A stretch of DNA of 64,000 bases, taken from Eledone cirrhosa. Lineage: Eukaryota. Position 1 is the stretch's first letter. The number at the start of each line of letters is the position of its first letter. The position numbers and the translations under genes were made by a program. The stretch spans positions 26,226,001-26,290,000 of the forward strand of contig OZ024758.1 in NCBI GenBank assembly GCA_964016885.1, in the 5' to 3' direction. Below the pieces are notes generated by a model. It was given only the letters and a program-made list of their open reading frames with translations, was not told the origin of the DNA and did not search any database. Positions 1 to 64,000 of this stretch are shown here, one piece after another.

Positions 1-39
1 CGGATTCTTCTTTTTACATCTCTCATAAATGTGAATTGA

Positions 40-302
40 TTTAGACACTGTAAAGTGGTCATACTGGTGACGCAACTAAAGGCACCCAGCCCATTCTGTT
101 AAGTGGGCGTGCTGGTGACACGACAAAAAGCACCCAGCACTCACTGTAAATTAGGAAGGGCATCCAGCTGTAGAAACCAAGCCCAAATGAGTTCTGTATG
201 TGCACGACATGGTCACTTGACCTAGCATTGCCCATAACAGTACAACCCATCTAACCCATGCTAGCGTGGAAAACTGACGTAAAATGGTGATGATGATGAT
301 GA
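40..302 (+). mobile_element. SINE-like repeat with RTE-type 3' tail ending (GAT)n
   Basis: Shared core ttaggaagggcatccagctgtagaaa and tail aacccatgctagc.tggaa...gatgatgat, also seen at 502-900, 7664-8270, 16213-16405, 21613-21881 and, without the tail, 27300-27640. Confidence 0.7.
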
Positions 303-501
303 ATTTTGTTATAGAAATATTTATCACTCCTACAAAACAGGTTCTAAGATACCAGATTACATATTACTAGCAGAGAAACACTGAAATGATGGTGATTATA
401 CTTTTAATAAAGTTTTGTGTATGGCTATCATCACTGGTTTCAAACAAGATAATAGGTCTTGGTATCTTATCTATTCAGATGTCTGCACTCCAGAGCTAGC
501 T

Positions 502-900
502 CATCATCATCATCATCATCGTTTAACGTCCATTTTCCATGCTAGCATGGGTCTGGACGGGAATTGTCCCACTTGAGGCAAGATTGGTTGTCTTGCTCAG
601 GACTGTCTGGCGGATGCCCTTCCTAACACCAACCACGTTTACAGTGTGGACTGGGAGGTTTTTACCGTGTTACCTACACGGCCACATTACAGCGTGGACT
701 GTGTGTTTTTTTGTTGTGACACCTATATGACCTCATTTATTTAGGACTGGATGTTGTGGTACCAACATAGCTTTACATCGAAAGGGGTGGTGTAGGATTA
801 GTGGGACGGGGGTGTATTTTGGTTAAGAGGTGCCTACTGACTGTAGGTTTCGCTTTGTACTTAGGCAAGGCGGGTCTTCTGTATTACTTCGTAGCGCCAA
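502..900 (-). mobile_element. SINE-like repeat with RTE-type tail (same family)
   Basis: (CAT)n then gtttaacgtccattttccatgctagcatggg; reverse-complement similar to 27300-27640. Confidence 0.75.
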
Positions 901-2173
901 AGAAACTCTTGAATCTTTGTTCTTGAGCAAGAAGCTTCATTTCATTTTGCTTTTCATGATAGAGGATAGGGACTCCTATAATTTAAACACAAATTTTTTT
1001 TTTCCAAAACATGCTAATGTGTCATCTTCCAATATATCAAAGTTGGTGGAAAATGGTCATAACCAGCCACATCTTTCATAGTTTTCACCTTCAGTGACAA
1101 CAGCACTATTTTAACTGTCTAGCATGGTAACTTCCTAGTTACCCACCTATGGATTCCATTTCTCTCCTATTTGGAAGTCTTTTTGTCAAACCTTTTCATT
1201 GCAACATGTGCTTAAGAGGCTTGTTAATCTATTGTCTCCCGTATTTTTCTTTCCTTGAATTATTTAGCACTCTCCACTTTTAGCCAATCCTGTACTAAAC
1301 ATTCTATTCAATCAGTCTCTAACTGTATTTTTCTTCCAGACTTGGAACAAAATTTCAAACTAAACATTAAACCTTGTTGATCTCTCCACAGTCTGGGAGG
1401 GCCTGCATAAATCAAGGGTTCCTACTTATTTTTTGGTTTTTAATTTTAGCAACTTTGAATCTGATTCATATACTTGAAATGAATTATATTAAACTCTTAG
1501 TTACTCAGAATAGATATATTGGTTGCACTACCTACATGAGTTTTGGCTTAATCCCTTCTTACTTTCTAAATACAGTTGTCCCCCATTATTCGCAGGGGTT
1601 ACGTTCCTAGAACATCTGCAAAGAGTGAAAAACCATAAGTCTAAAAACCCATCTTAAACTAGACATATAACTGAAAATAGTACTTAAGAAAATAAAAGCC
1701 TCCAGTATTAATTGTGATTGTCTTTATATGATATCCTTATATATTCCGAGTTCAAATCACATCAGCATCAATTATCTCTCATTCTAGGGTCAGTAAAATG
1801 AGTTAATGGGATTGATTTAATTGACTAAAGCTTCCTTCCAGAATATTTGACTGTGTACTTGTTAGATATGTTATAGAAAGCTTATACAGTTTTCTTTTTC
1901 GAAAAAATTACATTGACACAAAGCCAGAATTTTGAGAGTTTGGGTTGATAAAATACCAGTTAAGTACTGGTGTCGATTTTAATCAACTTTGGAAGGATAG
2001 AAAGCAAAGTTGAACTCAGAACATATAGGGCCTAACCAAACACTGCAAGGCATTTTGACCAACACTCTGATTTTGCCAACCCCTGCCCTTCTGTTCTAAA
2101 ATAATTAAGTGAAGTTATGCTTAAAAGTTGAGAAATTCAACAGACCACATTGTCAAAATCATTTTACTTTCAG

Positions 2174-2303
2174 TTGCCGACAAAGTAATGGTTACTTCCA
2201 AGAATAATGACGATGACCAATATATTTGGGAATCTGATTCAGACTCCTTCCAAGTATCAAAAGATCCACGTGGCAATACTCTTGCTCGAGGAACTATTAT
2301 TAG
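2174..2303 (+). CDS. HSP90B1: HSP90B1 exon (ATPase domain: [23 protein letters not shown]...[13 protein letters not shown])
   Basis: ttttactttcag acceptor and AG|gtatgt donor; matches the GRP94 N-domain. Confidence 0.95.
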
Positions 2304-5300
2304 GTATGTCCAGTATACTTGCATTTTAATTTGTAAAATTCCTATTTGTTCTCTTATTGGGTATATCATATTTTATGTTTTACATGTGACGTTGGTAGAA
2401 TTAATTTCTTATTAGCTTCCCACAAGTCGAACCCCTTTGCCATTGAATATCATTAAGAATCTTCCTATTTGTTCTATTAAATATCTTAGCTTTCTTCAGA
2501 AAAACTCCATCTTTCCGACTATAGAACTTTTATATATTTTCAATCATTTCCAAAATTAGGCCTCTTATTATGGTGTTGCTAACTTAACCCTTTAGCATTT
2601 AAACTGGCTGAATCCGACCACAATTCTCTCACCTCTTGCTCTTCAAACTGGCCGTAACTGGCCACTCATACTGATGGTGAGGTATTGTTTTCAAAATAAA
2701 TATCAAAATCTCATAGATTCAATATTATATGAAATAATTATTTAAGGTAAAGCTTTTACTGTGAAAATACAATAGTAAATGTAAATGCTAAAGGGTTGTT
2801 TTCAATATTTATCTTTGGGTCAATTCCAAATATTGGGAGCTGCACAATGTGTTCAATTTCCAAGAAGAGTGATTTCTCTGGTCCTGCTAATGTCAGCCAT
2901 ATTTGCTCTATTTTCAAATTCTTAAATGTGATAGAAACAGCTTTGAACTATTACATTTATCACTCTTTTTATTGACAATTAATGTTTCTTGAAGAGCTAC
3001 ATCTGAGCAATGAGGTAATTGAAATCAACAAAGCTTCTTTTATGAGCTATGAAGCTAAGTTGGATGCCTCTGAGCTATATTCATCTTTCATCTCTTGAAT
3101 TATTTCTTTTCAAAACATTTCATCTATAAGCCATCCTTTACCAATGCTAGTAGACTTCAGATTTTGGGTAGACATTTCATGCTTTTTTTGTAAATTAATG
3201 ACATATTTAGTGTAACTGTGTCTCACATTGTATACTAAACTTGCACTGTTTCAATAAACACCTTTGAAAACTTCCAGTGAGGACATTAAAAAACCTAGTC
3301 CCCTTCAATAGCCCCTATATTCATGCACTACAGCCTCCATACAACTAAAATCTAGATCATTACAAATGCTAAGCTTCACACTGTCTAAATCCTGTGTAGA
3401 TTATATATATATATGCATGCGTGCTCCTGTAACTCCAGAGGGAGTCCTAGGGTCACTGTATTTACATAGGTTTCTAGGGCCTTTTTTAAACCTGGGGAGC
3501 ACATCTCTACAAGTCTGAATATAGCAGATTTCTTCCAGAGAAGGATAGAGAGTGAGAAAAAGATAGAGGAAAAATCGACCTCAGTATTTGACTGGTACTT
3601 TTTATTGACCTCGAATGGATGAAAGGCAAAGTTATTCTCAACAGGATTTAAACTCAGAGGGCCGAATCGTATACTGCAAAGCATTCTATCTGACATTCTA
3701 ACGACTCTGCCTCTGTACATATACACCATTGCCTAAACTACATCCCAAAGACTAAATTCCCTCTTCAGAACCAGAAAAGGTTTTGATCTGTTGCTGTCCT
3801 CTACAAAGTACAACCCATGTAGAACTACTGCTCCCATGAGATAGCACTGCCGCTACACTCTGAAACATTAAGAATTGGCCACTTTTTCAGTTGCGCTGTT
3901 TCTTCTCCATCTCTTCTAATATGCAGAAAATATCAATTTTTCTTCTATTTCGGAAATTACAAAAGAGGGTGGAACACTTACAATGAGCAAATTAAACAGA
4001 ATATATATTTTTGAATCTATTATTTTAGCTACTGAATCAGGAAATTCTAATGTGGAATTTTTTCAACAAATTTAATTTTTTAGCTTGCATCTAAAGGAGG
4101 AAGCTCATGATTATCTTGAAGAAAATACATTGAAAGACCTAATTAAGAAATACAGCCAATTTATAAATTTCAACATTTACCTTTGGACCAGCAAAGTAAG
4201 ATTTCTTGTCTTAGTTCAAGTTTAAATTCTTAATTTTTAACCATTTAGATGCATGAAATATTTTACTCTACTGGAATGTGTCAAGCACTACTAATGTAAC
4301 AATATATGCCATTTAGACAGAGAAAGTTGAAGAACCAGTTGAAGACGATGAAGAGAAACCAGCTGAAGAAAAGGATGAGGATGAAGATGAAGGCAAAGTT
4401 GAGGAAGAGAAAGAGGAAAAACCAAAATCCAAAACAGTTGAAAAAACAACTTGGGACTGGGAATTACTGAATAGTGTAAAACCTATCTGGACAAGAAAGT
4501 AAGGATATTGTCTTTATTGATACCCCATTTTTAATGTTAGAAAAATTAAAATAGTTTCTACAAATATTGTGCTTCTATATTTCAGAGCAAATGAAATTAC
4601 TGATGATGAATATAATGCCTTTTACAAGTCTATTAGCTCTGATTTCACTCCACCTATGGCTAAAATTCATTTCACTGCAGAAGGCGAAGTCACATTTAAA
4701 TCTATCTTATATGTGCCCAAAGTGTCTCCCAGTGATACTTTCAACAATTATGGAAAGAAAGCTGATCGTATTAAGGTCAGTCTTAGCTCTGTTTCTAGTT
4801 TTTCGAATGGCTGTGTTAAAATATTCATATACCTGATAAATCTTTTCCAACATTTTTTCTAATAGATGTATGTGGATATTTAAATGTGCAATTTTTTTTC
4901 TTTCAATAGATGTAGGTGCATATTTAAATGTGCAATTTTTTTTCTTTCAATAGATGTATGTGCATATTTAAATGTAGTTTTTTTTTTTTTTAATAGATGT
5001 GCATATTTAAATATATAGTTTGTTTTTTTTCTTTCAATAGATGTATGTGCATATTTAAATAGTTTTTTTTTCTTTCTTTCAATAGATGTATGTGCGCAGA
5101 GTCTTTATTACTGATGATTTTGAAGATATGATGCCAAAATACTTGAACTTTGTTTCAGGAGTGGTAAGTGTAATTCATGTTCTTATTTTCATTCTTAAGA
5201 CCAAATTTATTTTTCTAACAATTATTCCCATGCATGCATGGAAAAACAGACATAAAAACAATAACAATACCTATAAAATGTATTTTGGATTTGTTTATTA

Positions 5301-8300
5301 CAGGTCGATTCAGATGATCTTCCATTAAATGTATCTCGGGAAACTTTGCAACAGCATAAGCTTCTTAAAGTCATTAAAAAAAAACTTGTTCGTAAAACAT
5401 TGGACATGATTAAGAAAATTGACAAAGAAGAGTTTGCAAGCTTCTGGAAAGAATATAGCACAAAGTAAGCAATACATTTTCAGATTTTCTCAGTTATTTG
5501 TTTGAGTGCCTTACAGTGAAGTTTCTTGTTTAGCAAATATATTTGAAATACTTCAAAATTATTTTTACCTGTACTAAATGTATTTTGAATAGTAATATCG
5601 TTTAACATTCATTTGTCAATGTTTGGATAGGTTTCTTTGTTGTAGTTTACATCCTCTTGCAGTGTAAACAAGTCCCAGGATTGGCACTATCGATAGAGGA
5701 TCAGACACCATGCTTTGACGCATAGTTACTGCCCTTGCCATTCTGAGTTCAAATTCCGCCAAGGTTAACTTTACCTTTCATCCTTACGGGGTTGATAAAA
5801 TAAAGTACCAGTAATGTACTGGGTAATTGCTGGCCTTGTACCAAAAGTGGAAACAATTATTAGCACTGGAATTGGCAGTATCGGTTGAGGGTCAGACACC
5901 ATGCTTTGCAGCAAAGAGTTATAGCCCTTTATGGTCTGAGTTCAAATCCCGCCGAGGTTAACTTTGCCTTTCATCCTTACGGGGTCGATAAAATAAAGCA
6001 CCAGTAATACACTGGGATAATTGCTGGCCTTGTGCCAAAAGTAGAAACAATTATTAGCACTCAGCTGATTATTCCCTTTAAGAGGACTAAAGAGTCCTTT
6101 ATACCTTTTATCAGTTCTTCAGTTATTACCTCCTAGATAGAAAGTGTGTGGTCTGGCTTATGGACTCCACATCTCATACTGCCATTTTTTGGCATAGTTT
6201 CTGTGTAAGGGGTGCATTTCATATTGCTGCCATCACTAGTTGTCTGAAGCAAGACTGGATGATCTACCATCAACAACTTTAGTGTAAGGGGTGCATTTCA
6301 TATTGCTGCCATCACTAGTTGTCTGAAGCAAGACTAAAAAATATCCCCTCCACCCTGTAGCAGTTCTTTTAATTATTTGTAGCTTAGGTGTCTGTCTGGG
6401 GCATAGTTTTATTTGGATACTCTTAATATGGTTACATATTAACCCTTTAGTATACAAACCGACAGTATACAACCAGAATTATCTCGCCTCTTTCTGTTCA
6501 AACCGGCCATATCCAGCTGCTTATACCAATGTTGAGGTATTCGCAAAATAAATAATAATCTTGTAGATTTAATATTATGTGGGATAATGCCTTTACCGCA
6601 AAAATACAATAGAGTAATGTGAATACTAAAGGTTAAGTTATGGGGGTTACATGTGCAGCGTTTGGATCTGTACAGCAAGAGATATGGTTCTTTGCTATGT
6701 AGGTAATAGAGAAAAGGATGTTACAGAGGTCCTATGGCAACTGAGACTGAAGTCATTTTCATGTCATAGAAAAATGGTTGGAAAGAGGGAAGTTGACATT
6801 ACAACCTTTCACCTTAGACTAATGGCAGCTGAGTTGGATATGCCAACTGGTTGTCTCTGGATTAGGATAGTGCTTTGTTCCTACCCAAGAATTCTGTTAA
6901 CAATATTGTTACCAACCTGGCCAAAACCAGCTTTGGTCCTATGAAATAAAAACCACCATTTTTAAAGGTTTCCAATTTAAATTAAAATCTTCCAACTTAA
7001 TTTTATATAAGAACCTTACATTTACTATATTAGTAATGAAATAATTAGTAATTTTAGTAAATCACTCAAAATTCTTCATTAATTAATTGAAATAGTACAT
7101 TTCATTAGAAATACGGTCATGAAAGTGTTAAGATAGCTGTGGAGATAATCAATAGTAACCAAATGGAATGTTAAAATATAGTTATGCTTGTTATATAAAT
7201 ATTTCAGAAGCAATTTGTAAAATTTTTTTTTTATATATGTATAGATATCTCTTTTCAAGTACCTATATTGAGAATAACAACCTAAATTTATCATAAAAAT
7301 TTGTAAAATGTTTCAGCTGTCCTCAAGTTCACAGTAAACTTTTGATAGTTATTTTAAATATTGGAATGGGATTACTTAAAATAGTTTCTAATAAATATTT
7401 GTTTATTAAAATATACTTCACAACATTTTATAATATAAAATTTTTGCTATAAACTTTTTAGCATCAAGCTTGGTGTGATTGAAGATCCATCTAACAGGAC
7501 TAGACTTGCTAAACTTTTAAGATTTAACTCATCCAATTCTGATACTGAACAAACAAGTTTAGCAGAATATGTGGAAAGAATGAAAGAAAAACAAGCAGCA
7601 ATTTATTTTGTGGCTGGAGCATCTCAGAATGAGGTTAGAAAAACATTTTTTTTATTTATATGTATCATCATCATCATCAGGTTTAGCGTCCGTGTTCCAC
7701 GCTTGCATGGGTTTGGACGGGGGTTTTCCCACTTGAGGCAAGAGTGGTTGTCTTGCTCGCATAGGACTGTCTGGCGGGTTTTCTACAGTTGGATGCCCTT
7801 CCTAACACCAACCACATTTACAGTGTGGGGCTGGGAGGTTTTTACCGTGTTGCCTACACGGCCACATTACAGCGTGGACTGTCTGGCGGGTTTTCTACAG
7901 CTGGATGCCCTTCCTAACACCAACCACATTTACAGTGTGGGGCTGGGAGGTTTTTACCGTGTTGCCTACACGGCCACATTACAGCGTGGACTGTCTGGCG
8001 GGTTTTCTACAGCTGGATGCCCTTCCTAACACCAACCACATTTACAGTGTGGGGCTGGGAGGTTTTTACCGTGTTGCCTACACGGCCACATTTACAGCGT
8101 GGACTGTGTGTTTTTTGTCGTGACACCTACACGATCTCATTTGTTTCGGCCTGGATGTTGTGGGACCAACATAACTGTACATTGAAAGGGGTGGTGTGGA
8201 TGGGGTGGAGGTGGTGGGACGGGGGAGTGTTTTGATAGAGATGCCTACTGACTGTAGTAGGTTTTTACTTTGTATACATGTAGATTTTCTTTACAAGTGG

Positions 8301-11300
8301 CAGAAGATAAGTCTTAAAAGGTTTTTTTCACAAAATCTTTTTAAATATGAAATACATTTAGAACTGATACAAGTGTTCTCGTAATGAAACAAATGAGCAG
8401 CTTTTAACTCCATTTCACATATGCAGGGTGAGAGTTAATACACTTGATGTACTATACTTGTATCTGATGTAGAATCAAGTTAACCATTACCATGCATTGT
8501 TGCTTAGTCTTAAGTCGGTTCAAATTGAGTTCACTTATGATCAATAGATTCTATTGCTATTTCTAATTGATTGATTGATTTTGTAGGGATTTTTTCAATT
8601 TGACCATGCACTGTTTGTATAGTGTATATAATATTGCATTTGCTATTTCAATATCAGATGTTGTGGAAGAAAGCTAAATGTTAGTTTTTTTGTAGAAAAT
8701 TTGCAGCATAGTTTGAAATTGGGCTTACATCATTGAAGTATGCAGGCATGTTATCAATATATTTTCATCAGTTAGATTAACATAATTTACAAATATATGC
8801 CTGCCAAAAATTATAAGAATTGCCATATAGTGTATAAATTCTATATGTATAAAACTGATTTTATTCTATTTTTCTTCAAATAGCTAATCTTGTGTGCTTT
8901 CATTTAACCTAGTGTTTTAATTACAAAATTCTTTCACAAAACTAAAACGTTACATATATTGAATTTATTATATGCTATATGGAAACTTGAGTGATTTATG
9001 CCAAAGGGTGAATATAGAGCCAACCTTCTGGTAATCGGACCAGTGATCTTTTTGAGCAAATTTTTTATCAAAGTATTTCCATGCAGGACTACATTATTTG
9101 GTGTTGCCTTTTTTTTTTTCATAAATACAGTAGTTTATGGTTTAAGGAAGATTTGCAAACTTTATTATCTGTACTTGGGTAGAATTCTACGAAGAGATTT
9201 GCACAAAATTGGTTTCTTTGGAGCATTTACCTTTGTATTAGAGATCAATATTTCAACTATATCACAGGTGGTACAATTCTAAGATGGAAATAAAATCACA
9301 ATACTCTTTAAAAGATCTTTTACAGCTAACTAAATATCAAAATATACCAAAGAAACTGATTAGAAAATTGTAAATTTTAATATACTTGCTTCTAGAGATT
9401 TTTTTTTCTATTTTATTTGACATTAAATTTGCTATATTGACACACATGCTAAAGCACATTTATTCTCTTGCTATCTACTTCAATAGAAACATGCTTAGTA
9501 GAGCTAGTATATATTAAACTTAACCTTTATTGGAAGATCGATTTCAATAAACAAATCAAATAGTTATGTAGATTAAATTAAAACATTTTCATTATATGCT
9601 CTTTGATTTAAAAAGATTTTTTTGGTGTGTATGTGTGTGTATTTAGAAGCATGTTAACATAGCATATAAAATGACTTAAAACTAAAACATGATCGAGATG
9701 TGTGTGTGTGTATATATATTAGATTTGGTCATAGTTTTCTTATAAATATTAAGACTAAAAGAAACAAATACTTTGATGTGAAAGTTTGAACAAACTATTT
9801 AATCTTTGTTTCAGGTGAAAAATTCACCTTTTGTAGAGCGTCTGCTCAAGAAAGGTTATGAAGTACTCTATTTAGTAGAACCTGTTGATGAATACTGCAT
9901 TCAAGCTTTACCAGAATTTGAAGGCAAAAAGTTCCAAAATGTTGCCAAAGAAGGTCTAACTCTTTCTGATTCTGAAAGTGCTAAGGAAAAGAAAGAAAGT
10001 TTGGAAAAAGAATATGAACCCCTACTGAAATGGTTGAAAGAAGATGCATTGACCAATCGGGTAAATATATTTTCCTAAGTTTGAAATTTTCAACTCAGTA
10101 AGTAGTGGTGGTGTATAGAAGTGTGTAAATATTGATATAATTTACAGAAAATCTTAAAATTATTTGAAAGTATAATAAACATGTAACCCGTGTAAGAGAT
10201 TTCTTTTTAAGATATTTTGACTGAAATTTTTTTCTTTTATCAGATCGAAAAAGCTACAGTTTCTGAAAGATTGTCTTCCTCCCCGTGTGCCTTGATTGCT
10301 AGTCAATATGGTTGGTCTGGCAACATGGAACGAATTATGAGAGCCCAAGCCTATGCCAAAGCTAAAGATTCATCACAGGAGTAAGTTTCCAAGAGTTGTT
10401 TAAATTATTTTCTCTTAAATTACTTCATATTTTTTGTTCATTGAAACTAATATTTAAAGTAGTTCATGATCAATTATTTCCTGCAAGTGTATATAGTGTT
10501 GTAATTAAAAATGTTAATGTCTGTATTGAATTAATAGCTAATATTTTATATTAATCTTGTAATGCCTAATTATAAAAACAAGACTTCAAGGCATGTATAT
10601 AACCATTTTACCAGCAAAGTCAGCCGATACATATATTACTATGAAATTATACTATACTTAATTTATTTACAAGCAAAAATAAAATGAGATCATGTAGAAA
10701 TAGGGCGAGTTAAACTGATATTAATAGTCACTAGTCAATTTAATTGTTTTGTAATGAGAGGTATTGGAAAATGGGAGCTGTGATGTCTTTTTTCCCTAGG
10801 ATATTAGTGTTTTGAAACATCCAAACTTGAGTTCTGTGCTTAACGAGAACACACCCTGCCTACCACATTGTAGTTTAAGATAATCATGTCTAGCAATGAT
10901 ATAATTTTTTATATATTTGGATATATCTAATTTCAATTTATTTTTTATTCAGCTACTTTGCTAACCAGAAAAGAACACTTGAAATAAATCCCAGACACAA
11001 GCTTATCAGAAGTTTGAAAGAAAAAGTAGAGGTAAGTTTATTTCCAGGATGTATATAAAGTTAAGTGATGGTGTGTACAAAATAATTAATTGGAATTTGT
11101 GTATACTGCCACTTTTTTTTCTCCCTTTCTATTTTTTTAAAACCTAAATAAAAATTGCTGGAAAATCTTAGTTTTTTTTTTTTATTCTTGGTAAACTCTG
11201 CCAACTTTTGGTTAATAGAGAAGCCAAGCTGCTCATCAATTTATACTAGCTGATTACACAATGACCTTTGACCCACTGACTTCCCAGACACTTTGTCTGA

Positions 11301-14300
11301 ACACAACCTCATCACATCAGTTTGTATCAAAATACAATAGACTGTTAGACATCTAGAAATGTTGTACCAACTACATTCATGTGCTCACACAATTAACTAT
11401 TGCTGTGTTTCTTCAAATCCTGTAATTCATCTACAAATTACCAGCCTACAACTACATGGAATTTTATTACAAATTTAAGATGACATGCCTTTAAAATATC
11501 TGAGAGAGCAAAAATATGCTGTTGTACAATGTTGTTTGCAAATTCTTATATCTTTTCTACTGCAGCCATTCATTCCAGTCTCTTGCCAAACAGATTTTTT
11601 TGACTAACCTTAATTAACTCTATTAGTTCAGTAATCAGTTTATTGACAAAGTTGCTATATTTACTATTTTAGTTTGTGTTCAGAAATGCACAGTCTTGAC
11701 AATATCTCCATAAAATGATAGTCCAATTCTTTAGAAAGACCTTAATCACTTCAACAGCAACCTTCTTTCTTAAACTTACAAAATATATCACCTTGACCTA
11801 AGCACATTCTCTCCCTATTAGCCTCAGTTTTAACTCTCCAAAACCCTGATATTTTCTCTATCCTACTCTTGAATGTTTTCTTCTAAGCTATAACATTTCT
11901 TAGTTATCCCTACTTCTAAATATTCTGTGCCGACTAAATAAGCTTTTACAATCTATGACTATAACTTGTTTGTATTTTTAGAACAATAAAGATGATTCAA
12001 GTGCCAAAGATTTAGCTATTATACTGTTTGACACAGCTACTGTGAGATCTGGCTATTTAGTTGCTGATACTGCTGGTTTTGCTGGTAGAGTAGAGAGAAT
12101 GCTTCGATCAAGCCTGAATATTGAAGGTGGTGATATGGTAAGCTGATTTTAATGATATATTTCTTCATTTGTTCGCTAATACACTTAAATTTGTTTTCAA
12201 ACACTAGCGTAAAAGAAAGATTCTGTTTAACCCTTTCATTACCATTGTCTATGATTTTTAATTATTTTGAAAAGAATTGATAATTTGAAGGAATTTAGTA
12301 ATATAACTTTTATTAATCTGGTGTCTGGAACACAAAGGTTCTTGCATAAAATTGATAGATTTTTAGATAAATATTAACACTTTAAAACAGTTTTGTACCA
12401 GAACTAGGCATGGTTTCATGCAGTTTGCAATCAAAATGGTTAATTATATAACACATGGAACTATTTATATTTAGACTCAGTCTAATTTAATGACAGAAAT
12501 TAATCCCAGGATTTTTAAGTGATGTGAATTATTTTTTCTCTTCTTTAAGGTTGAAGAAGAGCCTGAAGAACCTGAAGAACAAGTAGACCAAGAAGAAAAA
12601 GCTGATGCCGTTGATGAGACAGAAGATGAAAAGGAAGAAAAAGTAAGTGAATAGGAAATTTGTGAGTGTATCTGTGAATATACTTTTCATAACCAAACTA
12701 AATAAATACTAGTTTACAAAAGTAGTAAATTTGTAATTATGATGCAATGAGAAGATAGAAATATTTCAGAAAAATCAGTGTTTGTGGTGGGAAAAAAATA
12801 ACCAAATTATATTACACTGATGGTAATCAGTTATGCTAATTAAACATAGGTATTTTATGTTTATATAATAAATTTACATAGGTAGGTTGATTTTCGTGTT
12901 TGGACAGGTCAGTTATTTTCAAATGATATCACAATAATATATTATCTTGAATTTTGAAAAATAGCAATATTGAATTGTCTTTACATTTGGATGTAAGTGG
13001 AATGTTCTAGATCACTGAAATTAATTCTAAGTTTTGAAATTTGATCTCCATTTTACAGAATATTGGTATAGATTTTTTAATAATTACAAAAGTACTTTCA
13101 CTAGATTAAGGACAAAACTGGCAAATTTTGTTTTATTAAAAAAAATAACCATGTTATCACAAGTTTCTTTACTATTTGTTTGCTTTACAATACCATAGCA
13201 TGTTGAACTCTACAAATTATTTGCATGATGTAATTTGCATGAATTTTGTGACAATAGTGTCAATTTTTAACCTTCCAGTTATTGTGTTGCTGCTTTTGCC
13301 TTTGTGTGTGTACCCTTCACTTTGCAAAATTGAAGGGCAGAATTCTTGTTCTTCTTGACAATTACTTATCTATCGCATTGAAGCGTTAATACCACTTGAG
13401 AAATGTTGTTCTCTCTCTTATATAACCCTTTCGTTACCAACCTACTCAATACTGGCCACACCTAGTCATATTTAAACCAAAATATCAACTATATTTTACT
13501 GGATTAGAAATAGCACCTGAATTACCTATATGCCAACAACATAAATTTTGTATTAAGATGTTTTTTTTATATATATATATATATATAATGTTCTACCATT
13601 TTATTAAAATTACGTAAAAATAAATAAGCTTTAAACTTAGTAATAGTGGCTCTGAATGCAATAAATAATGCATCAAGCATAGTATACATGGTAGACATTG
13701 AATTGGGTGTTTTAATTTCTAAGTATGTAAACAATGTTGGGCTGTAATATTGAAAGCAATTTCCAGAAACAATGGAGAGAGGAATAATCTTTAAATATTG
13801 TCAGAAGCAACCAGACCCAATAAGTTATCCTCATAACTCAAAGCCCATTGACTATTTACTTTTATTCCAATTCAAGTATTCTATATAATGTCAGACTAAT
13901 TGCTGTGTATAAGGATGAAATTAGGACATTTTGCCATAAATATAATAATGGGCATTTAGTAGGTTATATAATGCATTGGCAAATAACTTAAAAACTTCAA
14001 CTTTTGTTGAAATATATATCAGATTTTCCCTATATTAAGCTGTAATTAGTTTTGAGACAAATTCCATAATAGATTTATGGAAGAATCTTTTAGTTTGTCA
14101 AAGCGCTGCTTAAATATAAGTTTTATTCAATATATTTGATTGATATAAAAGCCAATCTAAATTCGGATATTTTAGAATATAATTAAGGTTGGATTTTAAT
14201 TAGGAATATAGTAACGAAAGGGTTCATTGCAAATAGGATCTAGATGAATTGAAATTATAGAAATAGTCTAAGTAGTCTATAGATGACATGACTAATAGCT

Positions 14301-14499
14301 ATTCATTCATTATATCTATATATATAAGCATGGTGTGTTTTGACACTTCCACTAACTGTTTTGTTAGACTTTGCTAGTGTGCACACACAAACAAGGCAGA
14401 AAGGCGAAAGGCACACAGAACTGGCTGGCAAAGGATTCTGTGTTTATAACATATTACTTTTCATTTTATCAGGTATCCCATCATTCAGATGAATTATAA
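2174..14499 (+). CDS. HSP90B1: Endoplasmin/GRP94 (HSP90B1) gene, 5'-partial, 13 coding exons in window: 2174-2303, 4084-4195, 4317-4498, 4586-4775, 5086-5163, 5304-5464, 7462-7633, 9815-10060, 10244-10380, 10953-11031, 11982-12137, 12550-12642, 14473-14499
   Basis: All exons are bounded by AG/GT with compatible phases. The spliced translation carries HSP90 hallmarks ([67 protein letters not shown]) and ends in SDEL instead of the cytosolic MEEVD, which identifies the ER paralog. Confidence 0.97.
2588..2795. mobile_element. piggyBac-like MITE (TIR ccctttagcattta)
   Basis: ttaa|ccctttagcatttaaa ... taaatgctaaaggg; same family at 6443-6633, 44232-44450, 62873-63080 and 63457-63857. Confidence 0.75.
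4084..4195 (+). CDS. HSP90B1: HSP90B1 exon ([37 protein letters not shown])
   Basis: tttttag acceptor, AAA|gtaaga donor; HSP90 motif [10 protein letters not shown]. Confidence 0.95.
4317..4498 (+). CDS. HSP90B1: HSP90B1 exon (charged linker TEKVEEP...[18 protein letters not shown])
   Basis: atttag acceptor, AA|gtaagg donor; acidic linker plus KPIWTR motif. Confidence 0.95.
4586..4775 (+). CDS. HSP90B1: HSP90B1 exon ([15 protein letters not shown]...[17 protein letters not shown]...RIK)
   Basis: tttcag acceptor, AAG|gtcagt donor; middle-domain motif [14 protein letters not shown]. Confidence 0.95.
4852..5095 (+). repeat. Tandem array of six ~44-bp copies of the exon-5086 splice acceptor region
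   Basis: Unit (t)n-ctttcaatag|atgtatgtgcatatttaaat; AG dinucleotides end at 4865, 4909, 4953, 4996, 5040 and 5085. Confidence 0.9.
5086..5163 (+). CDS. HSP90B1: HSP90B1 exon ([26 protein letters not shown])
   Basis: ttcaatag acceptor, GTG|gtaagt donor; HSP90 motif YVRRVFI. Confidence 0.95.
5304..5464 (+). CDS. HSP90B1: HSP90B1 exon ([39 protein letters not shown]...)
   Basis: ttacag acceptor, AA|gtaagc donor; catalytic-loop motif DLPLNVSRE. Confidence 0.96.
5678..5860 (+). mobile_element. tRNA-derived SINE (family A)
   Basis: A-box-like tggcagtatcgg, B-box gagttcaaatcc, body gcctttcatccttacggggtcgataaaataaagtaccag, tail tgtgccaaaagtagaaacaatt; more than 10 copies in the window. Confidence 0.85.
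5868..6055 (+). mobile_element. tRNA-derived SINE (family A), tandem second copy
   Basis: Same consensus, directly following the 5678 copy. Confidence 0.85.
6443..6633. mobile_element. piggyBac-like MITE, diverged
   Basis: ttaa|ccctttagtat...aatactaaagg|ttaa; internal sequence similar to 2588-2795. Confidence 0.65.
7462..7633 (+). CDS. HSP90B1: HSP90B1 exon ([21 protein letters not shown]...[14 protein letters not shown]...)
   Basis: tttttag acceptor, GAG|gttaga donor; conserved HSP90 middle domain. Confidence 0.95.
7664..8270 (-). mobile_element. RTE-tailed SINE with an internal 112-bp segment triplicated
   Basis: ggactgt unit starts at 7764, 7876, 7988 and 8101. Confidence 0.8.
9815..10060 (+). 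CDS. HSP90B1: HSP90B1 exon ([47 protein letters not shown]...)
   Basis: tttcag acceptor, CGG|gtaaat donor. Confidence 0.96.
10244..10380 (+). CDS. HSP90B1: HSP90B1 exon ([37 protein letters not shown]...)
   Basis: tttatcag acceptor, GA|gtaagt donor; [10 protein letters not shown] motif. Confidence 0.96.
10953..11031 (+). CDS. HSP90B1: HSP90B1 exon ([26 protein letters not shown])
   Basis: tattcag acceptor, GAG|gtaagt donor; LEINPRH motif. Confidence 0.95.
11982..12137 (+). CDS. HSP90B1: HSP90B1 exon ([25 protein letters not shown]...[17 protein letters not shown])
   Basis: tttttag acceptor, ATG|gtaagc donor; C-terminal dimerisation domain. Confidence 0.95.
12550..12642 (+). CDS. HSP90B1: HSP90B1 penultimate exon, acidic tail ([11 protein letters not shown]...EDEKEEK), phase-0 donor
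   Basis: ttctttaag acceptor, AAA|gtaagt donor; 31 whole codons. Confidence 0.93.
13426..14222. mobile_element. ~800-bp piggyBac-like non-autonomous element in the last HSP90B1 intron
   Basis: 12-bp TIR ccctttcgttac / gtaacgaaaggg, flanked by ataa and ttca (degenerate TTAA). Confidence 0.6.
14473..14499 (+). CDS. HSP90B1: HSP90B1 canonical terminal exon, coding part (VSHHSDEL*)
   Basis: ttttatcag acceptor, phase 0; GTA TCC CAT CAT TCA GAT GAA TTA TAA ends in a KDEL-like retention signal. Confidence 0.92.
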   Translation, partial: VSHHSDEL

Positions 14500-14753
14500 C
14501 CTCATTGAAGAGGAATTATTCAGTTCCCACTAACAAAGTTGGCAGCTGTTGTTCCTGACAAGTGTGAAATTTCCTATTACCACCAAGCACCACCTATCAA
14601 CTACTTTGGAGAATTCCACTAATACTTCATCAAATATTGCTGTCAAATATCATTTCATTTTTGAGAGGACTTTTCTCAGTTTGTTTCTGTATTTTTTTCA
14701 TGTGAAACTGTTATGCCTGAAGTGAATTGAAAGTGTACACATCATTCTTTGTG

Positions 14754-14759
14754 AATAAA
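14754..14759 (+). terminator. Candidate polyadenylation signal for the SDEL isoform
   Basis: AATAAA ~255 nt after the stop, followed by a pyrimidine-rich tract; a second AATAAA lies at ~14998-15003. Confidence 0.5.
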
Positions 14760-16212
14760 TCTTTCTAATTATTCTATCTCTTTTTCTGCCCTCCTCCCCT
14801 GGAGCTTAAAATAATCTGTTTCTTTTATAACAATGATAAAAAAAAAATAGTTTTGCATCTGTATCCATTTTCATTCAACCTTTGAGAACTATTTATAGAA
14901 GCCATTTACTGACAAGAAACCTTTTTTCTTCTATTGTCAAAGCCTTTTGGTTAATATTTTATGTATTTATAGTTTTTAAATATTTTATTTGAATACAAAT
15001 AAACTGGATAAAACTAATTATAATTTTAGTTCCTACTTAATATTTTCATTAAAATAACTGAAAAATGCTTAACTTGAATTTTCTTTTACTGCTCGAGGAA
15101 ATCTTTTCCTACTGAAAGTGTCGGGATCTATTTATAATCTGATTATAGCCAATTTTCAAAATGTACAATTGGGTTTTATGGTTCAGTTTTTTCCCGTCTT
15201 CATTAATGATGTGGATTATATTTAGTTTAAAGTAGGTAAAAGTCAAATTCACTCTTTCTTTTCTTCCTTCTGACCACAAAACATCCTCTTCCAGTAATTT
15301 CCTTGCTAAAAACATCCCAAATATTGTAACTTGATATAATTGCAGTGTTAAATATATTAATTTTAAACATTACTTTAATCCAATTTTGTTTGTGAAGATC
15401 ACTTATTAAAATCATAATCTAAACATGCCAATTAATGTATGCCCTGCAATGCATGCTTTCGCTTTTTTTTTTTTATATGAACAAAGCTTTTTAAAAAATA
15501 TTTGCAAATGGCATTCTGTGCTTAATAATGGTTGATAATGGTTGAATGCAAATACTTTACTTTTTTAAGATGATCAATTGAAAATATAATGACTGGTTTT
15601 ACTTTTCAAAAAACCATATAGAAAAATCAAAAGGCTTGTTTGTAGCTTTAAGAAAATTAAGATTTACTCTGATCTCCTTTTTTTTGTCTTTACTATGTTT
15701 TGGGGGGGGGTTTTTGTTTTGTTTTTTTTAGAACTTTAAGGTTGAGGGAAATAAATGTTTCCTTTAGCCAGCCATGTATATCAGTTTCATAAAGCTGCTT
15801 TTAGGACATATAATGTTTGGTGTGTGTAAACAACAAAGCACAGGAATCAAAAGAAACTGAATATGAGAGGAATCAAATGGAGTGTAAGAGATTGTACTGG
15901 TACAGATAGATGCTGATTGTTGAGTGGAAAGATGCCAGGAGTTCTGAATAAAAGGGAGATCTGGTATAGGAAGGGCAAGAAGACTGACAAAGATAGTGAA
16001 AACATATCTCAGGATGTTGGACCTTGGAGAGAACTCATTTAACCAAAGTGTGCATGGAAAAACTGTAGAAAAGGATGTAGATCAGTTTATTTTATGAGAA
16101 GAGATTAAGGACGGTACCAAGCACAGACTGTTCGGCAAGAAGATGCAATGAATTATAAAACCTTTATTGCAATGAATTATAAAACCTTTATTGTATTACA
16201 TGAATTATTACA

Positions 16213-16405
16213 TGTAGGCAACACGGTAAAAACCTCCCAGCCCCACACTGTAAATGTGGTTGGTGTTAGGAAGGGCATCCAACTGTAGAAAACCCGCCAG
16301 ACAGTCCTATGCGAGCAAGACAACCACTCTTGCCTCAAGTGGGAAAACCCCCGTCCAAACCCATGCAAGCGTGGAACACGGACGCTAAACCTGATGATGA
16401 TGATG
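16213..16405 (+). mobile_element. RTE-tailed SINE fragment, inverted twin of 7667-7858
   Basis: Apparently exact reverse complement of the 7.7-kb copy; the two shadow ORF translations are identical. Confidence 0.85.
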
Positions 16406-17601
16406 AATACAGAAGCCACATAGTACTATGGAGATAGATTAGTGGTGTAACTTGAATGCTCTTATTTCTTTGGTTTTAACCATGTAGAATATATGTAAAC
16501 AGTTGAATGTTATATTCTTTGTACTACGGTGTACATGATACATTTTACTAAGTTGTATTTTTAGATTATTTATGACTAAATGTCTTATATACAAGTGTTC
16601 ATCTTAGAGATTATAAAACACTCTTCTGGACACTTACACTGAAATATGAAGTTAATATTGTATTATTAGTTGAAGTGAAGAAACCAAGTTAAACTACTTA
16701 GCATTTATTTATATTAATATCATTAAAATATCTGCAATAATAAATTGGAATATCTGTGCATGTGTCCAAATGGTTTTCTCGCTTCAGCAGAAATGAGTTT
16801 TGTACTTAAGTATTAATGTAAGTAAATCACAAAATCAAATGTCGTTGCAAATTCATAACATACTCTCATGAAAGAGATTTTTGCCTTTTAATTGTGAGGT
16901 TCACTAAATTGTGCTCACTTTAAATAGAGACTGTAGAATATCTGATAGTAAGAAAACTTTTATTAAAGTGGTACAGGTTTGAATCTTGTTAAAGGTGCTA
17001 TGCTGGGCTGTTTCAATCATTCCTAGCTTATTACTGGTTCATATACCATCTATGCTTAATCCTGGAGTTGGGTGTGTCCATCATTTTGTAGACAAAATGG
17101 CTGTGCAAGTTTGTATCATTTGCATGTCAAAATTGATAGATACCTTACAAAACAGGCATGTAGTATTTTTGCCAGTGTATGATGAAACTAAAAAATATAT
17201 AACTTGTGTAATATATGCTATGGAAAGTTTCTGCTACTAAAGTTAATATCAAGGCAATATCAACTGTAAATAGTTACTGTAATATTTCAAATCACTATGG
17301 TCTATGAATTCAGCATTTTAATTCCTCAACACTAAAAATGATTTAATATTCTTTCTTTAACTTAAAAAAAAATCTCATTCTTTCCAATTTTCTCTGACTG
17401 CATCAAGAATAAACTAAAGGTTTTTTTGCAATAGATTTAATACAAAACGATTATGATAATGTAATTTTTTTTTCTTGGAGTTCAGTTGGTCTGTTGCCAA
17501 GGGGATCTTTACCAATTTTGTAGAATCTTCCTACCCATTGGGCTTGACCAAGATGGCTACATATATACTCAAAGCTTTTCTTCATTCAACTAGTTTCGCT
17601 A

Positions 17602-17636
<35 letters not shown>

Positions 17637-17965
17637 CGAGACACGGTCACACGACCAACCTTGCCTCAAGTGGGACAACTCCCGTCTAACCCATGCTAGC
17701 GTGAAAGATGGACGTTAAACGAAGATGATTATATATATACGTGGAAGATAAAAGTTAAATGATGATGATACATGACAAGTGAAAATGTCTCTTACTTAAA
17801 ACCAACAATGCCACAAGCTATGACTATTTCAGTTATCTCCGATCTTTACCTTCTCTAAAGGAATATATCTCAATCTTGAGAAACCTGCTACAGTATCCCA
17901 TTCCCAAGGACAACCTTAATCCTGCTAACTACTCAACTTTTGCTGGTTCCACCACTGTTTAGAAG

Positions 17966-18293
17966 TCATCATCATCACCATTTTACGTCCGTTCTGCCAT
18001 GCTAGCATGGGTTGTCCTGTTGTGGGCAGTGTCCGGTCAGCTGACCTTTGTCTTGCTCATATGGAAACTGATTCTGGCTTGATTTCTACAGCTGGATGCC
18101 CTTCATAACACCCTCATTTACAGTGGAATGATAGGGACCCCAGTCCTATCATCTCATTTCTACAGCTGAGTAAACTGGAGCAATGTGAAATAAAGTGTCT
18201 TGCTCAAGGAAACAACACATCACCTGGTCCAAGAATTGAACTCACAACCTTTTGATTGCAAGCCAAATGCTCTAACCACTAAGCCATGTGCCT
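17966..18293 (-). mobile_element. tRNA-headed SINE (family B) with RTE-type tail
   Basis: Minus strand starts gcacatggcttagtggttagagc...gtgagttcaattc, then ccttgagcaagacactttatttcac; homologous to 45238-45631 and 52948-53250. Confidence 0.75.
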
Positions 18294-19479
18294 TTATCAA
18301 TAGCTTTCCCTTAGACAGTATCCCTTTTCAATATGGCTTCCAATAACCTGGAACCTACTCTCCTCCATAACTCATTGGGGGTCCCATATCTTTGATATTT
18401 GGCAATACCAATGAACAAAGTTTTTGATTGATACAAAAGTTTAAGATACTTATTTAAGTGCTTCATTGGTACCTCCTCTTTGATTTTGAGGTTTTCTGAC
18501 GCAGTCTACCAACTTTGCTATGCCTGTAGATTGTCATCTTACACATACTATTACTCTTCAATCACTGCTCAAGTCTTTGACAAAATACAATTAAAACCTT
18601 CAAATAAGTGCTAGACCTTATAATCTGTGATTCTTTCTGGGTGAAGCAATATAGTCAAACCAGTGAATATTAACCATGCTGTATGTAACTTGAACTTGAA
18701 AATAATACTGGTGCAACCATTTTGTTTACATAACTGTAGATGTGAAAACATATCAAAAGTGATAATTATAACTTTTGTTTGGTTAGCAAAAGTATCGTGT
18801 TGAACAGTTAGCTAGTCAAATAATTTAAACACAACATACCGGAGGATTAAAAAAGCATGGCAAAATCAGTATCTTCATGCACTCTACAGCTTTAATCCAA
18901 TTATGTATGTTACAAAAAATGTTGTTACTATGCCAGAAAAAGTAACGAACAGTACGATTGCTTTTGGTTATAAGCTCAGATAAATTACCCAAACATGATA
19001 CTCTTTGCCCTTCTTGTTTGAATAATCGTGGTTTAACTACATAACACAGCTAAAATAACATCCTAATCTTCTTTAGGGCTAGAAAATACTTCACCTTTGA
19101 CCTCCATTGCTGACCCACAAAGCTCTGGTGTTACTCTTCGCTCTCTCTCAAGCTCACACATGCGCACACTATCCACAAGGAACCTAGACAAATATTGCCA
19201 GACTTGTACTGGCTCAATGAAAAGGCTCCTTACAAAATTATTTCAATGAACACATGACATGTTAGCCCTAAGCCTATTTTACAATGGGAAGAAGCTATCA
19301 AAACAAGTTCTTAAGACTCAAGTTTCCTTTCTGAGGTTACCTCAAATGATGAGAAATTATCTTAGAATAGAATCCTTTTACTCTTAATACTCTACATTCT
19401 TCATTGTATGCTACCAAACTTGACTTTGATTTTTATTACTCTTAGACATAGCTTGAAATTCTCATGACTCATTTATACA

Positions 19480-21600
19480 GACCTATGAGGATGAGAGGAG
19501 GTTAAGAGACAGGTTTCGAAAGACTTGAAGAAAGGAGTAGTAAAGTAAAATATCAAATAACTAGATGTTAGCTGTACGCAGTATGCAGAGAAGCTGAAAG
19601 CAAGAGGTATGCCAAGTTTTTGTGTCAAGAGAATTGGGTGTGAGATGTTCCAGATTGCACAGAAGTGTGACAGGTAATCAAGATGTTGAGGAAATGAGCT
19701 GTTCAGAATGACAGTGATACACTTACCCTCACAAATGTGAAGAAGAATCTTGGAAAAGTTGCTAAATGCATTAGAGGAAAGGGCAGTTCCCCAAGTTGAC
19801 CCAGCTACTGAAGTTGAAATGACCATTAATGAAAGCAGTTGTCCTGTTATGGATAGTCACTGAAATGCTGAAAATATCTGGCAAAGTAGGGCTCACTTGT
19901 ATTGTCAACTAGGTAGTTCATGAGGGTGTCATACCCAATGACTAGTGGTGCAGTACTATTTCCAATTGCTACAAGGGAAAGAGATGCTTTAGAAAGAAGC
20001 AAATAGAGAGGAATCAGACTAGTGGATTAAGTTATGAAAGTCTGATTAGGATGAGATACAGGTTGGGCTACTACTGATACTTTGTTCAGGGTGAGACAAC
20101 TATTAGAGAAAGTCTTAACTAAGAATAAGCCACTACCTAGCATTCATTGTTTAGAAGAACTTTAACAAAATATCAAACTCTTTCGCCTTTTGTGGTTTTT
20201 AAGAAAATGATGTAGATGAAGGGCTTCAAAGAGCCGTACAAAGATGTCATGTATGAAGCGTTCAAGGATTGGTTCTCTGACCCGCTACTGTTTTTTATAC
20301 CATGGTCCAGCTTCATATTGGACAATCTTTCCATGGACTGGTAGTTACACATGTGTTATTTAAGTGCATTTCAATAAAGAGCAATTTATTATAGATGAAT
20401 ATTGAATATTTAAACAAATTGTTTTTAAATTGAAGTCCAATATTCAATTTATCTATCATATAATTTTAAACATGTTTATTATTTCTTTGCGACCCGGTAG
20501 CAAATGATCCGCGTCCTGGCAGTTGGGGACCTCTGCTTTAGGCCATTACTGAAGAGTTTAAGACTGATTGTCAATAGAAACTCTTGTGTGTTGATCCCTT
20601 TTTATAGCTAAATCTAAAGTTCTAAAGAAGAAAATTCCAGGCATGGAAACAAAATCTAGTATGAAAAGGATTGACTAAAGTTTTACTAAGTTGGGAAAAA
20701 GACGAAATCCCTTTTGCCATCAGGGAAAAGGCCATGCTTGATAGGCAGAAAAAGAGTTAGTAGTACAGTGTATAATATACAATGTAAAATATAGGTACAC
20801 AAGAGGATTGCAGGCAGGCTAACAGAAGATACATTTTGTATGTGGCAGATGCATAGGATAGTTAGAAATCAGAGCACCTGTAAAATAAAACATTCCAATA
20901 CTTAGAAGACTCCGTAGAAATAGTAAATAGCTTCTGTGACCTAGTCAGTATGATGAACTGGATGGAAAATTTAGAATTTTAGAACTTTATTACCTTTGAT
21001 GACAACAAATGGATTCTCTCTCCAAACAAAAAAAGATTGTATGATTCTTGTTTATATAATAGTTTCTTATTTAGGCACAAGGCCAACAATTTGGAGAAAG
21101 AGGAAAGTTGATTAGATCAACCCCAATACATTACTTGGGGCTATATTTTATGAATCCTGGAAAGCTAACCTCAACGAGATTTGAACTCAGAACATAAAGT
21201 GCCGTGACTATATGCTACAAAGCATGTTATCTGATTCTCTAATGATACTGCCAATCCACCACCCTATTCTTGTTTATATAATGCAATGCTGCCTGGTATT
21301 GAATGCAGGGGATGAGAAAAGGCGAGCAAAAAAAAAATCAATGTGAACATGCAACACAGGATGTGTAATGTTAGTGTGCATGAATGATGAAACACTAATG
21401 ATTTGAGAGAAAAACTAGATATTGCATGCAAGATGGTTAAATAAAGACAAGTTGGGTGTTCCATGTTGAAGTAAACCAAGGAAAAGGTAGGCTTGAGAAG
21501 AAGTGGTAAAAGCTGAGCCACACAAAAGAACAAGTGGTGAGACACTGTTTTGGAGAAAACCCATCTGACCCAACATAAAAATGATGATGATATGATAATT
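19480..21600 (+). mobile_element. Heavily degenerate RTE-clade LINE remnant with nested insertions
   Basis: Decayed RTE RT motifs (IPND.W..STI.NCYKG.DALE..YRGI.L) at ~19930-20020; RTE-like 3' tail gatgatgat at ~21580; many stops and frameshifts. Confidence 0.6.
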
Positions 21601-22594
21601 ATATACATATAGTAATACAGAAGACCCGCCTTCCCTTACTCTGTAAAGTTATGTTGGTATCACAAAAACATCCAGCCCAGACTGTAAAGTGGTCATGTAG
21701 GTGTCAACAAAAAGCACCCAGCACACACTGTAAATGTGATTGGCATTAGGAAGGACATCCAGCTAGAAACAGTCCTATATGAGTGAGACACGATCACCCG
21801 ACCCAACTTGCCTCAAATGGGACACACCCATCTAACTCATGCTAGCATGGAAGATAGAGATTAAACGATGATGATGATGATATATATGCTGTAAAGTAGT
21901 TGGTATTAGGAAGGGCATCTAACCATAGAAAGCTTGCCAAACAAAGGGTTGGAGGACCCTTCAGTTTGTGTCAAAAGACACAACTTCTCTGCACTCGATA
22001 GAATGTATGACCATACATAAAAGAGATGCAGACCTCCTCAGCCTGTCTGGGAGGTCAGTAGCGCCACTTCAGTACTGACTTGGTCTATGTTGACTCGTCT
22101 AACACTTGCTAGTAGTGAAAGCAGAGTTTAGATGATGATGATGATGATGAATCAATACTACTAATAATAACCACCTTTATAAGAAAGAGAACTCAATACA
22201 TAAGTAAAGTGTGCATCACTGTAGATAAAATGTTTGTTTTTCAACCACATGGTTTTTTTTTTAATTCTATCCTGCTGACTAATACTTTGTGAGGGAATTT
22301 CATAGATGGAAGCTGTAAAGAAACTTGTAATGTGTGTGTATGTGTGTATGTGTTTGCCTCCCTGTGTAGTTTCACTTTACATTTCACACTGCTTACACAG
22401 GCAGTGACATTTGTTTATGTCCCACATAAACAATGTCCTTCAGTTCAGCACTTCAACGTGTGAGGATCAGTACCTTAATTAAAAAATGAGGGTTGGTATT
22501 AGGTTGGACATCCAACCATAGAATACTGCTTTAAAAGATTCTTATCCAACTCATGCCAACTTGAAAAGGGAGACAAAATATAATTATTATTATT

Positions 22595-22781
22595 TGGATT
22601 GGCAATATCGGTAGAGGGTTAGACGCCATGCTTTGCAGCATAGAGTTACAGCCCTCTACGGTTTGAGTTCAAATCCCGCTGAGGTTAACTTTGCCTTTCA
22701 TCCTTACGGGGTCAATAAAATAAAGCACCAGTAATGCACTGAGATAATTGCTGGCCTTGTGCCAAAAGTAGAAACAATTAT
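22595..22781 (+). mobile_element. tRNA-derived SINE (family A)
   Basis: Matches the family A consensus. Confidence 0.85.
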
Positions 22782-23704
22782 CATTATTATTTATTTTCAA
22801 AATTAATTGAAACATTGGCAGTGCTTTTCATTAGAAATATAGTCACCAGAGGTTTAAGCTGAACAAAATACAAACCATACCTGCATCTTTCTTGGAGCAT
22901 TAACCATATGATAAGGTAATCCAAAGGATTTGTATATTTTTGTTTTTGCCAATATTGTTTTATTTATTGTTGATATACCCCAATATGTTTACATTTGTTT
23001 ATTTATTTGCATAATGTGTATGTATTTTAAAACATAATTTCTCTCCCCTGTTTTTGTAGTTATTTATAAATTTTGACTAGAAACAAGAGTTTAAAATAAG
23101 TAATTGTTTTAAGGGCTCCCCCCCCCCCCCCCCCTAGAATGGAATAAATATCTGAATGCCTTACATTGCACTAAAAATAAGTGCTTTGGATTTACTTGTG
23201 CTATATTTCATGACAATATCCTTCATCAAGCACTCCTTAACTATAGTTAGGCTTTGTAGGGGTAAAAACAAAGTTTTACTTTTGATGCCTAAATCTGAAA
23301 AAGACTTTGCAAATGAGAAACATAAATCTTCTCAATCAAATAACTTCGGTATGAGCTAATGAGAAGGAGTCAATATGATTCCTTATCTTGTTAGAAATTT
23401 CAGCCAAAACTTCTTTAAATTACATGCAACCTTCTCATAAAATGAAGGATATATTGACAAGTTAAATACATTCCAATAGTTAGCCTTGAACATTTAAAAA
23501 TACAAACAAAGATCAGATTTTCTCCTAAACAGGTAACTTAACTTTGATATTAATTCCCAATCTTTAAATTATCTCCCTTTTCTTTGAGAGTTACGAATAA
23601 TTACTGCTAGGTTTACATGCAGTATTCTGTACATCATACCATATTTGAACATTATCATTATCAGCTGAATTTGACATTGGTCATTTCTAGACCAATAAAA
23701 ACGA

Positions 23705-24235
23705 ATCATCATCGCCATCATCCTTTTACATCTGCTTTTCCATGTTAGCTTGAGTTGGACAGGTCTTTTCCAACACAGCTTCCACCCACCTTCTGCATTC
23801 CTTCATCATCTTCTCAGTGAGGTTTAGCATTTTAAGATCCATAATCACCATTTCTACCCAGGTCTCCTTTGATCTTCTACTGCAGCTTCCTTCCACTGAG
23901 AACTCTTTCCTCTTTTCACCCTGCAATCATCATCCATTATGTATCATGTCCATACCAGAGCAGTCTTCTCTTTTGCTCACTGCATTTTATTCTTCTTACA
24001 CTCAGTTTCTCTTTCAGTCCATCCATGCTTTTCCATTCATCAGCACATGTTCACTTCACTTCTCTCCAGCCTTCAAATATACTCTGCATTTACTGCAATT
24101 CCATACAACATCGCACTTCATATGCAGGCGTCATGCAAGTGGTCTTTTGTTTGTAGAGTAAAATCTTTTATTGTCAACAGATGCAAGAGCTCTCTGAACT
24201 TTTACCATCCTGTTCTTATTCTAGCTACTATACTA
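23705..24235 (-). mobile_element. Degenerate RTE LINE 3' end
   Basis: Minus strand encodes a decayed VEG.C.R.RSK.TW motif and ends in the family tail (catcat on +); homologous to 26760-27290. Confidence 0.6.
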
Positions 24236-24343
24236 CGTAACAAAAGCTATCAACTATGTTATGGAGCTTTCTCAGAGTAAAAATATTTATGACACTGGGG
24301 CTCTACCAGTAATATTTGTCACAAGCATAAAAACGGCAACAAT

Positions 24344-24529
24344 AGTTGTTTCTACTTTTGGCACAAGGCCAGCAATTACTCAGTGCATTACTGGTACTTT
24401 ATTTTATCGACCCCCGTAAGGATCAAAAGCAAAGTTGACCTCGGTGGGATTTGAACTCTGAATGGCAAGGGCCGTAACTCTATGCTGGAAAGCATGGTGT
24501 CCGACCCTCTACCGATACTGCCAATCCAC
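24344..24529 (-). mobile_element. tRNA-derived SINE (family A)
   Basis: Reverse complement of the family A consensus. Confidence 0.85.
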
Positions 24530-25229
24530 CAATAATAACATTAATTTCTAACTTTGAAACAAAGTTACAAATATAAGAAGAGTAGTCAATGAAATTGTAA
24601 TCAATACTTTATCAGAAGTGATTTTATCAAACCTAAAGAGGATGAATGACAAGTGTAAAGCAACATAACTAAATATGATGGGAAGCTGTTTAGTTTGAAT
24701 ATTTACAATTCTGGCACTACACTACTACCAAAACAAACAACAATGACAATAAGGGTTTCTAACATTGCCGCAGGGCCCCACATCAAGACTGGAGTGAAGA
24801 GTCTAGCCAATTATGATTGGCAATTTTATCAGCCAGCCTGATGGATAAAAGCAAAGTTGATCACAAAAGGATTGAAACTCACAATGTAAAGGAAATTTAA
24901 CAACATACTCTAGCAAAAGGCATTTAGTCCAGCACTTTTCAGTTTCTGTCACTCCGTTTCCCAAACCACAACAGTGACTACAGTAATAAAAGTTATTTCT
25001 AATATAATAATAATGATATTGATGATGATGATAGAAATCGCATGAGAAATTAAAATGTAAGTATACACAGTATACAATTTTTTAAGAAATGTCTTTTGGA
25101 CCATAATCTAAGAATAATAAAAGGCTCTCACAGATCCTGGATTACCCTAAACATCAAAAGTAAGTGTATTCCCCAAGCTATCATTCTATAAGTAGGTCCA
25201 TTCACTCATGTCATATTCACAATTCCCAC

Positions 25230-26200
25230 TCGCCTTTCAACAAATTTTGCTAGGAGGCAACACCTCTTTTCTCACACTCATCTTCCTCTCCAAGCGAAAC
25301 TTGGAAAAGTTGATGAGGGTTAGGCCAAAGAGGAATTTGTCCACCACACAACCTCTTTCACTGTAGCAATCAGAAAGAAGAAAACTGTTTGCTCTTTTCA
25401 GCCAAAGAAAATGATAAGGAACTCTTATTGTGGATTCATCTGATAGCTGTATCTGTCCTGCATACAATAGCTACTTGATAAAACTTCACAAGTCAGCAAT
25501 GCTTAGATATTGAACAAGTGCATGCAAAATTGTTTTGTACCCCAGTGCACATCTCAAATAGGCCTGACTGATGACATCCCTACCTGTAGAATTTGTCTTC
25601 AACCAGTCATGCTCTCAGTTACCACTTCTAGGCCAAATATTTCTGGAAATTATCCATTGTTTCTGATTTGTAAGTCCTTCAGAACAAACCAACTATTTTG
25701 GTCTTGTTAAAGCTCAGAGTTTCTTAGAGAATTTTGTCACGTTTTCTCACCCCCATTTCTCACCCCATAATGCTAATGTCAAAGTTCCACTGACTGTACT
25801 GCTAGACTAGGAGAAACCTGTGAGTGCCTGGCAACATTCTAGATGTTAGGTGCTAAGACTAGATCTTTATTTGATCCAGAACTGCAGCTCCATCAAAGAA
25901 AGAAGCTGTGCCAGGCTAAGGATTTTAGAAAATTACTATAATCTTGATAGGAAAATCCTTCAGAAAAGATTATTCATACTGTCCTTGTCAACATCCCAAA
26001 TTGCATCTAGGTCATTGTCACTCATATCCTCCACTACCTTTCTATAGAGTTGACATTGACATTGACTCATCGCATTGACAAGTAATGTTGGTGACAAGAT
26101 TGAAGAGTTGATTGAACTAACCCTAGAAAATGACTGGTACATATTTTATCAAATTCATATCTATGAAAGATATAGGCAACTCCAGTGAACATGTAAGATA
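25230..26200 (+). pseudogene. Possible decayed Penelope-like reverse transcriptase remnant
   Basis: Short motifs in broken frames, RPNISGNYP (cf. RPIIS), VNIP (cf. TNIP) and ELIELTLENDWY, occur in the order expected for a PLE RT; heavily decayed. Confidence 0.3.
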
Positions 26201-26759
26201 AAATAATCAAGATTGTAAGATAACTAATTTCATATATTTGCATTTCAACCATTACACCTCCCTATAAAAAACAAAAACAAACATAGCTCAACAAGGAAAT
26301 GTCCAAATGGTTGCTAGAATTGCTAGAAATAGCAACCAGCATCTCTTAACCTGTTGACTACTGCGTATATTTTACACAACTACAGTTACTGTGCCAGGTT
26401 ATTTTTTCGTAAAATGACTATCTTTTTAAACAAACATTTATTAACACATATCTGAATGATTGACAAATATCACACCAATAAACGAGTTATCTCGTCCATG
26501 GCACTGGAATGCATATATGTTAGGATGAGTTATCTCATTTACAGCAATGAAGGGGCTAAACAATAGCCTTCTGTCATAAAAAAAAGAAAGAACTCATAAC
26601 ATAATGTAGTCCTACATATCCCTAAAACGTTGGGATAGTCATAACTGGAACAACTTTAAACAATTGTCTGTTTGTCTTAGAGTTAACCTACAGTCACACA
26701 ATGAGTACAAAGATAATATAAACAAAATATGATATAATACATAATATAGAAGTATATAC

Positions 26760-27290
26760 TGACGAAATCAGCAGTAGTGGAGGGTGTTCTGAAAGTACAG
26801 TAGCCAGAGTCAGAACGGCATGGAAAAAGTTCAGAGAGTTTATACCGCTGTTGACCACAAAAGGTTTCTCTCTAAAAATGAAAGGCAGATTGTATGATGC
26901 TTGTATACGAACAGCAATGCTACATGGCAGTGAGACATGGGCACTGCGTGCAGAGGACCTGCGTGCAGAGGACCTGCGTAGACTGGAAAGGAACGAAGCA
27001 TGCATTCTCCGTTGGATGTGTAATAGTAATATACGTGAACGGCAAAGCATAAATGAACTAAGTGAGAAATTAGGAATAAGAGGGATCAGATGCTGTTTAC
27101 TCAAGAGAAGACTACGTTGGTATGGCCACGTGATGCGCATGAAAGACGACAGCTGTATAAAAAAGTGCAGGGCGATCAAAAGTGATGGTAGTTATGGAGT
27201 AGGTAGATGCAGAAAAACCTGGGACGATCTGATAAATTCCGACCTTACACACTTGCACCTCTCTAACACAATGTCACTGGACGAGATCTT
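26760..27290 (+). mobile_element. RTE-clade LINE ORF 3' fragment
   Basis: ARVRTAWKKFRE...KGRLYDACIRTAMLHGSETW...RRLRWYGHVMR...GRCRKTW is the typical RTE C-terminus; includes an in-frame 15-bp duplication (RAEDL twice). Confidence 0.85.
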
Positions 27291-27299
27291 TAGCGCTAA

Positions 27300-27640
27300 G
27301 CAGTAATACAGAAGACCCGCCTTGCCTATGTACAAAGCGAAACCTACAGTCAGTAGGCATCTCTTAACCAAATATACACCCCAATCCACTACCCCTACCC
27401 TATCCTCCCACTCCCACCAACACCACCCTCTCTCTATAAAATTGGTACCACAACATCCAGTCCAAATAAATGAGATTGAGATCGAGATTGTGTAGGTGTC
27501 ACGAGAAAAAAAACACACAGTCCATGCTGTAATGTGGCCGTGTAGGTAACACGGTAAAAAGTTCCCAGTTCCACACTGTAAATGTGGTTGGTGTTAGGAA
27601 GGGCATCCAGCCGTAGAAAACCTGCCAGATAGTCCTATAT
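27300..27640 (+). mobile_element. RTE-tailed SINE family copy (3'-truncated)
   Basis: Reverse complement of most of the 502-900 copy. Confidence 0.75.
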
Positions 27641-28047
27641 GCATTGGTATTTCAAAACCACACCATCTAAATATAATGTGTTGACTAGCAGCCTCGACTT
27701 ATAAATGGGGCTTCAATTTTTCCTATTTCCCAGAAATAAAATTGGGGTAGACTTATATTCGGATTGGCATATATTCGAATATATAGGGAAAGTTTGACAT
27801 CATGTCTGAGAAAGCATACCTGTTAAATTACTAGCAGAGACTATTGACAGGCATTAGACAGTGCCGATATACACCACTTTAGTTATAAGGCCAGGCATTG
27901 CGAAGGATCTACAGTAAAAACAAAGGGAACAGTAGAACATTACAAAGTGAAAATCCAACCATTTAAACCCACCTGCATACACATGATAAAAAAAGGTAAC
28001 ATACATAAAATTGAGATGATGCAAGTGTTTCCTTCTCTTATTTTTAG

Positions 28048-31000
28048 GGACATATTTTTTCTAGAAGAAAATTACTTTCGATTGATGAGAAACAGAGCTC
28101 CCCAAAACTGAAGGAAGACAGTGATGGTGATGGTATCCCTGACCACCTAGAGGGAGACAGTGATGGTGATGGTATCCCTGACTACAAAGAAGATGCTGAT
28201 GGTGATGGTATCCCAGATTATCTAGATAATGATGATGATGGTGATGGTATCCCTGACCACCTAGAGGGAGACAGTGATGGTGATGGTATCCCTGACTACA
28301 AAGAAGATGCTGATGGTGATGGTATCCCAGATTATCTAGATGATGATGATGATGGTGATGGTATACCAGATCATCTGGAGGGAGACAGTGATGGTGATGG
28401 TATCCCTGACTACAAAGAAGATGCTGATGGTGATGGTATCCCAGATTATCTAGATAATGATGATGATGGTGATGGTATCCCTGACCACTTAGAGGGAGAC
28501 AGTGATGGTGATGGTATCCCTGACTACAAAGAAGATGCTGATGGTGATGGTATCCCAGATTATCTAGATGATGATGATGATGGTGATGGTATACCAGACC
28601 ATCTGGAGGGAGACAGTGATGGTGATGGTATCCCTGACTACAAAGAAGATGCTGATGGTGATGGTATCCCAGATTATCTAGATAATGATGATGATGGTGA
28701 TGGTATCCCTGACCACCTAGAGGGAGACAGTGATGGTGATGGTATCCCAGACTACAAAGAAGATGCTGATGGTGATGGTATCCCAGATTATCTAGATAAT
28801 GATGATGATGGTGATGGTATCCCTGACCACCTAGAGGGAGACAGTGATGGTGATGGTATCCCAGACTACAAAGAAGATGCTGATGGTGATGGTATCCCAG
28901 ATTATCTAGATGATGATGATGATGGTGATGGTATACCAGACCATCTGGAGGGAGACAGTGATGGGGATGGTATCCCTGACCACCTAGAGGGAGACAGTGA
29001 TGGTGATGGTATCCCAGACTACAAAGAAGATGCTGATGGTGATGGTATCCCAGATTATCTAGATAATGATGATGATGGTGATGGTATACCAGACCATCTG
29101 GAGGGAGACAGTGATGGTGATGGTATCCCTGACTACAAAGAAGATGCTGATGGTGATGGTATCCCAGATTATCTAGATGATGATGATGATGGTGATGGTA
29201 TCCCTGACCACCTAGAGGGAGACAGTGATGGTGATGGTATCCCAGACTACAAAGAAGATGCTGATGGTGATGGTATCCCAGATTATCTAGATAATGATGA
29301 TGATGGTGATGGTATACCAGATCATCTGGAGGGAGACAGTGATGGTGATGGTATCCCAGACTACAAAGAAGATGCTGATGGTGATGGTATCCCAGATTAT
29401 CTAGATAATGATGATGATGGTGATGGTATACCAGATCATCTGGAGGGAGACAGTGATGGTGATGGTATCCCAGACTACAAAGAAGATGCTGATGGTGATG
29501 GTATCCCAGATTATCTAGATAATGATGATGATGGTGATGGTATCCCAGACCATCTGGAGGGAGACAGTGATGGTGATGGTATCCCAGACTACAAAGAAGA
29601 TGCTGATGGTGATGGTATCCCAGATTATCTAGATAATGATGATGATGGTGATGGTATCCCAGACCATCTGGAGGGAGACAGTGATGGTGATGGTATCCCA
29701 GACTACAAAGAAGATGCTGATGGTGATGGTATCCCAGATTATCTAGATGATGATGATGATGGTGATGGTATCCCTGACCATCTGGAGGGAGACAGTGATG
29801 GTGATGGTATCCCAGACTACAAAGAAGATGCTGATGGTGATGGTATCCCAGATTATCTAGATAATGATGATGATGGTGATGGTATCCCAGACCATCTGGA
29901 GGGAGACAGTGATGGTGATGGTATCCCTGACCACCTAGAGGGAGACAGTGATGGTGATGGTATCCCTGACTACAAAGAAGATGCTGATGGTGATGGTATC
30001 CCAGATTATCTAGATGATGATGATGATGGTGATGGTATCCCTGACCACCTAGAGGGAGACAGTGATGGTGATGGTATCCCAGACTACAAAGAAGATGCTG
30101 ATGGTGATGGTATCCCAGATTATCTAGATAATGATGATGATGGTGATGGTATCCCTGACCACCTAGAGGGAGACAGTGATGGTGATGGTATCCCAGACTA
30201 CAAAGAAGATGCTGATGGTGATGGTATCCCAGATTATCTAGATGATGATGATGATGGTGATGGTATACCAGATCATCTGGAGGGAGACAGTGATGGTGAT
30301 GGTATCCCAGACTACAAAGAAGATGCTGATGGTGATGGTATCCCAGATTATCTAGATGATGATGATGATGGTGATGGTATACCAGATCATCTGGAGGGAG
30401 ACAGTGATGGTGATGGTATCCCAGACTACAAAGAAGATGCTGATGGTGATGGTATCCCAGATTATCTAGAGGATGATGATGATGGTGATGGTATACCAGA
30501 TCATCTGGAGGGAGACAGTGATGGTGATGGTATCCCTGACTACAAAGAAGATGCTGATGGTGATGGTATCCCAGATTATCTAGATGATGATGATGATGGT
30601 GATGGTATACCAGATCATCTGGAGGGAGACAGTGATGGTGATGGTATCCCAGACTACAAAGAAGATGCTGATGGTGATGGTATCCCAGATTATCTAGATA
30701 ATGATGATGATGGTGATGGTATCCCTGACCACCTAGAGGGAGACAGTGATGGTGATGGTATCCCAGACTACAAAGAAGATGCTGATGGTGATGGTATCCC
30801 AGATTATCTAGATGATGATGATGATGGTGATGGTATACCAGATCATCTGGAGGGAGACAGTGATGGTGATGGTATCCCAGACTACAAAGAAGATGCTGAT
30901 GGTGATGGTATCCCAGATTATCTAGATGATGATGATGATGGTGATGGTATACCAGATCATCTGGAGGGAGACAGTGATGGTGATGGTATCCCAGACTACA

Positions 31001-34000
31001 AAGAAGATGCTGATGGTGATGGTATCCCAGATTATCTAGAGGATGATGATGATGGTGATGGTATACCAGATCATCTGGAGGGAGACAGTGATGGTGATGG
31101 TATCCCTGACTACAAAGAAGATGCTGATGGTGATGGTATCCCAGATTATCTAGATGATGATGATGATGGTGATGGTATACCAGATCATCTGGAGGGAGAC
31201 AGTGATGGTGATGGTATCCCTGACTACAAAGAAGATGCTGATGGTGATGGTATCCCAGATTATCTAGATAATGATGATGATGGTGATGGTATCCCTGACC
31301 ACCTAGAGGGAGACAGTGATGGTGATGGTATCCCAGACTACAAAGAAGATGCTGATGGTGATGGTATCCCAGATTATCTAGATGATGATGATGATGGTGA
31401 TGGTATCCCAGACCATCTGGAGGGAGACAGTGATGGTGATGGTATCCCAGACTACAAAGAAGATGCTGATGGTGATGGTATCCCAGATTATCTAGATGAT
31501 GATGATGATGGTGATGGTATCCCAGACCATCTGGAAGTTGACAGTGATGGTGATGGTATCCCAGATTCACTTGATACAGATAGTAATGTTGATGGTATGC
31601 CCCAGAAAATTTCACCCATAAAAGATACGGATGGTGATGGTATACCTGATCACCTTGACGACGATGCCAATGGAAACAACATACCTGACAAACTGGAGGT
31701 AGATAGCGATGGTGATGGTATATTGGACTACAAGGAAGACAGCGATGGTGATGGTATTCCTGATTATTTAGACTGTGATGCCGATGGTAACGGTATACCA
31801 GATAAATTAGAAAAGGACAGATACGGAAATAAAATACTGGAGTACAAAAAGGACACTGATGGTGATGGTATCCCAGATTATCTAGATGATGATGCTGATG
31901 GTGATGGTATACCAGACCATCTGGAGGGAGACAGTGATGGTGATGGTATCCCAGACTACAAAGAAGATGCTGATGGTGATGGTATCCCAGATTATCTAGA
32001 TGATGATGATAATGGTGATGGTATACCAGATCATCTGGAGGGAGACAGTGATGGTGATGGTATCCCAGACTACAAAGAAGATGCTGATGGTGATGGTATC
32101 CCAGATTATCTAGATGATGATGATGATGGTGATGGTATACCAGATCATCTGGAGGGAGACAGTGATGGTGATGGTATCCCAGACTACAAAGAAGATGCTG
32201 ATGGTGATGGTATCCCAGATTATCTAGATGATGATGATGATGGTGATGGTATCCCTGACCACCTAGAGGGAGACAGTGATGGTGATGGTATCCCAGACTA
32301 CAAAGAAGATGCTGATGGTGATGGTATCCCAGATTATCTAGATGATGATGATGATGGTGATGGTATCCCTGACCACCTAGAGGGAGACAGTGATGGTGAT
32401 GGTATCCCAGACTACAAAGAAGATGCTGATGGTGATGGTATCCCAGATTATCTAGATGATGATGATGATGGTGATGGTATCCCTGACCACCTAGAGGGAG
32501 ACAGTGATGGTGATGGTATCCCAGACTACAAAGAAGATGCTGATGGTGATGGTATCCCAGATTATCTAGATGATGATGATGATGGTGATGGTATCCCTGA
32601 CCACCTAGAGGGAGACAGTGATGGTGATGGTATCCCAGACTACAAAGAAGATGCTGATGGTGATGGTATCCCAGATTATCTAGATGATGATGATGATGGT
32701 GATGGTATCCCTGACCACCTAGAGGGAGACAGTGATGGTGATGGTATCCCAGACTACAAAGAAGATGCTGATGGTGATGGTATCCCAGATTATCTAGATG
32801 ATGATGATGATGGTGATGGTATACCAGATCATCTGGAGGGAGACAGTGATGGTGATGGTATCCCAGACTACAAAGAAGATGCTGATGGTGATGGTATCCC
32901 AGATTATCTAGATGATGATGATGATGGTGATGGTATACCAGATCATCTGGAGGGAGACAGTGATGGTGATGGTATCCCAGACTACAAAGAAGATGCTGAT
33001 GGTGATGGTATCCCAGATTATCTAGATGATGATGATGATGGTGATGGTATCCCTGACCACCTAGAGGGAGACAGTGATGGTGATGGTATCCCAGATTACA
33101 AAGAAGATGCTGATGGTGATGGTATCCCAGATTATCTAGATGATGATGATGATGGTGATGGTATACCAGACCATCTGGAGGGAGACAGTGATGGTGATGG
33201 TATCCCAGACTACAAAGAAGATGCTGATGGTGATGGTATCCCAGATTATCTAGATGATGATGATGATGGTGATGGTATACCAGATCATCTGGAGGGAGAC
33301 AGTGATGGTGATGGTATCCCAGACTACAAAGAAGATGCTGATGGTGATGGTATCCCAGATTATCTAGATGATGATGATGATGGTGATGGTATACCAGATC
33401 ATCTGGAGGGAGACAGTGATGGTGATGGTATCCCAGACTACAAAGAAGATGCTGATGGTGATGGTATCCCAGATTATCTAGATGATGATGATGATGGTGA
33501 TGGTATCCCTGACCACCTAGAGGGAGACAGTGATGGTGATGGTATCCCAGATTACAAAGAAGATGCTGATGGTGATGGTATCCCAGATTATCTAGATGAT
33601 GATGATGATGGTGATGGTATCCCTGACCATCTGGAGGGAGACAGTGATGGTGATGGTATCCCAGACTACAAAGAAGATGCTGATGGTGATGGTATCCCTG
33701 ATTATCTAGATGATGATGATGATGGTGATGGTATCCCTGACCACCTAGAGGGAGACAGTGATGGTGATGGTATCCCAGACTACAAAGAAGATGCTGATGG
33801 TGATGGTATCCCAGATTATCTAGATGATGATGATGATGGTGATGGTATACCTGACCATCTGGAGGGAGACAGTGATGGTGATGGTATCCCAGACTACAAA
33901 GAAGATGCTGATGGTGATGGTATCCCAGATTATCTAGATGATGATGATGATGGTGATGGTATCCCTGACCACCTAGAGGGAGACAGTGATGGTGATGGTA

Positions 34001-37000
34001 TCCCAGACTACAAAGAAGATGCTGATGGTGATGGTATCCCAGATTATCTAGATGATGATGATGATGGTGATGGTATACCAGATCATCTGGAGGGAGACAG
34101 TGATGGTGATGGTATCCCAGACTACAAAGAAGATGCTGATGGTGATGGTATCCCAGATTATCTAGATGATGATGATGATGGTGATGGTATACCAGATCAT
34201 CTGGAGGGAGACAGTGATGGTGATGGTATCCCAGACTACAAAGAAGATGCTGATGGTGATGGTATCCCAGATTATCTAGATGATGATGATGATGGTGATG
34301 GTATACCAGATCATCTGGAGGGAGACAGTGATGGTGATGGTATCCCAGACTACAAAGAAGATGCTGATGGTGATGGTATCCCAGATTATCTAGATGATGA
34401 TGATGATGGTGATGGTATACCAGATCATCTGGAGGGAGACAGTGATGGTGATGGTATCCCAGACTACAAAGAAGATGCTGATGGTGATGGTATCCCAGAT
34501 TATCTAGATGATGATGATGATGGTGATGGTATACCAGATCATCTGGAGGGAGACAGTGATGGTGATGGTATCCCAGACTACAAAGAAGATGCTGATGGTG
34601 ATGGTATCCCAGATTATCTAGATGATGATGATGATGGTGATGGTATACCTGACCATCTGGAGGGAGACAGTGATGGTGATGGTATCCCAGACTACAAAGA
34701 AGATGCTGATGGTGATGGTATCCCAGATTATCTAGATGATGATGATGATGGTGATGGTATACCTGACCATCTGGAGGGAGACAGTGATGGTGATGGTGTC
34801 CCAGACTACAAAGAAGATGCTGATGGTGATGGTATCCCAGATTATCTAGATGATGATGATGATGGTGATGGTATACCTGACCATCTGGAGGGAGACAGTG
34901 ATGGTGATGGTATCCCAGACTACAAAGAAGATGCTGATGGTGATGGTATCCCAGATTATCTAGATGATGATGATGATGGTGATGGTATCCCAGACCATCT
35001 GGAGGGAGACAGTGATGGTGATGGTATCCCTGACTACAAAGAAGATGCTGATGGTGATGGTATCCCAGATTATCTAGATGATGATGATGATGGTGATGGT
35101 ATCCCTGACCACCTAGAGGGAGACAGTGATGGTGATGGTATCCCAGACTACAAAGAAGATGCTGATGGTGATGGTATCCCAGATTATCTAGATGATGATG
35201 ATGATGGTGATGGTATCCCTGACCACCTAGAGGGAGACAGTGATGGTGATGGTATCCCAGACTACAAAGAAGATGCTGATGGTGATGGTATCCCAGATTA
35301 TCTAGATGATGATGATGATGGTGATGGTATCCCAGACCATCTGGAGGGAGACAGTGATGGTGATGGTATCCCTGACTACAAAGAAGATGCTGATGGTGAT
35401 GGTATCCCAGATTATCTAGATGATGATGATGATGGTGATGGTATACCTGACCATCTGGAGGGAGACAGTGATGGTGATGGTATCCCAGACTACAAAGAAG
35501 ATGCTGATGGTGATGGTATCCCAGATTATCTAGATGATGATGATGATGGTGATGGTATACCAGATCATCTGGAGGGAGACAGTGATGGTGATGGTATCCC
35601 AGACTACAAAGAAGATGCTGATGGTGATGGTATCCCAGATTATCTAGATGATGATGATGATGGTGATGGTATACCAGATCATCTGGAGGGAGACAGTGAT
35701 GGTGATGGCATCCCAGACTACAAAGAAGATGCTGATGGTGATGGTATCCCAGATTATCTAGATGATGATGATGATGGTGATGGTATACCTGACCATCTGG
35801 AGGGAGACAGTGATGGTGATGGTATCCCTGACTACAAAGAAGATGCTGATGGTGATGGTATCCCAGATTATCTAGATGATGATGATGATGGTGATGGTAT
35901 ACCTGACCATCTGGAGGGAGACAGTGATGGTGATGGTATCCCAGACTACAAAGAAGATGCTGATGGTGATGGTATCCCAGATCACCTGGATAATGATGAT
36001 GATGGTGATGGTATCCCTGACCACCTAGAGGGAGACAGTGATGGTGATGGTATCCCAGACTACAAAGAAGATGCTGATGGTGATGGTATCCCAGATTATC
36101 TAGATAATGATGATGATGGTGATGGTATCCCTGACCACCTAGAGGGAGACAGTGATGGTGATGGTATCCCAGACTACAAAGAAGATGCTGATGGTGATGG
36201 TATCCCAGATTATCTAGATGATGATGATGATGGTGATGGTATCCCAGATCACCTGGATGATGATGGCGAAGCTGTTCTTGGTCACATTGTTTTAGACAGT
36301 GATGGTGATGGTATTGCTGATTATTTGAAAGATACTGATGGTGATGGTATCCCTGACTATCTAGATGAAGATGATGATGGTGATGGTATCCCAGATACTT
36401 TAGATGATGATAAAGATGGTGATGGTATTCTTGACTACATCGACCTTGATTTAGATGGTGACGGTATTACTGATGCCAATAAAGATCACACTGTTGACAT
36501 GGAAACAGACACTGATGGTGATGGTATCCCGGACTATCTTGATGATGACGATGATGGTGATGGCATCCCTGATGCAGATGAAGAAACTGATGGTGATGGT
36601 GATGGTATACCTGACCATTTAGATGATGATAGTGATGGTGATGGCATTCCAGATAAATTGGAAGGGGATTCTGATGGGGATGGTATCCCAGACTACAAGG
36701 AAGATGCTGATGGTGATGGTATCCCTGACTATCTAGATGATGATGATGATGGTGATGGTATCCCAGATAGTGAAGAACAAGCTGATTCTTGTGAGGGTGA
36801 TTCTTGTGAGCAGACAGAAGATGAAGTTCCTAGTCTAATCTCCCAAATAGTTTCAGTAGTAGAGGAAGTGAAATCTAAAATGCCTCCATTAATTGTTCTT
36901 GAAGAAGATGATGGAAAGGAAAAAGAAGCTGATATTTTTGCAAATGTCAAGGAAATTGAACAGCTTGATCATGAAGAAAAGATTGACTTACTCTCAGTTC

Positions 37001-37070
37001 TAGAACAGGCTTCATCTCACACATATAAACAATTCATGGACTCTTTCACCACATCAGATGAGAAAGATCG
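28048..37070 (+). CDS. Giant 9,023-bp exon encoding ~3,007 aa of Asp/Gly-rich DxDGDGIPD (thrombospondin type-3-like, Ca2+-binding) repeats; probable alternative 3' exon of HSP90B1
   Basis: Strong acceptor gtgtttccttctcttatttttag|GGA, whose TAG is itself an in-frame stop. The frame is open from 28048 to TAA 37072-37074 and is the same frame as the listed 31597 ORF, with no Met before 31597. Differences between repeats are almost all synonymous in this frame. A CG|gtaaat donor sits at 37071. Confidence 0.88.
28117..31566 (+). repeat. Coding tandem array 1, 114-bp unit (LEGDSDGDGIPDY-KEDADGDGIPDY-LD[D/N]DDDGDGIPDH), ~30 units
   Basis: Period of 114 bp is directly visible (ctagagggagac at 28147 and 28261); two extra 39-bp submodules near 28950 and 29900. 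Confidence 0.95.
31861..36260 (+). repeat. Coding tandem array 2, same 114-bp unit, ~38 units
   Basis: Near-identical units, almost exclusively the DDDDD variant; separated from array 1 by a ~300-bp block of diverged repeats. Confidence 0.95.
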
Positions 37071-38194
37071 GTAAATGAGTTTATATCTGTCTTGATTATA
37101 TCAAGAAATAGTGAAGTTTAAAAGTAAAACTATTAAGATTCTGATATGATGACATTCATTTATCAGCATCGAACGCTAAATGGAATTATCAACTTTTTAT
37201 TTCGGTTCCTTGCAAAACATCTGGATTTCCTGGAAACATGTTAAAAACTCTCTAGTGATGATTTTGTTTCGCAAAATGATAAGAAAGTGGAAACCTTTCA
37301 AGAAATCAAAATATATTTTGAAAAGATCTTCTTGTCTAGTGCTTTTACCAACATTATTTGAACCAATTGATTCAACATGATATCAAAGTAAGATATGATC
37401 AAGAATCTTCATAAAGAGAACAAATATGTTTATGTAACATTGTACACACACATACACACACATATATATATATATACACACACACATATGTATATAAGTG
37501 TGTATATTTATATGTATATACAGAGCATAATATATATTTATTTATTAGTGGGTATTCCATTGTTATGTTACCAACTAGTAATTTTGCCACAACATGGTTC
37601 TTCCAGTAATGCTCCTTTTTATACTTTTATATAATGATTGTTAAAATAAGAATGGAGGTACAAATGGAATCTTTTTTACTGTTTAAATTGTGTCAAACAT
37701 TCTCATTGGCCATTATTTTGTGTTGTTTCTGCATCTTGGTATGATGATATGATGTATATATGTGAGAATATAATTGTTTCTACTTTTGGCACATGGCCAG
37801 CAATTACCCAGTATATTACTGGTACTTTATTTTATGTGAGAACATAATAATAATGAAAATGATTGTGTACAGTGCTCAGGTGCACTACAACTCATCAAAG
37901 GTGCATGTATAGTACCTAGAATAATGTACAAATGTCAGGAAGTGAAACAGATCAATTCTGTGTGCGTAGCTATTTGGGGGTAAAAAAGGTAACAGAAAGC
38001 ATTTGATTATTTATAAATTAAAACTTTATCTTAGAGTTACCATTCAAGGGTATATTGTTATTTTCCAAAAAAACTAATATGTATTGCCAGATTTATATAC
38101 AATCATCTTTGTAATTTTCTTCATGTATGATTATATCAATGGAATTTATTCATGAGTGAATAATAATAATATCATAATATTTATTGATATTCAG

Positions 38195-38360
38195 TTTGTT
38201 TGCAAGAAAACAGCCTCATAAACACCACGAGTTAGATGACCAACATCATCCCTTTGTTCCAGTGGCGGTAGCTGAGAGAAAACAATCGACAATTGTTTCA
38301 GAGTTTTATTCCTTATCGAGATTGTCTATTCTCGTCACTGATACCCACTGGAACTGCTGA
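38195..38360 (+). CDS. Candidate terminal exon of the giant-repeat transcript ((R)LFARKQPHKHHELDDQHHPFVPVAVAERKQSTIVSEFYSLSRLSILVTDTHWNC*)
   Basis: gatattcag acceptor. Phase 2 matches the 37070 donor (CG|T = Arg). 54 stop-free codons in a GC-richer island within very AT-rich DNA. Confidence 0.6.
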
Positions 38361-38968
38361 GAATATATAATATTCTCAAATGTATACATTGGCTGATGAG
38401 CCTCATTTGCATACCGAGTGATTTTACAGCCGGCTTTGCTAAAAATTAGAAACAAAATTTGTTTTTGCTCTTATCCACCGTGTTAAGACTGAAAACAAAT
38501 TAAAAAATGTTTTCTATATCAATGGAATTTATCCATAAATTGGTTCACAGTCATACATATAGAATCAGTGCTATTTTGATTGTTAATATTACATGTAGCA
38601 GTGGCTGTTTATAGAACTGATTGCTGCAAGCAGATTCTACTTAATGATATACACATTGACAGTGTCAATCGCGTTTTCATGCTCCATTGGTTGTGTTTTG
38701 GGAATTCAAATTATTCTTTGTTGTGTTTTTATCATTATTTATTGATGTTAAGGTGTTACCCACAGTTTAAATACAGTAAAATATTGATTTACTTCCATTA
38801 TTTTAACAACTAATGTTTATTACCCAAAGGAAAGATGTTATGGCAAAACTAGATGTTATATATGTTATATAACAATGGAATATCAAATTAATATAATGTG
38901 TGTGTGAGTATACATGTATGTATATATATATATATATACATGCATCACACACACACATATATATAAAC

Positions 38969-38999
<31 letters not shown>

Positions 39000-39305
39000 C
39001 ATGTGTGTATACATGTGTGTGGCAGTGTAGGTGCTGTTCACCAGAAGTATTGCAAGGAAAAATTTATAAACAGATCTCTTTAATTCCATTTATGTTAAAC
39101 AGACATGCAAACACACACACAATCTGACAGGCTGATACACATACACACACACATGCATTCACACATACTCACATAAACACACACACACTTACAATACATA
39201 AACATATACAGTCATCTGTATTTTTAACTGTGTATATATGTTAGAATTTGTGTATAAAAAAAATTGAAAAATTCCATTACAGCCTTTAACATAGTATTAC
39301 CTATT

Positions 39306-40286
39306 TTTGAAAAATGTCTGACTACCTTCTGAAAAAGTCTGTCTATCTACTGAAAAAGTCTGTCTATCTTCTGAAAAATCTGTCTACCTTCTGAAAAATC
39401 TGTCTACCTTCTGAAAAAGTCTGTTGATCTTCTGAAAAAGTCTGACAACCTTCTAAAAAAGTCTGTCGATCTTCTGAAAAATCTGTCTACCTTCTGAAAA
39501 AATCTGTCTACCTTCTGAAAATGTCTGTCTACCTCCTGAAAATGTCTGACTACCTTCTAAAAAATCTGTCTATCTTTTGAAAAATGTGTCTACGTTCTGA
39601 AAAATCTGTCTATCTTCTGAAAATGTCTGACTACCTTCTAAAAAATATGTCGACCTTCTGAAAAATCTGTCTACCTTCTAAAATATCTGTCTATCTTCTG
39701 AAAAATTCTGACTACCTTCTGAAAAATCTGTCTATCTTCTGAAATATCTGTCTATCTTCTGAAAAATTCTGACTACCTTCTGAAAAATCTGTCTATCTTC
39801 TGAAATATCTGTCTATCTTCTGAAAAATTCTGACTACCTACTAAAAAATCTGTCTATCTTCTGAAATATCTGTCTATCTTCTGAAAAATCTGTCTATCTT
39901 CTGAAAAATCTGTCTATCTTCTGAAAAATTCTGACTACCTTCTGAAAAATCTGTCTATCTTCTGAAAAATCTGTCTATCTTCTGAAATATCTGTCTATCT
40001 TCTGAAAAATTCTGACTACCTTCTGAAATATCTGTCTATCTTCTGAAAAATCTGTCTATCTTCTGAAATATCTGTCTATCTTCTGAAAAATTCTGACTAC
40101 CTTCTGAAAAATCTGTCTATCTTCTGAAAAATCTGTCTATCTTCTGAAAAATTCTGACTACCTTCTGAAAAATTCTGACTACTTTCTGAAAAATCTGTCT
40201 ATCTTCTGAAATATCTGTCTATCTTCTGAAAAATCTGTCTACCTTCTGAAATATCTGTCTATCTTCTGAAAAATCTGTCTACCTTC
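39306..40286. repeat. 20-21-bp minisatellite (aaaaatctgtctaYcttctg), ~48 copies
   Basis: Directly visible head-to-tail repeats with no unique spacers. Confidence 0.95.
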
Positions 40287-40448
40287 TTACCAACAGATAT
40301 CCATTCAGTATTTTTTTCCTCCTTACAAAGATTTTAATGGTGCAATGATAATGAAATATTTTGAAAGCCAGAACAGTCTACACACATTTTTTGCATTCTT
40401 GTAATGCTCACTTTGGAAAGGATAGAAAAAAATATACATACATATATG

Positions 40449-40542
<94 letters not shown>

Positions 40543-40929
40543 TCAGGGTCATACCACTTTTAAACCAGTAAGTCTGGAATTTGCTGTCGAAATGGCAAGA
40601 GATCAGCTGTTGGGCCCTGACTCTCTAATATATATACACATATATATATATGTGGGTGTGCATGTGTATGTATGTCCAACCCATGCAAGCGTGGAAAAAT
40701 GGACATAAAAACAGTGACAATAAAGTATGTATATATATTCCAAAGTAATATCTTTTTTAAACAAGGGGCTGACCATCTAAATAAGGAGCTCAAAGTATTT
40801 AGGGACTGGAGAATTATATATATTGTTTTATTTGGGTTTATTTCACTACAAACTGTTGATGTGCGTCAGTCTTATATAAATTTTGTGATTGAAATACATT
40901 TGAAGTGCACTGTGTAGTAAAATAAACAC

Positions 40930-41925
40930 TAATATATATATAATATATATATACATATATATATTATATATACATATGTATATATTATATATATAAATAA
41001 ATATATATATATATATATATATAATATATATATACATATATATATTATATATACATATGTATATATTATATATATAAATAAATATATATATATATAATAT
41101 ATATGTATATATAATATATATATACATATATATATTATATATATGTATATATAATATATATATACATATATATATTAAATATACATATGTATATATTATA
41201 TATATAAATAAATATATATATATATAATATATATGTATATATAATATATATATACATATATATATTATATATATGTATATATAATATATATATACATATA
41301 TATATTATATATACATATGTATATATTATATATATAAATAAATATATATATATATATGTATATATAATATATATATACATATATATATTATATATATGTA
41401 TATATAATATATATATACATATATATATTATATATACATATGTATATATTATATATATAAATAAATATATATATATATAATATATATGTATATATAATAT
41501 ATATATACATATATATATTATATATATGTATATATAATATATATATACATATATATATTAAATATACATATGTATATATTATATATATAAATAAATATAT
41601 ATATATATATGTATATATAATATATATATACATATATATATTATATATATGTATATATAATATATATATACATATATATATTAAATATACATATGTATAT
41701 ATTATATATATAAATAAATATATATATATATATATAATATATATGTATATATAATATATATATACATATATATATTATATATATGTATGTATATATTATA
41801 TATATAAATATATATAATATATATATACATATATATATATTATATATATGTATATATAATATATATATACATATATATATTAAATATACATATGTATATA
41901 TTATATATATAAATATATATAATAT
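40930..41925. repeat. AT-only compound microsatellite with ~253-bp higher-order period
   Basis: (TA)n interrupted by recurring tacata, tgtata and taaata units; shadow ORFs recur at 41135, 41388 and 41641. Confidence 0.85.
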
Positions 41926-42251
41926 ATGAAGGAGTTGGAACCCCGGCAGCTGTGCTGCCATTTCAACAGCTAGTTCCAAACCTAATGGTCTTACAGACTT
42001 TTACTGCATCCATTCTGATTTATATATATATATAGTTAACCCATGTAAGCATTAATTAATATTATATTAATATAACTATGAAGTAATACCAGTAACTCAA
42101 GGTCCAGGAGTTTTGTGCTTGATAGCACTTATCAAACTGGTGAATTTTGCAAGCTTGCATGAGTTTATATAGGGAGGCAGGGGTATAGATTTATATATAT
42201 ATATATATCAATGATATTAATAAATGTAAACTATATTTATAAAACCATATT

Positions 42252-42312
42252 TATTCTATTATATATATTTCAAGGGTACCAAAACTTTGGTACGCTCTCA
42301 TCAGATAAAATA
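42252..42312 (-). ncRNA. Type-I hammerhead ribozyme motif (mirror of 42444-42504)
   Basis: Reverse complement reads tattttat-CTGATGA-stem II-GAAA-tatata-TA-atagaata. Confidence 0.75.
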
Positions 42313-42443
42313 CAAAGTTTGTTTTATAAATACTGACATATCCAGGAATGAGACCTTAACGGTTCAAGTTAAACTATCCAGGTGAAACTTGAACCATTAA
42401 GGTCTCATTCCTGGATATGTCAGTATTTATAAAACAAACTTTG

Positions 42444-42504
42444 TATTTTATCTGATGAGAGCGTACCAAAGTTTTGGTACCCTTGAAATATATATAATAG
42501 AATA
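42444..42504 (+). ncRNA. Type-I hammerhead ribozyme motif
   Basis: Stem I tattttat/atagaata; core CTGATGA 42452-42458; stem II gag(c)gtaccaaa/tttggtac(c)ctt; GAAA 42485-42488; minimal stem III with palindromic loop; predicted cleavage after AUA at 42496. Confidence 0.8.
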
Positions 42505-42633
42505 AATATGGTTTTATAAATATAGTTTCCATTTATTAATATCATTGATATTATACTCCAGAAAACCTGTTGAGTGCTTTGAATCTGTTATAAATATATT
42601 TGTTGAATTACCAACAAATTAAATATCCCTTTG

Positions 42634-42675
<42 letters not shown>

Positions 42676-42989
42676 ATATATATATATGTCTATGAGTATA
42701 TATATATATATATGTCTATGAGTATGAAATTTGCTTTCAAAAAGGCAAGAGCTCAGCCAACAGGCCCTGGCTCACCACTATATATATATCGATGGGGGAC
42801 ATAATCTTCGTAAGAATCGGTTCTGAATCTCCAATTGAGATTTCATTTATCTTTGACCTGGCAGTTCTAGTTTATCCTTTTTCTCAAACTTTTAATTCCA
42901 CTAATCCAAAGTCCATCATAGAATAACTACAGCAGTCCTACCTTACTGTTATACCCACATACACAATATATATATATGTATATATATAT

Positions 42990-43152
42990 GTACAAATATA
43001 TTACACAAAGAGAAGTGTGTTACACAGTGAGATGTGTAAAGAATTATTACAAGTGATTTTTACCGTTACTGTAATGGTAAAAATCACTTGTAATAATTCT
43101 TTACACACATCTCACTGTGTAACACGCTTCTCTTTGCGTAATATATTTGTAT
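42990..43152. repeat. TA-flanked inverted repeat (~75-bp arms)
   Basis: tacaaatatattac...gtgatttttacc / ggtaaaaatcac...gtaatatatttgta; no hammerhead core seen. Confidence 0.8.
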
Positions 43153-43496
43153 CTGAGCTCAGAAGAAAATTCTCTATTCTTCTTTGAGCTAATATTATTA
43201 TTATTACTGTGAACTGCGGAATACTCTTAATTCCGAACCTAGTATACTATATATATATGTATATATATATATATATAAATGAAGTATTTCCGTCGGAAAG
43301 GTACAGGAAAAAAGAGTGCTCTATGTAGGTAACAGAGCTTATTAGTTATGTAATATATATATATATACTGTAGTACAAGTTTGGGAGTAATATCCAAGAG
43401 TAAGAGCGCTCAGTCCATAGAGCAAGTTAAGTATAATTAGTTACAACATATACGACATATACAACATATACAGGTACTTAACTTTTGTTGGGCTAC

Positions 43497-43545
<49 letters not shown>

Positions 43546-44231
43546 CTTTATTATATATTTCTATATATAATAAAGATGCCTATACTCTATCAACGTATTG
43601 AGTACCATTTTTTAACTGTGGTCACCTCTTGATACACATCTGGAATTCACCAATAATTATACATAGATTTATATATACCTTGATACTCTGTTGACTGAGT
43701 TCTCTGTTGACAGGCCTCTGACATGAAGGTCCCGGGATCTGCTGTTATAGCATTTGAATTCATAGACATTATTGGATTGGTCTAGATTTGTTCAAGTTAA
43801 ATATATTCCTTCCGTGTCTATCTCAGTTTTAGAATAGGTACACCATATCTTAGCATACTTTAACAAACAAGCGACTAAAAGGCATGGCAACATGAAGGGC
43901 ACTTGGCTGTAAAATACTCTCTCAAAAAGTCACGTCCAATCCATGACACCATGGAAAAGTTGATATAAAAGTAATAATGATGATGATTATATATATATAT
44001 ATATATATATATAAAACTAAATAAACCTACAACAGATTTATATAGCTGTGTTGTGATCAAAATACTGATACTATGCAATTTTTCTCAATCAATCATCAGT
44101 ATTGAAAAAAACCAAAAAAAACAGAGAAAAAAATATTTATTATTTCGGCAACATTTCATAAGCGTCAGAAGATGTTGTTAAATTTAAGTTTCTTTATTGA
44201 CTTTCTTCAACTGTAAATTTGCTGTCTTTAA

Positions 44232-44655
44232 CCCTTTAGCATTTAAACCGGCCATATCCGTCCAAAATTCTCTCTTCTTTCTGTTCAAACCGGCTGTAAT
44301 TGGCCACTCATACTGATGTTAAGGTATTGTTCTCGAAATAGATAATCTCAAAATCTCATAGATTCGATATTATGTGAGATAATTATGAGAGGTAAAGCCT
44401 TTACCATGAAAATATAATAGTATATATAGAGTAATGTAAATGCTAAAGGGTTAAACTGCCCATATCCGTCCAAAATTCTCTCTTCTTTCTGTTCAAACCG
44501 GCTGTAACTGACCACTCATACTGATGTTAAGGTATTGTTCTCGAAATAGATAATCTCAAAATCTCATAGATTCGATATTATGTGAGATAATTATGTGAGA
44601 TAATTAACTGTGAAAATATAATAATATATATAGAGTAATGTAAATGCTAAAGGGT
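44232..44655. mobile_element. piggyBac-like MITE plus tandem partial duplicate
   Basis: TTAA|ccctttagcattt...aaatgctaaaggg|TTAA (44232-44450), followed by a second copy lacking the left TIR. Confidence 0.85.
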
Positions 44656-45237
44656 TAAAAAAAAAAAAACCCCCAAAACAGAAAAACAACCCTCATTACT
44701 GCCACATTCACCATTTTATAAAGTATTTGTTGTAAAAAATGACTAAATATGTATTTTGTGAGTGTATATATGTGAAATTGAGAGAAATTATATATTGGTG
44801 TGAATGTGAATTCTTGTATTTTCTCGATTGGTAAACTGGAGAAAATGTGATATTATATTCATGTGTACATACAACCATTCATATTTATATGTCGTTTATG
44901 TCTATATATTGTTTATATACACATGTATATATGTTAATTGTGATTTTTATATGTATAAGAGACGGTATACAGTTGAATTTTCTGTCATGTGAATAAAAAG
45001 AAACAAAATATAATATTTGATTTAAATTCAGAGTTGTTCTTGTTTTTTCTTCTTCTTCTTCTTCTTCCTCCTCTTCCTACACCTTCTCAGCTTTGCCCAC
45101 CTATGGGGCATGGGGACAAAGTCCTCAAACATGACCTCCAGAAGGTCCTATTAGAAGAGACCATCTGCACGATTCAGATGGATCCCCAAGCAAGACCAAG
45201 CTGATTGATGTTATCCAACTATCTTGCTGTATGTAGC

Positions 45238-45631
45238 ATCATCATCATCATCATCATTTCATTTTACGTCCACTTTTCCCTGCTTGCAAGGGTGGGACGG
45301 GAACTGATTCTGGCTTGTTTTCGACAGCTGGATGCCCTTCCCAACACCAACCTCATTTACAGTGAGTGCTGGGTGCTTTTTTGCTGTGGCACCTCCACAA
45401 CCACTTTACAGTGAGTGCTGGGTGCTTTTTTTTTGCCGTGGCACCTCCACGACCACTTTACAGTGGAATGATAGGGACCCCAGTCCCTATCATCTCATTT
45501 CTACAGCTGAGTAAACTGGAGCAATGTGAAATAAAGTGTCTTGCTCAAGGAAACAACACATCTCCCGGTCTGAGAATTGAACTCACAACCTTTCGATTGC
45601 AAGCCCATGCTCTGACCACTAAGCCATGTGC
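45238..45631 (-). mobile_element. tRNA-headed SINE (family B)
   Basis: Homologous to 17966-18293; has an internal ~50-bp duplication. Confidence 0.75.
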
Positions 45632-45913
45632 TATATATCATATATATGTGCTATATATCATATATATGTATGTATGTTCTCTTTCTCTTAATTTCGAGTA
45701 CATTTTTGACTGGCCACCTTCCCGGTGGCAAGGTCGTAAAAGAAAAGAAATTGTCGTCCCTTGAATCGCAAGAATGTTTTACAAATTTTGAAGGTGCCAG
45801 ATATCACGGCTATTTGAAGTCTATGGATTAGGGAGCTGCACTCTTTGTCCACAAATCAAAGTTCTGTCATACTTTGGTCCAAGTGGGTTGGTATATAACC
45901 TGTATGTATGTAT

Positions 45914-46510
45914 GTGCTACTGGTAACAAGTATGCCAGTACAACCTGTCTCATGGTCGGGTCGTTGGCGACTAAACTGGCAACCCCACCAAGGTTTCTTG
46001 GTGAGGAGGGTGGCTTTGGACATCCTGCAGGACTAAAAACAAAACCTGTCAAAGGGCAAAGGAGCTCTTAAGAGTCAATGGCCATCCAAAATCACTGGGA
46101 GAGATGACCCCTTAGCTTTTGTCAAGGCAGAATTCTAGGAGAAGGAAAACTCTGATATAACACCTGCAACCCTGATGGTATCCAATGATGTTGACTTGTT
46201 CTGCTTTTTGGTAAATATCATCTTGGTTAAGAGAGTGGGACTGGCTTTGTGCAGTGCCTTTGCTCACTATAAAAGCTTCACGGCACAGGCATTGCTTTAT
46301 ATCTGGAGATCTCTCTGCACTTGTCGTCACATGGTACCATGGGCCCAGCACTATGTGTCAATAATTGTCACAAGTGTAGTGTTTGTACCAGAGTTTTCAA
46401 GTCGCTGGCTGGACTAAAAAGTCACACTCGTTCAGCGCATCGGTAGAGGTTCTCCTACATGGATATAAAGTAGTGGCCGTACTCGAAAATGAGTTGATCA
46501 GCCACCACCA
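45914..46510. repeat. ~595-bp GC-richer repeat, copy 1 (probable transposon fragment), flanked by (TATG)n
   Basis: Near-identical direct copy at 47103-47696 and a partial inverted copy at ~47722-47832. Confidence 0.75.
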
Positions 46511-46968
46511 TGTATGTGTGTATGTATATATGTATGTGTGAATGTATGTATGTGGGAATGTGTGTGTGCATGTATGTATGCATGTGTGTATGTGCGAATG
46601 TATGTATGTTTGTATGTATGTATGAATGTATGTATGAATGTATGTATGTATGTGTATGAATGTATGTATGTGTGTATGTAAGTGAATGTGTGTATGCATG
46701 TATGTATGTGTGCATGTATGTATGTGGGAATGTGTGTATGTATGTATGTATGTATGAATATATGAATGTGTGTATGCATGTATGTATGTGTGAATGTGTA
46801 TGTATGTATGCATGCATGTGTGTATGTATGAATGTATGTATGCATGTGTATGTATGTATGTATGTATGTATGCATGTATGTATGTATCTGTGAATGTATG
46901 TATGTGTGAATGTCTATATGTATATATCTATGTATGTATGTACGTGTGAATGTATGTATGTATGTATG
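46511..46968. repeat. Degenerate (TATG)n/(TG)n microsatellite
   Basis: Directly visible. Confidence 0.9.
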
Positions 46969-47051
46969 CAGGTGCAAAACCATGGTCATTAGTGACCGAT
47001 GGAGGCCTTAAAAAGTATGTATCTGTGAATATATGTATATATATGTGAATG

Positions 47052-47085
<34 letters not shown>

Positions 47086-47102
47086 TGTCAGGTCACCAGT
47101 TG

Positions 47103-47696
47103 GTGCTACTGGTAACATGTATCCCAGTACAACCTGTCTCATGGTCGGGTCGTTGGCGACTAAACTGGCAACCCCACCAAGGTTTCTTGGTGAGGAGGGT
47201 GGCTTTGGACATCCTGCAGGACTAAAAACAAAACCTGTCAAAAGGCAAAGGGGCTCTTAAGAGTCAATAGCCATCCAAAATCACCGGGAGAGATGACCCC
47301 TTAGCCTTTGTCAAGGCAGAATTCTAGGAGAAGGAAAACTCTGATATAACACCTGCAACCCTGATGGTATCCAATGATGTTGAATTGTTCTTCTTTTTGG
47401 TAAATATCATCTTGGTTAAGAGAGTGGGACTGGCTTTGTGCAGTGCCTTTGCTCACTATAAAAGTTTCACAGCACAGGCATTGCTTTATATCTGGAGATC
47501 TCTCTGCACTTGTCGTCACATGGTACCATGGGCCCAGCACTATGTGTCAATAATTGTCACAAGTGTAGTGTTTGTACCAGAGTTTTCAAGTCGCTGGCTG
47601 GACTAAAAAGTCACATTCGTTCAGCGCATTGGTAGGGGTTCTCCTACATGGATATAAAGTAGTGGCCGTACTCGAAAACGAGTTGGCAGCCACCAT
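47103..47696. repeat. ~595-bp repeat, copy 2
   Basis: Direct repeat of 45914-46510. Confidence 0.75.
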
Positions 47697-49161
47697 GTAT
47701 GCATGTATGTATGTATGTGTATTTTTTAGTCCTGCAGGATGTCCAAAGTCACCCTCCTCACCAAGAAACCTTGGTGGGGTTGCCAGTTTAGTCGCCAACG
47801 ACCCGACCATGAGACAGGTTGTACTGGGATACATAATAAATAAATAAAAAAATAAAATAAAAATTAAAAAATAAATAAATATATATATATATATTTCTTT
47901 TTTTTTATTTTTTATTTTATTTATTTTTTATTTAATTTTTTTTCTCTCCTTGTGCAATGGCCATACTCGATAACGAGGGGGCAGCCATCATGTATGTATG
48001 TATGTAGCTAGGTAAGTAAATATATATATGTGTACGCCTGCGTGCGTACGCATATATACATTTTTTTTAAGAAAGAGTTGTTTCCCTCATATAACTTGGA
48101 TAGGTTTCGGTCAGTCTGGCCCAGGTCATGTTTAACTTAATAACACTACTTATTTTATTTAGTTGTCGTCATTAATCATCATCATTATCATAATCAACTA
48201 TCTTCTGCTCTCAGCCATGGATAACCATCTCAGCCTTCCTTGCATTGTCTTGCCCTTAAACATGTAGTTCATATTATCTATGTAATTCTTGGGTTTGTCT
48301 TTCTTCTCTTCTCATTCCTTTTGTTTTTTATCAGTAATCTCCGTGAAACATTTTTTCATATATATATATATATATATAATATGTTACTTTTTCCCCTTTA
48401 ATGATGTCTAATGAAATTTTCTTAGTTTTAACCATTTTTAGTATTTCTTCATTAGTTGTGTTCTGTTCGTGCGTCTCAAAAATTCGTTTATATTTATCAA
48501 AGGCTTCTTATTTTTTTTCCGTGAATAGATAATTTGAAATATTCTCGTCCAAATTTAAATTCTTTTGTCTACAAATCTTTCAATTTATATAAATTTGTTG
48601 AAAATATAAATGAATTTACGTTTATCGTCTGCCAACTTTTCCCATCGAATGGCTATGAAAGATCGTCTGTCAAGGGGAACAACTCTGTATTAACTAATAT
48701 AAAATTCCGTATCGACTAATATAAAATTTATAAAATTTATATTATTAATATATATGGGATACCAGAATATACCAAATTTCGAAAATGAAACTTATTTATG
48801 CGAATAGAAAAATTTATGGCAGAATTCTTAATTATTTAAAAATTTTTAACAAAGGCTGTATATATTACTGACGTTCTGTTGTAATGAGCCATTTGTCAGT
48901 TTGTGTCTCTCAATTAACGTTTATAATAATTACCATGGCAATCAGCTAGCCAAAACTACCCGATGTAGACTGGAAAGTAGGGTTGCTCCAACAAACACAC
49001 TTTAAGCAATACATTAATGTCTTCCGTTTGTAAGATGCTCGTTACTCGGAGTTTTTGTGAAATTACCCAGTTACCGTTCTCAGTGTACATGATGTCACAC
49101 CGGTAGGTATAACATCATCGTTATCTTGTTCTCCCATGTTGATTTTCTATTTACTTTTCTG

Positions 49162-49201
<40 letters not shown>

Positions 49202-49747
49202 TAAGACTCATTACTGCTATGAACACTTTTTCAACACACCTACACCCATGCACTTATTAAAGGGGGAGAAAAGAAACCCCCACCACACCACAGACATGTT
49301 AAATCCCTATATATAGAACAACACACCACATACACATCAGTTTGACAAGCGCACCTCAGCGTGAAAGGTCTTTCTAAAAACGAAACAATACCTCCTACGT
49401 TAACCAAGAACTCCTAAAGACCTAACCAACAACCAACAACTTAATTTATAAAATAATTTTTTTTAAGAAAAATTCTTTTTGGATTTTGTGAAGAAAATAA
49501 ATTTGTTGAAAGCACAAGTGAAGCCATTTTTTCTTCCCCCCTGTCTTAATATACCTAACCGTACCAAGGATTACACACATTTTCCAATATATATATATAT
49601 ATATGATTTTAGTCCAGAATTAGCCGTCGAAACGGCTTGAGTTCAGCCGTCGGGGTCCTACTCGTTCCTATTTTCCACTCTACTACCCTAAGTATTGAGT
49701 ACTTTGGTGCGTTATGGTCCACCTGGTTCCTTACCACATTTCCTCCG

Positions 49748-49810
<63 letters not shown>

Positions 49811-49945
49811 TGTGTGTAAAAGTTCTATTTAAATTGTTGGGATACAACAAGCAAATATTTTGATAACTGATATAAAGCACTCAACAAATAATTGGAGTAA
49901 AAATACGATATTAACAAATGGAAACTATATTTATAAAACCATATT

Positions 49946-50010
49946 TATTTCATTATACATATTTCAAGGACACCAAGTTAAATTATGGTGTGCTTTCATC
50001 AGATAAAATA
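49946..50010 (-). ncRNA. Type-I hammerhead ribozyme motif (mirror of 50137-50201)
   Basis: Reverse complement reads CTGATGA-aag(c)acacca..tggtgt(c)ctt-GAAA-tatgta-TA. Confidence 0.72.
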
Positions 50011-50136
50011 TAATATAGAGCAGTTTCATAAATAAATATTGACATACCCTTAAAATCTATCCGGGAGCTTCCAACAGAAATGGTTGCATTCTTTTAAGGG
50101 TATGTCAATATTTATTTATAAAACTGCTCTATATTA

Positions 50137-50201
50137 TATTTTATCTGATGAAAGCACACCATAATTTAACTTGGTGTCCTTGAAATATGTATAATGAAAT
50201 A
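50137..50201 (+). ncRNA. Type-I hammerhead ribozyme motif
   Basis: Stem I tattttat/atgaaata; CTGATGA at 50145; stem II acacca/tggtgt, compensatory relative to the 42-kb copy; GAAA at 50182. Confidence 0.75.
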
Positions 50202-50241
50202 AATATGGTTTTATAAATATAGTTTCCATTTGTTAATATCG

Positions 50242-50273
<32 letters not shown>

Positions 50274-50329
50274 ATATATATTATTCAAAATATTAATAAA
50301 TAAAGACGTTCACATAATCAAAATATATG

Positions 50330-50391
50330 TTTTATTATATATATTTCGGAGGTACTGTGCTGTTTTTTCAGTACGTCCTCATCAGATAAAA
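50330..50391 (-). ncRNA. Type-I hammerhead ribozyme motif (second subfamily)
   Basis: Reverse complement reads ttttat-CTGATGA-gga(c)gtactg..cagtac(c)tcc-GAAA-tatata-TA-ataaaa. Confidence 0.78.
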
Positions 50392-50744
50392 TATATGAAT
50401 TGATGTATGACATACCTCAACTGTCTTGATGGTTCAATATATATTATATATATTCCGAAATATATATAATAAAACATATATTTTGATTATGTGAATGTCT
50501 TCATTTATTAATATTCTGAATAATATTAATAAATCCAGAAAACTTCTTTGTAGAGTGCTTTTAATCTATTGTAAAACTATATTCATTGAGTAATCAATGA
50601 ACCATATTAATCTTTGGTTATATTGATATATCTTCTTGTGACATTTGTGACTCTTCTTGAGTACTCTTGACCTGACGATTGGTGTTAGGGTCTGGGTTAG
50701 GGTTTGGTCCAAGTCTGGTAATGTTGAGCAGCTCACTATACATA

Positions 50745-50823
50745 CAGGATATCCCCCAAACATGTATACACACTTTTATTAGAATGCTGTTGAAGTGTGT
50801 ATATATTTTTGGGGAACACCCTG
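50745..50823. mobile_element. Tiny Tc1/mariner-like MITE
   Basis: ta|caggatatcccccaaa ... ttttggggaacaccctg imperfect TIRs. Confidence 0.45.
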
Positions 50824-50843
50824 TGTATATATATGAATTCATG

Positions 50844-51030
50844 GTGGATTGGCAGTATCGGTAGAGAATCGGACACCATGCTTTGAAGCATAGAGTTACG
50901 TCCCTTTATGATCTGAGTTCAAATCCCGCCGAAGTTAACTTTGCCTTTCATTCTTACGGGGTCGATAAAATAAAGTACCAGTAATGCACTGGTAATTGCT
51001 GGCCTTGTGCCTAAAGTAGAAACAATTATT
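50844..51030 (+). mobile_element. tRNA-derived SINE (family A)
   Basis: Matches the family A consensus. Confidence 0.85.
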
Positions 51031-51104
51031 ATGAAGGCAGCTAATGTTAAAAATAACAACACAGATTTAACACCGAAGTTTATATATTTTCACCACCAAT
51101 TTTT

Positions 51105-51797
51105 AATAATAATAATAATAATAATGAAATTATTGTGTAAAGTGCTCAGGTGCACTACAACTCGTCAATATAGTACATAGAATAATTCACAAATGTCAGG
51201 GAAGTATATGTGTGTATGTGTTAGCTGTAGTGTTGGCGGATCTCGGGAAGCATGGAGGCCTTAAAGGATGCAGTGTCTCGACAGCTAACAACTGATGCAG
51301 GTAGTTTGTTCCATGCTTCAGCAACTCTGAGAGTGAAAAAATGTTTCCGAAAGTCATGGGAACTGTGCTGTTTTCTTACTTTGTGGGCATGCCCACGTGT
51401 GTTAGACACATGGAAATCGAAAAGGCACTCAGGGTTGTTGTTGGCAACATGGTTAACAATTTTGTGGGTGTTTACCAAGTCAGTTGCCAGGCGTCGGAGC
51501 TTCAATGAATCCATGCCCAGGGAAGCAAGGCGCTCAGAGTATGGTAGATGCCTGATGGAGGGTATTCGCTTGGTTGCACGTCTCTGAACAGTTTCCAGGC
51601 GGTCAATGTCCTGAGCAAGATAGGGGTTCCAGACTGGTGATGCAAATTCTAAGTGTGGTCGCACAATAGCTGTATACAGCCTTAAATAGATATCTGGAGA
51701 GCGGCTGACAAAGGTCTTGCTGAGTGATGCTAAGACACCCTCGGCCTTCTTGACAATTTTAGAGACGTGCCTCGTCCAACGCAAATCGCTGCTGACC
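51105..51797 (-). mobile_element. CR1-clade LINE, 5'-truncated ORF2 end plus 3' UTR and (TAT)n tail
   Basis: LYTAIVRPHLEFASPVWNP...LETVQRRATK...YSERLASL...FFTLRVAEAWNKLP is the CR1 C-terminus. Confidence 0.9.
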
Positions 51798-51987
51798 GTT
51801 TAAGACAATTTAAAATCTAACTCTAACACTATTTATATTTACCGGCAAAATACTCTGGAGTTCCTCCTGTTTATCAGAGGGCCACCAGGCGAAACTCCAA
51901 AGTAATAAGACTCACTATTTAGCCTTAATAAAATAACTATTTAAACTCTACTTCGGCATTGAGTACTCTTTTCTCTTAGCCGCCAAC

Positions 51988-52026
<39 letters not shown>

Positions 52027-52156
52027 GGAAAGTTATATTTAAATTGTTGGGTTAACAACGAGTAAATATTTATAACTGATATAAAAGCACTCAACAAGTA
52101 TTTGGAGTATATTTATGATATTAAATAAATGGAAACTATATTTATAAAACCATATT

Positions 52157-52222
52157 TATTTCGTTATATATATTTCAGGGATATCATATTAACAATATGT
52201 TATGCCATCTTCAGACAAAATA
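52157..52222 (-). ncRNA. Type-I hammerhead ribozyme motif, variant
   Basis: CTGAAGA...GAAA-tatata-TA; stem I tattttgt/acgaaata shows an A-U to G-C compensatory pair; the first stem II pair is a U-U mismatch. Confidence 0.6.
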
Positions 52223-52433
52223 CAATATAAACAGTCTTATAAATAAATAGATACGACATACCTTTCAATTATATATATATATATATATAACCAAAGATTA
52301 ATATGGTTCATTGATTACTCAATGAATATAGTTTTACAATAGATTAAAAGCACTCTACAAAGAAGTTTTCTGGAGTTATTAATATTATTCAAAATATTAA
52401 TAAATGAAGACATTCACATAATCAAAATATATG

Positions 52434-52498
52434 TTTTATTATATATATTTCGAAGGTACTGTGCTGTTTTTTTTTCAGTACGTCGTCGTCAGATAAAA
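52434..52498 (-). ncRNA. Type-I hammerhead ribozyme motif, probably impaired
   Basis: CTGACGA...GAAA-tatata-TA on the minus strand; C-C mismatch at the base of stem II. Confidence 0.55.
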
Positions 52499-52601
52499 TA
52501 CATCAAAAGACCTCAACGGTCTTGATGGTTCAATTCCAGTATTGGTCAGTACTGGAATTGAACCATCAAGACAGTTGAGGTATGTCATACATTAATTCAT
52601 G

Positions 52602-52668
52602 TATTTTATCTGACGAGGACGTACTGAAAAAAACAGCACAGTACCTTCGAAATATATATAATAAAACA
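52602..52668 (+). ncRNA. Type-I hammerhead ribozyme motif
   Basis: tattttat-CTGACGA-gga(c)gtactg..cagtac(c)ttc-GAAA-tatata-TA-ataaaa. Confidence 0.75.
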
Positions 52669-52910
52669 TATATTTTGATTATGTGAATGTCTTCATTTAT
52701 TAATATTCTGAATATATATATAACGAAGGAAGTGTGGTAAGGAACCAGGTGGACCATAACGCACCAGAGTACTCAATACTTAGGGTAGTAGAGTGGGTAA
52801 TAGGAAAAAGTTTAACCCCGACGGCAGAGCTCAAGCCGTTTCGACTGCTATTTCTGGACTGAAATAGCCGTCAAAATGGCTTGAGTACTGCCGTCGGGGT
52901 TAAACTTTTT

Positions 52911-52947
<37 letters not shown>

Positions 52948-52949
<2 letters not shown>

Positions 52950-53250
52950 GAAGGTTGTGAGTTCGATTCTCAGACCGGGTGATGCGTTGTGTCCTTGAGC
53001 AAGACACTTTATTTCACGTTCGTCCAGTTTACTCAGCTGTAGAAATTAGTTGTGACGTCACTGGTGCCAAACTGTATCGAGCATTGCCTTTCCTTTGGAC
53101 AACATCGGTGGCGTGCAGAGGGGGAGACTGGTATGCATGGGCGACTGCTGGTCTTCCACAAACAACCTTGCCCTGACTTGTGCCTCGGAGGGGAACTTTC
53201 TAGATGCAAACCCCATGGTCATTCGTGACCGAATGACGTCTTTACCCTTA
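52948..53250 (+). mobile_element. tRNA-headed SINE (family B-related), 5'-clipped
   Basis: B-box gtgagttcgattc followed by gtgtccttgagcaagacactttatttcac...ccagtttactcagctg. Confidence 0.7.
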
Positions 53251-53443
53251 TATATTTATATATATGCCCGACTTTTTTCATGGTCAAAAACGTACGTTGA
53301 AGCTGTTAACTATTAAGTTAGCATAATAATTCAAATAAATATATATGTGAGTGTGTGTAAACTATTCTAAAGCGAAACCGAGGTTCTATATTCAGAAGAA
53401 TTCAATTAAAAAAAGGACATTATTTGTATAAAATTAAAGGCGG

Positions 53444-53762
53444 TGGATTGGCAGTATCGGTAGAGGGTCGGACGCCATGCTTTCCAGCATAGTTACGTCC
53501 CTTTACGATCTGAGTTCAAATCCCGCCGAGGTTGACTTTGCCTTTCATCCTTACGGGGTCGATAAAATAAAGTACCAGTAATGCACTGGGTAATTGCTGG
53601 CCTTGTGCCTAAAATAGAAACAATTATTTGTATAAAATTATCTATGAGTTCAAATCCCGCCGAGGTTAACTTTGCCTTTCATCCTTACAGGGTCGATAAA
53701 ATAAAGTACCAGTAATGCACTGAAATAATTGCTGGCCTTGTGCCAAAAGTAGAAACAATTAT
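53444..53762 (+). mobile_element. tRNA-derived SINE (family A), full copy plus tandem partial copy
   Basis: Family A consensus at 53444-53627 and 53646-53762; ttatttgtataaaatta recurs at the junctions (TSD-like). Confidence 0.85.
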
Positions 53763-54746
53763 TTGTATAAAATTAATAGAATTCTTTTAACCGGACATTG
53801 AAACTACGGTGTAGTCTCGATATATTTAATATGAAACAAGATATATGGTTCTTTCTGTCTGTACAAAATCCTAAAATACCGTGATTTGTCGGCTAACTAC
53901 ATTTTCCAGCCTGTGGAGTTCGAGACATTTGGGGGAGTCGGGCTACTGATTCCTATCTTCACTGACGGCACGCCTAACCGAGGTAACTGGTGATGTTCGT
54001 GAGGGCGCTTGGTTGTTCCAGCGCATCAGTCTCGCCATCACCCGAGGTAACGCTGCGAGCGTGCTGGCTTGACTAAAAAATTGTTAGAGGGGTTTCCTCG
54101 TGCTCCTTGAGATACTGTTACCTTTTTACTCTGGCAGCGGTTCGTTTGTCCACCCACGTTCGCCTCCCTTTGTTGTATGTGGTCCTAGATGTATATATTA
54201 CCTGCTTTGTATATTCTGTAACCATAATATATTTTTTATACGACTGTTTACAAATATATGCAGTTTAATAGCGTTGCTAAAAAAACAGGTGGAGGGGCTA
54301 ACATGTGATTTGCATAATTTATCTATGTCTGGTAAAAGCACATTCAGATGCATGGATGTCTGTTGTCGGGTGTTGTAAAATATCTTATAATTCCAGACAC
54401 CAGCTGGGTGGCTGACAACGAAGGTCTCGTCACCGTTGGCAGCTCGCCTTACCGAAGTATTAAGTGATGCCCGTGTGGGTGCTTGCTTATTTCTAGCTTC
54501 TTCGTCTCGCTACAACGCTGCGAATGTGTTGGGGTGTCTAAAAAATCATTAGCGGGTAACTCCAGCACCCTTGATGTGTGTGATTGAGTGTGTGTGTGTG
54601 TGTGTGGGGGGGTCTTCTCCTTTCTTTATTCTTTCTTCCTTATCATTCCCTCCTTTTTTTTTTTATTATATAAATGTGTTCAGCAGTCTATACCCCATTA
54701 GGTGTGCTTTATAGGAAAATACTTGAATTGAATGTATACCTATTTG

Positions 54747-55104
54747 CAAACCTGCCAACCTCCAAAAACCCAAACGGGGAGTACCATGAAAAATAGTGCC
54801 CCAAAACGGGGAGAAATTAGGCAAAATGGGGAGATTTTACATAATTGTTTCTACTTTAGGCACAAGGCCAGCAATTAACCAGTGCATTACTGGTACTTTA
54901 TTTTATCGACCCCGTAAGGATGAAAGGCAAAGTCAACCTCGGCGGGATTTGAACTCAGATCGTAAAGGGACGTAACTATGCTGGAAAGCATGGCGTCCGA
55001 CTACATAATGAAAAATATACCCATTTTTACAAGAGAAGACATCTCTTCTCCACCCCAAAGTGGGTGGGAGATCTCCCCGTCGGACGGGAAGAATGACAGG
55101 TCTG
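54747..55104. mobile_element. hAT-like MITE interrupted by a family A SINE (54846-55001, minus strand)
   Basis: Ends are acctgccaacc...tgacaggtctg; an uninterrupted inverted copy lies at 59239-59414; the SINE is flanked by the 8-bp TSD tacataat. Confidence 0.7.
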
Positions 55105-55368
55105 TATTTGCTACCCAGACTATATTCTCAATTTGCCAGGTCTCTGTAGGAGGGGTCGTACTTAGTGGTACGTCAAAAGTGTTATCGTCTATGGAAAGAA
55201 AGGTACTTTAGTAACACCAGTAATGTACTGGGTAATTGCTGGCCTTGTGCCTAAAGTAGAAACAATTAAATTACCATTTGTATATTATTCTATGTACTAT
55301 ACATGTACCTTTGACAAGTTGTAGTGCACCTGAGCACTGTACTTTAGTAACATTAAATTACCAAGAAC

Positions 55369-55552
55369 GGTGGATTGGCAGTATCTGTAGCGGGTCGGAC
55401 GCCATGCTTTGACGCATAGTTACGGCCCTTGCCATTCTGAGTTCAAATCCCGCCGAGGTTAACTTTGCCTTTCATTCTTACGGGGTCGATAAAATAAAGT
55501 ACCAGTAATGCACTGGGTAATTGCTGGCCTTGTGCCTAAAGTAGAAACAATT
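55369..55552 (+). mobile_element. tRNA-derived SINE (family A)
   Basis: Family A consensus, flanked by the attaaattaccaagaa direct repeat (TSD). Confidence 0.85.
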
Positions 55553-55674
55553 AAATTACCAAGAATATGTATTACTATTAGGTACACTTATTAGGCAACT
55601 AATTAAAGAATTGTTATTTTTACGTCAGTGTTTAAGACCCTTAAGTTAGCAGTTCTGTTACTATAGGACACGTT

Positions 55675-57290
55675 ATAATAATAATAATGAAATTATTGTG
55701 TACAGTGCTCAGGTGCACTACCACTTGTCAAAGGCGCATGTATAGTACATAGAATAATATACAAATGTCAGGGAAGTGAATAGTGTATGAGACATGATAT
55801 AATGTGTGCGTGTGTATGGAGGGGGAATATTAGGTGACACTGGCAGTTTTCCACTGTTCTGGAGTAGCACTGTTGTTCAGACAGAATTGGAAGAAGCGTG
55901 ATAGCTGGTGCAGAAGGAAGTACCCACCACGTTTGAGAAGCAGGTACGTAACACCATGAAGACCAGGAGAGGCATGGTTGCGTTTATTGCAGGTGTAAAT
56001 TCCATAGTTGTAATAGAATCCGATGTCATAGGTGGTGGAAACGGTACACTCTGGTCTTCAATAGTGAAAATGCCTGCATAGCATTCAGCAACGAGCTCTG
56101 CGCATTCCTTGGGGTCGTCAGTAACCTGGCTTGTGTGGGGATTGCGAAGAGGACCAACTGGAGAGTGAGGCCTCTGCCTTGAGTGAACATACTTCCAGAA
56201 CACCTTACTGTCAGGGCTGGTTGCTATGCGCTGCTCAAATTGAAGCACTGCCTTTTTTGTCACCTGTTTGAGATGGTTGGATGATTTATTTCGCTTCTTC
56301 CTATTGATGTCTGATTTATACAGTTTGTACTCACGTTCAGCATTACGACGTTCTTTTCTGGCAAGACAGACTGCTGCAGTCTCCCAAATTGCACTTTTGG
56401 GATGTTTTTTTCTGCATACCTGGCACCGATACTGCACATGCTGTCCATATTAAGCTCAGGATGTTCTGGAGTACAGTGTTGACATCTCCAGAGTCGTAAA
56501 ACTCAAGCCAGTTTGGACGTTGCAGCTCGGCGCAGCAACAGTTCCAGTCTGCTTTGTTCCAGTCAAAGTGACCAGTTTGGAGATGGTTGTGGTTTTTGTT
56601 ACTGCCCATAAGAGACAGATTGGCAATGATCCTAGCATGATCAGAGTTACCTAAAGGTTCCTCAGTAGTAACACTAATAACCGTTTCAGGAATAGTGGTG
56701 AAGAGTAGATCCAAAGTGTTGTCACCTCTTGTCGGGGAGGTGACTACTTGGGATCAATTCGAGCCCAACACTAACTCAAGGAAGTCATTTGCACTTTGCG
56801 GCCAACGAAAGGTTTCCCAGTCAATCTCAGGGTGATTGAAGTCCCCTGCAATAAAAAAACATAAGTGGCTGTTTTCCTGGCAGCAACTTTGAGGATATCA
56901 CAAAGTTGAGTGTCCTGATGGTAATTTGGGGGACGGTAAACGACTCCAAGTGGCAGTGTTGACATGGGCATACGTATATCGCAGAAAAATACTTCTTGCT
57001 GCGATTGGTTCAAATCAACACAAGGTATTGCCGAAATATTTGACCGACGAAACAAGTTGTAGCCAGTTATGCTGAAAACCCCATCACAGAGTAAGGAATG
57101 TGCCCATGTTTCCGTGACTGTAATGAAGTCAGGGTCGATACTTTTGACGTAGGAGTCAAAAATATGTATCTTATTACATAGACTACGTGCATTCAAGGAC
57201 AACAACTTGTACCTTGATTCCAGTCTATGATTATGTGCAGGGGGTGGCAGGTTGTTCTGATTTAGTTTCTCAGAGTTTTTTCAGTTTTTT
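55675..57290 (-). mobile_element. CR1-clade LINE, frameshifted: APE endonuclease and linker joined to the 3' tail, RT missing
   Basis: LSLNARSL, ITVTETW, VYRPP, GDFN, DLLFT and SDH endonuclease motifs across several frames, plus KVFWKYV linker; 3' UTR (agtgctcaggtgcactac on +) shared with the 51105 copy. Confidence 0.85.
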
Positions 57291-57869
57291 TAATTGTCAG
57301 TTGTTGTGGGTACAGTGTTTTCAGACCAGCTGGTATCTCTTATGTCCCAACTATTTCTCATGATCTACTATCAGTGTACCTTACAAGATGTTGTACTTAG
57401 CGGCTCACCTAATAGAGGTAACTGGCGAATCTCGCGAGGGCGCTTGGCTGGTTCAGCGCATCAGCCTCGCCATCACCCGAGGCAACGCTGCCAGTGTGCT
57501 GGCTTGCCTCAAAAATCATTAGAGAGGTTTCCCAGTACTCCTCGCAACGTTGCTGTCTTTTGCTCTGGTGTTGGCTCCGTTGTTCACCCCTTCCTTTACA
57601 TTTTGTTTAATATTGTAACATTAAAAGAATATATCTTTGTGAAAGAATCGCGAGTAATTTATAATGTTGTCTAAGCATTTGTAATGTTATTTATGTATAT
57701 ATTTAAAACACATTTGTTATGTTATTCTACTGTAAATTTATTTATATGCTCTGTTTATATTTTCATTCTGAAAGAATTGCAAACGATTTGTAATGTCGTT
57801 TATACAACTGTGATAACGTCTTTAGTTCTTCTCGTTTCTCATGACATCACTAATATGCTCGTATGTAGG

Positions 57870-58182
57870 TACAGCACAGCTCCCATGACTTTCGTAGACA
57901 TTTTTTCACGCTCAGAGTTGCTGAAGCATGGAACAAACTGCCTGCGTCAGTTGTTAGCTGTCGAGACACTGCATCCTTTAAGACACTCATGCTTCCCGAA
58001 ATACGCCAAAACTGCACCTGATGTACCCCTTCCATACACATGCACACATGTGTATATCATGACTCATGCACTGTTTATTTTCCTGATGTTTGTACATTAC
58101 CCTATGTACTATACATACACTTTTTGATGAGTTGTAGTGCACCTGAGCACTGTACACAATATTTCATTATTATTTATTATTA
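57870..58182 (+). mobile_element. CR1 LINE 3'-end fragment
   Basis: Reverse complement of the 51105-51370 region; ends in a (TAT)n tail. Confidence 0.85.
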
Positions 58183-58472
58183 TCTGGTGTGACATAAACT
58201 TAACGCAACGTTTCCAAATTTCATCAGCTATCAATTCAGAGTGGGCCCCCATTTGCTTATAATAGTGAGAGATTGGGAGATTGGAAGAGACGGGGCGCAG
58301 TGACAGTGGGAGTTTGTTTCCATTGTGTTCGGACCTGCTGTATATATGTATATATTTATTTACGACACCACTTTACCAGTATCTTCGATTATTATTGAAT
58401 ACGTTCATGTATACACGATCTCATATGAATCTATTCAGAGTTATCTCCCCCTCTTCGATCGATGTTACTAAT

Positions 58473-58657
58473 AATTGTTTCTACTTTTTGGCACAAGGCC
58501 AGCAATTAGCAGTGCATTACTGGTACTTTATTTTATCGACCCCATAAGGATGAAAGGCAAAGTTAACCTCGGCGGGATTTGAACTCAGAACGGCAAGGGC
58601 CGTAACTCTATGCGTCAAAGCATGGCGTCCGACCCTCTACCGATACTGCCAATCCAC
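58473..58657 (-). mobile_element. tRNA-derived SINE (family A)
   Basis: Reverse complement of the family A consensus. Confidence 0.85.
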
Positions 58658-59238
58658 GCAAACGATAGGACCTCTATGCTGTCTCACCACTTGCTAGAAA
58701 TAGCAGTAAAATTTCTCTCAGGTAACACTCTATTCTATTTTAAAGATATATTTGACGTAGTCTGAGATGAAGAGACAGGATGGTCCCTGTGAAAAGGCCT
58801 TTCCATTATAAAGTCTGCTCGTTCAGGACTGTCATAGGGTTAATGTATTGGATTTAATTTGATTTAGAATATGCTCCTCTCTTTCATGATATTAGCCTTA
58901 TATCTAAACCTTTGTTTAGCTGGTCAGTGTATAATAAATACTATGAATCTTGTTCCGTTTCCCCAATTCCCCAAATAACCATCACACTTGCCATTAAATA
59001 TCACGGAATCTCAAACCTTTTCCTTAGAACTTCAAAGCCTTAATAATCGGCTTTCTTTCTTTTGTTTACTTTATCAGCTGATGGCCATTGAGTATTGATA
59101 TATTATTGCTAGTGTTGTGAAAGCTCTTAGACATTGTAATGCTCTTTTATAGTATCATGTGAAGGTTATCAAACTTTTTTTACCATCGATTCCATCATGG
59201 AATCCTTAATCACTCTTTGGTAGGAGATTGGTGAGTTT

Positions 59239-59414
59239 CAGACCTGTCAATTCTCCCCCTTCTATGGAGAGATCTCCCACCTACTCTGGGGTGGGTGAGA
59301 GATGCCTTCTCTTGTGAAAAGGGATATAGCTTTCATTATGTAAAATCTCCCCATTTTGGGGCACTTTTTTTTCATGGTACTCTCCATTTGGGTTTTTAGA
59401 GGTTGGCAGGTCTG
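59239..59414. mobile_element. hAT-like MITE
   Basis: TIR cagacctgtcaa / ttggcaggtctg; homologous to 54747-55104. Confidence 0.7.
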
Positions 59415-59581
59415 GATTTTTAGTAGTAAATTACTCTACTATTGGTCAGTTTCTCTATTTTGTTAAAACTACACCTACATGGAGTGTTTGTTCGCATTAC
59501 TTACATTGCTTGAACTTGCTTTCCTAGTACATAGGCTAAACCTTTTCTTATATTGTTCCAACACCCAGTTTTAATAAACAG

Positions 59582-59872
59582 ATGACTTTCAGAAACATTT
59601 TTTTCACGCTCAGAGTTGTTGAAGCATGGAACAAACTGCCTGCATCAGTTGTTAGTTGCCAAGACACTGCATCCTTTAAAACCCTCATGCTTCCCAAAAT
59701 TCGCCAAAACTACTTGATGTACCCCTTCCATACACATGCACACATGTGTATATCATGACTCATGCACTGTTTATTTTCCTGACGTTTGTGCATTACCCTA
59801 TGTACTATACATACACTTTTTGATGAGTTGTAGTGCACCTGAGCAATGTACACAATATTTCATTATTATTAT
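59582..59872 (+). mobile_element. CR1 LINE 3'-end fragment
   Basis: Near-identical to 57885-58170. Confidence 0.85.
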
Positions 59873-61127
59873 CATCGTCATTTTACATCCCCTTTCCACA
59901 TTGGCATGGGTTGGGCAGGTCGTTACTACCCAAGACCAGGCAAGTTGAAGCAAAAAATCTTGCTGCTCATTACATTCCATATTTGACAGGGTTTTTACAG
60001 GTAGATACCCTTCCACAAACCACCTTACAAGGTATGCTGGGTGTATTTTTCATGACAGGGGCACTGTTACTTTATAGAGTTGACTATGTCCATTTTATCA
60101 TAGTACCAGAATTAAAGAGGTTGTTACATACTAGGCCAGACTGGAGAGTCCTTGCCATTCCTCCATTCAATTTCAATTATTAAACTCTGTAGCCTCTGCT
60201 CTGTCACCACATTTACTTTGGTATATATCAATTCTTTAGGCCCATCTTATGTGAAGGTGAATGAATTAAGTTCAGTGTATAAATTACTGGCATCCATTTT
60301 ATTGACCACCATTAGATGAATGAAGGACAAAAAATAACTCCATCAGTGTTTGAACATCAAAATACAAGGAACAAGGAAGCAAACTAAGTTGTAGAAGCTT
60401 CAACTTTGTCTTTCCACCATACAAACACAGCAATGTTACATCAACATTTTCTAGCTGCTTCAAAGCAATTTTTTTTTAAAAACTATCTTTTTTTTTAATG
60501 GATGAAAGCACATCACATCAAACTTACTGTTTAAATATTAATATTAACAAGAATGCATTAATAATGATATGTACATTAATGCATAAAGATCAATAAAGAA
60601 AACAAACATTTTGAATTGGTTTTGAACCTTGTTTTTCAGTTTCTGAAGATTACTGTATGATCTGGTAGTATTTTCTACAACAAAATGGTGTATGATTTGT
60701 TGTAAGTAAAAATGATAAAATGTCACAGCAGAATTGTTGTGCAAAATTAAGTCAACAATCACACCATATAATTTCATTCTGAATTTGTTTTCTCTGTACT
60801 CTCTTTCTCAAGAGATATATTTCATACACACATGTGTACAGATACATCAAATGGTCACATAAAAGATTGTCAGACAGCCATATTATTAATAATATAATGT
60901 AAGCATATATATATATATGCAAATGCATGCATTCATATATGCATAAAAAAAACACATCCTGACATATGGAGTAAAACAAAAATATGGATGAATAAAATAA
61001 GAAAACTAAAGTCTTCTGGGATTTTTTTAACATATAAGAATTTCATTTTTTTTTTTAAATTTCCCCAGCTCATAATAATATCAAGAAATTTTAGAAGTAT
61101 TGTCAAAATTGTCAAAATGAAATAAAT

Positions 61128-61312
61128 AATTGTTTCTACTTTTGGCACAAGGCCAGCAATTACCCCAGTACATTACTGGTGCTTTATTTCATCGACCACG
61201 TAAGGATGAAAGGCAAAGCTAACCTCGGCAGGATTTGAACTTAGAACGTAAAGGGCCATAGCTCTATACTGCAAAGTATAGTGTCTGACGCTCTACAGAT
61301 ACTGCCAATCCA
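61128..61312 (-). mobile_element. tRNA-derived SINE (family A)
   Basis: Reverse complement of the family A consensus. Confidence 0.8.
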
Positions 61313-62872
61313 TTACCTTAATGAAATAATAATGTTTATATAAAACTACTAAATAAATAATAAAAATCCCTCTTATTATGTTATGTGAAATATCTTATAT
61401 CAAAACGAACACTATTAAATTTTTTAAATAAAAACAAATATTGCATTACTTTAGACAAAACACAAATCCAAAAAATACATTTTCTGAGCTTTCTTTTTTT
61501 TTTGTATCTCATGTAAACAAAAGAATTTATTTTTGTTTATTTTTTTAATATAATTAAGACAAGTAAATAGAAGATAAGTTTTGGAATAACACACCATTTC
61601 TTAGGAGACTCATTTCATCATGGAATATTTCTTAATATTCAGTGTTTTTTTAAATACATTTCAATATAAACTTTAAGGAGGTTGTTTTTCACTGCTATGT
61701 AAATGTGTTATGGATGTCATAAATGAAGAAAAGAAAAATTAAAATATATAGTTTCCACAGTAATAAATGTTTAGTACTAAATATGAAAGACAACTTCTTT
61801 AGTTCTCAATTATAATCCAGTATTTTATTTTCATTTCAACTTAATTTACAGCTTAAAGTATTTTAATCTAAACATTTGTTGCAATTAAATAAAGGTAATG
61901 GAATCAGAAGTTACTCATATGTGAAGACTCTCAGCAATTCTAAAACATGACCGATAAATCTTTTTTTAAAAATATAAGTATCCCAATACTGCATCAGTTC
62001 ATATAGTATGTTTTAGTATACTAACATCCAGTCTTCATATAGTAGCAATAACACAAATTGTCTTCAATCTTACATACTAATCATTACAGTCAATTTCTTG
62101 AAAATATGTCAAATATTTTGTGCAGACAAGGCGAAATTTAGAAATTTCTTAATTTAATATAAAATTTAAGAGGAAAAGATCAAATAATTACAGCTGAAAT
62201 ATTAATAATAACTTTATAATTTATTTTTACACACCGGGAACTGGCTCAGTGGTACATCTAATTGACAACATTATTGTTCCATATCTTATAATATTACCAC
62301 CAGCATTCTCTAGTAGTTGGTAGAGAAAATATTTCTATTATGCCCTTTAAGAATGAATAAATATTGTTGAAAATTTTTTTAAACAGGCAGCAATTCAATG
62401 TAGCCATTAACCTTGAAGAAAATATAGACATGGTGTTATAAAATATAGAGATGGTACGTTTTATATATACTAAGAAAATGTTTCATTTTTCTTTTACTAT
62501 ATTCTCAAGGTTTTAGGTGCCATTCTTTATGCCAACAACTCAGCTATGAAGTGGTAATGGCACATACTTTAGTGAGACAGACTGAGCTAAGAAGAGAAAT
62601 GTGTCTTTCCCTAGAGATACAACACAGTGGCTGTAGCTATGTTTGAATTGATGGCCCTAATTAATAGTTCAGCATCTAAACTTCACAGTCTTTGTGCCTT
62701 CACAGCCATTCCTACATTATATTAGTTATATTAGAAGAAAAAAAAATGTTTTTAATCTAATAGATATTCAATAGCTAATTCAATAGGTATGTTTAGAAGC
62801 AAATGTATTTGTTAATCTATAACTATGATTATATATTTTCATTCACATACTCTGTATGTTATTACTCTTTAA

Positions 62873-63080
62873 CCCTTTAGCATTTACATTAATCTATATT
62901 TACTATTATATTTTCACGGTAAAGGCTTTACCTCACATAATATCGAATCTATGAGATTTTGATATTATTTATTTTGAGAACAATACCTTAATATCAGTAT
63001 GAGTGGCCAGTTACAGCCAATTTGAATAGAAAAAGGTGAGAGAATTCTGGCTAGATATGGCCGGTTTAAATGCTAAAGGG
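62873..63080. mobile_element. piggyBac-like MITE
   Basis: TTAA|ccctttagcattta...taaatgctaaaggg|TTAA; opposite orientation to the 44232 copy. Confidence 0.85.
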
Positions 63081-63456
63081 TTAATTGATTCATATAGCTC
63101 TTATATATAAATTTAAGCCTTTAGAACAGGCATTTTTATACACACACATGTATATACATTCACTCATAAACAATATATTCACATACAACTATGTATGAAA
63201 ATATACATTTCTTTTCTATATAAAGAACATCAGATAAATAATATTGTTCTTGTAGGTTTTCAGTTATGAGAAAATAGAATATTTTCCCTAAGACAGAACA
63301 AATCTGAGAGAGTTTTAAATATCTTAAGTGAATTTCATTTACTATTGAATTCCCTGAGTACAATATTGCTGAAGCCAATAGAAAAAAAAAAGAATCTATT
63401 TTATTTTATATAATAAAAAGTTATGAAATTGATGTTGTGGACCATGAAATATTTAA

Positions 63457-63857
63457 CCCTTTAGCATTTACATTACTCTATATTTACTATTATATTTTCA
63501 CAGTAAAGGCTTTACCTCACATAATATAGAATCTATGAGATTTTGATATAATTTATTTTGAGAAAAGTATCTTAAAATAAATATGAGCAGCCGGTTATGG
63601 TTGCTTTCAACAGAAAGAGGTGAAAGAATTCTGGCTGGATATAGCCAGTTTAAATGCCAAAGGGTTAACCTTTACATTACTCTATATATACTATTATATT
63701 TTCATGGAAAAGGTTTTATCTCACATAATATCGAATCTATGAGATTTTGATATTATTTATTTTGAGAACATCAGTATGAGTGGCCGGTTATGGCTGGTTT
63801 AAGCAGAACGAGGTGAGAGAATTCTGGCTAGCGATGGCTGGTTTAAATGCTAAAGGG
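63457..63857. mobile_element. Two tandem piggyBac-like MITEs sharing a TTAA
   Basis: ttaa|cccttt...aaaggg|ttaa|ccttt...aaaggg|ttaa. Confidence 0.8.
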
Positions 63858-64000
63858 TTAAGAGGTTTGCTTCACAGTCATGGAGTTTCAGGTTCAATCC
63901 CACAACACGGTGTGTGTAGTTTATAAACCTTGGGTCGACGAGACCTGTTTGTGTTTGAAAGCTCGTCAAATGAACTGTACCTGTAATTCAAAGGGCCAAC

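Follow-up and report, generated by a model that had tools for sequence, protein, structure and literature searches.

The acidic lumenal calcium buffers include calsequestrin, sarcalumenin, HRC and the ASPH-derived junctate, and of these sarcalumenin and junctate are alternative splicing products of genes with another function. Thrombospondins and COMP carry disulfide-linked DxDxDGxxDxxD/E repeats together with EGF domains and a lectin-like C-terminal domain, whilst bacterial TSP3 repeats of this type are cysteine-free. GRP94, the product of HSP90B1, is a dimer joined C-terminally. The layout closest to the one considered here is found in long ‘endoplasmin’ models of flukes and of the snail Lymnaea (Smp_030300.3/.4 = XP_018651354, labelled ‘Putative thrombospondin’, KAG5444747, KAA3676735 and CAL1526239), in which a KDEL-less GRP94 is followed by an R(R/K)L(L/M) motif and then by DGxPD repeats. 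This long form is present as database models, and no description of it was found in the literature searched. A comparable arrangement is seen in Eledone cirrhosa, within a 64,000-nucleotide stretch of contig OZ024758.1 (the window), where HSP90B1 is followed on the same (+) strand by a giant repeat-bearing exon. The locus probably represents an HSP90B1 isoform with an alternative last exon that is conserved among spiralians, a reading that is based on sequence comparison.

The normal chaperone is encoded whole, with a candidate for its signal-peptide exon. Its internal coding exons, located by tblastn with Lymnaea and fish GRP94 as queries, are found at 2174-2303, 4084-4195, 4317-4498, 4586-4775, 5086-5163, 5304-5464, 7462-7633, 9815-10060, 10244-10380, 10953-11031 and 11982-12137, followed by a penultimate exon at 12550..12642 that encodes an acidic tail. 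Upstream of the window, as far as 13.2 kb away, are four further exons and a candidate exon for the signal peptide; the latter, the best of six candidates, has 17 hydrophobic codons and a phase-1 GTAAGT donor. The joined 16-exon frame (12 exons in the window, four upstream) is stop-free and ends in phase 0 at the 12642 donor, as the earlier note had stated. Identity to Lymnaea GRP94 is 55-89% over most exons in exon-by-exon tblastn, and the HSP90 ATPase, middle and C-terminal domains are all present. The normal last exon (14473..15632), covered by a 3,485-nt contig of sequencing run X1, holds VSHHSDEL and a stop (14473-14499) followed by the 3′ UTR. X1 was treated as RNA-like only because it contains two GT..AG joints that are absent from the other three runs, 12136>12549 and 12642>14473 (the normal HSP90B1 splice), and its HSP90B1 contig continues unbroken via 12642 into 14473. 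The normal exon would thus give an ER-retained GRP94 ending in SDEL.

The giant alternative terminal exon (28048..37074) has a frame of 3,008 codons (28048-37071) that closes with TAA at 37072-37074 and encodes a 317 kDa chain with a net charge of about -1,190 and no transmembrane segment; 1,116 of its 3,008 residues are Asp and 3 are Cys. A TAG lies immediately 5′ of the frame, its AG forming the acceptor, and the first Met is codon 1,184, in agreement with the earlier report of an in-frame stop directly before 28048 and no Met for ~1,180 codons. Positions 28117..36768 hold a cysteine-poor array of TSP3-type repeats with 221 DxDxDGxxDxxD/E motifs, and DGDG[IV][PL]D occurs 219 times in the frame. 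The repeats are mostly arranged in a 38-residue super-repeat made of three units. Comparison of 65 complete 38-residue units gave 12 synonymous against 5 residue-changing variant codons, and hence the repeat is regarded as coding rather than plain satellite. Among 150 scored of 745 candidates, a near-identical array was found at this locus only. Weaker matches within the same scored set lie on C4 and C1.

Pfam scans, made on three segments of the giant exon, gave TSP_3 at 58 bits (cut-off 25) with TSP3_bac also above its cut-off, and the only PDB match to the repeats is a weak one to COMP (3FBY, E 0.002). Unlike thrombospondin and COMP, the chain has just three cysteines and about 220 repeat copies, and no EGF or C-terminal lectin-like domain was found in the three segments. 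An earthworm hydrolysate peptide is the same as the last repeat at 12/13 residues (PMC11547318), which hints that annelids make repeats of this kind as protein. Going by the TSP3 motif, the repeats would very probably bind hundreds of Ca2+ ions.

The frame of the giant exon starts in the phase required by the 12642 donor. Its acceptor, previously described as strong, is ordinary: it scores 7.5, inside the 6.0-15.1 of known acceptors (a range that includes one acceptor scored one base off), and ranks 12th of the 811 AGs in 15633-28200. An unlikely alternative to a splice from HSP90B1 is that the giant exon is part of another, downstream transcript that has a promoter and first exon of its own, and that gene predictors fuse conserved neighbours. 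The compatible phase argues against such a transcript, as does the region between the two genes (15633-28047), in which no convincing phase-0 signal-peptide first exon was found, in line with the earlier search. The most hydrophobic candidate there has a weak donor (4.5) and is passed over unspliced by an X1 contig; bins lacking X1 cover (18428-19515 and 24956-25499) carry no weight against candidates lying within them. A CxxCR-like stretch at 25570 ranks top against the fluke first-site profile. Its phase-1 donor and its position inside an old dispersed repeat with 41 matches led to its rejection as a linker exon.

The separate transcript draws support from X1. The junction between HSP90B1 and the giant exon that the earlier note proposed, 12642>28048, is not among the joints listed for this one RNA-like contig set. 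As X1 contigs drop rare variants, its absence does not exclude the joint. An X1 contig also runs unspliced from 27612 to 28120, over the 28048 acceptor. The depth of X1 is about 100-150 per copy over both the repeats and the first bases of the giant exon; this would fit expression that begins close to 28048, but the depth of contigs measures it poorly and was given no weight.

More is gained from the flatworm and snail models. A KDEL-less GRP94, R(R/K)L(L/M) and DGxPD repeats are joined in models of 18 trematode species and of Lymnaea, all of them database gene models, with the 18 flukes forming one clade among which a single annotation was possibly copied. In a search with the repeat region, 5 of the 120 listed matches have HSP90 domains, all trematode, and 13 of 79 HSP90-family matches of 914-2,909 aa have a DGxPD extension behind GRP94 (12 flukes and Lymnaea CAL1526239). 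The latter is the one other mollusc model with GRP94 and repeats that was found. A search of representatives returned 150 proteins, none with the GRP94 signature, and the two Atlas searches yielded nothing beyond generic clusters of HSP90 or TSP3, all below 0.9.

The motif occupies a similar place throughout: R[RK]L[LMF] is located 127-199 residues past WSGNMER and ahead of the first repeat in 15/15 models (one per species), and the offset in the proposed Eledone splice is 138. This regularity argues against a separate transcript. The first 13 residues of the giant exon align in register with the Lymnaea junction that follows GRP94, against which they score joint-highest of 51,317 positions, and rank 3 and 52 of the same number against the fluke second-site and first-site profiles, respectively. 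Full-length fluke models share the three-unit super-repeat, which occurs in 9/41 GRP94-plus-repeat proteins and 0/223 other DGxPD-rich proteins, with a pattern that was picked after the sequences had been seen. Whereas the fluke extensions have up to about 70 repeats with basic linkers between them and many isoforms, about 220 near-perfect repeats are held here in one exon, and the CxxC ahead of the motif in the fluke and Lymnaea models is missing.

In Schistosoma mansoni both forms are represented. The short form AAF66929 (796 aa) ends in KNEL/KDEL, a Logan variant being present in 49 contigs; the long forms diverge after residue 785 at the last exon, swapping only the last 11 residues; that they omit exactly the KDEL exon is difficult to reconcile with fused neighbours. 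In favour of such fusion, isoforms.1 and.2 of an older annotation hold the extension without GRP94 peptides in the PMC4723143 supplement,.1 being offset by 785 residues. Within that miracidium proteome the well-scoring peptides seen are all in the GRP94 part, and extension peptides score no better than reversed-sequence matches. A Glandiceps model, in which GRP94 with its KDEL retained inside is fused to an EGF-containing neighbour, shows that read-through models occur. The HSP90B1 fusion proposed in the earlier note is accordingly backed by the layout of 18 flukes and Lymnaea and by the paired forms of S. mansoni, whilst its own joint is missing from the X1 list. To judge from these homologues, 12642 is most probably spliced to 28048 to give a precursor of roughly 3,790 residues.

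The earlier note envisaged one intact 3,800-aa protein, overlooking a site-1 protease-type motif that is kept in the snail and fluke models. RRKLL (28063..28077; residues 6-10 of the giant exon) matches the snail and fluke junction motif, and RKLL at residues 7-10 fits the definition of a site-1 protease site, RXXL or RX(L/I/V)Z in a secretory-pathway protein (PMC11231238). Conservation of this motif, at which an RxLL cut is predicted, suggests a cleaved precursor. On balance, a site-1-type subtilase would cut after RKLL and split the KDEL-less GRP94 from a ~316-kDa repeat chain, to which GRP94 would have provided promoter, signal peptide and escort. It is rather improbable that the splice is real and the product stays an intact fusion, held in the ER by pairing with SDEL-bearing GRP94 and thereby coupling a calcium store to the chaperone. 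The C-terminal joining of the GRP94 dimer is consistent with such pairing, and site-1 protease works in the Golgi (PMC11231238), out of reach for an ER-held protein. However, flukes and molluscs share R(R/K)L(L/M) within linkers that otherwise diverge, and the motif occurs twice per model in 14/14 fluke models, which is hard to explain without cleavage.

The giant exon ends in a non-repeat acidic tail (36769..37074) with predicted helices, the first at about 36826-36879, in an AlphaFold model of low confidence (pLDDT 52 over the last 224 residues). The tail helix weakly resembles an amphipathic helix that is conserved at the C-terminus of the fluke models (profile rank 6 of 51,302), and a search of 617 candidates (178-2,000 aa) gave no relative for the C-terminal 101 residues. 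A possible further exon of 54 codons lies at 38195..38360 (GC 0.42 against 0.28-0.31 in the flanks), with a weak acceptor (5.3) and a weak donor at 37070 (3.0, against 6.0-13.3 for known donors). The share of words sampled over 36780-38700 that occurs in X1 is 0.88, against a maximum of ~0.41 without 37071-38194, a value in which UTR, pre-mRNA and splicing are indistinguishable. The ...THWNC end reached through 37070->38195 is a candidate, and the frame can simply stop at 37074. As far as 103 kb downstream, no exon in phase 2 was found to carry a convincing retention signal, and the long form lacks a KDEL-type signal at either possible C-terminus.

The destination of the repeat chain is the least certain step. 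The chances are about even that it acts as a high-capacity lumenal buffer in the ER, sarcoplasmic reticulum or secretory granules, perhaps chiefly in muscle, and on its motif it would resemble calsequestrin or sarcalumenin in function. The likeness to calsequestrin, sarcalumenin, HRC and junctate is that of a predicted acidic buffer; unlike them, the chain would be a wire of TSP3 type that is encoded by a chaperone gene and probably freed by proteolysis, and no calsequestrin domain (PF01216) was matched in the segments scanned by Pfam. A calsequestrin search of the genome gave no match, and neither did its controls. Less probably, the freed chain is secreted and chelates calcium as a protein of a matrix or biomineral (statolith, mucus or calcareous concretions), a possibility that shares every earlier step and differs in destination alone. 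It would accord with the missing retention signal and membrane segment, with a cleavage motif of Golgi type and with the extracellular TSP3 repeats of thrombospondin and COMP. The layout is nevertheless kept in shell-less flukes, so the statolith role raised by the earlier note is less likely, although flukes do form calcareous concretions. Moreover, neither endoplasmin nor HSP90 is mentioned in the text or supplement of a proteomics paper on lophotrochozoan biominerals, which has one PF02412 sequence (PMC13425148).

Taken whole, the explanation that two alternative last exons yield either SDEL-bearing GRP94 or a cleavable calcium-storing precursor is moderately favoured. A bolder and less probable extension is that spiralians have drawn their main lumenal calcium store from the GRP94 gene since before the flatworm-mollusc split, an alternative last exon making the chaperone a cleavable carrier for a thrombospondin-type calcium wire that would do the job of calsequestrin in vertebrate muscle, with expansion to ~220 repeats in one exon here. 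If the explanation is true, molluscs and flatworms obtain a second product, of ancient origin, from a textbook housekeeping chaperone gene, and the odd database models named ‘endoplasmin’ or ‘putative thrombospondin’ already represent it. This product would be a candidate for calcium buffering in the ER or muscle SR of these animals and a site-1 protease substrate of a new kind, and calcium storage would be tied to the stress-inducible HSP90B1 promoter. RNAi and proteomics results on ‘endoplasmin’ in molluscs and flatworms may then mix two products. The praziquantel target in flukes is calcium handling, and the normal GRP94 form of the host has nothing that corresponds to the fluke extension.

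The repeat exon (28048–37074, + strand), proposed as an alternative last exon of HSP90B1, lies on contig C19 of a 3.0 Gb genome, where its array has one locus among the genome candidates scored. Its open frame (28048–37071) runs for 3,008 codons between the acceptor TAG at the 5′ end and TAA at the 3′ end, and contains 1,116 Asp and 3 Cys, with the first Met at codon 1,184. The 221 DxD/NxD/NGxxDxxD/E motifs fall mostly within a 38-residue three-unit super-repeat, whose variant codons in 65 complete units are 12 synonymous and 5 non-synonymous, the frequent ones being nearly all synonymous. In each of the three scanned segments both Pfam TSP_3 and TSP3_bac exceed their thresholds, and the only PDB match for the repeats is COMP (E 0.002). 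A weaker second TSP3-type match, on the minus strand of another contig (G000:C4:22985042–22985623) within a 308-codon open frame, is probably a true thrombospondin exon. Only one degenerate block lies inside the array (31500–31900, residues about 1,160–1,290); units 5′ of it often end in N and units 3′ of it nearly always in D, a pattern suggesting two sub-arrays that may have expanded separately on either side.

The GRP94 of the window resembles its counterpart in the snail Lymnaea more closely than the one in fish. When joined, 16 HSP90B1 exons are stop-free and in phase 0 at the 12642 donor, which in the normal form is spliced to a last exon starting at 14473 and encoding VSHHSDEL*. With a candidate signal-peptide exon upstream of the other exons, the predicted lengths are 792 residues for the normal protein and ~3,790 for the long form, the latter computed as 3,774 residues and 404 kDa from exon 2 onward. 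An HSP90B1 intron also holds an 835-codon LINE-type retroelement frame with an endonuclease start (nearby stretch L002, window-relative −3407 to −903).

Amongst four sequencing runs taken as contig sets, X1 behaves as RNA, since the GT..AG joints 12136>12549 and 12642>14473 are present there and absent from X2–X4. Its HSP90B1 contig continues unbroken into the normal last exon, a separate contig spans 27612–28120 unspliced over the 28048 acceptor, and the beginning of the repeats also has X1 contig coverage. Among the X1 joints listed, none links 12642 to 28048, an absence that is not decisive because 1,469 rows of joints lie beyond these and contigs lose rare variants. The earlier note had seen no convincing signal-peptide exon ahead of 28048, and no convincing independent first exon was found in the window; at the most hydrophobic phase-0 candidate, 19829–19885, the donor is weak and an X1 contig runs through without splicing.

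Homologous layouts were sought amongst protein models. The GRP94-part query against proteins of 914–2,909 aa gave 79 matches; in 13 of them, 12 fluke models and one from Lymnaea, GRP94 is followed by a DGxPD extension (of at least five motifs in 12 of the 13); cluster look-ups bring the total to 18 trematode species plus Lymnaea, all gene models, of which the fluke annotations may be non-independent. The ORF-end query against proteins of 1,654–5,264 aa gave 3,840 matches; of the 120 listed, five carry HSP90 domains, all trematode models. As each search scored about 8,000 candidates within its length limits, taxa absent from the lists mean little. The super-repeat pattern, picked after the sequences had been viewed, is found in 9 of 41 GRP94-plus-repeat proteins against 0 of 223 other DGxPD-rich proteins. 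The first 13 residues of the repeat exon (GHIFSRRKLLSID) align ungapped with the Lymnaea stretch SCAFCNRKLMSAD, sharing the highest score of the 51,317 positions compared beyond 12642, and rank 3 and 52 against two fluke profiles. A motif R[RK]L[LMF] stands 127–199 residues past WSGNMER, ahead of the first repeat, in 15 of 15 models (one per species), with a second copy in 14 of 14 flukes; in the long form of the window it would sit 138 residues after WSGNMER.

In Schistosoma mansoni the short form has 796 residues, ending KNEL (AAF66929) or KDEL (Logan), and the long forms diverge from it past residue 785, an 11-residue tail being replaced, which is the same swap as that proposed for Eledone. 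In the part of the PMC4723143 supplement covered (92 of 203 places, plus 18 for isoforms.1/.2), these isoforms have extension peptides in common without GRP94 peptides, isoform.1 having an offset of 785, so extension-only transcripts were modelled too; amongst the rows examined, the well-scoring miracidium peptides are all in the GRP94 part. Smp_030300 is named endoplasmin in PMC9559072, the portion seen passing over its extension without comment. With compatible phase, fluke and snail models and the S. mansoni swap in its favour, and the missing joint amongst those listed in X1 and the extension-only S. mansoni isoforms against it, the central inference of the earlier note, a GRP94–repeat fusion lacking SDEL, is probably right, and we consider the 12642>28048 splice likely to be used.

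The same note had carried the frame through a 37070>38195 splice to an end in THWNC. The region 38195–38360 is richer in GC than its flanks, but both donor and acceptor score lower than the known HSP90B1 sites and the frame is able to stop at TAA 37072–37074. Neither a retention signal nor a membrane segment was found at either possible C-terminal end. Just 3′ of the possible last exon is a ~1 kb tandem array of a ~19–20-bp AT-rich unit (39330–40290), followed by long, almost perfect inverted repeats that by eye resemble foldback or MITE elements (42040–42560 and 49930–50230), and by a convergent neighbour gene with a 776-codon low-complexity exon (nearby stretch L008, window-relative 69441–67114, minus strand).

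S1P cleaves in the Golgi at RXXL or RX(L/I/V)Z, according to PMC11231238. The RKLL of the repeat exon matches this motif and is the sole feature kept across divergent linkers, and hence the long form is read as a precursor, for which cleavage at the predicted site is somewhat favoured. The GRP94 part would supply promoter, signal peptide and escort, and the cut at RKLL would free a ~316-kDa chain with a net charge near −1,190. The repeats very probably bind calcium; each TSP3 motif binds about two Ca2+, so a released chain would hold several hundred ions. Destination is the weakest step of the mechanism. The chain could be a secreted matrix, although shell-less flukes keep the layout and a matching repeat-like peptide is one of five from a whole-earthworm hydrolysate (PMC11547318), from a protein that may or may not be linked to GRP94; for these two reasons a lumenal store, to which we give an even chance, is preferred.

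Other extensions of GRP94 occur in the databases. Twenty teleost ‘endoplasmin’ models of 1,163–1,272 aa (P0257–P0278; 20 of 55 matches checked) consist of a KDEL-less GRP94 followed by the RIIa and cNMP domains of a type II PKA regulatory subunit, joined by a conserved short linker in 18 of the 20. Here the same last intron seems to have been exploited a second time, independently; the outcome would be a PKA regulatory subunit inside the ER lumen. A model from Glandiceps talaboti (P0280, XP_077985225) has GRP94 with an internal KDEL, then a CxxC and calcium-binding EGF protein, which we take to be CRELD-like; it may be a read-through annotation, and its CxxCR start resembles the CPTCRR junction of flukes.

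No description of a GRP94–repeat isoform was found in the literature covered, which included passages of PMC11547318, PMC9559072, PMC7333891, PMC11231238, PMC13425148 and PMC4723143 and lay outside subscription journals and bioRxiv supplements, where one could exist. The fusion probably belongs to a wider spiralian pattern, already present in databases as unexplained models, and the HSP90B1 long form is probably the product of an alternative last exon that would give an ER gene a calcium-buffer product, with a probable cleavage step.

Follow-up and report, generated by a model that had tools for sequence, protein, structure and literature searches.

What gene carries a 9-kb exon with an array of DxDGDG motifs, and what might its product do? 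The question is raised by a 64,000-nt stretch of the Eledone cirrhosa genome (hereafter the window; contig OZ024758.1), in which an earlier note had described a stand-alone repeat protein. The single exon with its array was confirmed and is open throughout (Table 1), but the evidence favours an alternative 3' terminus for the GRP94 gene over a protein standing alone. The best reading of the sequence is an old spiralian splice form that would join GRP94 to a cleavage site and a high-capacity Ca2+ array, without KDEL. We assign a probability of roughly 0.6 to the proposal that the giant exon is the alternative 3' end of a single GRP94 gene and that a cut at RKLL frees a Ca2+ store.

Table 1. Features of the GRP94 gene, the giant exon and its surroundings (positions within the window)
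Feature	Position	Strand	Remarks
GRP94/HSP90B1 internal coding exons (11)	2174..12137	+	all GT-AG, open
First 6 of these 11 exons	2174-2303, 4084-4195, 4317-4498, 4586-4775, 5086-5163, 5304-5464	+	
Last 5 of these 11 exons	7462-7633, 9815-10060, 10244-10380, 10953-11031, 11982-12137	+	
GRP94 penultimate exon, acidic tail	12550..12642	+	phase-0 donor; proposed branch point
Ordinary last GRP94 exon	14473..15632	+	8 codons to HSDEL-stop (ER retention), then 3' UTR
Giant exon	28048..37070	+	one open frame, 3,007 codons; phase 0 at start
RKLL, predicted site-1 protease (SKI-1/MBTPS1) site	28066..28077	+	cleavage inferred
First block of 38-aa TSP3-like units	28117..31539	+	
Diverged insert	31540..31929	+	degenerate motifs and one Cys
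Second block of 38-aa units	31930..36248	+	
Diverged motifs, 3' flank of array	36249..36770	+	
Non-repeat tail, about 100 aa	36771..37070	+	predicted helical; single copy in genome
Candidate last exon of long form	38195..38360	+	open in required phase; His-rich start, internal HHEL

The stop-to-stop frame around the giant exon (28048-37074, plus strand) spans 3,008 aa, and the exon product is 37% Asp with a pI near 4. We counted 221 D-x-D-G-D-G motifs in the exon (216 of the form D-x-DGDGIPD; 224 with a looser pattern), spaced at 13 (148 times) or 12 (70 times) residues; the figure of about 230 given earlier was slightly high. By the present parse there are 66 complete 38-aa units (12+13+13) in place of the 68 or so first proposed, and TRF returns 71.2 copies of 114 bp with diverged parts counted in. 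The commonest unit (46 of the 66) has the 15 Asp, 2 Glu, 1 Lys and 1 His reported before. The claimed absence of Cys applies to the units (0 Cys) but not to the whole exon, which contains 3, one in the diverged insert and two in the tail. Loops matching DxDxDGxxDxx[DE] number 219, with 76 ending in D and 143 in E. The TSP3 consensus DxDxDGxxDxxD, together with binuclear Ca2+ binding, is given in PMC10702128 and PMC3123361. Scanned against Pfam, the array scored 154 bits with TSP3_bac and 122 bits with TSP_3, both above the 25-bit cut-off; COMP is its sole match among solved structures, and a single-sequence AlphaFold model is of low confidence (pLDDT 51, pTM 0.10).

Allele variants across the 66 units comprise 14 synonymous and 6 non-synonymous changes, at 23 synonymous and 91 non-synonymous sites, an excess with a binomial p of 2e-6 that is optimistic because units are not independent. 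The earlier view that unit differences are mostly synonymous and reflect selection on the protein is thereby upheld. An antisense frame of 2,801 aa was dismissed as a shadow (1 synonymous and 19 non-synonymous variants), and the match C4 is no paralogue but a field of CAT/CAC microsatellite. The evidence supports a TSP3-like module that is under selection and probably of very high Ca2+-binding capacity, and that it would bind Ca2+ at all appears very likely. A real exon whose length was inflated by the assembly, or a decaying satellite, would agree with an exact 570-bp (5-unit) tandem duplication at 30058-31197, judged by variant pattern, and with one DNA unit type being present 16 times; nevertheless, the 66 units comprise 25 distinct DNA types alongside the diverged insert, neither stop nor frameshift occurs over 9 kb, the synonymous excess persists, and homologous arrays exist in flukes, which makes such an origin extremely improbable.

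The array had also been attributed to convergence or to capture of a bacterial motif. Among the best 120 matches of the diverged repeats and tail, five are trematode HSP90 proteins of 2,845-3,259 aa and the remaining 115 are prokaryote-type arrays. The word PDHLEGDSDG, which occurs 69 times in the window, is present in 5/5 of the former and 0/115 of the latter. The longest exact word shared with animal records is 15-22 aa in 10 of the 11 compared, among the matches listed; for the 115 prokaryote-type arrays the median is 10 and the maximum 17. Because the repeat word is common to the five trematode matches and absent from the 115 others, a recent bacterial capture is not supported. The motif may have a very old bacterial origin.

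Upstream of the giant exon lies a GRP94-type gene that is single copy in the genome. Its model is open, comprises 766 aa with intact HSP90 N, middle and C domains, and shares 74% identity with Lymnaea GRP94 and 49% with cytosolic HSP90; in a 15-row tree it falls within the animal GRP94 clade (100/99) beside gastropods and not with cytosolic HSP90. Five further exons precede the window, including a candidate signal-peptide exon with a hydrophobic core 13.2 kb before it. The giant exon is on the same strand, with phase 0 at both the donor 12642 and the start 28048, and is flanked by AG immediately before 28048 and GT after 37070. Its acceptor scores 10.4, which ranks 4 of 793 AG sites (15700-28048) and falls inside the range of the GRP94 gene's own acceptors. 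The donor at 37070 is weak, at 3.1 against 5.9-13.2 for the GRP94 gene's own donors, which belonged to the donor-score training set; the giant exon may therefore be terminal, ending at TAA 37072-37074. The tail ending in LFARKQ that had been read previously requires splicing from this weak donor to 38195, where the acceptor of the candidate exon ranks 7 of 125 AG sites (37100-41000). As to gene structure, the giant exon is likely to be an alternative GRP94 3' end.

Transcript data come from run X1, judged RNA-like solely from its GT..AG joints. X1 shows the GRP94 joints 12136>12549 and 12642>14473 with GT..AG ends, and its GRP94 contig (3,485 nt) continues unbroken into the short last exon, ending at 15632. 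Neither 12642>28048 nor any other joint into 28048 is present among the stronger X1 joints, which are the ones listed, and a 509-nt contig (27612-28120) spans the acceptor at 28048 unspliced. X1 contains 0.95 of the words sampled from 36250-37070, a weak indication as X1 has intronic pieces too. If an intronic depth of 2.5-7 is assumed for the contig 27612-28120, its 73 exonic bases would have a depth of about 110-155; this would suit a minor spliced form with a pruned or unlisted joint but is not evidence, as contig depth cannot rank gene parts.

The splicing of short GRP94 alone in X1 and the unspliced contig would equally suit a separate gene behind GRP94, with its own short first exon and a secreted or luminal acidic Ca2+-binding product carrying a short propeptide, that was fused wrongly in database models. 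An RxLL shortly after the signal peptide is typical of propeptides, and fused GRP94 models turn up in other clades: the list of HSP90 proteins described below includes about 20 teleost models with RIIa/cNMP, one from paddlefish with PF03167 and one from a hemichordate with EGF_CA. Models that join GRP94 to an adjoining gene are frequent. However, none of the inspected fusions from teleosts, paddlefish or the hemichordate carries R[RK]L[LM], independent annotations put the GRP94-array joint at the same point, and the adjacency would have to last across molluscs and flukes. Moreover, no convincing signal-peptide exon was found among ATG-to-GT candidates in the 12.4-kb gap (15633-28047), and a separate gene is accordingly judged unlikely. 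The best candidates for an own first exon had weak donors or misplaced hydrophobic cores.

A comparable arrangement is found in other animals, in each case as a database gene model. In a list of the best 120 HSP90 proteins with lengths of 914-2,909 aa, GRP94 is followed by a DxDGDG array in 14 (12 from trematodes, P0163 from Lymnaea stagnalis, and record P0193); with cluster members, there are at least 33 long records, in which 17 trematode species are represented besides Lymnaea stagnalis and P0193. Their HSP90 domains are complete, including the C-terminal dimerisation region, and none of those inspected ends with a KDEL-type signal. At the junction the window reads F-S-R-R-K-L-L-S-I-D and Lymnaea F-C-N-R-K-L-M-S-A-D, both linker motifs lying few residues past the GRP94 acidic tail. 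S. mansoni has a short record (P0259, 796 aa) and a long one (P0151, 2,126 aa), with GRP94 rows that do not differ in the tree alignment; the two agree across the acidic tail and part 11 residues ahead of the point where the short one stops. The corresponding figure for the window's two ends is 8 residues. Neither of the two best-120 lists contains a long form from a bivalve, an annelid, a cestode, a planarian or another cephalopod. Only a 798-aa GRP94 is reported in the scallop paper PMC8535295, and the accessible part of a paper on S. mansoni HSPs (PMC9559072) records endoplasmin with no remark on a long form. No paper on the long form was found in the literature searched, chiefly open-access, and the arrangement of GRP94 with an array is apparently undescribed so far. 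We tentatively suggest, as a possibility rather than an expectation, that molluscs and flatworms share an ancient GRP94 polyprotein in which a splice switch and then cleavage would yield a chaperone and a Ca2+ sponge.

The linker offers a potential mechanism for their separation. The RKLL of the window aligns with RKLM/RRLM in the two gastropod-type records and RRLL in trematodes; 32 of the 33 long records show R[RK]L[LM] between GRP94 and the array, often twice, and of the 27 such motifs that occur over the 152,876 residues of the best-120 HSP90 list, 24 belong to long records. In a predicted secretory-pathway protein, RKLL agrees with R-X-aliphatic-Z, the site-1 protease consensus given in PMC8310232. 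Since the motif is kept in otherwise fast-changing sequence, processing is suggested, and we consider it rather probable that site-1 protease would cut at RKLL. The same splice form might otherwise stay uncleaved, as a giant GRP94 in the ER or sarcoplasmic reticulum that couples a chaperone to a local Ca2+ reservoir and is kept there through pairing with the short form or through condensation driven by Ca2+. The complete dimerisation region of the long records and the internal HHEL of the candidate last exon are consistent with this, but it is rendered improbable by the conservation of the linker motif and by the lack of a KDEL-type end in the long records inspected.

With cleavage as the preferred reading, donor 12642 is joined in most transcripts to the tiny exon with HSDEL, the joint observed in X1, and in some it would bypass this exon, polyA site included, and join 28048, 15.4 kb further on. 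The long product, of about 3,800 aa (about 410 kDa), would consist of a signal peptide, full GRP94, RKLL ten residues past the joint, about 220 loops of TSP3 type and a tail predicted to be helical; it would not end in a KDEL-type signal. To the GRP94 part the product would owe its signal peptide and entry into the ER, as well as stress-regulated expression and perhaps dimerisation. Since it would not be retained, the precursor would meet site-1 protease and be cut after RKLL, freeing a polyanion of about 320 kDa (net charge about -1,190) that would store Ca2+ in the lumen or in granules, together with GRP94 devoid of a retention signal. By analogy with thrombospondin, each D-x-D-x-D-G-x-x-D-x-x-[D/E] loop is expected to take up one to two Ca2+, or some 220-440 ions per chain.

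The tail itself yielded only a low-confidence helical model (single-sequence AlphaFold). A word-index search of proteins of 166-2,000 aa gave no relatives among 92 candidates, HMMER over 1.84 billion representatives gave none, Pfam gave no match, and the best ESM Atlas value was 0.82, with low recognition. Homology of its helix to the trematode C-terminal helix was unsupported, as 198 of 1,000 shuffles scored equally well.

A Ca2+ buffer or a mineral-nucleating scaffold had both been envisaged for the array; an array of probable Ca2+-binding function is supported, and nothing favours nucleation over storage. Whether the released array would be a Ca2+ store rather than a mineral matrix is, in our assessment, evenly balanced. 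The particular alternative that the same splice form releases a polyanion exported as a mineral-handling matrix, for statolith, calcium cells or granules, draws on the Asp content, the low pI and the missing retention signal, and acidic proteins are common in mollusc biominerals. Yet the long form is kept in shell-less flukes, the spacing suits defined TSP3 loops and not poly-Asp, and a mineral-oriented literature search yielded no such protein, so this route seems very unlikely.

Few proteins vary as little in their architecture as the HSP90 chaperones. The gene described here resembles GRP94/endoplasmin/HSP90B1 elsewhere in having all three domains (N, middle and C) complete, a signal peptide and a short form ending in HSDEL. 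It differs in the proposed second end, where the retention signal would give way to a predicted cleavage site followed by repeats of the Ca2+-loop type over about 3,000 aa; the array region has no counterpart among the vertebrate GRP94 records compared. Long "endoplasmin" models of trematodes and Lymnaea (XP_018651354.1, KAG5444747.1, CAL1526239.1) likewise combine GRP94, R[RK]L[LM] and a DxDGDG array. They carry up to 66 motifs with basic spacers and Cys between, apparently over several exons, and most have CxxC before the cleavage motif, whereas the window has about 220 nearly pure motifs in one exon. The long records bear only the names "endoplasmin" or "unnamed", and Pfam detected no TSP3 in the four scanned; the proposed splice form would account for such oversized fluke entries. 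Bacterial TSP3 arrays (PF18884; OmpA- and T9SS-linked surface proteins) share the Cys-poor DxDGDGIPD and give the best Pfam score but lack the animal 13/12 linker word (0/115, best 120 matches), and the window array, unlike them, follows an ER chaperone and is part of a gene with spliceosomal introns. Thrombospondin/COMP type 3 repeats (PF02412; PDB 3fby) share the DxDxDGxxDxxD consensus and the Pfam pass; the window differs in having no Cys-linked inserts, two thirds of its loops ending in Glu, and over ten times more loops. That family combines EGF domains, Cys-linked type 3 repeats and an L-lectin C-terminal domain, according to PMC6526912, while the giant exon has only TSP3 matches and 3 Cys in 3,007 aa.

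Sarcalumenin, junctate/ASPH, HRC, calsequestrin and the Euglena calcium-binding acidic-repeat protein are acidic Ca2+ buffers of high capacity in the lumen, and in sarcalumenin and ASPH the acidic part is added to an enzyme-like core by alternative splicing. PMC7016017 places sarcalumenin and calsequestrin among the components of the ER Ca2+ store. No sequence relation was seen between these proteins and the window array, which is set apart by an HSP90 carrier, ordered TSP3 loops and a protease site between the parts. If the proposal is true, ER proteostasis, site-1 protease and Ca2+ storage would be newly linked: one ER-stress-responsive locus would provide a chaperone, a calsequestrin-like Ca2+ sponge of about 220 loops with possibly hundreds of Ca2+ per chain, and GRP94 free to leave the ER. 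The array would then be a candidate for a high-capacity luminal or granule Ca2+ buffer in molluscs and flatworms, and the locus a source of non-retained GRP94.

The repeat feature is real, and the giant exon that carries it is directly preceded at 28048 by a pyrimidine-rich AG and directly followed after 37070 by GT. The massive array claimed in an earlier note stands, while its counts of ~230 motifs and ~68 units give way to 221 DxDGDG motifs (216 with IPD), spaced by 13 or 12 residues, and 66 complete units of 38 aa, which form two blocks flanking a diverged insert. The acidic unit composition then described recurs in 46 of the 66 units, and the exon as a whole has 37% Asp, 5.6% Glu and three Cys. 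Variant alleles across the units comprise 14 synonymous and 6 non-synonymous changes, against 23 and 91 sites respectively (p = 2e-6, too optimistic because the units are related to each other); the array is under selection, as the nearly all-synonymous unit differences had suggested. The TSP3-like character noted earlier is confirmed by Pfam TSP3_bac and TSP_3, which both exceed their own cut-offs; COMP was the sole match in a solved-structure search with the array, and both structure predictions were uninformative. The array is single-copy in the 3.0-Gb genome, where remaining matches are weak. The best of these, on another contig (C4:22981001-22990000), was rejected as a second array, being a large CAT/CAC microsatellite field whose translation imitates DGDGDG repeats. 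By their look, many presumed SINE copies also lie in the window.

Features of the window, by position
Feature	Position	Strand	Remarks
Presumed LINE reverse-transcriptase remnants	26722-27306, 51221-51799, 55877-57280		judged by look
Open frame of giant exon	28048-37074	+	3,008 codons
Exact tandem duplication	30058-31197		five units (570 bp), judged by variant pattern; attributable to the assembly or to a recent event of unequal crossing-over
Candidate last exon	38195-38360		internal HHEL, a retention-like word, non-terminal
20-bp satellite	39301-40287		~48 copies
1-kb TA-rich array	40932-41927		253-bp higher-order period

The window opens with 15.6 kb that contain the 3' part of GRP94/HSP90B1, on the same strand as the giant exon. 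With 10 kb more upstream DNA, the gene model comprises 766 open codons in 16 GT-AG exons (74% identity to Lymnaea GRP94), and a candidate signal-peptide exon was found. The genome has no other GRP94-type match, two further matches at 51% probably being cytosolic HSP90, and a tree places the gene beside gastropod sequences (support 82/90). The penultimate exon has a phase 0 donor at 12642, whose usual partner is an 8-codon exon with the HSDEL end; this joint is present in the RNA-like run X1. The gene is intact and its short form is spliced. The giant exon begins in phase 0 as well, matching the penultimate exon, and its acceptor ranks 4 among the 793 AG sites of the intervening gap, where no convincing signal-peptide exon of its own was found. 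We put the probability that the giant exon is an alternative 3' end of GRP94 at roughly 0.8. No joint into 28048 is among the X1 joints listed, which are stronger than 1,029 further ones and come from contigs that drop minor forms; the X1 GRP94 contig continues without break into the short last exon, and a 509-nt contig spans the 28048 acceptor unspliced. X1 holds 0.95 of sampled words of 36250-37070, and intronic pieces as well. Because the donor at 37070 is weak, the long form may end either at the stop at 37074 or in the candidate His-rich exon at 38195, neither of which yields a terminal KDEL-type signal.

The tail alone, proposed earlier as a query for orthologs, returned no relatives. 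With the diverged repeats added (proteins of 1,653-5,263 aa), the best 120 matches listed were 115 prokaryote-type or unnamed proteins plus 5 HSP90 proteins of trematodes, each ranking within the top 14. The reverse search, with the GRP94 part against proteins 914-2,909 aa long, found an array behind GRP94 in 14 of the best 120 of 404 matches: 12 from trematodes, Lymnaea stagnalis P0163 and the unnamed P0193. Including cluster members there are at least 33 such long records, 31 of them from 17 trematode species, perhaps representing two or three independent lineages because many are isoforms or close relatives. Three observations argue for one homologous arrangement across species. At the junction, a few residues past the GRP94 acidic tail, F-S-R-R-K-L-L-S-I-D of the window aligns with F-C-N-R-K-L-M-S-A-D of Lymnaea, and the linker between GRP94 and array conserves R[RK]L[LM] in 32 of 33 long records, the other having RRLF. 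The S. mansoni records of 796 and 2,126 aa match through the acidic tail and separate 11 residues ahead of the shorter record's end, at the position where divergence of the window's two ends would fall. The word PDHLEGDSDG, present 69 times in the giant exon, occurs in 5/5 trematode matches and 0/115 others, which argues against the capture of a bacterial-type motif proposed earlier, at least as a recent event; the motif may still have a very old bacterial origin. CxxC directly precedes R[RK]L[LM] in both gastropod-type long records and in most of those from trematodes (P0004, P0014, P0163, P0193 and others), and is absent from the window and Calicophoron. Trematode long-form C-termini (P0009, P0014, P0147, P0151, P0261) share an amphipathic-looking helix between acidic runs, with no detectable relation to the window's tail. 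Pfam calls no TSP3 domain on four long records; this may explain why such records go under the plain name endoplasmin. Among the matches listed, no long form came from a bivalve, annelid, cestode, planarian or other cephalopod; a scallop study, in excerpt, gives only a 798-aa GRP94 (PMC8535295).

The long records are all database gene models, and models joining GRP94 to neighbours are common among the GRP94 matches listed. In teleosts, some 20 records named "endoplasmin" (~1,200 aa; within P0156-P0181) add PKA regulatory-like RIIa and cNMP-binding domains, by recurrent read-through or annotation fusion. Paddlefish (Polyodon) P0179 is joined to a PF03167 protein, and hemichordate (Glandiceps) P0183 to an EGF_CA protein, presumably CRELD-like, that starts with CxxC. 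R[RK]L[LM] was absent in 4/4 neighbour fusions inspected. Bdelloid rotifer GRP94 (P0189-P0191; 1,060-1,100 aa) has ~300 additional N-terminal residues.

In the mechanism we propose from sequence, skipping of the HSDEL exon would give a chain of ~3,830 aa without signal peptide (~410 kDa), which site-1 protease would cut at RKLL, releasing a chain of ~320 kDa with a net charge near -1,190 and leaving GRP94 without its retention signal. RKLL matches the protease consensus R-X-aliphatic-Z, of which RRLL and RKLM are known sites; cleavage of RRLL can take place already in the ER/cis-Golgi (PMC8310232, in excerpt). The array would bind an estimated ~220-440 ions per chain, given 219 loops fitting the type 3 consensus DxDxDGxxDxx[D/E] (PMC10702128, in excerpt), the binuclear sites of thrombospondin (PMC3123361, in excerpt) and Cys-poor bacterial pieces with four and eight bound Ca2+ (PMC12152738, in excerpt). 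The freed chain may serve as a luminal or granule Ca2+ store, which we favour over a mineral matrix because flukes, without a shell, keep the long form. We rate the full mechanism somewhat better than even.

The giant exon is probably part of an undescribed, cross-phylum GRP94 splice form with a cleavable giant Ca2+-binding tail. No description was found in the literature searched (main texts, mostly outside subscription journals), and the accessible portions of an S. mansoni HSP survey (PMC9559072) and an ER Ca2+ evolution paper (PMC7016017) leave the long form unmentioned. If the splice form is true, the Eledone locus is the extreme in size of this arrangement, and the feature is more interesting than on first reading. 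The giant exon was rejected as a thrombospondin, as it lacks the EGF and L-lectin domains and Cys-linked repeats of that architecture (PMC6526912, in excerpt). For the giant tail we propose a mode of action similar to that of the acidic luminal buffers of vertebrates, with no sequence link seen to these. Sarcalumenin and junctate likewise show no sequence link to it, but their splice logic is similar to that of long GRP94.
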